DNA of 64,000 nucleotides, taken from the NCBI GenBank assembly GCA_977017575.1, contig CDRNVI010000169.1, positions 74,431-138,430 on the forward strand, in the 5' to 3' direction. Origin of the DNA: Paramoeba atlantica (taxonomy: Eukaryota > Protista > Discosea). Under the pieces are notes generated by a model that did not search any database, was not told the origin of the DNA, and saw nothing but the letters and a program-made list of their open reading frames with translations. Each line of letters begins with the position of its first letter. Within the stretch, counting starts at the first letter, position 1. Shown here piece after piece: positions 1 through 64,000 of this stretch. The translations under genes were made by a program, and so were the position numbers.

Positions 1-432
1 AAAAAAGGTGGATAAAGACAATTTTCTTCAATCAAAATTTGAAGTTGATTCGACTCTTTATCTTTCTCATGAGGGTTTTCTTTATCGTGATTGTACTGTT
101 GAAATTTGGGCGCAGGTTTTTTTTTTTTATTTATTTTTTTATTTATTTTTTTTTCATTTTTTTTTTCATTTTTTATCATGCTCCATTTTTTTTTCTTTTT
201 TTTTTTCTTTTTAATTTTTTCTTTTTTCATTTTTTTTTCTTTCCCTCTCCTTTCTCTCTCTTCTTCTTAAACATTCTTCGCACAAAAAACCACTTTCTCA
301 AAAATAGATCAAGAAAACATTAATATTGAGTCAAGAATCAGAAATAATTTCTGATAATTATTTGTTTCGAGATTGTGAGTTGGTTGGCAGGGGCGAAATT
401 TTGCTTGATCCTGTTGTTACTTCTTCTGGTTT

Positions 433-473
<41 letters not shown>

Positions 474-3400
474 TTTATTTATTTTGTTTTTATTTTTAAT
501 TTTATTTTGTTTTTTGTTTTTTGTTTCTTTTATTTTTTTTTTCTTTTTTTTTCTTTTTCTTTCTTTTTCTTTTGTTCTTTTGTTTTCTTTTGTTCTTTTC
601 TAATTTTTCTCTACCTTAAACAGAATTGATAGTTCAAATCTCAAAAGGCGTGGGTTTGGTATGTCTCCATCCAATCTTAAAACAAAACAAAACTCATTTT
701 CCTCAATAACAAAAATCCATTTCCCAAAAAAAATTCACTAAAACAAAACAAAAAAAAAAATAAAACAGACATCAAAATTGTATGGAAAAGTGAAATATCA
801 TTCGGGAGAATCGGGATTGGCGGGGCCACAGAGTCGTTATGTTTCTTTTCCTATTACTGATCGTTTTAGTTCTTTGAAAGAGTTGGTTGGGAAGGGGTCT
901 GTTGGCAAGATTTTGTCTCAGTTGGCTTATACTCCTGTTTATCCTGTTGGTTTGTTTGTTTCTTTTTTTTTTTATTTATTGTTTATTTATTTATTATTTG
1001 TTATTTATTTATTTATTTATTCTATTTTATTATTATCTTTGGGAAGGGGTCTGTTGGCAAGATTTTGTCTCAGTTGGCTTATACTCCTGTTTATCCTGTT
1101 GGTTTGTTTGTTTTTTTTTATTATTTGTTTTTATAAAAATATTTATTTAGATTTATTTAGTTCATTATTTATTTATTTATTTATCTATTTATTATTTATT
1201 TATTTATTTATTATTTATGTTTTAATAAATTACATAAATAATAAAAATTACCGTTGACAAGATTTTGTCTCAGTTGGCTGATACTCCTGTTTATCCTGTT
1301 GGTTGGTTATTTATTTATTTATTTATTTATTTATTATTAACTGATTATTAATTTATTATTGATAAAATGTTAAATGATCAAATGCATTTTTTCTTCTTAT
1401 TTGTTGTTTTCTCTTCTCTTCTCTTCTCTTTTCTCTTTCTAATTCTGAAAAATAGTGATTGTTCCTGGATTTTGTTCGTCTGCTTTAGAAGTTCTTTCAA
1501 GTTATAAATTTCCTGCTTGGGAAAAAACAAGAGTTTTTCTTTCCTTCTCTTCTTTTTTTCTTTTCTTTCGTCTTTTTCTTTCTTTTTCTCTTTCTCTTTT
1601 TCCTTCGTTTTTTTAAGAAAGAATTTTTTTAAAAGGTTTGGATTGATCCAATGAAGATTGGAAATTTGGCCATGTACCAGAAACTTAGAACCAAGTTTTT
1701 TTCTCTTTTTCTTTTTCAAAATCTCTTCTTTTTTTTCTCTTCTTTTTTTTTTCTCTTCTTTTTTAAAATCTCTTCTTTTCTTTTTCTTCTCTTTTTTCCC
1801 TCTCTTCTCTCTCTCTCTCTCCCTCTCACTCATCCCTTTTCTCTCTCTCTTTTCTTTCTCTTCTTTTCTCTCCCCCCTCTCTCTTCTCTTACAATAAAAC
1901 AAAACAGAAAAACAAATGATCCAGTGAGTAGACAGTGGTTGAAACATATTGCTCTTGCTGAGGATGGTTTTTCTGATCCTGAGGGTATTAAAGTCCGTCC
2001 TGGTTTGTTTTGTTTTCTTTTTTGTTTTGTTTTTTGTTTTTTATTTTTTGTTTTTTATTTATTTATTTTTATTTATTTATTTTTATTTTTTTATTTTATT
2101 TTTATTTATTTTTATTTATTTATTTATTTTTAAAAATTTTTATTTATTTTTATTTATTTTTATTTATTTTTTAATTTTTGTTATTTTTTTTTTTTCTTTT
2201 TCTTTTTTTCTTTTATCAATTTATTTCCTGATTCTCATTTTCAAAATAGTGAGTGGATTTTCTGGTTGTGATTATTTGGTTGAACAAACTTTAATTCGTC
2301 CACAATCTTATGTTTTGGGACCTCTTATTGCTAATCTTCTTGATTTGGGGTTTTTTATTCTTTTATTTATTCTAATTCTTATTCTAATGGACGGGATATT
2401 ATTTGTTTTTATTGATTATTTTCATTTTATTTCATTTTATTTTAATTTCTATTTCGTTTTCCTGACTCTTTTTTTTTTAATTATCCTCAAACAAATTAAG
2501 AATTAAGAATCATTAATTTAGAATTCCAAAAATAAAATGCTCATTTAAAAAATTATTTAGTTACGAAGCAAGAAATTTAGTAGCAGCAACATATGATTGG
2601 AGATTACCACCAACAAAATTACAAGAAAGAGATGGTTATTTTACCTATCTTTTTTATCAGATTTCTTCTTTGAGGGAGATTAATCGTCAGCGTGTTGTTT
2701 TGATGGGTCATAGGTTTTTTTTTTTTTCTTTTTTTTTTTTGTTTTTTGTTTTTTGTTTTTTGTTTGTTTTGTTTTGTTTTTTTGTTTTTTTCTTTTCTTT
2801 ATTTTTGTTTTTTTTTTTTGTGTTTTTTTTTTGTGTTTTTTTGTGTTTTTATTCTTTTTTTTTGTGTTTCTTTATTTTGTTTCTAATTTTTAATCTTTTT
2901 TTTTAAAAAAATTCTTTTCTCTTTTCATTCTCCTCTTTCTTTCACCCATCTCCCCCCAACACACCACACAAACACAAACAAACGCAAACAAAACAGCATG
3001 GGAAACAAAGTAATCCACTACTTCCTCCTCTGGGCGGAAAAAAACAAGGGAAAAAAATGGATTGATGAAAATGTCCATTCTTTTATGGCTCTTGGTGCTC
3101 CTTTTTTGGGGGCTCCTAAGGCTGTTCGTTCTGTTGTTTCTGGTGATCGTTTGGATTTGGAAGTTTTTTTGACTTCTTCTGAGGTTTTTTGTTTTGTTTT
3201 TTTTTGTTTTGTTTTTTTATTATTTTATTTATTTTTTATTTATTTTTTATTTATTTTTATTTATTTTTTTATTTTATTGTTATTATTATTATTTCTTTTA
3301 TGGCTCTTGGGGCTCCTTTTTTTGGAGGCTCCTAAGGCTGTTCGTTCTGTTGTTTCTGGTGATCGTTTGGATTTGGAAGTTTTTTTGACTTCTTCTGAGG

Positions 3401-5761
3401 TTTTTTGTTTTGTTTTTGTTTTGTTTTATTTATTATTTTATTTATTTTTTATTTATTTTTTATTTATTTTTATTTATTTTTTTATTTTATTGTTATTATT
3501 ATTATTTCTTTTATGGCTCTTGGGGCTCCTTTTTTTGGAGGCTCCTAAGGCTGTTCGTTCTGTTGTTTCTGGTGATCGTTTGGATTTGGAAGTTTTTTTG
3601 ACTTCTTCTGAGGTTTTTTGTTTTGTTTTTGTTTTGTTTTATTTATTTTTTATTTATTTTTTATTTATTTTTTATTTATTTTCTTTATTCATTCATTCAT
3701 TTATTTATTGTTTTTTATTTAATACTAAATTATTATTCTTTATTTTTCTTTTTTCTTTTTTCTTTTTCTTTTGAAGGGTTATTTTTTATTATTTTTTTTT
3801 TGAAATTTCGGTTTTCGGTTTTCCTTATCTTTTGTGGAAATGATTTATTCTTTTTTCTCTCTCTCTCTCTCTTCTCTCTTCTCCATCTTTTTTTCATTTT
3901 TCTTATTGACTAAAAAAAAAAGGGTCTTGCAATGTGTCGAAGAATGGCCACTCTCCCGTGGCTCTTTCCGGTTGATGAAAGATATCTCCCTGATGTCATC
4001 GGTTTTTTTTCTTTTTCTTTTTTTCTCTTTTTCTTTTTTTTTTCTTTTTCTTTTTCTTTTTTTCTCTTTTTCTTTTTTTTTTCTTTTTCTTTTTCTTTTT
4101 TTTCTTTTTTCTTTTTTTCTTTTTTTTCTTTTCTTTTTTTTTCTTTTCTTTTTCATTTTTTTTCCCTTTCTTTTCTCCTCTCATATCTCTCCTCCCCCCC
4201 CCCCTCTCTCCCTCCCAAACACAAAACCACAGGAAGAGTAAAAAGATCAGGACATTACCAAACACAAAAAATGGCGTCACTTTTAGACTCAACTTCTTCA
4301 GATTCATGGAATTTTTTCAAAACTTTTTTTCAAAAAGATGATTTGTATTTGTTGTGTGACGATTCGAGGGAGAATTCGAGTGTTGTTCTTCCTCCTCCTG
4401 TTATGAGGTTTTTTTTTTTCTTTTTTTTTTCTTTTTTTTTTCTTTTTTTTTTCTTTTTTTTTTTCTTTTTTTTTTCTTTTTTTTTTCTATTTTTTTTCTA
4501 TTTTTTTTTTCTTTTTTTTTCTCTTTCTTTTTTTTTCTCTTTTTTTCTCTCTCTTTTTTTCTCTTTTTCTCTTTGCTTTGAGAAATACTTTGAAGAAATT
4601 GTGTGAATAAAAGAGAATAATTATTTTTTTTAGACCTCCTTCTGTTGATCATATTTGGAATATTTATGGGATTAATATGAAGACAGAAGTTTCTTTTTAT
4701 TATAAAGATGTTGAGCAGGTTTGAAAAAAGAATATTTTATTGTTTTTTTATTTTATTTTATTTTAGATCTCAAAAAAAAAATCTCAAAAAAAATTTCTTT
4801 ATTCTTTTTATTTTTCTTTTTAATATTTGTTTTCATTTCTTTTATTATTTTATTAATAAAAAAATATTAACAATTTTTTAAAAGGGACCTTACCTTGATC
4901 ATAGCGCAGAACAATTTAGGTTTCTTTTGATTCTCTTCTTCTCTTCTCTTTTTCTTTTTTGGTCGACCTCTCACGCTCTTTCTTCTCTCCCTCTCTTCTC
5001 TCTTTCTCCCTCTCCAGTCAGAAAAAATCAGTAGACAATCCAAGAGAATTTTATATCAGTGGAGGAATCGCTTATGAAACTGGTTTTCTTTCTCTTCTCT
5101 CTCTTTCTCTTCTCTCTTCTCTCTTCTCTCTCTTCTCCTTCTGAAGCCCTTTCTCTTCTCTCTCTCTCTCATTCACTCTGTTTTTTTTCCACTTTCCTTT
5201 TAGCAAAAACATATCAACCCGTGATTCGTGCACACAAAAGTGGAGATGGAACTGTCCCTTATTGTTCTTTGTATTATGCTTCTTCTTGGAGGTTTTCTTT
5301 CTTTCTCTTTTCTTTCTCTTCTCTCTCTTTTCTTTTTCTTTCTTTCTCTCTTCTCATTTCCTTTCTCTCTCTTTTTTTCCAAAATTGTAGGAGCCAAACG
5401 CCAGGTGATGGTCTTCCTCATGTCCAAACAGTGGAAATTCCAGGAGTAGAGCACAGGTTATTTAATTTTACAATTGTATTTGATTCTTCAAAAGTGCTTT
5501 TGATATTTTTGTGTCTCTCAATTTATTGATATTCTCTTCTAAAAATTCTTTATCTCTTTTAATTTTCTTTTGGAATTTCTGATTTGATTCAACAATTCTT
5601 CCCTCTCTCTTTCTCTCTTTTGTTGTTCTTTTTACAAAAACAGGGCCATGCTCCAAGATGACTATGTTACATTCCGAATACTTGAATTGTTATCCGAAAG
5701 AGAAAGACGAGATATTAGTGCAACAAGTCATCGAAGGCACGGTGCTGTCTCAGACTCATAA
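1..5761 (+). CDS. LCAT/PDAT (Lro1-like) phospholipid acyltransferase, multi-exon, 5' end outside window; probable C2-like region upstream of the catalytic domain
   Basis: Spliced exons give YPVVIVPGFCSSALEV, WLKHIALAEDGFSDPEGIKVRP, VSGFSGCDYL, AATYDWRLPPTKLQERDGY (2581-2640), the lipase nucleophile VVLMGHS-MG, ALGAPFLGAPKAVRSVVSG, IWNIYGIN, SGDGTVPYCSL and VEHRAML. Stop TAA at 5759-5761. Confidence 0.92.
889..1310 (+). repeat. Three tandem copies of an exon 3' end plus donor site (PDAT gene)
   Basis: GGGAAGGGGTCTGTTGGCAAGATTTTGTCTCAGTTGGCTTATACTCCTGTTTATCCTGTTG|GTT at ~889 and ~1041, with a shorter diverged copy at ~1253. Confidence 0.9.
3082..3625 (+). repeat. Three tandem ~215-bp units, each ~100 nt of exon 3' end plus donor plus T-rich intron start (PDAT gene)
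   Basis: ATGGCTCTTGG..GCTCCTAAGGCTGTTCGTTCTGTTGTTTCTGGTGATCGTTTGGATTTGGAAGTTTTTTTGACTTCTTCTGAG|GTTTT at ~3085, ~3300 and ~3514. Confidence 0.95.
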
Positions 5762-5880
5762 TCATTTAAAAAACTGAATCAGAACTTGATAATATGAAGA
5801 AATATGTATAATAAATTGTTGATATTAAAAGAACTGAGAAACGAAATTTTCATTATCATTATGAAATGAGTCTCTTATTC

Positions 5881-8800
5881 TCAAAAATAAGAAAAAACCA
5901 ATTTAAGAGTCACAATCTGACCAGAAGATAAACAAAGAGGTTTCTCCACATCCCAAACATTTCCCTCTTCCAACAAAGAAAGAGAATAAACTACAGCAGA
6001 ATCCACCTTCCCAAAAGAGAAGAGAGAAGAAAGATTAACACAAGAGATTGTACTCCATTCTCCTTCCCAGTTCGGAGGATACATATGCTGAAAACGAGCA
6101 ATTGTTTCAGTTGTATTAAATACATTTGGTTTGAGAGAGAGCATGCGGAGATTAAAGGGAAGATCTTCATTGAGAAGAGAGGTAAAATTTGGAGGAGAGA
6201 AGAGTGAAGTTATGTCTTTAAGACTTTTTTGACTCTCAAATTTGTCTTCTTTCTTGTTGCGCAGAGGAAAGGGAGATGCAGAGAAGAATGAAGGTATCGG
6301 AGGTTGTAAATGAAGTTGTGAGAGAGTTCGTCGAACCAAATAACCATTTGACATTTCATCTCCAGTAACACATAAAATAGAATCATCCACAATACGATCT
6401 TGATCATCTAACGGTTCCCCAACTCCTGCAGGGGGTAATTCAGACGTATTTGTCCTTCGATGCACAAGCCATTCCAAATTTCCTTCCCTTCCACAACTTG
6501 CGGCATGGCCCCGATCAAACAATACACCAAAACTTGAAGAATGAGATGGGATTTGGTCATGTATTGTCGCCCAATGTGTTGATGGAAAGAAATATTTTGC
6601 ATGATGAGAGAAAGAAGTCCCCTCTGGGATACAATCCCTCCCCATTTCAACCAAACCATTTGCATTGGTAAAGAAACGTCCCTGTAATTGTGAGGAAAAT
6701 TGAGCAGAAATTTCCACACCACCTGGAATGGGACCAACAGTTGTAGCAACTTGGAGACCATATCCAACCCCATCTCCGAAAGGATTTTTATCATCAAAAG
6801 AAGAAGATCCTGTGACAAGAGAGAACGTTTGGTGGAGGAGATAGTCAGCCTCATATTGAATCGAAACAAAAGAAGTCACACTTCCATTCCCATACCACAT
6901 TTTTCGAGGAGTTCCTGCGATTTTTGAGTTCTTTGGACGGAATGTGTAATCTCCATCGTGGTCTGCTTCATACTGTATCACTTGATTTGTGAGAGAGATT
7001 TGTGTCTTCGTTACATAATCGTAAACACTTTGAAGGTAACCTGTCTTGGAATCAAATGTGACAAGTAAATTATCATTTTGAAGATAAATCGGATCTTCCA
7101 ACGATTCTTCAGTTGATTGCGAGAGAGGGATGGAAAAAATTTGAGTCTCTGCACAACTCTCAGAACTGTCAGGAGAAATCAAATATCGTTTAATGCCAAG
7201 CGGGGGAAGTAAAGACATCCATTGCAATTCATACTGAACTTCTTCATTTTCTTTGGAAAAAGGGAGGGCTGGGACGAGTTGAGAAGAAACATAATCCCCA
7301 GTTTCGAGATCAAGAACAGACATACAGTTGTTTGCTGGGATTGCCACGTTTGTATTTCGTGTTTGTCCAATTGGGTTGTACCAAATGACTTCGAATTGCT
7401 GCGATTGAAAAGAAGAGGAAAGATGAAGAAGTTGTTGTTCATGTTGTCGTCCTTGTTGGTACTGGTACGGGTTTAAGATTGAATGCAAGATCTTTTCTGA
7501 ACGAAAGAGAGATTGGTTAAGCATTTGGAGATAATTTTGAACAACATCTCCACGTGCTGTCCCTGTTACCGCATCATGATGAGCCAAGATCCCCGAGGTT
7601 CCTCGATTTTCAAAGAGCTCCTCTCTTTCCTAAAAAATAATCTTTGGATCAGGAAAAAAAAAATAAAAGATTAATTCTTTGAATTGCTGTGAAGAAGCAG
7701 ATGTTGGTTTTCTTTTTGTGTTAGAAACTGATTGACCTGTGATGTAATTTGACCTTTCCCAACAAGAAGTTGGTCAACAGCATCTAAAATTGCATCAGTG
7801 ACTCGGACTCTCTTCTTCAGAGTTGGTCGAGAGGTGTAGAACCCACTCCACCAGGAGTCAGGAAACTGTTTCAATTGAAAAAATGAAAGTTAGAAAAAGA
7901 GAAAATAAGATGATTTTTCAGAATAAAAAATAATTTTTACCTCGGCATAAGGATAAAAATCAATCTCCTCTGATAACACAGGCCACTTTACACCCTCCTC
8001 CTTTTCCAAACTTTCAAAAAAAGCAGACAAAGTCGAGTACTGAACCGTCACATTAAATAGGAGACGATTTGCATTGATAAAATTAATGAGTTTGTCATAG
8101 TTGGTATATTGAAGAGAAGCATTTTGATATGCAAAGTCAAAACCAATTGGGATTAAGATCTTAATGAATGAGGAAAAGGGAAAAGTGAGAAAGATAAAGA
8201 AGGAGATTAAGGGAGAAAGAAAGGTAAAGAAGAAAAAGAAGTGATAAGTAAAACCACTGAGAGAGGAGAGAATAAAAGAGAAAAGCAAAAAAAAAAAGGG
8301 GGGGGGGATGGATCCTATTGGTAAAATAAAAAAAACCTGATTTGTTTTATACTCTTTGGCACGAAGACGAGCAATGGCAACAAACTCTGCTGCTCTCTCC
8401 AAGATATTTGTGTCTGTAATTGGAGGAGATATTTTTTCTGGTTGCTCAAAGTCAAAAGTAGGAGGAAAACCATATAATAGCTGATCCAACGTATGAACAA
8501 AGAGAGAGGTTGTGCTATTTGTATTGTTACCCTCATTTTTCACTTGAAAAGAGTTGTTGTTGTTGACACCAAGATAAGAAGTATCCCAAAAAAACTCCAT
8601 CACATGATTCTTCTCTACCTTTCCCTTAATCAACCCAATCCTGTCAGTCACCAACCCTTTATATCCAATCAAAGAAAAGAGATGTGTATTTGCACTGGAG
8701 GGACCAAAAGGGTCGATTTGCCATCCAATTTTTGGTTTTGTATTGAGAATGTTTTGGAGCCAGAGGTGCCCAAGTTCATTTTGGTTAATGATTGCTTCAT

Positions 8801-9705
8801 AGCTTTGGGAGAAAAGAGAAAATTTAAAGATGGATTATGAAAGGAGAAATAGATAGAAAGAAAAAAAAATGTGGTGGAAGAATGAGAGTAAACAATTAAA
8901 TGAAAGAGATAGAGGGGCTAAGAGACCAAGAAAAAAGAAAAACCTTGTAATAGCTTCATCATTTTGAACCCAACCGCCCCCAATAAACTCTAATGTCCCT
9001 TCTCCAACAAGTTTTCTGAATTAAAAAAAAAAGAGGACTTAGATGAAGAACTAAAAAAAAAAGTTTTTTTTTTGAAGAAAAATGAAAGAAGAGAACTTGA
9101 CATTCTCTTTCATTGTATTGTTTGCATCCGTCCACCACCTCAAGAAAGAAAAGATGAGAATGTTTTTCTCGATGAAGAATTGAATGAATTGAGAAACCGA
9201 TTAAAGTATCCCATTTCAGCCCAATTAAACACACGCTTGGGAGTTTTTGGAGATTTCTTGAGCAGTTCTCCAACTACCTTTAAAGAGAAAAAAGGGGGGA
9301 AGAATGAGCAAAGAGACAAAGGGGGATGAACAAAGAAAAAGGAGAGGATTATTCGAAAATTGGAAGAAAATCAAAAAAAGGAGGAGAAAGTGGGAAAAAG
9401 AAAAAGAAAAAGAAATACTGAGTTGAGGATAAATTTGACTTCAGTTTGATAATATTCTTCAAAAGAGATGAGCCAACCAGCATCACAATGAGAATGAGGA
9501 ACTAAATACAAATCAAGACGATCACCTCGAACATGACTGATCGGCCCATCTTTTTTCTCTTCACTTCCTGCCAACAAAAAAAAAGAATCAAAACATATTT
9601 TCTCTCTCTCTCTCTCTCTCTATTTTCTTTCTCTGAGAACATCAGATCGGAACCTCGAACAAGAAGAAGGAAGAAAAGAACGGACCAAACAACCAGCCTC
9701 GCCAT
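5881..9705 (-). CDS. GH38 lysosomal-type alpha-mannosidase with signal peptide, multi-exon
   Basis: Signal peptide MARLVVWSVLFFLLLVRG. Motifs LYLVPHSHCDAGW, NWAEMGYFNRWW, LEFIGGGWVQNDEA, GWQIDPFG, IPIGFDF, WSGFYTSRP and HHDAVTGT. Large terminal exon 5881-~7600. Confidence 0.95.
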
Positions 9706-9826
9706 TCTCAGCAAAAACGAAAAAAAAAAAAAGGCAAACTCTTTTTTAAATAGTTAAAAAAAGAAAGAGCCGAAATCCTTTTTTAGCTTTTTCATTCGCC
9801 GAAAAAATGGTTAAAATAGCCCTAAC

Positions 9827-10242
9827 TTAAGGAGGAAAGGCGAGAGTCACTCTCTTTCCTTTTTTCTCTGGGCGCTTTTGTACGAGAAATGAAGACGAGA
9901 GGTGATGGCAACTGAACACGTGATGACTTTCTTGAACTTTTTGCGTCGTCGTAGAGGAAGGAGAAGAAGACGAATTTCTCTTTATGAAAGCTTGAACCTT
10001 ATTCTCGTCTCTCATCTTGGGCGTGATGATGTGGTTGATGAAGATGAACTCTTCGTCGTTTTATCGGATGAATGTGAAAATATCGATGCTTGTTGAATGT
10101 TATCTCCTGAGAGAGATTCTTGAGAGATTAATCCTTCTTCAAGCCTTGTCTCTTCGAAATCAAAAGATTGATTCTCCGTTGAGAATGCCATTTCATGCGT
10201 TTCCTCTTGAACCCGCATTTTCATTGAATTGGCCGTCACCAA
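9827..10242 (-). other. Two short Ser-rich ORFs overlapping at ATGA (hypothetical or decayed gene)
   Basis: ORF 10012-10242 ends TGA where ORF 9827-10015 starts ATG. Composition looks coding-like; no recognised domain. Confidence 0.25.
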
Positions 10243-10611
10243 AAGATAAATTATTTCATGAATCTAAAATTTTTTGGTTTTTTTGTTGTGTGATATGTGT
10301 TCACATTTTCCACCCTCTCCTCACTCATTTTTGAAAAATTTTCAAAATTTCAAGGGAAGAGGTACCGAGTAATGCTGGGTCCTGAAGAAAACCTCCAAGA
10401 AGAAATTTCATTTTGTGCGAAAGCAAAAAGTTCCAAAAGTGCCAAACGATTTTGACGATATTTTGATGAAATTTTGATGAAATTTAATTTTAATTTCGTG
10501 AGATTTTATCGTAGTTTTCACTTTCTTGTTTTTTGCGTTTTTGCCCAACGGCACACTCACACTTTTCACAAATTCTTCATCTATTGAATCCCAAGTTTCT
10601 CAAAAAACATC

Positions 10612-11382
10612 ATGTCTCGTCGTTTTCTTGTTGCGGTCGATAATTCCGAAAATGCTGAGTGGGCGTTGAATTATGCGTTATCGGCAATGGACAAACACCT
10701 TGACCACCTTCACTTAATCACTGTCAGAGATCCTGAATCCGCTGCTGTTTACACAATGCACGTTCCTTACACCTATGATATTGTTGGGAAAGTGAACGAG
10801 GAAGAAGTTCAACGTTGTAAAAAGCTTCTTCGGGGATTTGCTCGAAAGGCTCATCTTGTCGGAGTGAGTTTTTCTTTTTTTTTTTGCAACTTGCAAGTTG
10901 CACACACACACACAACGCATACTAAAATCTTTTGTTTGAAACAGATCACAACTCCTTTGTCGATGACAATTGGTCGTGGAGATGTTGGCGAAGTTGTTTG
11001 CAGTTACATCACTGATCACCAAATTGACTTTCTTGTGATGGGTCGACGGGGAGGATTGGGAGCACTGAAACGATTGATTCTCGGTTCCTCCTCCAAATAT
11101 TGCATTGAAAACGCTGATTGTAATGTTGTCATTGTCAAGCACCCTTTTGGTCCCGAGGAAGTCCACGAAGCTTCCAAGGAAGCAATCATTGCTGCAGAAG
11201 AAGCAGAAAGAGAATGGAGAATTATGGAATACGAAAAGAAGAAAGAACGTGAGGCGAAGGAACAAGAAGAGGAATCAAAGAAGGATCTTGAGCTGGTGAA
11301 GAAGTTAGAGGAAGAAGAGAGAGAAAGAAGAGAGAAGGAAGAGAAACACCATGGCAGAAGTGTTTCAGGGCGCGGAGATTAA
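10612..11382 (+). CDS. Universal stress protein (Usp) with charged coiled-coil C-terminus, one intron (~10864-10945)
   Basis: MSRRFLVAVDNSENAEWAL...GDVGEVVCSYITDHQIDFLVMGRRGGLGALKRLILGSSSKYCIENADCNVVIVK matches the Usp signature. The 3' end is uncertain. Confidence 0.9.
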   Translation: MSRRFLVAVDNSENAEWALNYALSAMDKHLDHLHLITVRDPESAAVYTMHVPYTYDIVGKVNEEEVQRCKKLLRGFARKAHLVGVSFSFFFCNLQVAHTHTTHTKIFCLKQITTPLSMTIGRGDVGEVVCSYITDHQIDFLVMGRRGGLGALKRLILGSSSKYCIENADCNVVIVKHPFGPEEVHEASKEAIIAAEEAEREWRIMEYEKKKEREAKEQEEESKKDLELVKKLEEEERERREKEEKHHGRSVSGRGD

Positions 11383-11543
11383 TTAATAATTAATCCAAAA
11401 TATCTTTTTTTTTTTTGTGGGAAGGAGGAGGGAGGAGAGGGAGAAAAAAAAAAATAAATATTTATTTTTCTGGAAAATCTCTTCTGTGTCTGAGACAACC
11501 AACAACAAATAATGTATACTGACTAACTTGAAGTGCTTCACAC

Positions 11544-12826
11544 TCACTTTTTTAAAAAAGGAGCAACTTCGACATCGTAATAGTATGTGTCAGGAAAACA
11601 TTTTCGATAATCAATCACAATTTCGTCTCCTTCCTGTGTTTTTGTGTGTGTTCATTTTTTCTTTTGAAAACAAACAAAAAAAAAACAGTTTCCAAAAAAC
11701 CTTAATATCAGTGAGAGCTTCCCACTCATTCCATTCATCAATGTACTCTCCTTTTTGACGTCGAACAAGAATACAGGTTTCATGATGGTTTTTTCCTTCT
11801 TAGTTTTTGAGAGAAAATACATTAAAATGAAAACCAAAAAATATGCAGGAGGGGGGGGGATCCACACATATGAAAAGATTTGAAAATCAATTTAAGAAGT
11901 CTCAAAAGTTAAAAGGGGAAAAAAGGAAATCAAACCCTTCCCCTCTTCCTCTGTTAATCCGCAAGTGCAAGAGTTATACAGCAAACTGTGAAGATTTGGA
12001 GTCCCAGAATGGTTCAGAAACTCAACTAATGTTAATGAATTTAATCCGTGAAGTGGAAGAGTTTGTGTCCCATCTTTTGTTCTGTATGAGATTTTTATTA
12101 TTAGGAGGTAGGGAAAGGAGAAGAAGGAGAGCAGAGGAAAATCTGAGACGAAGGAGAAGAAAAAGAAATGAGCAAAACCGAAAATAACGAGTTCGAAGGG
12201 CTCTGTGTACTGATGGTGGTATATGAGCCAATTCTTCCTTGAAAAGAATTATCAATTTCAGAAAACAATTTTTTGAATCTTTTCTTCTTTTGAAAGAAGT
12301 GAAAAAAAAAGAGAGAAAAAAAAAAACAAAAAACCTGGGAAGCTTCAACAACATCTTCGTATTCACGAAAAGAAGAGACACTTTCTTTCAATAAAAGAGT
12401 TTCATTTACAATGATTGGCCTTTCTCCTAATAATGGAATTCTTGTCCCTGCTTTGATATCCTTTGAAAACCCAAAAAAAAGGGGGAAAGAATGAAAAATG
12501 TTAGTTAGAAAGAGCCAAATAAAAGGGAAAAAAAAAGGAGAGAAAAAGGATGAAAGAAAGAAGGAGGAGAAAGAACTTGAATAGCGAAGACACCAACACC
12601 ATGAATCTTTGAAGGACGAAGAGTACAACAAGAATAAACATTTGTTAAACGAGTCAAAGCAACAGTTTTCATCTCTTGGGGTGTTTTGGAGGCCAGATAA
12701 GTCACATTTCGAGCTGCTTCTCCTTGTTCATTCTCTGTGGATAAATTGGTGATAAATTTTCTGAGAAATGAGAAAAAAGGAAAGGCATTGTGAAGAGAAA
12801 ATACCCAGAGGAGAAGAGACCGACAT
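11544..12826 (-). CDS. Stand-alone SET-domain lysine methyltransferase, multi-exon
   Basis: Spliced exons give LRPSKIHGVGVFAIQ-DIKAGTRI (SET-N), LNSLTLVEFLNHSGTPNL (NHS motif) and EALTDIK-EGDEIVIDY (SET-C). Stop TGA at 11544-11546. Start ATG at 12826 is tentative. Confidence 0.85.
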
Positions 12827-13025
12827 GACAAATCGTTTTTCCAAAAAAAAAAACAAGCAAAAACAAGAACCAAAAAAAACAAAAAAAAAAAAAAAAAACA
12901 AGCAAAACAGTGAAAACACTGAGATGCTGGCGCTGAAGCGATTTGTGGAACCTTAAACAAATTATTTTTCTCAGAATAATTTTTCAGTCTCCAAAATGAA
13001 ACTATTTAAAAAAGAAAATGGGTTT

Positions 13026-13591
13026 TTATTCAGAGGTGAACTCCGACATACAAAGCGGAACACACTCGAAAGGGTTGGCGGGATCTCCCATTTGGATGTC
13101 CAACTCAGAACTCTCTTGAAACCTGGCACAGCAAGGGCAACAGGCATAAGTGACGCAATCTTCAGCATCAGTTCCGTTGATACTATATTTTTCACGGATA
13201 AGACCTCTCAAACGAACAGGTGCAAAGGCCCCTCCTCCATAACACCAGAACGCAACACCACCTGTTATTTTTTTTTTTGAGAAACACAAAACACCCCTTC
13301 ACAAGTCAAGAAAAATGAGAAAGTATTACCCATAAAACAACTTCCTAATCCCATTCGTTGATAATCAATTCCGAAAGTAACACATGGGCAAAAGCATGTG
13401 AAACAACCTATCCAGATACCGGTGAGTCTTCAGAACGGGAAAAAGAAAAAAAGCAGCGGACACAAACCCTGCAATGGATTTCCAATACATCCTTGAATAC
13501 AAGCGCAAGTTTTGTGCTTCCATGGGTTCTTGTTTGCAACTGTTTTGGTGGAAGTCGCGTGGGTAGATTGAGAATCAGGTAACTCGGCCAT
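13026..13591 (-). CDS. PLAC8-family Cys-rich protein
   Basis: N-terminal NPWKHKTCACIQGCIG; C-terminal RLRGLIREKYSINGTDAEDCVTYACCPCCARFQESSEL is the PLAC8 signature. Confidence 0.88.
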
Positions 13592-13927
13592 ATCGTTTGA
13601 AGAGAAAGAAAAGTGAAAAAGAGAGCGAGTCGACAGGCAAAAGACGGAAAGGTGGGTTCGCAAAAAAAAAAAACCGCAAAAAAAAAAAAGAATTCTCGGT
13701 TTCGCCAAAAAAAATGTCACCCTTTTCAGTTCCATATTTGGTACAATTCCTATAAACGGTTTTTCAAAAAACTGTCGGGTAAGGCTTTGTTTTGGTACCT
13801 TTTAAAAACTTATTTGGGTTTTTTGTGGGTTTAATTTTTTGGGGGTTTGAAAAGATTTTTTTTTCGTTTTTTTGTGTTTGTGGAGTCTTTTTGTTTTCTT
13901 TTTCGAGATTTCTCTCGAAAAGAAAAA

Positions 13928-16900
13928 ATGATGTCGTTGAGATTGTGGTTTTTTATTTTCTTTTTTCTTTTTTCCCTTTTCTTTTCTTTTAAAAATACTT
14001 TTTTGTTTCATTTTTTTTCCAAACCAAAATTTTGTGTTCACTATTCTTTTTTTTTTTTTCTGAAACAACCTTTTTTCTTTGTCTCTTTCTTTTCCAAACA
14101 AAAAGTCAACGATTCAAACTTCCACCAACCGCTCCGTCTTCTTTTCGTTCTCTCTCTTCTCTCTCTTCTCTCTCTCCTCTCTCTTCTCTCTCTTCTCTCT
14201 CTTCTCTCTCTTCCTCTCATTCTTTGACAAAATTATCAAGAAGAGGAGAACTCTTCCCTCTCTCTTCTTCTTCTTCTCTTTCTTTCTCTCAGAATTTTTT
14301 GCATTCTTCTTCGATTGTAAGAGATGTGAGTGATTCTTCTTCTTCTTCTTCTTTTCCTTCTTCTTCTTCTTCTTCTTTTCCTTCTTCTTCTCCTTCTTCT
14401 GATGGTGTTGATGAAGTCTCTTCTGGAAAAGTATTTCTTTTACTTTTACTTTTTTCTTTTTTTTTTAATGTTTTTTTTTTGAATAGTCATTTTGAAAAAA
14501 TATTTTAAAATAATGAGAAATAAATATTGTCAAAAAGAAAAGAGAAAAAGAGAATTCATATAAGATTATCAAAAATGTTTCAAAGAATTATTTTCTTTTT
14601 TTTTGAGATTTATAAAATTAAAACTTTTTATTCTTGAAATCTTGAGTTGAAAGAAATTTACAATCGTAACAACCATAAAGAAGAAAGACTAATGAAGAAT
14701 AATAAAAAAATAAAAATAAAATAAAAATAAAATAAAAATAAAATAAAAATAAAACAAAAATAAAAATAAAATAAATAAAATAAATAAAATAAATAAAATA
14801 AATAAATAAAATAAAAATAGGTTGTTGTGGATGGGGAACTTGTTGATGTTGGTTCTCTTTCTGAGACAATCTCTCAAGAGGTTTTCTTCTTTTTTTCTTC
14901 TTTTCTTTTTTTCTTCTTTTCTTTTTTCTTTTCTTTTTTCTTCTCTTTTTTCTTCTTTTCTTTTTTCTTTTTTTTCTTTTTTCTTTTTTTCTTTTTCTTC
15001 TTTTTCTTCTTTTCTTTTCTCTTTTTCTTTTCTCTCTAATAACAAAAAAAGATGGGAGAAGTTGTAAAAGAAAGCCATTGGTACAGCGCCCCCATTAATT
15101 TTATGGAGGTTTTATTTTCTTTTTTTTTTTCCTTTTTCCTTTTTCCTTTTCTTTTCTTTTCTCTTTCTTTTTTCATTCTTCTTCTCTCTCTCTTTTCTCT
15201 CTTTCTTCTTTTTCCTCTTTCTCTCATCCATCCTTTTCTCTTTTATTGATTGATCTTTTCCTCTTCTCCTCTTCTCTTCTTCTCTTCTTCTCTTCTTCTC
15301 CTCTTCTCCTCTTCTCCTCTTCTTTTAGGATCTCATGTTATGGACCCATGATTTGGGTATTCCTTGGTGGGCAGGTTCATATTCTTTTTCTCTTCTTTCT
15401 CTCCTCTCTCTCTCTTTTCTCTCTTTTCTCTCTTCACTCTCTTCTCCTTTCTCTCTTCATTCTCTTCACTCTCTTCACTCTCCTTTCTCTCCTTTCTTTC
15501 TCCTCCTTTGTCCTTCTTCTTCTCTCTCCCTCTCTCTCTTTTTCCTCTTTTCTAAATTTTTTTAAAAAAAACAGCAATTGGCGTTGTCACAGCAGCATTC
15601 AGGTTTTAGACTAATTTTCATTGAATTTTCATTGAATTTTCATTTCTTTTATTTAAAATCACATTAAATAAATAAAGAAACATTAAATAAATAAATAAAA
15701 AAAAAAATAAATAAAATCAGATTAAATCAAATTTTAAAAAAAATCATTTTTGAGGTTAATCGTTTTTCCTGTGACGATTTCTTCAGCGAAAAATTCAGCA
15801 AAATTGAGGGAAGTTCAGCCACAGATTGCCCAACTTCGAAAGGATTATAATCAGAAATTGGTTTTTTTTTTTTGATTTATTTTATTGTTTATTTATTTAT
15901 TATTATTTATTATTTTGTTTTTTTTTATTATTGTTTTTTATTTTCGATTTTGGTTTTTCTTTTTGTTTGATTTGGATTTTTATTAAAAAGAAAATATAAA
16001 ATTAAAAGAAATTAAAAAAATTAAATTCTTAAAAAAAATGTTTTCAATTCAAGATTGGACATGAAGAATTTAATAATGAAGTGGCAAAATTAACAAAAAA
16101 ACATAATGTTTCTATGTTTCGTCCTTTTCTTGCTCCTCTTTGTCAGGTCTCTTTCTTTTTTTTCTCTCTCTCTCTTCTCTTTCTCTTTTTTTTCCCTTCT
16201 TTTTTTCTCTTCTCACACAATACCGCTTCTTTTCTTCCTTCTCTCCTCTCTTTCTTTCTCTTTTTCAATCACAGCTCCCTTTGTTTATTACATTTTATTT
16301 ATCATTGAGAGAAATGGCCATAAATATTCCCTCTTTTCATGAGGGTGGTATCCTTTGGTTTCTCGGTTCTCTTTCTTTCTCTTCTCTTCTCTTCTTCTTT
16401 CTTCTTTCTTTCTCTTCTCTCTTTCTTTCTTCTTTCTTTCACACTTTCTCCTTCTTCTTCTTTCTCTTTCTCACAACAATTTGAATAGATTTGGCAGTCC
16501 CAGATACATATTTGTATCGATTACCAATTCTTGCTGCTTTCTCCACTTTTATGACAATGGAGGTTCCCTTTCTCTTTTCTTCTCTTTCTTTCTTTCTTAA
16601 GGGTTTAGGGTTTAGGGTCTAAACCCTTCTCGTCTTTTTCATCCTTCTCTCTCTCTCTCTTTCTCTTTCTAATTTGATTTTTAGTACTCATTTCGAAAAC
16701 AAACTGCACCCATTCCGGTCAATTTTCTCTCCTTTCTCTCTCTTTTTTTCATTCCAATTCCCATTTTTCTTTTTTCAATTATATCGATATTAAAAACATT
16801 CAAAATGAATTAAATAAAAATGAATCTCAATCAAAAATATTAATAAAAGAAATAATAATAAAAATAAATGAATAATGAATAATGAATAATAAGATAAGAA

Positions 16901-17522
16901 TAATAAATTGATATAAGAATAAGAATAAGAATAATTAATAATAATTAATAATAATAATAATAATAATAAAAATAGTTGGCAGCAAAATATGTAATGAGAG
17001 GGTTTCCTCTTCTTATTCTTCCGATGACAGCGAGTTTTCCTCAAGCAATCCATCTTTATTGGGTTTATTCTGCTTGGTTTTCTTTTGGTCAAGCTTTTTT
17101 GATGCATAATAAGTTTCTTTTTCTTTTTCTTTTAATTTCTTTTTCTTTTTCTTTTTCTTTTTCTTTTTTTTTCTTTTTCTTTCTCTTTTTTGCTTTTTCT
17201 TTCCTCTCTTCTTCTCCTCGTCTCTTCTCTTTTTTCTCAATTCTTTTCGTGAATAGGAAATTTAAAACAATGGTCAATATCCCTGACATTGCTCCTCCAC
17301 CAACATCAACAACAACAGGTAAACTTTCTCTCTATTATTTCCTCCTTTTTTCTCTTTTTTTCTCTTTCTCTTCTCCTTTTTCTTTTCTTTTCTTTTCTTT
17401 TTGTCTTCTCTTTTTTGAACATTCTCCTCTCAAAAGGTGAAGAGAAAAAGACTCGATATGCCTATGATGTAACAAAACTCTCTCGTCGTGGAAAAAGAAA
17501 AAGAAAGACTGATGATGAGTAA
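13928..17522 (+). CDS. oxa1: Mitochondrial YidC/Oxa1 membrane insertase, multi-exon
   Basis: Ser/Arg-rich presequence, then LGIPWWAG-AIGVVTAAFR-LIVFPVTISSAKNSAKLREVQPQI, LCQ-LPLFITFYLSLREM, GGILWF-DLAVPD and FPQAIHLYWVYS, with a basic C-terminal tail. COX18 paralogy is not excluded. Confidence 0.88.
16599..16628. repeat. Interstitial TTTAGGG-type telomeric repeat with inverted arm, inside an oxa1 intron
   Basis: AAGGGTTTAGGGTTTAGGGTCTAAACCCTT; the first 10 nt are the exact reverse complement of the last 10. Confidence 0.6.
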
Positions 17523-17668
17523 AGGAGGAAAAAAGAGGAAAGAAAGAAAGAAAAGAAAAGAAAGAAAAGAAAAAAAAAGAAAGAGATGAAAAAAAAAAAG
17601 CGAATAATAATAATAATTCCATTTACAAAATTTCATTTATAATACAAAATTTAATAATTCGTTTTTTG

Positions 17669-19561
17669 TTATTCATCCCACTGATTTGAAAGAGAGACAG
17701 AAGAAGAAGAAGAAGGAAGAGAAGAGCCCAAAGCATTTGAAAAAAGTTGAAGTTTCTCTCTCAAAATTTCTTGATCTCTTGCAGAAGAATGTCGAGAAGG
17801 TTGAAAATAAGAAGGAGTTTCCAAAAGATGCAAAGAAATTTGTCGAAGAGAATGAAGATCAAATTCCGAAACAATATCTCCTTCTTTTTGTTGGCTTGTT
17901 GTTGTTGTTAATACAGGAAAACCGTAAAGAAATTTGCCTCTTTCAATAACTTGAGAACAAAAACGATCATAAGCAGGATAGAGATCAAGAAGAACTTCAT
18001 TAAGAAGACAAGACTCTTCCGAAAACTTTGATTTCCCACACAATTTCATCAAAAATCGGCCAATTAAAACCATTCCTTCTTTGGCAACAGTCATACCATC
18101 TTTTCCTTTTGAGAAATAAGCTTGAAAAGAAGAAAGACGAAGAGAAATAAGACGAGGAACGAGCATTCGAAGAAAGTAAAGAGATCCCACAGTCCAATTT
18201 TCGACAAAATTGGTATCAAAAGAAGAGAGATAACTTGAATTTCGAGATGGATCCTCCTTCTTCAATTCAATGACTTCAGAAACAATAGAAAACGTTTTGT
18301 GGACCAAAACACTGAGAAAAGATGGCATCTTTTGGGTGTCCAAGAGGCCTCGAAATGTTTTACTCAACTTTGTCTTTAATTTTTCTCTTCGATGGTCACT
18401 CTTTGGGGATGCTCTTTCATCTTTTGGGGCGGTCAATAATCTAATCTGTCGTCTCGAAAGCTTGCCAACAAGTCGAATAATCGGAAGAACAATCTCATCC
18501 AAATTGAGCTGAGCTTGCATGATATGTTGAAGTACACTCACGCTCACTGATCTCTCTCTCATCACTGTGGCCAAATTGTCTTGTTCAATAACTTCAGATC
18601 TCAAACTCTCCAAGAAGAGAGATTGAGGATCACCATGCAATGCAATCACTTTGGAAATTAAAGACTCGGAGATAGGAATTGGTGGGGGGGGTGAGTCAGA
18701 AGTAGATCGTGGTTGTTGCGGAGAGAAAGAAGGAGAAGAAGATGTTGCTGAACTTTCTTCCCTTGGAGAATAAACCAATCGTGAGGAATTGAGTCGCTGA
18801 GAACGGTTTGGAGAAGAAGGAGTCGATTTGGCCAAAATAAAAGAGATAAGTGCTCGAGCTGAGCAGTCATGCTCGGTTTGGAGTAACTGCAAAAGAGAAT
18901 CATATTTTATCTTGGATGGTTGATGATTCTTTCTCAAATCTCTCGGAATCTTTCGTGGAGATGTCAATAAACTCGAGATGACTGCCGAACCCGTTTTCGA
19001 AACCCTCGAACCCTTTCTTGCTTTACCAACAGAAGAAACAAACATTTCTCTTGGATTCTTCCTCGAGAATTTGGGACCTTCGCAATACATTGTTGGTGGC
19101 AACATTTTTCCTTTCGGAGATTGAAGTGTTGGGGATCCAGCTCTCTTTGGATGTACAATAGGAGAGATACTCGCCACAGGTTCCTCTGCGGTAAAGGCAA
19201 ATTGAGAAGGGATTCTGGGGCGGAGTGATGCTGGTCTTGATAAGACTGCACTTCCTCTTTTCTGTTTTATGGGGGTGAGAGAGGCAGGGGTCTCAGATGA
19301 AGAGAATGAATCCGGAGGAAACACACACCCGCCAGAGCCAGTGAGGAAAGAAGGGGAATCGAGTTGTTTGGAGAGTTGAGGAGATAATACTTTACGAGAG
19401 AATTTTGATTCTTCTTGAGAATCCAGACGAGCAGGAGAAGAATGAAGGGAAGTCATTGGTTTGCTTACCAAAAATATTTTATCCCTCAGAGATGCCGATC
19501 GTCGCCTCTTTTCGTGAGCAAAGGGAAGAGGTTTTCCCGGTGTTGATGTCAAGTCACCCAT
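17669..19561 (-). CDS. Intronless protein with Ser/Pro-rich N-terminus and divergent RasGAP domain
   Basis: Open frame of >600 codons. LRSEVIEQDNLATVMRERS resembles the arginine-finger motif TLFRGNS; GSLYFLRMLVPRLI resembles the FLR motif. First ATG at 19561; the track starts upstream at GTG. Confidence 0.72.
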   Translation of the reverse strand: MGDLTSTPGKPLPFAHEKRRRSASLRDKIFLVSKPMTSLHSSPARLDSQEESKFSRKVLSPQLSKQLDSPSFLTGSGGCVFPPDSFSSSETPASLTPIKQKRGSAVLSRPASLRPRIPSQFAFTAEEPVASISPIVHPKRAGSPTLQSPKGKMLPPTMYCEGPKFSRKNPREMFVSSVGKARKGSRVSKTGSAVISSLLTSPRKIPRDLRKNHQPSKIKYDSLLQLLQTEHDCSARALISFILAKSTPSSPNRSQRLNSSRLVYSPREESSATSSSPSFSPQQPRSTSDSPPPPIPISESLISKVIALHGDPQSLFLESLRSEVIEQDNLATVMRERSVSVSVLQHIMQAQLNLDEIVLPIIRLVGKLSRRQIRLLTAPKDERASPKSDHRREKLKTKLSKTFRGLLDTQKMPSFLSVLVHKTFSIVSEVIELKKEDPSRNSSYLSSFDTNFVENWTVGSLYFLRMLVPRLISLRLSSFQAYFSKGKDGMTVAKEGMVLIGRFLMKLCGKSKFSEESCLLNEVLLDLYPAYDRFCSQVIERGKFLYGFPVLTTTTSQQKEGDIVSEFDLHSLRQISLHLLETPSYFQPSRHSSARDQEILREKLQLFSNALGSSLPSSSSSVSLSNQWDE

Positions 19562-20133
19562 CACAAACAAAAACACAAGTATCAATCGATAAAAATAAAA
19601 CTGAAAAAAACAACATCTTTTGAAATAGTTTTCAAAAAAAATTGAACAAAAGACCAAGAAGAGAAGGACGGATTCTGGGAAAGCGAGAATAATCCAATTT
19701 TTTTACAAGTCTTTTTGCAATTACCCCCTATTTTTTGAACAATTGGCCCTATTTTTTGGTCCATTTTTTGGTAGTTTGGGACTTTTTGTCTGGATTTATT
19801 CCTCGAATGTCTTCTCTCGCTGCTCTGTTTCTGAAAAAATGTCTTTGTTCTTCGAAACGAAGAACACGAAAAGAAAAAAGTGTGTTTTCCTTTTTTGTTT
19901 TTTTCATGTTTTGGCTCTTCTTTTTTTGTTCATGAATGCCTCGATCAATAAATTGTGGCACATTTGCAGGAGTCAGCCTCAAGTACAACTTGTTCGATTC
20001 CCAAAAAGTAATGAAAGCAACAGGAACTTTGTTTCTGGTTTTGTTCAACAAATGAAAACTCGCAAATTCAGAAACAGAGAAAAAAAACTTTATTGTGTGA
20101 AACTCAAAAAAAAGAAAAAAAAAAGAGAAAAGA

Positions 20134-20415
20134 GAGAACATGCGGGATTGAACCCTGCAACTCCCCAATTAAACAATAGTCGGGGATCTAGTTTGGCTAT
20201 AATGTCCTCGAAGAAAAATAGATCATAATTTTCCTTTTGAACCCAACTTTTCGAGGTGTTTCACGGAACAATAAAACAAAAAAAAAGCAACAAAAAAAGA
20301 AAAGCGAGAACATGCGGGATTGAACCCTGCAACTCCCCAATTGATCGATAGTCGGGGATCTAGTTTGACTATAATGTCCTCGAAGAAAAATAGATCATAA
20401 TTTTCCTTTTGAACC
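20134..20415 (-). repeat. ~110-bp direct repeat (2 copies) carrying a B-box-like GGGTTCAATCCC
   Basis: 20134-20244 and 20306-20415 are near-identical (GAGAACATGCGGGATTGAACCCTGCAACTCCCCAATT...CCTTTTGAACC). Confidence 0.9.
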
Positions 20416-20445
20416 AAACCCCCCCGCTGGTAAAGTTTGTCGAAA

Positions 20446-20830
20446 AAAGAAGTCGAGTGTCAAAATTATGGGAGTTGAACCCAAAATCCCATCCCAAGAT
20501 TTTCCCCTTCTTTTTCATTTTCGGAGTTTGGTTTTCCAAAGTTTTTGAAGAGACATAATTTTTGGTGGAAAAAAGATGAAGGAAAAAGGTTCGACGATTA
20601 AAATCCAGCTCTCTTTTAAAAAAATCGATTTTTTTAAAATCCAGCTCAAAAAAATCGGCTCATGAAGAACAAAAATAATTATTTTGTCACTCTGCCGCCA
20701 CAAGAAAAAGTTGAGAAAAAAAAAAAGAAGTCGAGTGTCAAATTATGATAGGAATGGGAATCGAACCCAAGCTCAAAACTTTCGACTTAATGAAAACCCC
20801 TGGCCACAGGAAACCCTACCACAGCGGCTC
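20446..20830 (-). other. Two further related tRNA-/SINE-like B-box elements (not intact tRNAs)
   Basis: Shared flank AAGAAGTCGAGTGTCAAA(A)TTATG at ~20447 and ~20726. Minus strand shows GGGTTCAACTCCC and GGGTTCGATTCCC followed by a T-run; A-box-like TGGCCAGGGG starts at 20806. No acceptor stem. Confidence 0.45.
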
Positions 20831-21173
20831 GACGAGATTCTTGTTATTTTTTCTCCCTTTTACCCTTTCTTTTTCACTGAAAGAATTTTTTTCAGAGAAA
20901 TTCAATTCACCAAAACCCTTCCCAAAAAAACAACACAATTTGAAAAAAGTCGTTCAATTGAATGACACAAAATTTTGTGACACCACAAAATTCAGGCACA
21001 ACAGAAGAAAAAAAGAAAAAATGTGGAACAAAAATGTGGAACAAAAAGAAACAGAAAACCCCTCAAAAAACAAAAAACGCTCGAAAAAATAGAGCGCTAA
21101 ATTTAGCGGAGGGGATTTTTCTTTTTGGGGGTTAAGTTAAGCGTTGTTTGCGTTTTTTGTTTTTGAAAAAAAG

Positions 21174-22945
21174 ATGTTTTCTTGTTCGAAAAGTCTTCTT
21201 ATTCTTCTTGGTTTCTTTTATTTTCTTTGGACTTTCTTTTATTATTATTCTCTCTCTCTCTCTCTCTCTTTTCTTTCTTTCCTCTTTTTTTTCCTTTCTC
21301 TCTTCTTTTTTCTCTGACCTTTTTCTTTCTCTTTTTTCAGCTCTTGTGCTGATTGTGGAGTGCAAGAAAGAATACAAGGCCAAATTGAACGGCAGCAATC
21401 AACGTCCTGATCCTGGTTTTCTCTCTTCTCTCTCTCTTTCTCTTCTCTCTTATCTCTTCTCTCTCTCTTTTATTTTCTTTTTTGATAAAACTCTTGTTGC
21501 TTTTTTCTTCTTTTTCTTTTTCTTTTCTTTTTAATCATTTTTCTCTCTTTTCGATTAGTGAATACAACAGCGACTGGAACTGCAAAAATCGTTTATAAAT
21601 CGAAAGATAATGTTCTTTCTCTCTTTCTCTTTCTCTTTCTCTTTCTTCTATCTCTCTTTCTCTTTGAAAAATAATTCTTGAATGTTGTAGGTTACAACAA
21701 TTGCGTGTACAGTGAAACATGATCTCCCTGAAATTATTGGGTAAAATCTTCTTCTTTTTGTTGGGAAAGAGAGAGAGTGAAAGAAGAGAAAAAAGGAGAA
21801 GAGAAAAGAGAAAGAGGGGGAGGGGATAAGGAGGATTTTTTTTTGTGTGTTTTAATTATTTTCGTTTTATTTTATTTTTATTTTATTTTGATTTTAATTT
21901 GATTTTAATTTGATATTTTAATTTGATATTTTAATTTAATTTTAATTTGATTTTAATTTGATTTTAATTTGATTTTAATTTGATTTTAATTTGATTTTAG
22001 AGCTCACATTCATGGACCTGCGACTACTGAAGACACTGCCCCTCCTGTTTTTATCTTTACCATTGCTGAAGGGTTTTTTTTTCTTTTTTTTTCTTTTTTT
22101 CTTTTTTCTTTTTTTCTGAACCAAAAGTTTTAAATAGTGAAGCGAATAGCGTCATTGAAGAGACTTTTACTCTTCTCCCAGGTTTTATTTTTGTTTTTCT
22201 TTTTTGCATTTTGTTTTAAACATTCATTTTAAACATTCATTTTAAACATTTATTTTAAACATTTATTTTAAACATTTATTTTAAACATTTATTCAAATTT
22301 GGTTTTTAAAAATTTTGATAAACTTTTCTTTTGACAAAATTGTATTTTTGTTTTACAGAACAAGAACAAATTCTTTTTGAAAAGTTGATGTACGTTAACT
22401 TGCACACTGTTACCCATCCAAATGGAGAAATTCGAGGCCAAGTCGTTCCTGACAATCACTCCGGTCTTTCTCTTTCCTTTTTCCTTTCTCTTTTCTCTTT
22501 TCTTTTCTTTTTTCTTTTTACTTTCCTTTTTTCTTCTTTCTAAATTTTTCTATTTGTTTCTTTTTTGCTTTTCTTTTTTGATTTCAAAAACCAAATTGAC
22601 AATTTATCTTCTTTTTCAGATGATGATACTACCATTATCATTGTTGCAGTTGTTGTTTCCTCTGTTGCACTGATTGCTCTTATTGCTTTTGTTATTTTTT
22701 ATAAAAAAAGACAATCTGGAGGGTTTGTGGAATTCTTTTTCTTTTTCTTCTCTCTTTTTCTTTCTCTCTTTTCCATTACAAAAGAATAACACTCAACAAA
22801 TTAATTCTCCAAAAAAAAGAAACAAACAAAAAAAAATTGAAATAGAAAAGAAGAAAGAAATCTAATCCATTCAAGTAGAAAATCAGCTCCTCCAGAGAGA
22901 GCTGGAGCAGGAAGTTACAGAAGACAAGAAAACCCTGATGTTTAA
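21174..22945 (+). CDS. Type-I membrane protein with a single CHRD domain, multi-exon
   Basis: Signal peptide, then YKAKLNGSNQRP, TTATGTA, AHIHGPA and MYVNLHTVTHPNGEIRGQV (CHRD signatures), a TM helix IIIVAVVVSSVALIALIAFVIFY followed by KKR, and a short tail ending RRQENPDV*. Confidence 0.88.
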
Positions 22946-23048
22946 AATTGTTTTCTTACAATTCTTTATTTTTCAATTCTTATATTCCTTTTTCTTTTTC
23001 AAAAAAAATAAAAAGTTCTTTCTTTTTCAAAAAAAAACCATTTAACTC

Positions 23049-23079
<31 letters not shown>

Positions 23080-23082
23080 CTC

Positions 23083-25883
23083 TCAAATTTCTTCCTCATC
23101 ATCAAAATCGGGAAAAGATACAGGGTTTAAGAGACCAAGTTTTCGAACAATTTCTTGTAATGATGAGATATTTGACTTTGCTGTTCTCATACTATCTGCA
23201 ATGTCCTACAAAAAAAAGCAAAAAAAGAATTTTTTTTAAAAAAAAGAAAACACCCTCAAAAATAAAAGAGAAAAAAAGAGAAAAAAGAAAGAAAAAGAGA
23301 AAAAAGAGAAAAAAGAAAAAAAAGAGAAAAAAGAGAGAAAAAAAAACTTGTGTATGTTCGAGGAGAGTTTCCTTCATATGATCAGCAGGTTGTTTCATTC
23401 CAATCCGAGTGGAAACAAACCCTGACGCCAAGAGCATTCCGAGTGTCTCTCTTGATTCTGTGTTGTGTTTCCCTTTTTTTATTATTTATTTTTTTTTTGG
23501 TTTAAAAGAAAAAGAGAGAGAGAGATGTGAGAAAAAATGAGAGATATATTTCTTTTTTTAAGGTTTTTTTTTTGTGTTGTTTCTTCTAAAGAAGAAAAGA
23601 AAAAAGGAAGGAAGAAGGAAGAAGGAAGAAAGAAAAAAAAAAGAAGAAAGATGGGAGAAAAAAAAGGAAGAAAACTTACTCAATTTATCAATGAGTGGCC
23701 TAAAAAAAAAGAAGGAAAAAGATTTGTCAATTCATAATAATGTTTTGAAAAGAAAGAAATTATTTTCAAAGAAAATTCAAAACTGTTCCGTTCCATAATC
23801 AATTGTCTCAGAATCTGTTTCATCTGGTTTCTAATTTTCCCAAAAAAATATTTAATACAAAGTTGAAAAACAATTAAATAAAAAATAGAATCGAACAATT
23901 AAATTTTCATAATCATACAACAATACAACGACACAACAAGAAATACAAGAAATACAAGAAATACAAGAAATACAATAATACAAGAAATACAATAATACAA
24001 GAAATACAATAATACAAGAAATACAATAATACAAGAAATACAATAATACAATAATACAATAACGAAATAAAAAAACAAGACGACAATGTAATAATAATAC
24101 AAGTAAAAAGAGAAGAATGAGAAACCGAATGAAGATATGCTTTTTTGAGCTTGGTAATTCTGCAAAACAAAACAATTCTCAGAATCAAAAGAAAAAGAAA
24201 GGGAAGAGAAGAGAAGAGAGAAAAGAGAAGGGAAAAAAGAGAAGAAGGGAAAAAAGAGAAAAGAAAGAGAAGAGAAAAGAGAAGAGAGAAAAAAAAACCT
24301 TTCAAGATTGGGAGAAGAAGAAGGAGAAGGTCTCTGCAATGGTTTAATTTCTTCTCCCAATTCATCATCATCATCTTCTTCTTCTTCTTCCTCTTCTTCA
24401 TCATCATCATCTTCTTCTTCGAGGTTTCTTGATTTCATGAGCTGCAAAAAATGTTATTCAACATAAAAATTTATTTTTTGAATTTCTCTCTCTCTTTCTC
24501 CCTTTCTCTCTCTTCTCCCCTCTCTTTCTCTCTCCCACTTTCTCTCCTCATTCTCTCCTCCTCTCTCTCTCTCTCTCTCTCTCTCCTCTCTCTTCCCCTT
24601 CTCTTCCCTTTCTCTTCCCCAAAAAACAAAAAAAAAACCTTCGCAAGTTTGGCATGACCAACCGGAGGACGAGGAACAGAAGAGTGTTGTTGTTGTTGTT
24701 GTTGTTGTTGTTGGTTCCCTTTTTTTGCTTCTTGTACTTTTAGTGCTGCTTCTTGTACCTTTTTTTTTATTATTATTTATTTTGGGGGAGAGAGAGGAGA
24801 GAGAGAGAGAGGAGGGAGGAGAGAAGGGAGAAGAGAAGGGGGAGAGAAGGGGGAGAGAAGAAAAAGAAAGAGGGGAAAGAAAGAAAAAGAGAAAGAGAAG
24901 AGGAATTATTTTTTCTGAAATTGTGATTCAATTTAAAAACTTAAATCCAAAAAAAAGAAAATAAAATAAACCTTTTCGATTGCATCTTTTTCTTCTTTTG
25001 AAACACTTTCTTCTCTCTTCTTCTCTTCTTTCTTTCTCTCTTTCCTTTCTTCTTCTTCTTTCTCTTCTTCTTCTTCCTCTTCCTCTTCCTCTTCTTCTTC
25101 TTCTTCATCTTCATCATCTTCTCCTTGGACAACATTTCCTTTTGCCAAACGAGCCATGAGACTACCCCCTTTTCCTCCTCCTCCAAACTTCTTCACTTCT
25201 TTCTTCTTTTCTATTACTTTTATCTCTTCTTCTTCTTCTTCTTCTTCTTCGTCTTCTTCATCTTCTTCATCTTCTTCTCCTTGAACAATTCCTTTTCCTT
25301 TTGCCACTCGAGACATTAATCCAAATTTTGGTGTTTGTTTTTTCTCTGTTTTTTTTTTTGAGAAAGAAAGAAGAAATAAAAATTTATTATTTGAATTATG
25401 AAAGAAAATAAAAACAAAATAAAAATAACAACAAAAATAAATAAAATAAAAATAAATAAAATAAAAATAAATAAAAATAAAAACAATAAGCCAAGAAGAA
25501 AAGAGAAAAGAGAAAAAGAAAAAGAAAAAACCAGATTGATGAAAGTGAAGAAGACAAAAAATTTGATTTTTGGAAATTCGAAAATTTGAGAGATTTAATT
25601 CTTTCTTACAAATTGTACAAAGAAAACATTCCTATTATTTTTATTTTTATTTTTATATTTCTATTTCTATTTCTATTTCTTTTTCTTTTATTTTCTTTTC
25701 TTCTTTTCTTTTCTTTTTCTTTCCTTTTTTTTTCTTTTCTTCTTTCGTCTCTTTTTCTTATTTTCTTCATTTTTTTCTTCTCACCTGATGATAAATTCGA
25801 TCAAGGGAATTGAGTTTAACTTCAATTTTGTTTTCACCTTCGACTTTTTTCTCACAAACTGGACAATTTTCCTTTTCAGACAT
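23083..25883 (-). CDS. LIM domain + acidic repeats + BLOC1S3-like C-terminal coiled coil, multi-exon
   Basis: Exons 1-2 read MSEKENCPVCEKK...IYHQECFLCTICKKEL...IFCLLH (LIM zinc ligands). Two VQGE(E/D)DE acidic repeats follow. C-terminus: KPDETDSETIDY...LIDKLKSRETL...DIADSMRTAKSNISSLQEIVRKL...FPDFDDEEEI*. Confidence 0.75.
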
Positions 25884-26302
25884 TATTTCCCTTTCGCATA
25901 AAAAAAGAAAGAAACAAAAAAGAAGAAAGAAACAAAAGAAAGAAACAAAAGAAAGAAAAGAAAAACAGAAAAGAAAAAGAAAAAGAAAATGGGAATCTCA
26001 AAAAATGAATATTAAGAGATTCTTATCCGAAAATCGTTCGAGATTCTTATCCGATATCTCGAGTTTTGTTTGATTTTTTTGGTTTTTTGTTTTTTTTTGT
26101 TTTTCTTTTGTTTTTCTTTTGTTTTTCTTTTGTGATCTCTTTTGAAATTTCGAAAGAGAAGAAAAGAAAAAAGAAAAAAAGAAGAAAAAAAAAGAAATCA
26201 AAAAAAGAAAAAGAAAAAAAAAGGAAAAGAAAAAAGAGATCAAAAAAAAAGAAAAAAAAAAGAAAAGAAAAAGAAAAAAAAAAGAAAAAGAAAAAAAGAG
26301 AA

Positions 26303-29300
26303 ATGACAACAATAACAACACAAATCGAAGTATTGGAAAAAGCATGTTCACCATTTGGAGAAAGAAAAGAAACTGATTTTTCTCTTTCTTCTTCAAAATC
26401 TGCTCCTTCTGTTTCTCTTTCTTCTTCTTCTTCTGGTTTTTTTTTGTTTTTTTTTTTTTTGGAAAGAGAAGGAGAGAAGAAGAGAAGAAGAGAGAAGAGA
26501 GAAGGAGAGAAAGAGGAGAGGAGAGAGAATTTTATTCCATTTTTTTTCTTCTCTTCTCTCACATTCTTTCTTTTCCTTCTCCTCTCTTTTCTCTCCTTTC
26601 CTCCTCTCTCTTCTTTCCTCTTCCTCTTTCCTCTTTTCTTTTCTTTCTTCTTTCTTTTCTCTCTCTTTCTTTCTACTCTTTCTCTCCTTCTCTCCTTCTC
26701 TCTCTTTCCTCTCTCTCTTTCCTCTCTCTTTCTCTAGAAATAAGTAGAGAACAAAAGATACAAGCAATAAGAGGAGCAGCTCGTCATTTGGTTACTGTTC
26801 GTATTCCCAATGTCCAAAAAGCAAAGAAAGAATTTGTCTCTCTTCTTCAGGTCTCTCTTTTCTCTCTCTTTTCTCTCTCTTTTCTCTCTCTTTTCTCTCT
26901 CTTTTCTCTGTCATTTGGTAATACATGTTTTCTCTCTTTTATGATTAATATTCTTTTATTACTTTAATAAATTAATTCATTATTAACAAAAAAATACAAG
27001 AGAAAATAGTTCGATATTTGTTATTAATACATGATTGATATCTTTTTTATTAAATCAATAAGTTAATTTAATAAAATTACTAACAAAAAAACAACAACAA
27101 CAACAGAAAATAGTTCGATATTTGTTATTAATACATGTTATTAATTATTTAATGAATTAATTCATTTCTAACAAAAAAAACACACAACAGAAAATAGTTC
27201 GAGATTTGTTATTAATACACGATTTATATCTTTTTTTATTAAATCAATAAGTTAATTTAACAAAATTACTCACAAAAAAAACAACAGAAAATAGTTCGAT
27301 ATTTGTTATTAATACACGTTATTAATTATTTAATTCGTTTCTAACAAAAAACACACACAACAGAAAATAGTTCGATATTTGTTATTACTACATGATTTAT
27401 ATCTTTTTTTATTAAATCAATAAGTTAATTTAATAAAATTACTAACAAAAAAAAACAACAACAACAGAAAATAGTTCGATATTTGTTATTAATACATGAT
27501 TGATATCTTTTTTATTAAATCAATAAGTTAATTTAATAAAATTACTAACAAAAAAACACACAACAGAAAATAGTTCGATATTTGTTATTAATACATGGAG
27601 ATTCAGATCAAAATGTTTGTACTGCTGGGACTGAGGCCCTTTTTATTGTGTTGAGAGAGTTTGTTACTAAGCCTTATGCTGATATTATTATTCTTCAAGT
27701 TTTTAAAGGTTTTTTTGTTTTTTTGTTTTTTTGTTTTTTTTTTTGTTTTTTTTTTTGTTTTTTGTTTTTTGTTTTTTGTTTTTTTTTTGTTTTGTTTTTT
27801 TGTTTTTTGTTTTCCATTTTTATTTTTTATTTACTTTATTTGCTTTTATTTACTTTTGGAAAAGTGATTTTTTTTTAAAAAAACTTTTTTTTCACAGTTA
27901 TTAGACCATCATATCCTTCACGGACCGTTCGAGGTTTCTTTTCTCTCTTTTCTCTCTCTCTCTCTTCTTTATCTCACTCCTTTTCTCTCTCTCTCTTTTC
28001 TATTTCTACAGCGGGACTAAACATAATAGGAGCAATATCAAAACATATTAAACCAGCCAGAAGTAGAAAATATCTCAAAACTGTTCTCCAAACAATTGAA
28101 TTTCTTCTCGGTGTTGTTCAGAGAGAGAAGAGGGAAGAGAGAGAGGAGGGGAAGAGAGAAGAGGAGAAGGGGGGAGAGGAGAAGGGAGAGAGAGGGAGAG
28201 AGAGGAGGGGAGAGAGAGAAGAAGAGTTTTTTGGGGATCCGTTTGGGGTGAGAAGAGATCCTTTGGTTCATAAGGCTGTTTCTGAGATGATTGAAAATGT
28301 TTCTGAGATTTTGATTTTTTATATGAGAGAAAAGGAAGCTCAGAGTTTGATTGAGTTGTTGAGGTTTTTTTTTTTTCTATTATTTTTTATTTTTTGTTTC
28401 TTTTTTATTTTATTATTTTCAGTTTAAAATCAAATAAAGATAATTCTTGGGTTGAGAGGCACTTTTTCGTATTCTGAAAGAAATTCCTCCTTTCTTCTCT
28501 CCTTTCTTCTCCTTTTCTCTCCTTTTCTCTCTCCTTTTTTTTCTCCCTTTCTTTCCCCAGCTCCTATCTCACAGACAAACTGCCGGCCATTCGCCGTTCC
28601 GCCTCATCTTCGATTAGTAGTATTTGCCGTCACTACCCGAAAAATGTCTTTGCTTTTGCTGTGACACAACTCACCATAATTTGGGATCGTCACGCTCCTC
28701 TTTTAGAACATCGAATTCGAGTTCTTTTCTTCTTTTTTTTTCTTCTTTCTTTTTCTTTTCTGTTTTTGGTTTATTATTTTTCATAGACCCCAAGTTCAGT
28801 GAGAAACCTCTCTGTCCCTTCAAGCGACGAGGTTGCGAAAGAGGGGAAAGAGTTGAAGAGAACTTTGTCTTCTCCTCAAACAACAAATCTATCAACTCCA
28901 ACAACAGCAGCTCCAACAACAGCTCCAACTCTTTCAACTTCAACTCCAGTTCCAAATATAGGAGGAAATGGAACCAATTTTGGAACAAATGGGGGGACAC
29001 CGGAGGGGGTTGCTCATGGTGTATTAATTGCTTGTTTGGATTTGGTTAAACTTTCTGGTTCTTTTTATTCTCGTTCTCGTGATGTTCGCCAACCTATTTT
29101 GCCTCATTATCCAGGTTGGATTTTTTCTTTTTCTTTTTTTTTTCTTTTTCTTTTTCTTTTTTTTTTTTCTCTTTTTTTTTTTCTCTTTTTTTTATTCTTC
29201 TCATTTTTTGAAATAGTTCTTTTTCGTTTTTTGTTGGAAGTAACTGAGAAACCACTTGATCAGGTTTCTTTTTCCTTTTCTCCTCTTCAATCTCTTTTCT

Positions 29301-32300
29301 TTTTCTAAATTTTATTTAAAGAGCGCAAATTTAATGGCAGCAGCATGGGAGTTATTTTCAGAAATATTATCCACACACGGCCATATCATCAATGCTCTCC
29401 AACCCCCCTTTTCTTCCTCTGTTCCTATTTCTTCCTCTTCTTCTTCTTCTTGTTCACAACAACCACAACAACCACAACAACCACAACAACCACAACAACC
29501 ACAACAACCACAACAACCACAACAACCACAACAACCACAACAACAACCGCGTCTCTCTCCTCTCTCTTCTCTTACTGCAATGACTCCACCAATGGGGAGA
29601 ATGTCACCTCGTTCTACTTCTCCCTCTTCTACTACTGCCCCTTCTCCTCTTCTTTCTCTTGCAGGGTATAAATCTGATGACGACTTTGAATATAGTGGGA
29701 CAGAAGATGAAGATGGTCTCAAAGTAAGTCTTGAAGATGAGATGAAAGGAAGAGAGAGAATATTGAGAAAGAAAATTTGTGTCAATCATAATTGGGAAGA
29801 TGGATTGGTTCATTTTCGGTATCATTGTCATTGTCATTTACCAAATATTATTACCATTTTGGACAGATTAATTACTTGTTTGCTCCCCCAATCTGTTTTA
29901 ACCCAAACGATAAAAACTCCAATTAGAGAAGGAGAAGAGGGAGAAAGAGAGAAGAGAGAAGAAAAGAGAGAGAAATTACCTTGTAAAGTGAGTGTGTCTG
30001 CTCCTGCTCTTAGTGTACTCTCTCTCTTGGCGACTGAGTATTTTCCTTGTTTTTGGTATATTCTCTTTCGGACTGATTATAAGAACCCTTGTTCTGTTTT
30101 GAAAGGAGGAGAGAGAAAAGAAGACTCCAAAAGAGAAGAAGATAAAAGAGAAGAGAAGAAAAGTGAAGGAAAAACAATTCTAGAAACAATTCTAGAAATC
30201 TATTCAAAGGAAACAGACCCATTGTTAAGAGGGGAATGTGTTTTATTATCTGGTGCTTTAATTCGTTCTCTATTAATTTGTCCTCTCCCTCTTGATTCTC
30301 CTCTTTCTTTTCGCTCTTCTTCTTCTTTATCTTCTTTATCTTCTCTAGCTTCTTCTTCTTCTTCCACTCTTTCTTCCTCTCTCAATCTCTCTTCCTTCCT
30401 TCCTCTCCTTTGCAAAATTGTTTCGCAAGGGATAGAAGATAACTCTGCTACAACTTCCAAATTGGCTATCCGTTCTCTTTCTTTCTTTCTCTCTTCTTTG
30501 GTGGCGAGTTGCTATGCAAGATCGAGTGGCCTCCCTCTTATTCGTTCTCTTCTTCTTTTTCCTTCTTCTACTTACTGGGTTGTCAAAAAAGAACTTTTAT
30601 CAAGTTTGGGAGGAATTGATTTTTTTGTTTTGAAACCAATATTGAAACTTTCTTCTTCTCTCTCTTCTCTTTCTTCTCTTCCTTCTTCTTCTTCTCAACT
30701 TGATTTATTGTCAAGACCACATGGAATGGGGTATGAGGGAGATATACAAGAAGAAGTTGTGAGATATATTTTGGGACAATTGATTGATACTGATCATCGT
30801 GTTCGACAAACTGCTGCTGAGGCACTTGTTGATTTGCTTCCTCGTCTTTCTTGTTATTCTCAGGTTTTCTCTTTTTTTTCTCTGATTTTTCTCTTTTTTT
30901 TGATGAACTAAAATTAATTCTTCTTTTTTGCAACAATTAAAACAAATAAAACATAAAAAATTCACATTTTCTCACAAAAAAAAAAACATACAAAAAAAAA
31001 TACTCCAGCTCGGAACATCAAACTCAGTCCCACATCTTCTCTCTTCCTTTCAAAACCACCATCTAGCAGAAGATTCCCCCTCAGATTTCCAATCTTTTTT
31101 TCGACACACAATAATAACAAATTTGTCTTTTTTGATGTCTAAAATTGTTAGTTTGTGTGACGAAATGGGGGGGGATTGTGGAGATGGTGATTGGGAAGAT
31201 GGTTTTTTGAGAAAAGATTCGAGCGCTCATGTTCAGCAGAGGGTTGAGGGTTTGAAGGGGGTTTGTTGTTTAATTTATTTTCTTGATATTTTTATTTATT
31301 TATTTATTTATTTATTTCTTCTTATTTATTTCTTTATTTCTTTATTTTTTTTTATTATTATTAGATCTTTATCTACTTTTATTCTTCCTCCTTATTTATT
31401 TCAAAATTTAAATTTCTTTACTTCTTCAAGGTGTACTTGGCAATGGTCCTCTTAACCGAAAGAAATTGGCTCGAAGAAAAACACATCCGAACCTTTTTCA
31501 CAATGTGGAAAAATCTCGGCCGAGCAAAAGAAGGATGTGGAATATTTTCCCCTCCCTTCTCTCTTTCTTCTTCTCCCTTTCCCTCTCTTTCTCCATCTGA
31601 TCTTGATGTTGAGGCTCCTGAGGGTGGAGGAGGGGCTGGTGTTGAGTTGATACATCCGATGGGTGTTTATTCTTCTGATATTCTTCCTTTGCTTTTTGAG
31701 AGGTTTGTTGGTGGCGGTTTTGAGAGAGAGTGAGAGAAGAAAGAAAGAAGAAAGGAGAAGAAGATCGAGAAATAGAAAGAAAGAAAAGGAAGAAAAAATT
31801 ATCGATTTTGGTGAATTTTAATCAAAACAAATTAACAACAGATTTTGTTTCTCACCAATATTGGCTGATATTGAAGGATCAATTCTTTTATTACGATTAA
31901 TTTATGTTTTGTTTGACAAAAGTGGGAGTTTGGCTGATGATTATGCTCCTTTTGCTTTGTATCATGTTTTGAGATTGATTTCTATGTTGACTGCTTTGAA
32001 AAGAAGGTTTTTTTTTCCTTTGTTTTTTTTTCCTCTTTCTTTTTTCTTTTTTTTTTTAATCCTCTCTCTTCTTCCAAAGCAATTTCACTCTCGCATTTTC
32101 TGCAGTCTGCACTGGGTTCCCTCTCTTCTTTCCTCCCACTCCTCAACAACCAACTCCCCAACCAACTCCCCAACCACCACCGCCCTCTACCTCTCCTCCA
32201 AGACAAAGAACAAAACAAAGAAGAGGAGAGAGGGGAGAGAGAGGAGGAGAGAGGGGTTCGGGATTGAGGGGTGCTTCTCCTTCTTCTTTGGGGGGGAATG

Positions 32301-33754
32301 TGGGGGATGGGGGAGAAGATATTCCTTTTAATCTTTCTGAATCAGGTTTTTGATTTTTATTTTTTATGATTTGAATAATGAATATTATTTCAAAAGAAAA
32401 AAAATAGAAATTTTAGTTCACAACAAAAAGAAGCAAAGATATTTTTCAACAAAAAACAAAAAACAAAAAACAAAAACAAAAACGAACCACTTACAACAAA
32501 ACAAAAAAACAACAGGGTATTACCTATCAGGATACGACGGAACACTATTCGAAGAGCTCTACAATCGTTTAAAACAAACACACATTTCTCTCCAAGGAAT
32601 TGGAGGAAATTTCGATGATAAATATGCGATATTTCGTTCTGCTTGTTTTTCTGCTTTGTGGGTTTTGATTCGTGCTTGTGGCAAGTCTCGGGTCACTCCT
32701 TTTGTTTCGAGTATTTTTTCTTTTTTTTTGTTTATTTAATTTTAGTTTAAATTGTGATGATTTTTTAATTCTCATTTCAAAAAGAATTCGATTCATTCAT
32801 TATTTTATTCTCTTTTTGTTCTATCTTTTTTTTCTTTTGTTCTCACTCAGTACTTTTTTAAGGTATTGTCGACGCATTTGTTGTTCATTTTCCAGATGAA
32901 CCCGATGGAGTTGTTTTGGGCGTACGAGAATTGTTTATTGTTTGTTATGGAACTCCTTCTTCTTCTTTTTCTCCTTCTTCTTCTTCTTTTTCTCCTTCTC
33001 CCTTTCCTTCCCATCCTCGGGTTCTTCCTGGGCCAACACCTCGAACTCTTCTCTCTCCTTCTTTCTCACTTCCTTCCGGATCTTCTTCTTTTTCCTCTCT
33101 TCCTACTCCTCTTTCAAAGTTGAAAGAACAGTCCCTGTTGTTGAGGGATTTTGATCCTCTTCTTTCTTCTGATCAAGAGAGACACCTCTTTGGTTTTTTT
33201 TTCTTTCTCCTTTTTGAAACTAATCTTTCCTTTCTTTAATATTTGATTCACAGGAGATGGGTTTGCAGACAATCTAACATATGGTGGAACATTTGAGAAG
33301 ATATTTGGGAATGCTTTACCACCAAGATTTCGTTCTCTTCCTCACACAAGAAAAGAGAAAGAAGGGGAAGAAGAAGAAGAAAAGCTTGTTGAGAGGTTTG
33401 TTCATTACTATTCGATTCCAAAATGAGTATTCTGATCAAGTAAAATAAAAAACAGATTAGAAGAAGACGCAGAACTCCCTCTCAGTCCCCTCATCCGAAC
33501 TCGGATCAAAAGAGGTGATCATAAAGCCCACCAACTCCTCCAAAAGCAAACAAGAGAAAGAGAAGAAAGAGAAGAAAGACCAAACACTGATTCTTTATTA
33601 AGATATGTTGATTTAAGAGTTCCAAGTGTATTGGCTTCACCAAATATGGCTCATTTGTTTTCTGAACCTGGAGGGGAGAGAGAAGGGAGAGAAGAGAGAG
33701 AGGGGGGCGATCGGAGGGGGTATGTGAGTAGTTCTTTGGCTCGTGCTGGTTTGG

Positions 33755-33785
<31 letters not shown>

Positions 33786-36700
33786 TTTATCAATTTTTAT
33801 CAATTTTTTTTTTAAATGAAACTTTTCTCATCTCTCGTGAAAAAGATGATACAGTCACCGTCTTTGACGAAGTTTCTGGGAAATCTCCCGTCTTATTCCC
33901 TGTCCTCTCCCAACAAATGTCAAACCGAACTGAACCAACAACGCACACCACCCCTCTTTCGAGTCGCTCACAGCAGTCACAACAATCAGTGAGCCCAAAA
34001 CGAGGACCATTTCAACAATCTCTTTCAACATATGATAATTCTTCGCAGTTTCTTTTTACAGACACAAATACGCCTCCTTTTCGTGGAAGTCGTCACTCTT
34101 CTTCTCAAACTTCACCATCCATCCCATCAACAACAATAACTTCACCTTCTTCTTCTCTTCGAACTTCAGATGGATCAGATCCTTACAATATTTTGGTTAA
34201 ACTTGTGATGGTGTCTATCAAATCGTATCAAAGATCAAATCTTTGTTCATTACAAATTCGTGTATTGTCAATGCTGAGATGGGTCGTTCGGTATGGATTA
34301 AAAGTGAAAGACATTGATCCTCAAAACCATTTTACTGAATATTTAATACAACAAGCAAAAGGGAAAAAGAGTTATCTTCACTCTCCTCCTATCTTTCTTC
34401 CCCACATCTTTGCTTATCTTGTTGAAGTGATCGGAGATTACCATAGAGAAGAAAAAGAAATTGGAAAAGGAACTCCTCCATTTGACTTAATGAGCGTGAC
34501 ACATCTACCATTTGGGTCCATTTATTGGCGGGGGAATGGAGAATTATTGTGTGGTTTATCTCCAGTGATTGAAGAATTGTTCCCTGTTGGTTCTTTTGAG
34601 TTGAGTGATTTGCAAATTGATTTGTTGAGTAAGTTGTTGGATATGTTGCCTTTTGAATTTGCTTGTCGTCATTTGGTGACTATTTTACATCATTGTCAGA
34701 AGGAAGATGTTTGGAAGGTATTTTTTTTTTTTTGAAATTGAATAATTTTCATTTTTTTTCCCTTTCTTTCTTTTCCTTTTCCTTTCTCCTCCTCGAAATT
34801 AAAACTCCTTTCTTCTCACCAGACCTACTCTGAAAAAATCTGGAAACGTCTAGTGGAGCTTTTCTCTTCTGGGCATCACCCAAACATCAAATCTCTCCGC
34901 CCCCGCCCTCCCCTCCGGACAGAAATACCCCAAAAAAAGGTTGGAAATAGTGCAATTTGCAGTGTAAATGAATTGAGAGCTTTGTTTGATTTGATTGATG
35001 GGTTGCATGAGAGTTGTGTTTGTGTTGGAGATGTTGTTCGTGGTCTTTTGGAATATTCTGGTGGGAGAGTTTGGAATCATATTGGTGGGATTTGTTATTT
35101 TGGTTCTTCTTCTTGTCCGTCTTCTTCTTTGGTTGGGAGGAGGAGATCTTCTCTTTCTCCTTCTCCTTCTCCTTCCCCTTCTCCTTCCCCCTCCCCCTCC
35201 CCTTCCCCCTCCCCTTCCCCTTCTCCTTCTTCGTCTCCTTCTTTGCCTCTTCATTCTTCTCCTATGAGGAGAGAGAATGATGCTGGCGAAGAGAAATATA
35301 TAACCTCTGTTTCAATTCGTGTCCAGCAGCAGGTTTCTTTCTCCTTTCTTTCTCCTCTTCTGTTTCTTTCTTTCTCTTATTTGTGAGGAAACAGGTTTCT
35401 GCTGAAGGGAGAGATATCGGCCCATCTTTGAATCTTCTTGCTTATTTGTATTCTTGGGTTAAACTCATTGAAATTCCTCCTTTAAAGAGAGAGGAAGGAG
35501 AGAGAGGGAGAGAGAGTGGAGGGGAGATGGGAAATGAAAGGTTTCTGTTCATTATTTTTATTTTTGCTTCATTCTCTTTTTTGTGTTCTCTTCTCTTTCC
35601 TCTCTCTTTTTTTTCTCTTCTCTCCTTCTCTTTTCTTCCTCTCCTTTGTTGATTTCTCAAAGTTTTTTCTTTGTAGATGGGAGAAAAAGATACAATTCCC
35701 ACACCGAAACGAAGCAGAACTGAGAGCTCTCTTTGAAGAAGAAGATTTTGTCTTTGAAGAAGTTGTTGAGCGAGTTGAGAGAGAATTGTTGTTTGTTATT
35801 CTTCATGCTATTGATCGTTTGTCTCAGGTTTTTCCCTCTCTTCTCTTTCTCTTCTCTTTCTCTCTTTTTTTGTGTCTAATCTTCCTCTTCCAGATGATCG
35901 CAGAAACAACTCCAACAACTTTTTCAATTGAGGCACTTCATATGACTCTCGTTCTTTCTCAAATGATTTGTTATTACAATCCCCAGATTTCTTCTTTTAT
36001 CTTTCTTGTTCAGGTTATTATTATTATCCCTTTTTTGTCTCTCTTTTTGTTTTTCCCTTTCTTTCAATTTTCGTGAATTTTTACAAAAGGGAAATCAAAA
36101 GACGTCACAACCTTTGGTTCATCCAGAGATCTTGGATCTACTCTGCCGAGTAGGCACTCGCCTTTTCGGAGAAAGTATGGCCTCTGAAGAAAATGTGACA
36201 CGTCATGGTCCCTTTCTTCATTCTTTTCCTTCTTCTATTTTGGATAGTTATATTTCTTTTCTTATTTCACTTGGGATTGATCACGATTCATATTTGAATT
36301 GTTTCCCTTTTTTGAAAGGGATTCTTTCTCCTTCTTCTCCTTCTCCTCTTCCTTCTCCTTCTCCTTCTCTCTTCCCCTTGAATACACTCCCCTCGCCCTC
36401 CCCAGTTCAATGGTCCGAAATATCAAAGACATCCATCACCTTCCTTGGATACATCCGTTCCGCTCTTCTCTCTCTTTCTCCTCTCCAATTAAGTGAAATT
36501 TTGAGAATTCAATGCTCTCTTCCCAAATCTTTTGATCTTCTTTTACGATATGAAAGAGAATATTCTGTTCAATTGTGGATTAAATTGAGTTTGTTTGCGA
36601 TGAGTGAAAGGACAAAGGACAAGATTTTTGTGGGGATTGAGAGGTATTGTAGAGAGATGATCCCTTGTTTTGGAGAGAGGAAGAGAGGAAGAGGAGGGAA

Positions 36701-39444
36701 GAGAGAAGGGAGACAGAAATTTTATTGGGATGAAAGAGTATTGGAAAGAGTTCGAGGGGTGTTGTTCTTGTTGAGGTTGATGGTCCCAAGTTGTTGTGTT
36801 CAAGTTCTGTTTTTGTTGAATGAATTTATGTTTGCAGAGGAGAATTTTTCTTATACAACTCATCAATGGGTCGCTGAGGTTTTTTTTTCTCTTTTTCTTT
36901 CTTTTTTCTTTCTCCTTTCTCTCTTTCTTATTCTTTTTTTTTTTAATAAAAAGGTGTTTAAATGTGCTGTTAGCTCAATGCTCCAAGGGCGTCCAATAAA
37001 CATCCCCCTTCGTGTCCGAAAAACACTCCTCTCCACTCTGACCGAGACGTCACGCAAATTGAATAGTCACATCTATGGTCAAGTTTATGGAGGTGTCAAA
37101 AATGTCATTTCTTCTTTTGTTGATGCTTTTGGAATGTTTGTTGTGGGGGGAGGGGGAGGAGAGAGAGAGGGAGAAGAAGAGGAAGAGGTGGATACTGAGG
37201 TGGATACTGAGGAGGAAGAGGAAGGAGAAAGGAGAGGGAGAGAGAAGATGAAAGAGAGTTTGAAAGGTTTTCGTGATTTTGGGAAATTTTTTTCTTCTTT
37301 GAAAAGTTTTTCTTCTCGGAGTGCTCTTTCTACTGTTTCTTCTTCTCCTTTTTCTTTTCCTTCGATTGAAGAGGTTTTAATTGACTCAAAAACAAAGAGA
37401 GTAAAGACAAGAAAGAGTGGAAGAGAAAATGGAGAAGAGAGTGGAGAAGAGTTTGTCTTGAGTGATGATTTAATTAATTTTTATATTGCTGGTGGTCTTG
37501 TTTTGAATAATTTAGAAAGAGGAGATTGTGAGAAAGAGATAGAGAGACAAGAGGAGACAGAGGAAGAGGAAACAGAGGAAGAAGGAGAGGAAGAAGATGA
37601 AGATATAGAAGTGGTTGAAGAAGAAGAGGAAGTAGAAGAGGAAGAAGAGAAAGAGAAAGAGGAAGAAGGAAAGGAAGGAGAGGGAGACGCAGAAGATGAA
37701 GATGAGGAAGGGGAGGAAGAGAAAGAGAGAGAAGAAAGGAAAGAGGAAGAGATACAAATGGAGGGAGTAAAAGAAGAAGGAGATAACGAGAGTATAGATG
37801 ATAAGGAGAATAAAGGAGAAAATGTACCAGACGAGACAAAAGAAGAGAGAAAAAGAGAGAGAAAGAGAGAGAAAGAGAGGGAGAGGAAGGAAGGAGAGTT
37901 TTGGATGAGCGAAAAAGATGCAACTTCTCAAATTTATTTGTTTCGGCTGTTGATCCAAAGAGATTCCAAAGTTCTTTTTTTCATTTTTTATTTTTATTTT
38001 TTTTTAATTTTTTTTTTCTTTTTCCTTTTTTTGTTGTATGAGTTTAAAAAAAATCTTTTCTCCTTTCTTTCTCCTTTCTTTCTCCCCTCTTTTCTCTCTC
38101 TCTCCTCTCCTCACTCTTTTCCAGATGTTTATTCTTCTTTTAAAACATGGACATGTCCCCCTCCACTTTCTCCCCTCTCTCATTGAATCTCCCTCCTCTC
38201 CTTCCCCTTCTCTCACTCTCTCTTCTTCTTCTCTCTCTTCTTCTCCTCTCTCTTCTTCTCCTCTCTCTTCTTCTCCTCTCTCTCTTTTCTCTTCTTCTTT
38301 CCCTTCTGTTGCTCCTTCAAATTCTTCTCTCTCTTCTCTCTCTTCTTCTCTTCCTTTGCGGTTAGAGAAGATTCTTGAGGGAGAGAGAGAGAAAGGAGAG
38401 GATGAGGGAGAAGGAGAGAGAGAGAAAGAGAGAGATTGTGATGATGTTTATTGCTTTATTGATTGTTTTATTGTTCAAAAGGTTTCTCTTTCTCTTTCTC
38501 TCTCTTTTCTCTTTCTTCTCTCTCTCTCTCTCACTTCATCTCTTAAAAGGTATTGGAATGTGTGAACAAAACAGAAGAAGAGTTTCTTTCTTGGAGAGAG
38601 GATCTCTCTTGTCTTTCTCTTATCTCTCTTCTTCGATGTGTTACTGGTTCCTCTCTCTCTCTTTCTCTCTTTCTTCCTCTTTCTTCTCTTTAAATTTCTA
38701 ATCTTTGTCTCATTCTTTTTCTCTTTCTTTTTTTCTCTCTCTCTCTCTTCTTTCTTCCTTGCAGCAATTGTGAAAAGACAAGAGAGATTTCTCTTTGAGA
38801 ATAGGAGAAGGCAAGCGATTGTTCAACTTCTTACTTCTAAAGGTTTTTCTTTCTTTTTCCTTTTCTTTTCTCTTTCTCTTCTCTTTCTCTTTTTTCTTTC
38901 TCTCACTGACTCTCTTTTCCTAGCTGAAACACAAAAAGCTCAAGAGAGAGAGAAAGAAGGAGAGGGAGAAAATGACAGAGAAGAGTCTCATCCTTCTCAA
39001 AATTTGAGGTTCTTTCTTTCTCTCTCTTTTGTCTCTTTCTCTCTTCTGTCTCTTTCTCTTTTTCTCTCCTCTCTCTTTCTCTCTTTTGTCTCTTTCTCTT
39101 TTGTCTTTTTCATTTCTCATTAAAAATGATTTTAGCCAAAAACAAGAGGACCGAACGACTCAAAATTATCAAGTTTGTTTTCATTTTTCGTTTAGAGAAA
39201 AGAAGAGGGGAAAATCTCTAATTTTGTTTTCTCTTTTCTCTTTTCTCTTTTCCTCTTTCCTTTCTCTTTCCTTTCTCTTTCCTTTCTCTTTCTCTTTCTC
39301 TTTCTTTCTTTCTTCTTTCTCAGGTGAAAGAACCGATTAGCAGAGGATGCCATTTAACATCCCCCACTCTCTTACTCTTTCTCCACAGAATGCTCTTTCT
39401 CTCTCTCTCTTCTCTCTCTTCTCTCTCTCCTTCTTCTTCTTCTT

Positions 39445-39475
<31 letters not shown>

Positions 39476-42400
39476 TCTCTCTCTTCTTCCACATTGTTTC
39501 CAATTGGCGGATCTTCTTCTTTTGCAACTTGATTGTTCACTTGTTTCTCTTCTTGCTCCCTCTCTCTCTTCTCGGATGGTTTTCTTTCTTCTTTCTCTTT
39601 CTCTTTCTCTTTTCTCTCTTTCTTACTCTTTCTTTTTATTTCTTCTTTCTTTTATTCATTTTTTAAAAAAAAATAGGGAAACACAGGACCAGATGTGAAA
39701 AGAGAAAAAAATCAACAAAATGATGTTTTTTCTGAGAATTCTCATCATCATTTTTCGACAAAATGGTTTCTTTTCTTTTCTTTCTTTTTTTCTTTTCTTT
39801 TCTTTTCTTTTCTTTCTTTTTTTCTTTTCTTTTCTTTTCTTTTCTTTCTTTTCAAATATTTTTAAATAATTGAATGAAATATTTGATATTTTAATTCAAT
39901 ATTATTGAATTATTCTTTTTCTTTTTCTTTTTCTTTTTCTTTTTCAGGGATCACAAACAAAATCTCTCAATTGAAGAAGAAAACAAAATTATTGTCGAAA
40001 GTTGGATTGGAATTTTCTTTCTTCTCTCGAATAGTGCCTCTTCTTCTCTTTCTTCTTCTCTTTCTTCTTCTCTCTCTGCTCAGGTGGTTTTTCTTTTTCG
40101 TTCTCTCCAATTCTTTTTTTTTCTTTTTTTCTTTTTTTCTTTTTCTCTTTTTTCTCTTTCTCTTTTTCTCTTTTTTTATCTTTTCAACAGGAATTTCAAA
40201 AAATGAATCCATTTAAAATTCAACAACAATCACAAGAAGGAGAAGGAGAAGAAGAAAGAGAAAAACAGGAAGAAAAAATTTTGCGATCTTTATGTTTTTT
40301 TGCTCCTCTTCTTTGGCTCCCTCGCGGTTTCTTAGGTTAATAAAATAAGAAGAAAAAAGAAAGAAAAGGGAAGAGAAAAGACAAAAAAGACAAAAAAAAA
40401 GACAAAAATCAAAATCAAAAATAAGAATAATAAATAATAAATAAATAAAATAATAAATAAAAATAATAATAAAAATAATAAATAATAAATAAATAAATAA
40501 ATAAATAAATAAAACTAGGAGGAGAAAAATACAGAGAATTTGGAGTCAATTTTCCTTTTATTTTCGAAAATCCTTCTTCTTTTTCTTCTTCTTCTTCAAA
40601 TATTTTGGTTCTTCTTGGCACTCAAATTGCTTCTTCTCTTTCTAATTGGTTTTTTTTTTTGTTTTATTTTATTTTTTTTTGTTTTATTTTTTATTTTTGT
40701 TTTATTTTTGTTTTATTTTTATTTTATTTTTATTTTATTATTCTTTTAATATTATTTATTGAGAGTTTTGTGTTTTTTTGTTCTTTTTTGAGACTTCTTT
40801 TTAATTTCTCTCTTTACCTTCGTCTCTTCAGCTGGGGGAAAACAACCTTTCATTCTTTGTTGACTTTTGTGTGGACACTCGCTCAGGTTTCTGAGAGGAA
40901 AAAGAGAAGAGGATAGAAAAGAAGAGAGAGAGAAGAGAAAGAGAGAGAGGAGAAAAGAGGAAGAAAGAGAACCTTTCTTTTTATTATTATTTTCTGATTT
41001 TATTTTGTTAGAATTCGCATTTTCATTTTTTCCCGCAATATGACGAACCTTATCCTGAGGAGGTTCTTTTTTTTTTGATCAATTTAATAATTAAATAAAA
41101 AAAGAAAATAAATAAAATATCAATAAAATAACTAAAAGAAATCAACAAAAGAAATCAATAAATATTTTAAATACAATAAAAATCATAAAAAATAAAAAAT
41201 AAAAATAAAAATAAAAATAAAAATAAAAATAGGGGAATTTATGTTTGCACGTATTACCATATCTTCCTTTCCATCCCTCTGTTTTTGGAGAACAAGAAAG
41301 ACCTCCCAGAATTGATGATGTTGAATATCTTGATTTACTTCTTAAGGTTTTCTTTCTTTCTCTCTTCTCTCTCTCTCTCTCTTTCTCTCTTTCTCTCTTT
41401 CTCCTTTTTTTTCTGTTTTTGGAGAACAAGAGAGAACCCCGAAAATTGATGATTTTTTTATTTAAGGGGATTTCTATCTCCTCCCTTCTTTTCTCTCATC
41501 TTTTCTTATTTTTAAAATGTTAACTTACCTCTCTCTCTTTCTCTCTCTCTCAGATGCTCAGCTCATGCAGTGCGAGAAATGGAGAAATATTTTATCATTA
41601 TTGGGATTTGTTGAGCGCAATTCTCTTTCGTGATCCGAAACTTGCTTTGGAGAATATTAATGAGGTTCATTTTAAAAGAAAAGAGAAGAAAGAGAAGAAA
41701 GAAGAGAAGAGAACAAGAGAACAAACAAAAAAAAAAGAACAAAGAAAAAAAACAAAGCCAAAAAAAATGGTGGCAAAATTTGATTTTTCTCCTCTCTCTT
41801 CTCTCTCTCTCTTCTTCTCCTCTCTTCTTCTCTTTCTCCTCTCTCTTCTCTCTTTTTCTTCTTCTTCTCTCTTTCTTCTCTCTCTTTTGTGACACAGGTG
41901 ACGTTAAGTCTCTCATTATCAGGTCTCGTGACACTTTTGACGAATTCATTTTTGGAAATTGATGGAGGAAAACCTCTTCCCATTTCTTCTTCTTCTTCTT
42001 CTCCTCTCTCTTCTTCTTCTTCTTCTCTCTCTTCTTCTTCTTCTTCTTCTTCTCTTTCTTCTCGGTCTTCTTCTCCTTTGGGTGTGGAGAGGGGAGAGGA
42101 GGGGGAGAGGGAGTTGGGAGGAGAGAGAGAAGAGGAGAAGAGAGGAGAAGAGAAGGGAGAAGAAGATGAAGATTTATCTAGTTTGGTTTGTTTTTTATTT
42201 TTATTTTTTATTTTTTATTTTATTTTTTAATTCTTTTTTCATTTCTTTCATTTCTTTCAAAAAGAGAGAATTAAATCAATTCAATTCAATTGAATTAAAT
42301 TAATTTTTTAACAAAACAAAATAGGATTTAATAGAATCAGATCCACACTCTTCAGTTCTAATCCACGCTCCAAGAGAGAGAGATTTTTCTCTTTTTATGC

Positions 42401-43237
42401 GTTCTCAGAAAAATAAGGTTTTTCGAATTTTTCGAATTTTTTTGAATTTTTTTTTTGATTTTTTTTCTTTTTCTTTTCATTCTTTTCTTTTCTTTCTTGA
42501 TTTCTTTTACATTAATTTTAATTTTGAAGGAAAAGAATGACAATTTATTATACTTGCAATCAATTATAAGCCACTCTTTCTTTTTGTATCACAACCAAAT
42601 TTCTGAAAATGGTTGGAATTTCTTTGTTTCTTTCTTTTTTCATTCATTTTTCACTCATTTTTTCCTCTTTCTCTTTCTCTCTCTCTTTCTCTCTCTCTCT
42701 TTCTCTCTCCTTTCAGCTCTCCCCCTGATGCGTTCAAGGAGCCAACACCCCTACATCTTCCCATTTGTGAGTCCTCATAGTTCAAGGTCTATCTCTTTTC
42801 TGCTCTCCTTTCTCTCTCTCTCTTCCTCTCCTGTTCTCTCACTCCGTCCTCTCTTCTCTCTCTCTCTCTTTTCGAAACAGTTTATTACACATAAGTAAGA
42901 ACGCGCCATCTCATGTTCCAGCTTTTTATCGCTATCATTATACTAAGGTAATAGTTATCTTTTAAAGAGAAAAAAGAGAAAAGAAAGAAGAGAGAGAAGA
43001 GAGAAGGAACAGATTCGAAAAGAAAAAGAAAGAGAAGAGAAAGTGAAAAAAAAAAAAGTTTTTTATGGAATAATTATTGATTTTACAATATTGATTTTTT
43101 GTTCACAAATCTTTCAAAAAAAAAAATAGCTCTTTTCAAACAGAGAAGAAAAAGTATCTCTCTCACTTCCCTCCCCAGCTCTCAATCCCACTCCTTCTTC
43201 ATTCCCTCCTCCTCCTTCTTCCCTCCATTCTTCTTCC

Positions 43238-43278
<41 letters not shown>

Positions 43279-43928
43279 AGATGCAGCCCCAGAACGAGCA
43301 TCAAGATGGTCCCGTTTTTTGTCCGCTTTCTCTTCCGATCCTGCTCCACCAATCGTCGCAAATCCTTCAACAACAACAACAACAACAACAACAGCAACAT
43401 CAAAAATAACAAATGATTCTATACCAACAACTGATTCAATGTCAACAAATTTAAATCCAAATTTAAATCCAAATTTAAATCCAAATTTAAATCCAAATCC
43501 AAATCCAAATCCAAATCCAAATTTAAATCCAAATCTAAATCCAAATTTAAATCCAAATTTAAATCCAAATTTAAATCCAAATACAAATTTAAATACAACA
43601 AATGAGACAGAAGAGAGATCTTCTGCTTCGAAATGGTCTTCTTTTTTTTATTCTTCTACTCCTCAAGTGAATCCAACTTCAAATCCATCAAGTTTCTTTT
43701 TCTTTTTTCTTTTTTCTTTTTCTCCTTGTCCCTTCTCTCTTTCTCTCTTCTCTTCTTTCTTTCTTTCTTTCTCCTTTTCATCCTTCTTCTTCTCTTTTTT
43801 AGATGTAGAAGAAGATACACCAAAAGTGATATTGGCACCTGATGTGAGTCGACAAGTTCTCTCTTCTCCTTCATCTGATTCTCCTGATTTCAAAAAGAGA
43901 GAGGGGGATGATCATGTAAAGATTTCTT

Positions 43929-44004
<76 letters not shown>

Positions 44005-47000
44005 TGATCTTCTTTTACTTGTATTTCATTTCTCTTCTTATTAAATTCTGGCGGGAATAGGGATCAACCATCTTGACCCCAAATTGGGCACCAGGACTTG
44101 TTCTCATTGATTCTTATGCTGGTTCTCTTTCTCTCTCCTCTCTTTCTCTCTTCTCTTTCTTTCTTCTCTTTCTCTCCTCTCTTTCTTTCTTCTCTTTCTC
44201 TTTTTTAATTTTTATTGGTTTTAGATTGCGCTGTTGGGAAAGGAGAGGGAGATATGTGGTTGAGTGTTTGTGGTGGAGAAGATCTTGGTCTCTTCTTTCT
44301 TTCTTCTCTTTCTTTCTTCTCTTTCTTTCTTCTCTTTCTTTTTTCCCTCTATTTCTCTTTCTTACTTTCATCTCTCTTCCTTTCCTCTCTCTCTCTCTTC
44401 TTCCTCTTCTTCTCAGATGAAGAAACTTTTCCTTTTATCCCAAGAGGATGGGGAGGGCATTTTTTCCCTGATCTGTGTTGGCCTTATAACCTAAATTTGG
44501 AGGTTTTTTCTCTTCTTCTCTTCTCTTCTCTTCTCTCCCTCTTCTCTTTTTTTCTCACGAGAAATTTTTAGAGATCACTCTTTCCTTCTTCGCGATTTTA
44601 TTCTGGACAACTTTCAGGTTTGTTTTTTTGAAAATAGAGAGAGAGAGAGGATGAAGATACTTTAAAAAAATTTAATTTAAATATTTTTTTCATGATTTCT
44701 ATTTTCTCAGTATTTATCAATTGTTGTTAAAAAAATTAATTTGTATTAAAAATTTTTATTTGAATTTATGATTATTTATTTCTAATATTTTTTAAAAAGT
44801 AAAACAAATCCGAAAAACAATGGAAGCTTCTCTCCGCACAAATACAACCTCTCTCTCTTCTATCTCTCCCTCTTCTTCTTCTTCTTCTTCTCTCTCTTCC
44901 CCAGGCCCCTCTCTCTCTCGTCCGTCTTCTTCTTCTTCTCTCACAACCTCTTCTCTTCCAAAGAGAGGGTCTTCTTCTTCTCTCATCTCTGTTGCTTCTG
45001 ATCTCCGCATTACAAATATCATCCGACTCGCAAGAGAAGGAGAAGAAGGAGAAGAAGAAGAGAGAGAGAGCGGAGAGAGAGAAGAGAGAGAGGGAGAGGA
45101 GAGAGGAGAGAGAAAGAGAAAGAGAAAGAGAGAGTGGTCTCGGCTCGGAAAGAGAGAGAGGGGGATGTACATTGGGGGCGTTTTTGGTTGGAATTATACT
45201 GTTTCTCATCATTTACATTGTTTGGAATTGTCTACTACTATGGAAACTCAGGTTTTCTCTCTTTTCTCTCTTTTCTCTCTTTTCTCTCTCTTTCTCTTTC
45301 GTTTTCTCTTTTCTTTTCCATAAGAATAATTTGTGGAGATTGAAATTTCTTTTTCTTGATTTTTTAAAATAATTCATTTTTTTTTTCAAAAAAAAAAGAT
45401 ATTTTCGGTTTTGGAACTTATTTTGTCTTCTGATATTGGATCAATTCTCTCACAAGAGGTTCTTTTCTTCTTTCTTTTTCTCTTTCTCCTTCTCTCGTCT
45501 CTCTCTTTCTCTCTCTTCTCTCTCGTCTCTCTCTTCTCTCTCTTCTCTCTCTCTCTCTTCTCTCTCTTCTTCTCTCTTCTCTCTCTTCTCTCTCTTCTCT
45601 CTCTTCTCTCTCTTCTCTCTCTTCTCTCTCTTCTCTTCTCTCTCTTCTCTCTCTTATCTTTTCTCTTCTTCCTTTTCTCTTCTTTCTCTTTCTCTCTCTC
45701 TCTCAGGCAATTCGAAGTGTTTTGGTGTTGTCTGATTTTTTTGATCAATCTCGTATGGAATGGATGCTTACCAAATTTGTTTCTTTTCTTCAAGTTTTTT
45801 TTTTGTTTTTCTTTATTATTTATTATTTATTATTTATTATTATTTATTAAAATATTATATTTTATGATTTATGATTTATTATGATTTATTACAAATTTTG
45901 ATGAAGCTCGTGTGGAATGGATGCTTTCCAAATTTGTTTTCTATTAATATTCAAAATTAAGTAACTCTCTCTCTCTCTCTCTCTTTTAAACAGCAAGAAC
46001 CAGTTGATGTGGTATTGACTCGTTCATTTTTAACTTTGGGAATTTTTAAAGCAATTGCTGTTTTGAGTGGAATGTCTGGGTATGCTTTTTTTTTTCTTTC
46101 TTTCTTTTCTCTTTTCTTTTTTTCTTTTCTTTTTTTTCTTTTTCTTTTCATTTTTTTTTTGGTTCTGAGATTTTTTCTCTTTCTCTTTCTTTTGTCTTCT
46201 CATTTCTCTTTTCTTTCAAGACAAACATCAGTGGAGGGAGTAATAGAACAAATCATCGCCCAACCAACAGGTATTTTTCTCTCTCTTCTCTTCTCTTCTC
46301 TTCTCTTCTTTCTTCTCTCTTCTCTCTTCTCTCTTCTCTCTTCTCTCTTCTCTCTTCTCTCTTCTCTCTCTTCTCTTCTCTCTTCTCTTCTCTTCCTCTT
46401 CTCTCTTCCTTTCTTTTCTAACCCTTTTAAAAAAGGGAGTGGGATTACCGGGTTACTCAGAACAAGTTTGGAGTCTCCTTATAAATCTGTTCAGGTTTTT
46501 TTTTCTTTCTTTTTCTTTTTCTTCTCTTCTCCCTTCTCTCTCTTTCTCTCTCTTCTCTCTCTTTCTCTCTCTCTCTCCCTCTCTTCTCTTCGTGTTCATT
46601 TTGATTTGGTATTAATAGATCGCTGCCTTGAATGGGATATTGTATTTGCTAGATGCTTCCCTTCACAAGGTAAAGGAGAGAAAGAGAAAGAAAGAGAAAG
46701 AAAAAGAAACAATAATTCAAAGAAAAAAGAAATATTAATCTTTTTAATTTTATTAAATTTAATTTTATTAATTTTATTTAATAATTTTTCAAAAAAAAAC
46801 AGGTTTTATCACCAAATCTTGAATTTTTATTTCATTATATTTTAAATATATTGAAATCTGAAGTTGTTGTTTCTCATCTTCCTCTTACGTTGCATGCTCT
46901 TGCTGGTTTTCTTTTCTCTCTTCTCTTTCTCTCTCTTCTCTCTCTTTCTCTTCTCTCTTCTCTCTCTTTCTCTCTCTTTCTCTCTTCTCTCTCTTCTTTT

Positions 47001-47972
47001 TCTTTTTCTTTTCTTTTTATTGAACTCATGTATTTTTAGTGATGTTTCTTTTGATTGAACAATACCCAAAACAAGCAGAACAGGTTTTTTTCTCTCTTTC
47101 TCTTTCTCTTCTCTCTTTCTCTTTCTCTCTTTCTCCTTCTCTCTTTCTTCTCTCTCTCTTTCTCGGTGATATGTTAATATCTCTTTTAAAGATGGATTTT
47201 ACAAGACAAGCAGTTGAAAGGGCAACAATTCTTGGGTTTTTGTTTTTTTAATCTAAAATAAAATAATGGATCCGAAATAATAAAGATAAAATATAAATAC
47301 TAAGAAGAAAATAATAAATAACAATAAAAAATAAAAAATAAAAAATAAAAAATAAAAAATAAAAAATAAAAAATAAAAAAATAGATATGATTGTGACGCA
47401 CCACCTGCTGTTGTTGAATGTATTTTATGGGGACTTAATCGGTTTCTCTCTCTCTCTCTCTTTTCTCTCTCTTCTCTCTCTCTCTTTCTCTCTCTTCTCT
47501 CTCTTCTTTCTTTTTCTCTTCTTCTCTTCTTTCTTTCTTTTTCTCTAAACATAAGAAAATAGACTTCTTCTTTGTTTTTCTTTGTCACAATCCCATCGAA
47601 ATTATATCATTTCTTTTGGATTGGAAAAGGTTTTTTTCTTCTTTTTTTCTTTTTTTTTTCTTTTTTTTCTTCTTTTTTTTCTTTTTCTCTCTTTTCTTTT
47701 TCTCTTTTCTTTTTTTTTTTACTTTCTTTTTCTCAATATCTTTCTCCTCTCTCCTCTCTCTCCTCTCTCTCTCTCCTCTCTCACCAAGATCTCAACCCAA
47801 AAATCAAATCAATTTTTATTATCTCTTGGAATAATGGTCACTTGTTTTTATACTGGTGGTGTTTCAAGACAAATTGAAACACATATTCTTAATTCTCAGG
47901 TAAATTAAAAATAGAGGAGAGAGAGAAGAGAAGAGAAAGAAAAGAGAGAAAGAAAAGAGAGAAAGAAAAGAG

Positions 47973-48004
<32 letters not shown>

Positions 48005-50083
48005 AGAGAGAAAGTGAAAAGAGAAAAGAGGGGAGAGAGAAGAAAATAGAAGAATGTTATTTAATAATTGAATTTATTTTTTCTTTTTTAACTTATTAAA
48101 TACTAAATTAAAGATTAAATTAAAGATTAAAATATTAAATTAAAGATTAAATTATTAAATTAAAGAATAAAATATTTAATTGAAAAAAAAACAACTTTTT
48201 TTAGGGATTGGCACCGGTTGAAAGCAAAAAAACACACATGGACAACATTGAAAATATGAAGGTTTTTTCTTTTTCTTTTTTTTTTCTTTTTTTTTTTCTT
48301 CTTTTTTCTTTTTTTTTTAATTCAAATTTCTATTTTTTTTTGTGAATTATTTATTCTTTTTAACAATTAAAAACAAACCAAAAAAATTAAAATCAATTCA
48401 AAACAAAAAATAATTAAAAATGAAATTAAAAACAGATTTTATTGAGAAAAATGAGAAAAGCGGAACCTCTCGAAGCTCAAACCGCTTCTTATCTTCTTCC
48501 TCAACTTTTAATTGGTTTGTAATTTTGTTTTTTTTGTTTTCTTTTTGTTTTTATTTTGTTTTCTTTTTGTTTTTTTTTTTTGTTTTCTTTTTGTTTTTAT
48601 TTTTTTTTTTGATACTTCTGTGATTTTAATGTCTTCTTCTTCTTCAAGAATTAAGAAAATAAATAAATAAATTAAATATAAAATAAAATAAAAATAAAAT
48701 AAATAGATTTTTTTACTGTGGATCAATCAATGAGTCTTCTTCTTCAAGAATTAATCAATAAATATAAATAAATAAAATAAAATTAAATAAAAATAAATTA
48801 AATAAAAATAAAATAAATAGATTTTTTTTACTGTGGATCAATCAATGAGTCTTCTTCTTCAAGAATTAATCAATAAATTTTAATAAATAAAATTAAATAA
48901 AATAAAAATAATATAAATAAAATAAATAATAAATAGATTTTTTTACTGTGGATCAATCAATGAGTCTTCTTCTTCAAGAATTTGTTCGTATTAAAAGACA
49001 TCGAACTCCTTTGTATTCTCTTTTTTTTTTCTTTTTTTTTTCTTTTTTTTTTCTTTTTTTTTTCTTTTTATTTTCTTTTTATTTTCTTTTTCTTTTTATT
49101 ATTTCTTATTATTTCTTTCTTTCTTTTCTTTTTTTTTTATTCTTTTCTTTTCTTTCTTTTTTCTTTCCTCTTTCTTTTCTTTTTCTTTTTTCTTTCATTT
49201 TTCGAAATCTCACTCTTCTCTTTTAAGATATATTGCGACAACAGTAAGTTTATATCTTCATTTGTTACAATGCGCTCAGAATGTCGATTCCTCTGAATAT
49301 GAACAGGTGAGAAAAGAGAACAGAGAAAGAGAAAAAAAGAAAAAAGAAAGAGAGAAAAAGAGAAAGAAAGAAATCAAGAAGAAGGATTCTCTTTTCTTTC
49401 TCTCTTTTTCTTTCTTTCTTTTTAATTTGTTTTTTTTTTTTTAGATGGCATTAAATTGGTTGGTTGTCTGTTTGAAAAATTTCACACAGGTTTCTTTTTC
49501 TCTTTTTCTCTTTTTCTCTTTTTCTCTTTTTCTCTTTTTCTCTTTTTCTTTTCTTTTCTTCCCTTTTGAATCTCCTGAACTCTCTCTTTCTTTCTCTCTT
49601 CTTTTCTCTCTCTCTTTCTAGTTACGACCTCAAGAAGTGGGGAAATGGTGTTTGGCTGTTTTGATGTTATCTTTTTCAAGAAATAAATCTCTTCAAAAGG
49701 TTTTCTTTCTCCCCCACCTCTCTCTTCTTTCTTCTCCCTCTCTTTCTCTCTTTCAAATACAATAAGAATAAGAATAAGAAGAATAAATATAATACTAATA
49801 AATAATAATAAATAATAAATAACATAAATAAAAAAATAAAAATAATAAAAATAAGTAATAAAAATAAAAGTGATAAAAAAAAATAAAAGTAATAAAAAAA
49901 TAAAAGTAATAAAAAAATAAATAAAAAAAATAGTTAAGTGTGGGGATACTACACAGCTATCCATTTGTACGAAGTGATATTTTAATTCCTGCTTTTGTTG
50001 ATTTTTTCTTTCATCCAATGGCTCTCAAATTTCGAGGAGAGGTTCTTTTTTTTTTCTTTTTTTTTTTTTTTTTTTTTTCTTTT

Positions 50084-50114
<31 letters not shown>

Positions 50115-50715
50115 CTTTTTTTTTCTTTTTTTTTCTTTTTTTTTTTTCTTTTTTTTTCTTTTTTTTTCTTTTTTTTTTTTTTTTTTTGTTTTTTCTTTTT
50201 TTTCTCTTTTTTTTCTTATTTTGATTGTTGATTTTGATTTGATTTTTATTTGGTTTGATTTTTCTTTTCTCTTTTTTCTCCTTTTTTTAATTTTCTTCTT
50301 TAAAAGATTCTTTCTGCTTTGCAAGAAATCCCTGATTTACAAAATCTCTACGAAGGTCTTTTTTCTCTTCTCTTTCTCCTTTTCTCCTTTTCTCCTCTCT
50401 TCCTCTTTCTCAGTTTTTTTTCAATTCTTTAGCGCTCAACAAAGACAAAGAACGGAGCATTACCACTGAACAAGAAGCAAAAAGAAAACAAAATCATTCT
50501 TCTTCTTCTCGTGTTTCTGACGGGTTTGATTTTTGATTCGAATATTCAATTGAAAAAGAATTTTATTTCATTTTTCTTTATTTCAATTCCCCAAAAAGAA
50601 AAAGATTATTTTTTTTAAAAATTTCTCTTTCAAACTAAAATCTTTTCTTTTGCTTTTCTTTTCCAGACAAGGGCCTCCCGAGCCACCAAAAAGAAAAAGG
50701 TGGGTTGTCTCATAA
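26303..50715 (+). CDS. htt: Huntingtin orthologue (HEAT-repeat scaffold), very many exons
   Basis: Colinear matches to human HTT recalled from memory: HGDSDQNVCTAGTEAL ~ SDDAESDVRMVADECL; KHIKPARSRKYL ~ HLVRPQKCRPYL; IEDNSATTSKLA...STYWVVKKELLSSLGGIDF ~ KDESSVTCKLA...SSYWLVRTELLETLAEIDF; DTDHRVRQTAAEAL ~ DEDPRVRHVAAASL; LGIMVTCFYTG ~ LGLMLTCMYTG; NWLVVCLKNFTQ ~ DWVMLSLSNFTQ. Stop at 50713-50715 after PKRKRWVVS. Confidence 0.95.
27001..27600 (+). repeat. Seven tandem copies of an acceptor plus exon start inside htt intron 2
   Basis: AG|AAAATAGTTCGA(T/G)ATTTGTTATTA(A/C)TACA(T/C)G with AG ending at 27002, 27106, 27190, 27287, 27363, 27467 and 27566. Only the last continues as the exon. Confidence 0.95.
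29457..29549 (+). repeat. Coding (CAACAACCA)n repeat encoding (QQP)9QQQP in huntingtin
   Basis: Near-perfect 9-mer repeat within ORF 29256-30911. Confidence 0.95.
43450..43590 (+). repeat. Coding AATTTAAATCCA/AATCCA repeat encoding (NLNP)n in huntingtin
   Basis: The frame reads TNLNPNLNPNLNPNLNPNPNPNPNPNLNP... Confidence 0.85.
48610..48985 (+). repeat. Three tandem copies (plus one decayed) of an acceptor plus exon start in a late htt intron
   Basis: AAATAG|ATTTTTTTACTGTGGATCAATCAATGAGTCTTCTTCTTCAAGAATT with AG ending at 48706, 48820 and 48936. Only the last continues (IDFFTVDQSMSLLLQEFVR). Confidence 0.93.
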
Positions 50716-51114
50716 AATCGTCACCCCTCTCTCTCATTTCACTCCTCTCTCTCTCTCTCTTTTAGCTCCCACTTCAACAACAAAAGAATAAAACATTTGA
50801 AAAATCATTTGAAAAATTATTTGAAAAATCATTTTTCTCTTGAAAAAAAAGATTTTTTCATTTTTCAGTCCAAAAAAAAAGAAACAAAAGATCGAAAAAA
50901 GAAACAAAAGATCGAAAAAAGAAACAAAGATCGAAAAAAGCGCTGTTTTCTGAAAAGACCCGACAAGATCAAAAAGGGGAACTACAAAAATAAAAACACC
51001 CATTCACCACTCAAAAAGATATGAGGAAGGGGCTGTTTTATTTTGGTACTACCCTTTTCGATTTTCGATTCGTTTTTCTTTTTTGTCGTTTGTCCTCGTC
51101 GATCGCACACAAGC

Positions 51115-51938
51115 ATGTTGAAACTTGCCCTCTTTTTCCTCTTTGCTCTTCCATTGGTTTATGGAGAGTGGAGGGCTGTCACTTTTAACATGACAGAGAG
51201 TATGTTTTTCGTTTCTTCTTTTCATCCTTCTCTGATCTTTTTTTTTTTCCTGTGAAAAACTTTTCGTGTGAAAACTAAACCGATTTCTCTTTTTGTGTTG
51301 TTGTGTTCAGTCGCAAATGATCATATCCGAAATGAAGATGGTTCCCTCATCTCAACTAATGGTCTTCAAAATTATGCACGTGCAAACTTCGCCAACATCA
51401 TGAAACAAGGTTCGCGCGAGAAGAGAAGGAACCACAAAAAATAATGTGGTCTTGTTTCCTTTACTGATTTTTCTTTCCTCTTTCTTTCCTCTTTCTTTCA
51501 AGATGGTGTCTCTGTAGGCAAACTTGTTGGAGTTGGGTCTTACGCAGATGGCTATTGGCAAGTCTCATCCACTGGTTTTTCATTTGATTCAATCTTCGGT
51601 CTTTTGAACGTGTTTTTCCTCATTCTTTTGTCTTTTCAGTTTTCCCAGATGTCGAGGTGGAGGACAACAGTATCGTTTTTGAAGGTTTCCTTTTTTGAGA
51701 TTCTCTTTTTTCTCCTCCCCCCCCCCCCTCTCTCTCTCTCTCTCACACACACCACTCTCAAGGATCCATGGGATCAGGATCCAGAAGAATCCTTTCTCTC
51801 CCAGTTGTTGGTGGGACAGGATTATTTACAGGAGCAACTGGATTTGCAAACATTATCCCTGGTGGCTCCAAGGGGCAAGCAGGAGTCAACGATTGGAACT
51901 TCAACCTCTTTGTTCCAGTCTTGCCACATGTTTCTTAA
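51115..51938 (+). CDS. Secreted dirigent/allene-oxide-cyclase-like beta-barrel protein, 158 aa, 5 exons
   Basis: Exons 51115-51199, 51311-51409, 51503-51574, 51640-51684 and 51763-51938 (all GT-AG, 477 nt, open frame). Signal peptide MLKLALFFLFALPLVYG; DGVSVGKLVG...NSIVFEG...LPVVGGTGLFTGATGFA. Confidence 0.75.
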
Positions 51939-52382
51939 ACTCATTTTTCTTTCTTAAAAACGACTTTTGTCTCTGTTTTTTTGTGTTTCTTTGAAACCAG
52001 AAAAAGAGGCGAAACTTTTCATCTGAGTTTTTCTTGTTGCACCAAAAAAAAATGTAGATTGAAAAAAAAAATTCTTTTGAGCTTTTGGTTTTGTGGTGAA
52101 TCGAGAAGAAGAAACGAACGAACAAGAAATCTCGAGACGCTCTTTTGAAACACCCCAAAAAAGGAATCACCTTGTTTAGATTACAAAACATGTGTGATTT
52201 CTCCTTCAATTCAGAATTCAATCCATTTCTCCTTCAATCTGTGTGATACATTGCCAAACATTTTATTTGGACACTCAAACCAAAAAAAGATTTTTTTTTT
52301 CAAATCACTTCACACCATCTTTATTCAAAATGAGAGAAACAGTTTTCTTATTCGTTTTTGAGGAAAAGTTTCACACTCCACC

Positions 52383-52691
52383 TTACTCAATATCGCATAC
52401 ATACAATCGGCTTTGATTCATATACGAACAAACCCCAGCATTACAACCACAACCATCAACAAGACAATCCCAATCGGCTTGACATCCAAGAACAGGATAA
52501 TTTTCTAAAACAATATCACTTCCATAACAATAACCGCCATTACAGAAACATCCATCCGCTCCTCCAACATCGCCGTAACATGAATCGCAATAATACGCAC
52601 ATCCATCCGAAAATTTCACCATCACAGAGAAAAGGATCACCAACGAGAATAATCCGATCAATGATCCACCCAAACGCTTTTGCACGGCCAT
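52383..52691 (-). CDS. Small secreted Cys-rich protein (~102 aa, 12 Cys)
   Basis: MAVQKRLGGSLIGLFSLVILFSVMVKFSDG is hydrophobic, followed by a Gly/Cys/Tyr/Asp-rich mature region. The start is uncertain because the frame stays open to 52913. Confidence 0.6.
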   Translation of the reverse strand: MAVQKRLGGSLIGLFSLVILFSVMVKFSDGCAYYCDSCYGDVGGADGCFCNGGYCYGSDIVLENYPVLGCQADWDCLVDGCGCNAGVCSYMNQSRLYVCDIE

Positions 52692-52977
52692 AGTTTGAAT
52701 AGAGGGACGATAAAGAAAGAGAAAAATAATAATTCTATTACCCCAAAAACAAAAATCAAAAAACAAAACCAAAAGAAAAAGGAAGAGTGACACTTTTTTC
52801 TCCCCTTTTTCTGAACCAATCAACCACTGCCACGTAGATTGCCGAGAATTTTGACCCTTTTTGAAGCAATTTCCAGTCATTTCGACAGTTTGAGGGAATT
52901 CCAAACTGCTCACTAAAAATAAAGGAAAAATAAACTTAATAAAAATATTTATTTTAATTTAATTAATGAGTGAGAGT

Positions 52978-55900
52978 TCATCTTGGTGTCTTTCGAGGAG
53001 AATGAATAATGCCACTACTATCACTACCGCCACTACCGCCACTACCATCACTAGGGCCATTACTCGTGACAGTACTACCTCCTTTGGAATAATCAGGCAA
53101 CAAAAACTTTTGTTCTTCTGGCAAGTTGCGATCTTTGAAAAAACCATAGAGAATGAACCCGACAACCATCAGATAAATGGAAAAGAACCACAACCAAAGC
53201 CCGACCTGAATCAAAATCCAAGACATAAAAACTTGGTCATCAGTTGTCAAGATAATTGGAATAAAAAGGATCATCAAAAAGACAGCAACATACAGAGCAA
53301 AACCAATATGTTTCGCTTCACTGTACACAGAAGGAAGCTTCCTTGATTTCCAAGCAAGTCCCGCACTCACTAAGATTAAAATAAACTTGTAAACAACCAA
53401 AATAACAAAGAAAGGCAAAGGATCATTTGCAACACAGACAGCATGATGGTCTCCATCCACCTTCTTCAGACCAAGCTCAGGAAGATCAACTGCACTCCAA
53501 ATAATCAAAACAATCACATCCACAGCAATAATCCCTCCCGTAATCCCCAACAACATGGTGTTTGAGATCTTCAAAATTTGGAAACCAGTGTGGCACAAAA
53601 CACGAAAGACTTTGTATTGCTTCGCTACCAAGCTCCCAATCACTAAACCAGAAGGAATTGCAATCCACCATGAAATCATTCCACATTTCGCATCAGATGC
53701 CTTTCCATAAAAGAGGAAACAACTACTCATTCCCCACATCACACCAATGTGAAGTTGAGCTAAGAACCCAAAACCGGCAGCACAAACCCGACCGCGGGAC
53801 CGATGATAAAACAGAAAGATGAGAGAAATGAAGACAAGCAAGATGGAGAAGGATATTAAAGAGGCAAAAACGATTGTCGCAATCTTTACACTTGGATTGC
53901 AATCAGAGTCCTCGTCTTTCCAGTTGTTACAATCTATAATTTCATCACAAACTAATAAAAAATGAAAAGAGAGAAAGAGATTAAGAAAGAAAAATCCAAA
54001 AGGAAAAAGGAAAAAAAAAAATTGTCAAAAGAAAAGCAAAAGTAAACCAAGCTCAGCTCGAATAAATTCAGGGTTGCCTGTCAGAGGAGGAGGGACAACA
54101 TGACCAATATTATCGACAAAAGTAGACCCATTCGAACAGTAAAAATACTCGTTTGCGATCGCTGTCTCACACAAATCTCCTTCAAAACCAGTAAGACAAC
54201 GACATCTACCCTCCTCACAAATACCTCAGAGGAACAAAAAAAAAAGTTTCAGATATTCCCTTCAAAATTTTGATTGATGGATCATTCAATCTTAAAAAAA
54301 AGACCCCCCCTCTTGACCCAAAACAACCAAAAATTATTCACAAAATAAAATGATTTACCTTGTCCAAAACAATCACTCTCACATTCCCAAAACCAGTTCT
54401 TCCATGTCTCATTATTCGCTAAAACCCAAGCACAAGCTGTTGAGTAAATAGTAGCATTTGCTGTGAAATAACACTTAATTATTGACATTTTTTTTTAAAA
54501 AAAAAGAAAGATGTGTCTTAAAAAAAAAAAAAAAGAAACACAAACGGACATAAGAGAGGACACCAAGCAACCCTTCATGATCTCCATTTGTCATCACAAA
54601 TTTTTCATAAAAGTTTCGAAGCGCAGGGTCTAAATCATTTCTGTTTTTTTTTTTTCAATTCTTTGTCAAAAAAACTGGTTTTTCCTTTTTGGAACAGAAC
54701 ATAAAGAAAGAATAAAAACCTCTGTGTTGCATATTTTGCAACAACAACAGATTTATAATCACAATCGTACGTCGTCTCCCACTATTTTTATTTTTGGATG
54801 AGTTTGAAGAATTCGAGCGAGAAGGAAGAGAAGAGAGAAGGTTTTTTGATGATAGGAGGAAGGGGAAAAAAAGAACAAAAAAAAAAAGTACATTGTCCTG
54901 ACACTCTTTGGTCCATCGAGGAAGTGCAACCCTCTCCAATCGATAATTAAGATAATCTGGCGAGTCAACAAATTTGTACCTGAAAGAAGAGTGTGGTGAT
55001 TTGTTTTAATCATGGAGCTCTTTCAAAAGATACTTTATCACTCGAAAAAGAAAAGAAAAAAAGATTTCAAAATTACTTTGCGAAAATCTGAGTCGGCTCC
55101 CAATGAGTGAAGAGATAAGGTTGAACTGCTCTGACACGGTCGTCCCAAATTGCCAAATAATCTGGGATAGTTGGATGATTGATCCATTCCAGGCATAACC
55201 CCTTATTTTCAATTACTTTGAGTGCTCCAACAGAGCTAGTCCAACCTGGAGCTGTCCCTGTGTTTGTGTTTGGTTTCAGAGGGTTTTCAGCAGAGAAGGA
55301 GGTGAAAAACTTGAGGGGAGAAAAAAAAAAAAAAACAACCTCCAAGCTCTCCCATGGTTCCTGTTGTATTCTCACTATCCAGAGCTATTGTGTCAGAACA
55401 CCTAGTAGGAGGGGAAAAAAAAAAACTCTTCAGATCTTGGGGATCTCTTTTTGTGGCGATTATTTAAAAGGAAAGTGAGTGATTTCTCTCCTCTCACCTG
55501 GCAAAAGGACGATAAGAGGCGAACGGTTCATAGCCATCAACAGCGTACTTAGTTATGAACCATCCATTACGACCAATTACACCCAAAGATCCAATTCTTG
55601 AGACAGCTCGACGATCAATGAAAGATTTGATCAACTCTTCACGGCCATCTTCCCAAACTTCAAAGGAGACATCACAAGTCCCATCTTCCATTCCATCCCA
55701 GTTGTATTCGTAGCTCTCATTTGAGGTTTTTCTGCGGAAAAGAAATTTGGTTTGGGAAGGAGGAAAGAAAAAAAAAGGAAGAAAGAAATGACAAACACGT
55801 AACGGACATCGTAACCCCCATATTCATCCAAAAGAATCGAGGCGATCTCATTATTCAAAAAAGCAGAGGGCCATCCGACTCTATAGCCATCCAACTGAGC

Positions 55901-56008
55901 AGTAATACCTTTTCTAACTGTTGTTGGTTTTTCAAGGCAAGCACACTCGCTCCGCGGGACGAAGAACGATCCAAACAAAACAAAAAGAAGATACAATTGC
56001 ATAGTCAT
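52978..56008 (-). CDS. Family-C (GABA-B-like) GPCR with an N-terminal glycine-betaine/OpuAC-type substrate-binding domain, EGF and LDLa-like modules
   Basis: Signal peptide; GWPSAFLNNEIASILLDEYGGYDV...DGTCDVSFEVW...GSLGVIGRNGWFI (OpuAC/ProX-like); CFGQGICEEGRCRCLTGFEGDLC (EGF); YCSNG...VCDEIIDCNNWKDEDSDC (LDLa-like); 7TM with AKQYKVFRV, YKFILILVSAGLAWKSRKLPSVYSEAKHIGFALY (7tm_3). Confidence 0.85.
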
Positions 56009-56334
56009 CGTGAGAGACAATACCCAAAAAGAACAAAAAAAAGTTACTTTCGCCGAACAGCTCAAATTTTCACCTCCAAAAAGGCAAAAAAGGTTTTTTC
56101 CCGCCCGAAAAATAAATAAAGCAGTGGATCACATGATGTCACATGATTTGAAATGTTCAAAAGTACCACAACTTTATTAAAGAGAAGGATAAAATATCCG
56201 TTTCGAAAGAGTGAAAAACGATGGAGTGAAACACCCACCATTTCAACGAAATATTGAGCCAAAACAAAATGTCATATTTTTCTCTGTTGAGAGAGAAACA
56301 AAATATTCTGTTTGACTCAGTTGTCTTTTGTCAA

Positions 56335-59300
56335 TCAAGCCCAATCTCGCAGCATCGCCGCAAACACCCCTCCCATGACCGGTCTTGCTTGGAATCCTTG
56401 TCGATCTCCTACAAAAAGAAGAAGAAAAACCAAAAGAAAAGAAGTGAGCAATTTTTTAAAAATATTGAAAATCCATCAAAATAATTTGGTTGAGTTACTG
56501 ACCAGAAATGGTGTCGTACCTGTGGTATTAAAAATAAAAATTAGAAAGAAAGAAAAACATGTTCTTCAAAAAAAAAAAAAAGAGAAGAATCACAAAAAAG
56601 GAAGGAAAAAAAAAAGGAAAATCTTATTACCAATCAGTCAATGGAACACGAGAAGTTGTTGAATTGGCATAATCATAAATAGTACTCAAAATTTCCAAAA
56701 ATTGATCTTTTTCTGGAGACATAGCTGCATCTCTTGTATTAATCTCTTTTCGAAAAAATGAAGAAATGAAAGAAATAAACAAAAAAAAAAAATCCAAGTC
56801 AATTGGAACAAAAAAAAAATGTTATTCAAGATTTCAAACCTGCTGCCCACATGTTCCAATCAGCCTAATGAATATTTTATAAAAATAGAGTCAATAACCA
56901 CAATTTCAATAACCACAATTTCAATAACCACAATTTCAATAACCACAATTTCAATAACCACAATTTCAATAATAAAAAAAATTGAAAGTCAAAGAGAAGA
57001 AAGAAAACCTTTCCAAAAGTTGCACGATCATCAAGTGGCATTCCATATTGGTTCAATTGATCCCCCAAATAATACTAATTATATTAATTACTCATAAAAA
57101 TAATATTTTTTGGTAAAAAAAAAAGACTCTTGGTTAATTGTTGTCTTTCAAATAGGGGAACAAAACAAAAATATGGGAGAAAAAAAAAATTTCAAAAACT
57201 AAAAATCAATAAAAATAAAAATACAGTGATTTCTTCTTCATAAACGGAAGAAGGAAAAAGATTTGTCCCAATCAAAAGATCAAAGAGAAGATTGTACTTC
57301 ACAGACCACGTTCCACTCAAATTATACTATTTTTCAAAGAGTTTGATTGAAGAGAGAGAGAGAAGACAAAATAAAAGAGAGAGAAATTTTGAGAAAGAAA
57401 CCTGGAGACGATAATGATCTCCATCATCAGCATTTGTCAGCCAAAATGGAACAAAATTAACTGCAGACTCGTAATAACTATTAAAAAAAATAATTTCATT
57501 TTAGTTAGTTTGCAAGAAAAAAATTTAATTGAACAAAACGAAACAAAAATTTTCATTTTTAAATACAAATTTAATTGAGTTTCTCAAAACTCAAAATAAA
57601 GGGTAAAAGAGAAATAAATTAAAAAATAACTAAAAAAGTTTGAAAGAAAAACCGGGTAGCGTTTTGATGGTCACCACTACAATTTAGTAAATATGAATAT
57701 GCAGCAAGACCAACAATTCCCTTCACAAAAGAATTATTAGAATTGAGAACAGAGAGAAGGGAAAGTAGAAAGAGAGAGAGAGAGAGAAACCTTTGCAGCA
57801 AGATTAACGTTCTGTGGTGATGGACCTTATTAAAAAATTACTTTTAATTCAGAGAGAAAAGAGAGAGAGGAGAGAGAAAAAGACCTTCAAAATCATCAGT
57901 ACAAAGTTGATCCTGTGGATCAGGCAAACTACTATTTAGATAATCTCCCCAAATGGCCAATAAAGGCCAATAATCCTAAAAATAATAAAAAGAGAAAACA
58001 TATTTTTTTTTTTAAGAATCTTTGTCTTTGTAAATAAATCAAAAAAGAAACATTTTTTTTAAAAGCAGAGAAGAAGAAAAAGAAAAAAAAAAAAAGAACT
58101 TCAAGAAAAGAAACATCACAAGATTGATGTTGAGCAACCGAAGCCATCATAATAAACATATTTCCTGTCTCTTCCATAGGCATCTAAAAAAAAAAAAAAG
58201 AGATATAAATTCTCCTTCCCTTTCTCTCCCTCTTCTCCCTTTCTCGTTCTTTCTCCATCTCCACCTCTCACCCCTCTCTTTCATATCCCTCTCTTCCCCC
58301 TTCCTCTCTTTCCCCCTTCTCTCTTTTCAATAACCTGTTCCTGATCTTCAGGGCGAATATCACAAACAGGCCAAACACCAAGATGATGAGGAGACCATGC
58401 CAAATTATAAGGAACATCCAGTCCATATTGTGCTGTCTGGTTATTTGAGTATTCGAGAAGTGGGAATAGCTAAAGAGAAAGAGAGAGAGAGAGAGAGGAG
58501 ATTAGTATCATCAAAGAGAGAGAGAGAGAGAGAGAGAGAGAAGGAGAGAAGAAGGGTGAAAAGAGAGGAGAATACTTGAAGTTTGAGACTTTCAGGAGAT
58601 AAGAAAAGGAAAAAAGGAGAAGCTGGATAAAGTACATCGACAGTAGAGACATCTCCATCTGAACTAATTTCCTTTTCAATGAAGAATTAATCATCTTAAA
58701 AGAATAAAATAAAAGACAAATTCCAAAAAAAAAAAGGAAATGAAATTTCAAGAAAACCTTCACAAAGAGCCAAAAAGCTGAAATTCGATCATTCCAAACC
58801 TTTATTGGGAAGAAAAAAGAAAAAAAAAATCAAATAAAAGTAAAAAAAATTATTAAAATAAAAGATTAAATCAAAAAATATCCCATGAAAAAGAAAAAAA
58901 AAGGAAAAATAAATACAAGTTTTGTTGAAGCAGTGACTTGTCGATAAACAAGAGACCCCAAACGAGAGTATTCTTCCCCTATTCCCATTTTCTTAATCTC
59001 TCAAAATGAAAAGGAAGGAAAAAGAAAAGAAAAGAGAAAAAGAGAAAAAGAGAAAAAGAGAAAAGAGAAAAAGGGAAAAAGGGAAAAGAGAAAAGAAAAA
59101 AACCTCCCACAAGATCCAATTTTTCTTTCAATTTGGTATCAAAATCATAACAATCAGCCATCAGAGTATAATATCTCTAGAATTCCAATCAAAAAATGAG
59201 AAAAAGAACACACAAAAAGACACATAAAAACACACACAAAAACACAAAAAAAAACAAACAAAAAATACAAAAATACAAAACAGACAAAACAGACAAAAAG

Positions 59301-60106
59301 AATCTCTGAGAAATATAAAACTTCTTCATAATCATCCAAAAGATGAGGAAAAGTGGGAAAACGAGTTGTCCAAGCAGCTTTAAAAGGATCAGAAAAATAC
59401 TTAATTGACTCAGTATCATCATATCCAACACTAAAATGCATTTCTTTTTCTTCTTTTCCGACTGGTAAAAAAAAAAAAATAATGATCATTAATATAAAAT
59501 TTGAATCAAATAAATTCTTCTCCCTCTTCTCTTATTTCTCTTCTTCTCTCTGTTTTTTTCTTTTACCTTGACCAAAATCATAAGTCAGAGCCAAGACGGG
59601 CCATTCATCATTACATGGACGAGGGCCACTTGTATCATCCGGTGGAAGAGGTTGTCCATTTACAAAAGCAGTTCGAGCATCTTTGTTGGAATAAAGAATT
59701 TTCAATTTGGTAGTATTTACAAGAATGAGAAATGAAAAAGAAAAAGAAATTGGAAAAAATTGGAAATCAAGCACATCAAAAAATCAAACTTGTATCAGAA
59801 GTCATAGAAGTTGAAGTTGCAGGATTGGACTGAATAGAAACATGCCAAAATCCCCATGAAATTCTATCCTGGTTATTTCTAGAAAAAAAAAATTATCATT
59901 TGAGAAACGAGAAGAGAAAAGAAAGGAGTAAAGAAAAAGAAACGAGAGTGGTTGTTGAAGAGTTGCTCCAATTCTCATTATATCGTTCTTCCCTATCACC
60001 AAAATCAGTCCAAAAATATAAATAAAAGAAGAAAAGAACAACCTAACAATAGAGGAGCAATATCATCAACAACAATACCAAATACCAAATAACAAATAAC
60101 AGATAA

Positions 60107-60146
<40 letters not shown>

Positions 60147-61115
60147 AATAATAAATAAATAAATAAATAAATAAATAAACCAGAAGGATCATAAGGGCGA
60201 TTCCAATCAACAGAAGTAGTAATATCATCAACAGCAATTTCAGCACTTGTATCAAAATAGATTTGCACAGATGATTTTGTCCCTGAGATTGATCCAACCT
60301 TTTTGTTTTGTTTTTTATTTTTTTTTTGTGAATAAGAATTGTCTTTTTCTTTTCCTTTTCCTTCTTCTCTTTTTCTTGTTTTTGTTCTTTGTTTTTCTTT
60401 TCTTCATTTTCTTCAGGGAAATCTTAAAAAAACCTGAAACGTCAGAAATGTAACAGGGTCATTAAATTGCAAAACAGTTTTATCATCAAGAATTGATGGT
60501 GTTGTAAATTTCATCACCACAAAAACATCTTTTTGGATCATTAAAAAAAAAATTAAAGAAAGAAGGAAAGAAAGAAGAAACCATCAGCAAAAAAAGTATA
60601 AATTGTTTGAGTTGGATCAACAGTCACAGAATTTTGTTGTGCATTTTTTTGACATATATTGTCTCCTCCCATTAAACAATAAGACTAAATTATTTTGATT
60701 TATTTTCAAGAGAAAGAACAAAAAAGAAACAGAAAAAAGAAAAAAGAAAAAAGAAAAAAGAAAAAAGAAAAAAGAAAAAGAAGAAAAAGAAAAAAAGAAG
60801 ATACTGTGCCATTCACACGAATCATGGCATCCATTCCAACAATTGAACCAGACCAATGTGTTGGCCATCCATCATAAAGATGATCATAGGTGCTCCTATC
60901 ATCATCTTTTCAATGAAACAACAAGAAAAGAGAAAGAAAAAAGAAAAGAAAGAAAAAAAGAAAAGAAAGAAGAAAAAGAAAAGAGGAAAAACAAACCAAA
61001 TAGAAATATAAGGATCAATCGCAACCAATGGAATGGCAGGAGGGCGAAAGGGAGAAGAAATCGACATTCCAACAAAAAAAAACAAACCAACAACAAACAC
61101 CAACTCACTCTTCAT
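56335..61115 (-). CDS. Glutaminase A (GtaA)-like / DUF5127-DUF4965-DUF1793 six-hairpin protein, secreted, multi-exon
   Basis: Signal peptide then FRPPAIPLVAIDPYISIW; EISSDGDVSTVDVLYPASPFFL; WSPHHLG; MPMEETGNMFIM; WGDYL...DPQDQLCTDDF; NVNLAAKGIVGL; KYNLLFD; YGMPLDDR; GFQARPVMGG. Confidence 0.9.
56891..56972. repeat. Intronic 15-bp minisatellite, 5 copies
   Basis: (TCAATAACCACAATT)5. Confidence 0.9.
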
Positions 61116-61456
61116 TTTTTTCTTTTTTTGAAACAAAGAAAAAAAAAATCAAGATAAAACAAAACAAAAAAAAACAAAAAACAAAATTCAAACAAGAAAA
61201 AACAAGACTCCAAAAATATTGGATTGCAAAAAAGCCCCACTTTTTTAGAGTCCTTTTTTTAGCGTCCCCTCAAGTTTTGTCTGGGTCTTTTGAATTTTTT
61301 CAAAGAAAAGAGAGAAAGAGAAAGTGGAGAGAGAGAGAGAGAGAGAATGGTAAAGAAAAACTTTCAATCCCATTCAGTATTTTATTTTTCCCACCACCTT
61401 AAAAAAGACAACAACCAACCAAACCAGACCAAAACACAAACAAGCTCAAAACAAAC

Positions 61457-63308
61457 TCACTCAGGAACACACCATCTCAAAATATCAGTCAAAGAAACAA
61501 CTTTGATAGGGTGAAATGCTTGGTCAGCAACATAGATACGATGTTGTCGAGTCACTTCCAATTTTTGGATGACAAATCCAATTGAGTCTTTGTCTGTGGG
61601 AAGAGAGAAGAAGAGATGAGAAAAAAAGAATCTGGATTTTGAAAAAAGAAGGGGGGAAAAAAGAAAGGAACAAGAACAAACCAGAGCAATTCAAAGCTGG
61701 GACTTGAATATCAATATCTTGAGACCTAATAACTTGCAAAAATTTCAAAATTGGAAGATCCAACAACTCAGAAGATGGCATCTTCAACCACAATTTCAAA
61801 TCTTGTGCGCTACTCTGTGTAATAAGAGAGTCTCCTTCTCCCAAAATCGCCATCCCAAATCGTCCCTTGATAGAAAAAGAATGTGAATATAAAGTCAAGA
61901 GGGATGAAGGAGAAAAGACAAAACATAATAAAGCACGATAAAACATGATCAGGAAAGATAAGGAAAGATAAGGAAAGATGAGAAACTTTCAAGATAATAT
62001 TGCTTTCTTAATTGTTTTTCTCCTCATTCCAATAAATAAAAATCATCAAATATTGGAAAAAAACATTCTATCACAGACAAAGATTAAAATCAAAACAAAC
62101 TTTTTCTCCAAGAATTTGAAAAGCATTTCGGGTTGGAAGAGATGATTGAGCTTTAATAACAGGAGAGGATCCAATTCCAGAATCCTTCACGCTTATTGTC
62201 TTTAATGATGGTAAATCTAAAAAAGATTTGTTTTAAGGATCCAAGAGAAAAAGAGGGAGGAGAATCGAAGAAAGAAAGAAAGAAAAAAGAAAAGAAAGAA
62301 AAGAAAGAAAAGAAAGAAAAAGAAACCTTTCAAGTTTTGGGTAAGATGTTTAATCAAAACACTCTGAGAAATAATGTTGACAATCACTCCATTTTCGAGG
62401 TACTGATAAAAAAAAAGAATCAATCAATCTGGAAATAGAGGGAAAAAACACAACAATACACACCAATCCATCAGTCAATCCAACAAAATAATAATACAAC
62501 AATCCAACATAAACAATAATACAACAATCCAACATAAACAACAAAACAACATAAACAACAAACCGGAACTCTTCGATAATGTGCTCTCAACAACTTAGCA
62601 ACATCATAAAGAGTTGCTTCACCATCAACAGAAACAAAAGGATGTTTCTTTGCAAGGGAAGTCATTGTGACAGGTCCCGCAGCAGCCACAAGATCTTGAA
62701 GTGAGGAATGTTTTGCTTTATCTGCTGCTCCAACAAAATTTACCAAATCTATTTTCAGAAATTTTCTCAGAAAAGGACGTTTTTAAGGGAAAAGAAGAAG
62801 CAAAGAGGGGAAGAGAAAAAAAAAAGGGGGGAAAGAAAGAAAAGAATCGATCTTAAAAAAGAAAAGTGAAGGGATAAAACAAAAACTCTCTCTTGATTCA
62901 TCCAAAAGAGAATAAAAGAGAGAAAGAAAGAGAAACATCAAAATTCAATCTTCCAAAACTTCTCTTCAAAAGAGAAAGAAAAAGAAAAAGAAAAAAAAAA
63001 GTCATCAGGAAAAAGGGGGGGTGGAAAAGAAAAAAAAATCACCTCGACAATCCAAAAAACCAATATATTTTTTTGTATCAGGAACATAAACAGGAGCAGA
63101 TAAAACCTTTTTATCACACAAAAGTTGAAATGATTCAGGAAGAGATGCCTCAGCCGAAAACTGTGTTCACCAAAGTCAAAAAAAAAAAGAACCAAAAACA
63201 AAACAAAAAGTGAAAACACAAAACCTCAAAAATCGAAGAAGGACGAGAGAGATCCTTCACTTTGGTTTTCTCCAAAACAGCACGAATTTCGTCTTGAACT
63301 GAAGCCAT
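61457..63308 (-). CDS. CBS-domain protein (AMPK-gamma/Sds23-like), multi-exon
   Basis: KKVLSAPVYVPDTKKYIGFLDCR; HPFVSVDGEATLYDVAKLLRAHYRRVPV; IVNIISQSVLIKHL; HRIYVADQAFHPIKVVSLTDILR. Confidence 0.88.
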
Positions 63309-63557
63309 TTCTTCAACAACCACTGTGTGTGTGCAAGCAAAAGAGAAAACCGAAAACGCAAGAAACCCAAAAAAAAGAGCAAAACGCCCAGAAAATTTTG
63401 TAAAACCGAAAAAAAATAAAAATGAACCTTTTTCAACCGCCAAAAAGAAAGGTGTCTTTTGGTTGTCTTTTTTCGTTTGTTTTTCGCTTTTCAGCTGAAA
63501 CAGCCACCACCACCACTCTTTCTTTCCCAGAACTCAAAGTTCTTGGACTCGGCCAAG

Positions 63558-64000
63558 ATGTCTTCGTTTGCGGGAGGAGATGAGGGGGATACACTCTATG
63601 CTGAAGATGTCTTTGCTGAAGGGCAGCAAGTTCCTCCTAAAGGAGTGAGATTGGAGTTAGAACTCTCAAGAAACGGCTTGAATTCCCAGATTGAACTTCC
63701 TGATTCTGCTTCTTGGACAGTCGAGGAACTTGAAGTCACTCAGGTCTTTACCTCTTGAGATAATAATAAGAGAGAAAAGGAAATGCAAAATTCATAATCC
63801 TTTTTTTTTTTTCATCGCACAGGAAGGTTTTGCTCATGCTGGTTTCTGTGGGTCAATCAGGGGTCTGTTAATTAAGGTTCGCGATGGAGTTGAAATGATG
63901 CGTGGGGGTTATCCTGCGAGTGTTCAGCCAGTCTTTGATACGTTCCTCAAAAGAATCAATGATCTTGTTTTTGAACAACAAGCAGTTGAAAGAAAAGAAG
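63558..64000 (+). CDS. Hypothetical protein, 3' partial
   Basis: MSSFAGGDEGDTLYAEDVF...EELEVTQ, GT-AG intron ~63744-63822, then EGFAHAGFCGSIRGLLIKVR... open to the window end. No family recognised. Confidence 0.7.

What the first reader, a model, noticed from the sequence alone, without database searches (positions are those of the whole stretch)
889..48985. Recurrent 'splice-site echo' arrays: exon ends tandemly copied into introns in several genes
Seen in sequence: at least six loci, in the PDAT and htt genes and more weakly in GtaA, carry intronic copies of an exon end, often with its splice site (889-1310, 3082-3625, 27001-27600, 41278-41453, 45738-45945, 48610-48985). In donor-side arrays the first copy is the coding one; in acceptor-side arrays the last copy is. 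Decoy copies have diverged and usually run into stops or frameshifts. Inference: a junction-centred slippage or unequal-crossover process inflates introns. The spliceosome must therefore ignore near-perfect decoy sites, or use them for regulated unproductive splicing or new exon birth.
Basis: partly seen in the sequence, partly recalled or inferred. Interest (0 to 1): 0.78.

Follow-up and report, generated by a model that had tools for sequence, protein, structure and literature searches.

The report
Exon-end copies left inside introns
Several introns of two genes in this intron-dense, AT-rich protist hold head-to-tail spare copies of the neighbouring exon end, often with an intact splice site; they look like ordinary small tandem DNA duplications that survive only where the spare copy lies inside an intron, not a new process aimed at splice junctions.

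Summary
All six loci hold direct, adjacent copies of an exon end plus flanking intron: 17 spare copies in the window, 12 of them at least 97% identical over the exon-derived part. Most of the young copies keep a splice site as good as the real one. The same thing occurs on another contig of this genome (C140).

The inference of a junction-centred process is not needed. Junctions here lie about every 100-150 bases. Randomly placed duplications of the observed unit sizes would therefore give the junction type in 33% of exon-containing cases. That rises to 59% once frame-breaking exon-only and whole-exon duplications are removed. I observed 8 of 11 (p = 0.27 against 59%).

[quoted passage not shown] follows from the geometry of a tandem duplication. 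It is not an extra finding.

Whether the decoys are ignored, feed unproductive splicing, or give new exons cannot be tested without RNA data. Two 72-base in-frame cassettes in the LCAT/PDAT-family gene look enough like exons that an ab initio model calls them.

The closest precedents are internal tandem repeats at exon-intron boundaries and the tandem genomic duplication model of intron change. Earlier notes of this scan describe the same kind of copies on other DNA of this genome.

Verdict: real, but a new member of a known kind, of modest interest.

The parts
887..949 (+). L1 coding copy: 3' end of an exon of the LCAT/PDAT-family gene. The donor GT is at 950 and the intron runs 950-1455.
   Evidence: Sequence read; donor score at the 64th percentile of called donors.
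1039..1101 (+). L1 decoy 1, with an identical donor.
   Evidence: 63/63 identical to 887-949; TRF period 152. Using its donor would add 152 bases, a frameshift.
1253..1301 (+). L1 decoy 2, with a weaker donor (GTTGGT).
   Evidence: 47/49 identical; donor at the 33rd percentile.
3078..3183 (+). L2 coding copy: end of the exon 2997-3183, which matches Pfam LCAT.
   Evidence: Pfam LCAT E = 2.2e-15. It also aligns to group XV phospholipase A2 residues 169-215.
3293..3399 (+). L2 decoy 1. It contains the in-frame 72-base cassette 3328-3399, bounded by a new AG and an identical GT.
   Evidence: 104/107 identical with one extra base. The home-made HMM calls it an exon. Its translation equals that of the coding copy.
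3506..3612 (+). L2 decoy 2. It contains the in-frame 72-base cassette 3541-3612.
26963..27566 (+). L3 array inside intron 26851-27566. Six units each hold the intron 3' end, an AG and the first 28-31 bases of the exon. Two unit types alternate, giving a higher-order period of about 173.
   Evidence: Decoy acceptors score at the 59th-73rd percentile, against the 62nd for the real one.
27567..27708 (+). L3 coding copy: the exon that follows the array.
   Evidence: Open reading frame continuous with the previous exon. The gene carries Htt_N-HEAT further downstream.
41278..41346 (+). L4 coding copy: end of the hand-read exon 41235-41346.
41412..41456 (+). L4 decoy, older. The GT is lost and a stop lies in frame.
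   Evidence: 39/45 identical.
45739..45793 (+). L5 coding copy: end of the hand-read exon 45707-45793.
45896..45954 (+). L5 decoy, older. Only weak GTs lie nearby.
   Evidence: 50/59 identical with a net 4-base gap. Nearby GTs score at the 11th-14th percentile.
48605..48867 (+). L6 decoys inside intron 48515-48936: 48605-48652 (38/48), 48707-48752 (46/46) and 48823-48867 (45/45).
48937..49014 (+). L6 coding copy: the exon that follows the array.

Best explanation
These are small local tandem duplications of DNA with units of about 85-215 bases. One breakpoint happened to fall in an exon and the other in the adjacent low-complexity intron.

A duplication of this kind does no harm to the message, provided the splice site that stays joined to the rest of the exon is still used. 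That site is the first copy on the donor side and the last copy on the acceptor side. The spare copies then simply become intron.

Duplications lying wholly inside an exon, or spanning a whole exon, usually break the frame or insert a long repeat, and are removed by selection. Duplications wholly inside an intron vanish into simple sequence. So the junction-straddling class is the one that is both tolerated and visible.

Once two copies exist, unequal exchange between them builds arrays of 3-7 copies with higher-order structure.

Inferred, not shown: the decoys are probably mostly ignored because a truncated exon end carries only one of the two splice sites needed to define an exon. The risky exceptions are copies that have acquired the missing partner, such as the two 72-base cassettes in L2.
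For: - Orientation and adjacency: 8 direct and 0 inverted local repeats in the window. Exon ends match only their own intron, in direct orientation.
- Unit content: units are contiguous genomic exon plus intron, so the event is at DNA level.
- No dispersed source: the exon-derived half of the L2 unit occurs nowhere else in the 45.7-Mb assembly.
- Repeat-rich setting: TRF gives 575 rows in 64 kb, with many intron-only arrays.
- Nested history: L2 copies 2 and 3 share three differences from copy 1. L3 alternates two unit types.
- Same kind elsewhere: contig C140 has a minus-strand gene with a decoy 94/96 identical and the same donor, plus an older decoy at 48/69. It also has a second locus with the GT lost.
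- The other classes exist but are rare and in frame: a 156-base exonic duplication at 25069-25316 and a 75-base exon plus intron repeated about seven times on C140.
- Null model: junction type is expected in 33% of cases without selection and 59% with a frame filter. Observed 8 of 11, p = 0.009 and 0.27 respectively.
- Precedent: tandem repeats at exon-intron boundaries and tandem genomic duplication are described in PMC2812944, PMC3443670 and PMC2891723.
Against: - The sample is small: 264 kb and 11 exon-containing duplications.
- The exon map comes from a home-made HMM that misses short exons and calls some decoys exons.
- Among units of 80 bases or more in genes, junction-type arrays outnumber intron-only ones 8 to 1, against about 60% expected. 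I put this down to poor detectability of long units made of simple sequence, but did not prove it.
- No reads, RNA data or sister genomes were available.
- Several exon-derived parts are 100% identical while the simple-sequence part of the same unit has drifted. This fits fast slippage in simple sequence, but gene conversion or selection is not excluded.
Confidence: 0.8

Rival explanations
1. A mutational process aimed at splice junctions: slippage or exchange is triggered at or near exon-intron boundaries, for example by the T-rich or polypyrimidine tract that begins each intron. Junction duplications would then arise more often than elsewhere.
For: - Without any selection filter the junction type is over-represented: 8 of 11 against 33% expected, p = 0.009.
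- Among long units it outnumbers intron-only arrays 8 to 1.
- In donor-side units the intron-side breakpoint lies 60-120 bases into the T-rich intron start.
Against: - The excess disappears once frame-breaking classes are removed (p = 0.27).
- The exon share of the unit (0.3-0.5) is what exon lengths allow.
- Intron-only tandem arrays of shorter period are far more common.
- No common breakpoint motif was seen.
Confidence: 0.08
2. The decoys are used. They could act as regulated unproductive splice sites that tune expression through mRNA decay, or as newborn in-frame exons. Candidates are the two 72-base cassettes in L2 and the 30-base units of L3 that end in a GT.
For: - Young decoys carry splice sites as strong as the real ones.
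- The L2 cassettes are in frame and open, are bounded by AG and GT, and are called as exons by an ab initio model.
- Published cases show that repeats at exon-intron boundaries can give alternative splicing (PMC2812944).
Against: - There are no RNA data.
- The copies are too young for any test of selection.
- Exon-derived parts are no better conserved than the unique intron parts of the same L3 units.
- Repeating 24 residues next to the GAP motif of an LCAT-type hydrolase core is unlikely to be tolerated. This is my inference from the alignment.
- Old decoys have often lost the site, though not significantly so (3 of 5).
Confidence: 0.1
3. Assembly artefact: the arrays are over-expanded or mis-joined in the assembly, and the genome holds single copies.
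For: No reads were available to check. Some differences between copies are length changes in T runs, which are a typical long-read error.
Against: - Copies differ by substitutions that are shared in a nested way (L2), and by alternating unit types (L3).
- Older, decayed copies exist (L4, L5, C140).
- Assemblers tend to collapse short tandem repeats, not expand them.
- The same kind recurs on another contig.
Confidence: 0.03

Closest known systems
Internal tandem repeats at exon-intron boundaries (De Grassi and Ciccarelli 2009, PMC2812944); internal gene duplications (Gao and Lynch 2009, known to me only as cited in PMC3443670)
   Same: Head-to-tail duplication of a gene segment that spans an exon-intron boundary. 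It duplicates splice sites, changes intron length and can create alternative splicing.
   Different: - The published cases are in recently duplicated primate genes or come from broad surveys. These are in single-copy genes of a protist.
- This genome's introns are almost pure simple sequence and its splice signals are minimal (AG|GT followed by T-rich sequence).
- Usage of the sites was not tested here.
Intron gain by tandem genomic duplication of an AGGT-bearing exon segment (reviewed in PMC3443670; Drosophila cases in PMC2891723)
   Same: A tandem duplication supplies duplicated splice signals, and the spare copy ends up as intron.
   Different: In that model a new intron is born inside an exon, between the two AGGT copies. 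Here the unit already contains part of an existing intron, so an old intron is lengthened and no new intron position appears.
Pseudo-exons, decoy splice sites and poison exons
   Same: Splice-site look-alikes inside introns that the spliceosome must ignore, or may use to produce unproductive mRNA.
   Different: Those are defined by RNA evidence and often by conservation. Neither is available here.

Membership tests
Local tandem duplication spanning an exon-intron boundary | Copies are direct, head to tail and adjacent to their source. | tested here: met
   TRF arrays; 8 direct and 0 inverted local repeats in the window; adjacency-specific matches.
Local tandem duplication spanning an exon-intron boundary | The unit holds contiguous exon and intron DNA, and one copy is continuous with the reading frame. 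| tested here: met
   LCAT and Htt_N-HEAT exons confirmed with Pfam.
Local tandem duplication spanning an exon-intron boundary | The copies do not come from a dispersed mobile element. | tested here: met
   The exon half of the L2 unit matches only its own three copies in the whole assembly. Only the T-rich intron half matches elsewhere. Tested for L2 only.
Intron gain by tandem genomic duplication (AGGT model) | A new intron is created between duplicated AGGT sites within former exon sequence. | tested here: not met
   Units include 60-140 bases of typical simple-sequence intron, and the introns extend far beyond the arrays. The ancestral state could not be checked because no relatives were available.
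Introner or transposon-derived intron sequence | Many dispersed near-identical copies with element ends or target-site duplications. | tested here: not met
   No dispersed copies of the exon-derived part. No inverted repeats in the window.
Regulated unproductive splicing or poison exon | The decoy site is used in RNA, the transcript responds to decay, and the site is conserved. | not testable with these tools
   No RNA data and no related genomes.
   Observed 8 of 11 against 59% expected, p = 0.27. The sample is small and the exon map approximate.

The most novel reading that the evidence does not exclude
Either this genome has a duplication process truly biased to exon-intron boundaries, perhaps triggered by the T-rich or polypyrimidine tracts that begin its introns. 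Or some decoys are in use: as new in-frame mini-exons (the two 72-base cassettes at 3328-3399 and 3541-3612) or as built-in unproductive splice sites that set expression levels. In the second case the arrays would be exon birth or splicing control caught in the act.
Probability: 0.12. Interest if true: 0.65.

Novelty: new member of a known kind. Interest (0 to 1): 0.3.

Why it matters
- The arrays are a hazard for gene annotation. An ab initio model called two decoys as exons and used part of a third to keep the frame.
- They are a natural experiment on splice-site choice. Up to six acceptors, or three donors, of equal strength compete in a genome whose splice signals are little more than AG|GT.
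- They show one concrete way in which introns here grow.
- They do not call for a new mechanism.

Tried and rejected
The null test therefore rests on 264 kb.
- Pfam on short single exons near L1 and L4-L6: no hits. Only the exons at 2998-3183 (LCAT) and 29256-30908 (Htt_N-HEAT) are confirmed. That L4-L6 belong to the huntingtin-like gene rests on strand and continuity alone.
- Joined spliced models: not searched. Exons were searched one by one, by reference.
- Taxonomy from the protein atlas: uninformative.
- Branch-point motif: no consensus. CTAAC occurs in 7 of 241 called introns, so the TACTAAC in the L3 units cannot be weighed.
- Extra conservation of the exon-derived part of decoys: in L3 it is no better kept than the unique intron part.
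- Selective loss of splice sites in old decoys: 3 of 5 lost, against about 28% expected by my rough estimate. Not significant.
- GtaA echo: only CT-rich chance matches.
- Rfam and ARAGORN on the window: nothing.
- The Gao and Lynch paper is not held in the library.

Full report
**Setting.** The window is G000:C169:74431-138430 of a 45.7-Mb, 248-contig assembly. It is AT-rich and dense in short exons. The introns are almost pure simple sequence, T- or CT-rich on the sense strand. TRF reports 575 rows in 64 kb. I do not know the organism, and the protein atlas gave no useful taxonomy. Pfam confirms an LCAT/PDAT-family exon at 2998-3183 (E = 2.2e-15) and a huntingtin N-HEAT exon at 29256-30908 (E = 4.6e-18). 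Short exons near L4-L6 gave no Pfam hit. Their assignment to the huntingtin-like gene therefore rests on strand and continuity. Exons were searched one at a time, by reference.

Dust-masked self-blastn finds eight local direct repeats in the window and no inverted ones. Searches give the details:
- L1: the exon end 887-949 is repeated at 1039-1101 (63/63 identical, same donor) and 1253-1301 (47/49).
- L2: 3078-3183 is repeated at 3293-3399 and 3506-3612 (104/107, one extra base, same donor at the 85th percentile of called donors).
- L3: six copies of the acceptor plus the first 28-31 exon bases lie between 27003 and 27498. Their acceptor scores are about equal to or above the real one.
- L4 and L5: one older copy each (39/45 and 50/59), with the donor lost or weak.
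- L6: copies at 48707-48752 (46/46), 48823-48867 (45/45) and 48605-48652 (38/48).

I also ran a systematic scan of 512 called exon ends against their own intron. It gives 5 hits at score 25 or more, against none for the reverse complement and none in 1536 comparisons with other introns.

The weaker GtaA case was not found.

**It is general in this genome.** The 200 kb I could fetch from contig C140 holds three further cases:
- A minus-strand gene whose exon end is copied 212 bases downstream in the transcript (94/96 identical, same donor), with an older copy beyond it (48/69, donor lost).
- A second donor-side echo with GT changed to TT.
- An array of about seven units of a 75-base exon plus its intron.

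Earlier notes of this scan report the same kind of copies on other pieces of this genome. I treat those as leads only.

**What the copies are.** Each unit is a contiguous piece of genomic exon plus intron, repeated head to tail next to its source. This points to duplication at the DNA level, not to RNA-mediated copying.
- The exon half of the L2 unit occurs only at its own locus in the whole assembly, so no mobile element is involved.
- L2 copies 2 and 3 share three changes relative to copy 1.
- L3 alternates two unit types, giving a period of about 173 bases.

So a first duplication was followed by further rounds, most simply by unequal exchange between existing copies.

**Is the process junction-centred?** I built a 13-state HMM exon finder, trained on the window plus C140. 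Its median exon is 115 bases and its median intron 132 bases. It recovers most of the LCAT-family gene but misses some short exons.

On this map, randomly placed units of 100-213 bases span exactly one junction in 29-36% of placements.

I then compared only classes that contain exon sequence, which are equally detectable. Random placement predicts 33% junction-type, 39% exon-only and 27% multi-junction. Removing placements that would break the reading frame changes this to 59%, 25% and 16%. I observed 8, 2 and 1. For the junction class this gives p = 0.009 against the raw null, but p = 0.27 after the frame filter. Both exon-only cases are in frame (spacings of 156 and 48 bases), and the whole-exon case has a 75-base exon. 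That is what selection would leave.

Intron-only tandem arrays are abundant at periods of 40-62 bases. Long-period intron-only arrays are rare: one, against eight of junction type. I attribute this to long units of simple sequence being reported at their short internal period, or being masked. I did not prove that.

The rule [quoted passage not shown] follows from geometry. Only the copy still joined to the rest of the exon can give the right message.

**Splice signals and the decoys.** Called donors read (A)G|GT followed by T-rich sequence. Acceptors are preceded by A- or purine-rich sequence, not by a pyrimidine tract. No branch-point consensus emerges.

Young decoys keep sites identical to the real ones. 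Using the L1 decoy donor would add 152 bases, a frameshift. The L3 decoys run into stops within 11-20 codons.

L2 is different. A G-to-A change shared by both decoys creates an AG, so 3328-3399 and 3541-3612 are 72-base in-frame cassettes encoding the same 24 residues as the real exon end. The HMM calls both of them exons. The segment aligns to residues just after the LGAP motif of group XV phospholipase A2. I judge that a repeat there would be poorly tolerated.

My inference is that truncated exon ends are mostly ignored because they carry only one of the two sites needed to define an exon. This is not shown.

**Checks that came to nothing.**
- Exon-derived parts of the L3 decoys are no better conserved than the unique intron part of the same units.
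- Loss of the splice dinucleotide in old decoys (3 of 5) is not beyond neutral expectation.
- An assembly artefact is unlikely, given the nested substitutions and the decayed older copies. It cannot be excluded without reads.

**What is already known.** Tandem repeats at exon-intron boundaries that alter splicing are described for human genes (PMC2812944). Tandem genomic duplication is an accepted route of intron change (PMC3443670; PMC2891723). The loci here differ from the classic AGGT model because an existing intron is lengthened, rather than a new one created.

**Verdict.** It is best explained by ordinary local tandem duplication in repeat-saturated genes, followed by selection. It is a new member of a known kind and of modest interest. 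Its main value is as an annotation hazard and as a natural test of splice-site choice.

Noticed in passing
window 20106-20419: An intergenic 172-base unit is duplicated in tandem (93% identical). On the minus strand it contains a tRNA-like T-arm. Similar fragments lie at about 20440-20500 and 20730-20830. ARAGORN and Rfam call nothing here.
   Followed up: partly
window 25069-25316 (minus-strand gene): An in-frame tandem duplication with about 156-base spacing lies inside an acidic, E/D-rich coding stretch. It is the exon-only class of the same duplication process.
   Followed up: partly
window and L009-L028 (called introns): Splice signals are minimal. Donors read (A)G|GT followed by T-rich sequence. 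Acceptors are preceded by A- or purine-rich sequence, not by a pyrimidine tract. No branch-point consensus is seen: CTAAC occurs in 7 of 241 called introns.
   Followed up: partly
L025:7468-8608 (C140 187468-188608): About seven tandem units, each a 75-base open exon-like segment plus its purine-rich intron. This is either a repeated-exon gene or an array of whole-exon echoes.
   Followed up: no
window 2998-3774: One open reading frame of 258 codons runs through all three L2 copies and the T-rich intron pieces between them. Intron retention or decoy-donor use here would not meet a stop.
   Followed up: no
L009-L028 (C140 20001-220000): Intron density is very uneven. Simple-sequence introns and tandem arrays crowd into about 172-200 kb of the sampled stretch, while other parts have long exons and few arrays.
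   Followed up: no

Follow-up and report, generated by a model that had tools for sequence, protein, structure and literature searches.

Class C G protein-coupled receptors (GPCRs) couple to heterotrimeric G proteins and operate as dimers. The metazoan ones, among them mGluR, CaSR, GABA-B and T1R, are built on a 7tm_3 core and carry a two-lobed head of the ANF_receptor type (type I), which shuts around the ligand; the stalk is NCD3G, a cysteine-rich domain present in mGluR, CaSR and T1R. Amoebae likewise possess class C GPCRs with a bacterial-type periplasmic binding head (Bmp), namely the Grl family of Dictyostelium, in which fAR1 is a receptor for folate and LPS that serves both prey finding and engulfment (PMC5969738). 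The Bmp head belongs to the Pfam clan Periplas_BP whereas OpuAC belongs to the clan PBP, and their ligand classes differ.

Glycine betaine, choline, TMAO and DMSP are of major importance in the sea, both as currencies and as signals, and bacterial proteins of the OpuAC fold are highly specific binders of these compounds. Those closest to the locus described here are DmpX (7YLE), the protein of entry 4XZ6, which we take to be the TMAO binder TmoX, OpuAC of B. subtilis (2B4L) and ProX of E. coli. These bacterial binding proteins dock on an ABC permease. In 2012, Krishnan et al. catalogued 'Glutamate-family' receptors that join OpuAC to 7tm_3 in the blastocladiomycete fungus Allomyces macrogynus (AMAG_01750, 04252, 14324, 14326, 15836 and 17562; PMC3251606), and in 2014 de Mendoza et al. 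described this architecture as conserved in "distant eukaryotic lineages" (PMC3971589); the supplements of these two surveys hold no species list for OpuAC. We found the same architecture in Catenaria (ORZ40981.1), in Blastocladiella (KAI9176061.1) and in a Tara Oceans eukaryote.

The architecture is therefore already catalogued, and the novelty implied by the initial annotation of the present locus falls away; the gene in our window (the whole stretch of 64,000 nucleotides that was analysed) adds an uncharacterised member. Since the same design occurs in fungi and in the Tara eukaryote, the independent recruitment proposed in that annotation is not specific to this organism either. That the architecture might already be characterised had also been envisaged there, which is true of the design as a catalogue entry, and we found no report of a functional study or de-orphanisation of any OpuAC-headed GPCR.

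The single spliced, in-phase gene that had been proposed at 52978-56008 was confirmed as a 10-exon gene on the minus strand (window 56008-52978), with an ATG at 56008 and a stop at 52980-52978. Its coding sequence of 2187 nt comprises 728 codons plus the stop, the phases agree across all 10 exons, and every intron has GT-AG borders and a length of 65-134 nt. Exons 3 and 6 are micro-exons of 62 nt which are easily overlooked and are kept in all homologues. The features are as follows.

55797..56008, minus strand: exon 1, with the ATG, a predicted signal peptide, strand 1 of the OpuAC N-lobe and the cage candidate Trp46.
55498..55731, minus strand: exon 2, the remaining OpuAC N-lobe, which includes the cage candidate Trp97 (in the motif 'EVW') and, on the hinge side, the strand 'GRNGWF'.
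55340..55401, minus strand: exon 3, a 62-nt micro-exon, the loop into lobe II.
55077..55257, minus strand: exon 4, OpuAC lobe II, with 'PGW' (Trp175) and 'HWEP' (Trp222, then Pro).
54892..54979, minus strand: exon 5, the OpuAC strand back to lobe I, 'LERVALPRW'.
54720..54781, minus strand: exon 6, the second 62-nt micro-exon, 'YDCDY...'.
54546..54640, minus strand: exon 7, a helical OpuAC segment, 'DLDPAL..FY..F'.
54359..54460, minus strand: exon 8, the C-terminal OpuAC helix 'AC.WV..N..W..WF' and EGF cysteines 1-2.
54048..54224, minus strand: exon 9, the remaining EGF module, then about 35 residues of conserved spacer that include a single Cys.
53951-52978, minus strand: exon 10 as a whole, with the LDLa-like half-motif, the 7tm_3 core, the tail and the stop.
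53899..53951, minus strand: LDLa-like half-motif at the start of exon 10, directly before TM1.
53191..53880, minus strand: 7tm_3 seven-helix core within exon 10, from the PF00003 match and hydropathy peaks.
52978..53190, minus strand: Gly/Ser-rich cytoplasmic tail and stop codon, as read from exon 10.

Two other readings were discarded. A model with 8 exons produced a phase clash at two junctions, and the comparison with the paralogue exposed the two 62-nt micro-exons. Ahead of exon 4, an apparently strong acceptor was dropped as well, its use yielding a stop.

By searching Pfam with the window exons taken singly, we obtained at best 16.7 bits for OpuAC (exon 2, profile positions 37-99), to be read against a gathering cut-off of 21.2 bits for PF04069. 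The N-lobe of the paralogue on contig C148, encoded by fused exons 1 and 2, scored 23.3 bits and thus exceeded this cut-off, as did the Tara Oceans relative P0002 (36.0 bits) and the fungal relatives P0138 (26.8 bits) and P0050 (25.6 bits), and the matches in C148, P0002, P0138 and P0050 jointly span profile positions 2-255. When compared with the PDB, the profile of the family N-lobe matched 7YLE (DmpX, E 1e-3), 4XZ6 (1.1e-3) and 2B4L (OpuAC, 3.5e-3). In the ESM Atlas all of the 100 nearest clusters were OpuAC, and residues 39-215 of P0002 superposed on a bacterial OpuAC cluster with a TM-score of 0.81; an oomycete cluster also came up there. From these relatives, the window protein is predicted to have the two-lobe fold of the solved OpuAC members. 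For the C-terminal part, the profile aligned end to end with E. coli ProX, weakly (hhalign P 0.049), and exon 3 aligned to the 'LFDTNGDGKADLTG' region of ProX. Other PDB searches gave no match with window exon 4 alone, nothing with a three-sequence, 59-residue profile of lobe II, only 3TMG (E 0.45) with P0002 residues 37-215 and only chance matches to VP1 with the Blastocladiella ectodomain. Together, the Pfam scores of the relatives, the PDB profile matches and the ESM Atlas bear out the earlier assignment of the head to OpuAC/ProX and not to ANF_receptor or Bmp.

The window protein would belong to the same PF04069 fold family as DmpX, 4XZ6, OpuAC and ProX, collinear with them over both lobes, and appears to have a Trp at all four cage positions of DmpX and a 'W-x-P' motif, the placement in lobe II being weak. 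In contrast to the bacterial proteins, its head is fused to a GPCR: the window gene contains no ABC transporter component, and the OpuAC domain is covalently joined to the 7TM. Its predicted signal peptide, its introns, the extra cysteines of its head, which have no bacterial counterpart, and the N-glycosylation sequons there are eukaryotic features. The blastocladiomycete receptors resemble it in combining an OpuAC head and a class C 7TM without NCD3G, and their N-lobe is recognisably homologous to that of the window family (local phmmer, E 4e-8). Unlike in the window protein, Pfam finds no EGF module or LDLa half-motif in them, and they have long C-terminal tails. Among the relatives of the window 7TM, theirs come no higher than ranks 50 and 138, so that descent from a single common fusion event would be a conjecture.

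Outside the head, a hydrophobic core at residues 5-17 in the hydropathy profile suggests that exon 1 encodes a signal peptide. An EGF module with six Cys (residues 338-364) is split across exons 8-9 and matches EGF_Teneurin with 20.8 bits (E 3.9e-4) in the window and with 26.1 bits, above threshold, in P0002. The LDLa-like part consists of the C-terminal half-motif only (C-D-x3-D-C-x4-D-E-x2-C) and lies below the Pfam threshold in the window; Ldl_recept_a is weak in C148 (profile positions 21-37 of 37, E 0.075) and is matched in P0062 over positions 19-37 (E 6.6e-4). Of the 150 nearest 7TM relatives, 40 carry this half-motif, a conserved juxtamembrane feature. Of the domains listed in the initial annotation, OpuAC, EGF and 7tm_3 were recovered, the signal peptide is predicted from hydrophobicity, and the LDLa-like module is reduced to a sub-threshold half-motif.

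The 7tm_3 domain (PF00003) was matched with 120.9 bits (E 9.2e-35) against a cut-off of 33.5, over profile positions 7-238 of 251, and with 118.8 bits in a genome-wide profile scan. Its TM6 carries an 'EAK..GF..Y' motif, which is presumably common to metazoan class C receptors. With this core and a periplasmic-type bilobed head on the same chain, the predicted protein belongs to the class C GPCRs and shares both elements with mGluR, CaSR, GABA-B and T1R. It differs from metazoan members by an OpuAC head (type II) and by its stalk, since we found no Pfam match to NCD3G in any window exon or relative searched, and the EGF module and half LDLa-like motif occupy its place. NCD3G was absent outside Metazoa in the 2012 survey (PMC3251606). 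The same genome also contains several G-alpha genes, a precondition for coupling to heterotrimeric G proteins, and two Bmp+7tm_3 genes.

We then considered the residues that could line a ligand pocket. First, significant alignments pair the equivalents of Trp46 and Trp97 with Trp35 and Trp84 of DmpX, and in the family profile both N-lobe Trp are aligned to Trp of 7YLE, 4XZ6 and 2B4L. Second, in lobe II, weak alignment together with motif spacing places the 'PxW' (Trp175) on ProX Trp140 and the 'WEP' (Trp222) on Trp188. Third, all four positions are Trp in the three paralogues, in the metagenomic loci L012 and L013 and in the Tara relative, and both N-lobe Trp are also kept in the fungal OpuAC+7tm_3 proteins. 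In the OpuAC/ProX family the onium group sits in an aromatic cage of three or four Trp/Tyr. Such a Trp pattern is the hallmark of the onium-binding members of the OpuAC fold (PMC10030565). Because these tryptophans are conserved, the idea of a candidate osmolyte receptor put forward in the initial annotation gains support at the sequence level, and it is plausible that the receptor senses betaine, choline, TMAO or DMSP-type solutes. Among the DmpX pocket residues, which include a Tyr200 essential for DMSP binding (PMC10030565), the position of Tyr200 is apparently Thr in the window protein and that of Glu113, which makes a water-mediated contact, is Asn or Ser. With both DmpX residues replaced in the window copy, the pocket points to no particular ligand.

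We consider it fairly probable that the gene product is a single-chain class C GPCR that uses an OpuAC/ProX head (cluster F, type II) to sense onium solutes and signals via a G protein. A complete OpuAC/ProX-type head would stand in place of the usual ANF-type Venus flytrap and would be linked to the 7TM core by a disulfide-rich stalk made of the EGF module, the spacer and the half LDLa-like motif. The two lobes would shut on a small quaternary ammonium or tertiary sulfonium solute, such as glycine betaine, choline, carnitine, TMAO or DMSP, whose charged group Trp46, Trp97, Trp175 and Trp222 may hold as in DmpX, TmoX, ProX and OpuAC. The stalk, being rigid, could then relay lobe closure to the 7TM domain, which would activate a heterotrimeric G protein. 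The role of such a receptor would most likely be to sense osmolytes from prey or neighbours, or the cell's own osmolyte efflux. By analogy, prey sensing by an amoeba class C GPCR would have a precedent in Dictyostelium fAR1 (PMC5969738).

The altered Glu113 and Tyr200 could also indicate that, within the same architecture, the head was repurposed for a non-onium ligand, be it amino acid, sugar, ion or macromolecular cue, with the Trp retained for structure only. The low identity to bacterial binding proteins (profile E about 1e-3) and the extra cysteines not found in these proteins point in the same direction, and the flytrap head of fAR1 is known to bind an unexpected ligand such as LPS (PMC5969738). 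We nevertheless regard this reading as unlikely, given that the four cage Trp are present in every copy examined and form the very pattern that defines onium binders (PMC10030565). Less likely still is an onium receptor dedicated to autocrine osmoregulation, which would detect the cell's own osmolytes after hypo-osmotic shock instead of prey or host. Bacterial members of the OpuAC family do serve osmoprotectant uptake according to database annotations, and the relatives have a marine origin (Tara contig) where salinity stress is relevant. However, the three diverged copies in the genome (38-59% identity) fit a small chemosensory family of differing specificities better than a single homeostatic sensor.

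If the onium-sensing receptor is the right reading, a further and tentative proposal, which we think rather doubtful as yet, is that these proteins are the first identified eukaryotic cell-surface sensors for 'infochemicals' of the onium type in the sea (DMSP, glycine betaine, TMAO, choline), the three diverged paralogues perhaps being tuned to different compounds. Were this true, a phagotrophic amoeba could use G-protein signalling to follow its prey, algal or bacterial, or the surface of a host, and the perception of DMSP-type cues by protist grazers would become accessible at the molecular level. The window receptor is a concrete candidate for solute sensing by amoebae and other protists, and it illustrates modular receptor evolution, one 7TM chassis being combined with ANF, Bmp, PstS-like and OpuAC heads in one genome. 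In practical terms, three paralogues, four candidate cage tryptophans and a soluble ectodomain (approximately residues 23-337) are at hand.

The predicted splicing is supported by comparison across copies, from which the putative junction between exons 2 and 3 is drawn as well. A count of paralogues, which the initial annotation had suggested, gave two sister copies in the same genome, on contigs C148 and C155, hence three copies in all. Every window exon has a collinear counterpart in C148, C155 and the two metagenomic loci L012 and L013, which are orthologue-like and have the same exon order; exon 1, for instance, is 38% identical to that of C148. Similarity between copies ends at exon edges, while intron positions vary from copy to copy. 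Exons 1 and 2 are contiguous in C148, C155, L012 and L013, and exon 3 is kept in these four and in P0002. Exon 4, with 44% identity to P0002, is joined there without a break to exons 3 and 5. Exon 6 is merged with its neighbours in L013 and P0002 and with exon 7 in C148, C155 and L012, and exons 8 and 9 are contiguous in L012 (protein P0023), L013 and P0002. Fused exons in homologues thereby bridge every window junction but that of exons 2 and 3. Given ten exons that all have open frames and canonical splice sites, and conservation confined to exons across five loci, a silent or decaying copy hidden behind an intact frame is very improbable; a 2015 run, possibly of RNA, contains 7% of the words of the stretch, which is a hint only.

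In the Tara Oceans relative P0002, a single unbroken ORF of 621 codons covers everything from the equivalent of exon 3 up to the stop codon. This ORF was recovered on three independent contigs and scores 36 bits for OpuAC, 26.1 bits for EGF and 109 bits for 7tm_3. In a MAFFT --addfragments alignment, for which window exons 3-8 only were entered against P0002, these exons tile its ORF without overlap, and exons 9 and 10 match P0002 in separate comparisons. A word-match search for proteins like the P0002 ectodomain returned P0002 itself only and is uninformative on absence. That two adjacent genes, one for a secreted OpuAC-like protein and one for a separate GPCR, were wrongly joined is hardly credible: the joins do come from comparison and no intron-free homologue spans exons 2-3, but the C-terminal half of OpuAC, the EGF and the 7TM lie in the single P0002 ORF without a stop, the last OpuAC helix and the EGF share one ORF in L013 and in P0023 (locus L012), and the same order is found at three loci of the genome and in the fungal proteins P0138 and P0050.

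Six-frame translation and sequence inspection of the minus strand between positions 56008 and 52978 of the window revealed a eukaryotic gene, with coding blocks split by short T-rich introns. The final gene model, whose ends agree with the limits proposed in the initial annotation, comprises 10 exons separated by introns that are all GT-AG and 65–134 nt long, with a CDS of 2187 nt (728 codons plus stop) and phases consistent across all exons. Two of the exons are conserved 62-nt micro-exons that were revealed by paralogue comparison. A model of eight blocks was rejected because of a phase clash at two junctions.

By using the 7TM exon as query in a full-library HMMER search, we gathered relatives and found that the contigs of close 7TM relatives bear the same gene with introns placed elsewhere. 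First, each window exon pairs with a paralogue block at 38–59% identity, and the likeness ends at the exon boundaries. Second, exons 1 and 2 form a single ORF on the contigs of both paralogues (C148 and C155) and in two metagenomic orthologue-like loci (L012 and L013), as do exons 5, 6 and 7 in L013 and exons 8 and 9 in L012 and L013. Third, in the Tara Oceans relative P0002, the region from exon 3 through the stop is one 621-codon ORF, present on three independent contigs. When only exons 3–8 were entered, they tiled this uninterrupted ORF without overlap, and separate comparisons matched exons 9 and 10 to it as well. The exon 2–exon 3 junction was the sole one without a bridging ORF among the loci compared. 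Together, these comparisons strongly support the predicted splicing of the gene.

The last exon unambiguously encodes a class C core (7tm_3, 120.9 bits), as had been annotated. We also recovered the annotated EGF, with six cysteines spread across exons 8 and 9, slightly below the Pfam threshold in the window and above it in P0002, and hydropathy suggested the annotated signal peptide. For the proposed LDLa-like module, a half-motif is indeed present before TM1, but it corresponds only to the acidic, three-cysteine C-terminal half of an LDLa repeat and is sub-threshold in Pfam:

53899–53951, minus strand: half LDLa-like motif adjoining TM1, C-D-x-x-I-D-C-x-N-x-S-D-E-x-x-C, then P-S and TM1

Among the 150 nearest class C 7TM relatives, 40 carry this half-motif just ahead of TM1 (proteins P0003–P0147), with ANF_receptor, Bmp-Kelch or OpuAC heads alike. 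It belongs to the receptor chassis rather than to the OpuAC type, and it looks like the non-metazoan counterpart of the NCD3G stalk.

With Pfam, the OpuAC head scored 16.7 bits on window exon 2 alone (cut-off 21.2), 23.3 bits on the fused exon 1+2 of C148, above the cut-off, and 36 bits on P0002 (profile positions 114–255); combined, these matches cover the entire OpuAC model. An N-lobe profile of six sequences (A3), used against solved structures, matched three ligand-bound ones, that is 2B4L (B. subtilis OpuAC; E 3.5e-3), 4XZ6 (1.1e-3) and 7YLE (1e-3), the last being the DMSP-specific DmpX (PMC10030565). In the ESM Atlas, residues 37–215 of P0002 found OpuAC annotation on 100 of the 100 nearest clusters, with a structural TM-score of 0.81 against a bacterial OpuAC cluster. 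These matches bear out the OpuAC-like ectodomain of the initial annotation, and its choice of OpuAC over ANF_receptor or Bmp also held: neither is found on the window gene, and both occur on other receptors of the same genome.

The genome (45.7 Mb, 248 contigs) holds several G-alpha genes and eight 7tm_3 loci. Two of the latter, on C148 (L001) and C155 (L010), are collinear paralogues of the window gene, so that the paralogue count called for at the outset comes to two further OpuAC-headed copies. At least four kinds of head domain occur among the eight genes (contigs C190, C160, C180, C155 and C148; loci L005–L010 and L001).

Head domains of the eight 7tm_3 loci
OpuAC: 3 of eight
Bmp: 2 of eight
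ANF_receptor: 1 of eight
PBP_like_2 (PstS-type): 1 of eight
no Pfam match: 1 of eight (1023-codon ORF)

The DmpX pocket draws Trp35, Thr64 and Trp84 from lobe I and Glu113, Trp152, Ala153, Tyr200 and Trp202 from lobe II; its four Trp form a cage around the charged sulfonium, and DMSP binding requires Tyr200 (PMC10030565). In significant alignments, the two invariant N-lobe Trp of the family fall on DmpX Trp35 and Trp84, their window equivalents being Trp46 and Trp97. The Thr64 position is Thr in C148 and, by position counting, Ser in the window protein. For lobe II, E. coli ProX served as the reference, and its annotated sequence record does have Trp at the literature positions Trp65, Trp140 and Trp188. 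The alignment of the family C-part profile with ProX (hhalign) was weak (P 0.049) yet end-to-end, the invariant P-x-W falling on Trp140 and W-E-P on Trp188, its proline next. Trp175 and Trp222 would be the window equivalents by this alignment, a weak assignment of the lobe II cage. Compared with DmpX, the spacing of the first Trp pair is identical (49 residues) and that of the second is 47 against 50, and Trp occupies all four candidate cage positions in six of six homologues examined. The Glu113 position is Asn or Ser; in place of Tyr200, the window copy appears to have Thr, and both C148 and C155 have Tyr. Since the polar DmpX contacts are not conserved, no specific ligand can be named.

The architecture, initially considered possibly novel, was already known: OpuAC heads were reported on six Allomyces receptors (Krishnan et al. 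2012; PMC3251606), and the configuration was described as conserved across distant eukaryotic lineages (de Mendoza et al. 2014; PMC3971589). A full-text search found it in these two surveys only, and no functional work on such receptors was found in the literature searched. Two fungal proteins, P0138 and P0050 (Catenaria and Blastocladiella), also combine OpuAC with 7tm_3. As a lead only, the head of an oomycete ESM Atlas cluster annotated 7tm_3 only (791 aa, 65 members, mostly Oomycota) structurally matches the OpuAC-type segment of P0002 (TM 0.65 by query). Judging from this cluster, Pfam may under-count OpuAC-headed receptors.

Most likely, the head binds an onium solute and signals via the stalk to the 7TM and G proteins. 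The OpuAC head would close around the solute, gripped by the Trp cage; a rigid stalk of EGF and LDLa half would pass this closure to the 7TM core, which would signal through G proteins. In Dictyostelium, fAR1, an amoeba class C receptor with a bacterial-type head, serves prey finding (PMC5969738). Less likely, the head has been repurposed to another ligand specificity, the receptor has an autocrine osmoregulatory role, or the window gene is a silent copy. That two genes were wrongly joined into one model is essentially excluded because P0002 is a single ORF.

Intron positions vary widely among the copies (window gene, L001, L010, L012, L013 and L003): four loci have exons 1 and 2 joined into one, an intron interrupts exon 9 in C148 and C155 and exon 10 in C148 and L012, and the Tara relative is almost intron-free. 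The window gene and its relatives thus form a compact data set for intron gain and loss in one receptor family. A small 2015 sequencing run from this organism, which may be RNA, contained 7% of the sampled words of the window gene, a hint of transcription. Just downstream on the same strand, a short ORF (52383–52700, minus strand) begins with a hydrophobic leader, after which come ~90 residues rich in Cys and Gly, and may encode a small secreted cysteine-rich protein. Finally, at ~56880–56990 of the window, a 15-nt unit is repeated in tandem; translated, it gives a run of ISITT from one strand and a run of LKLWL from the opposite strand.
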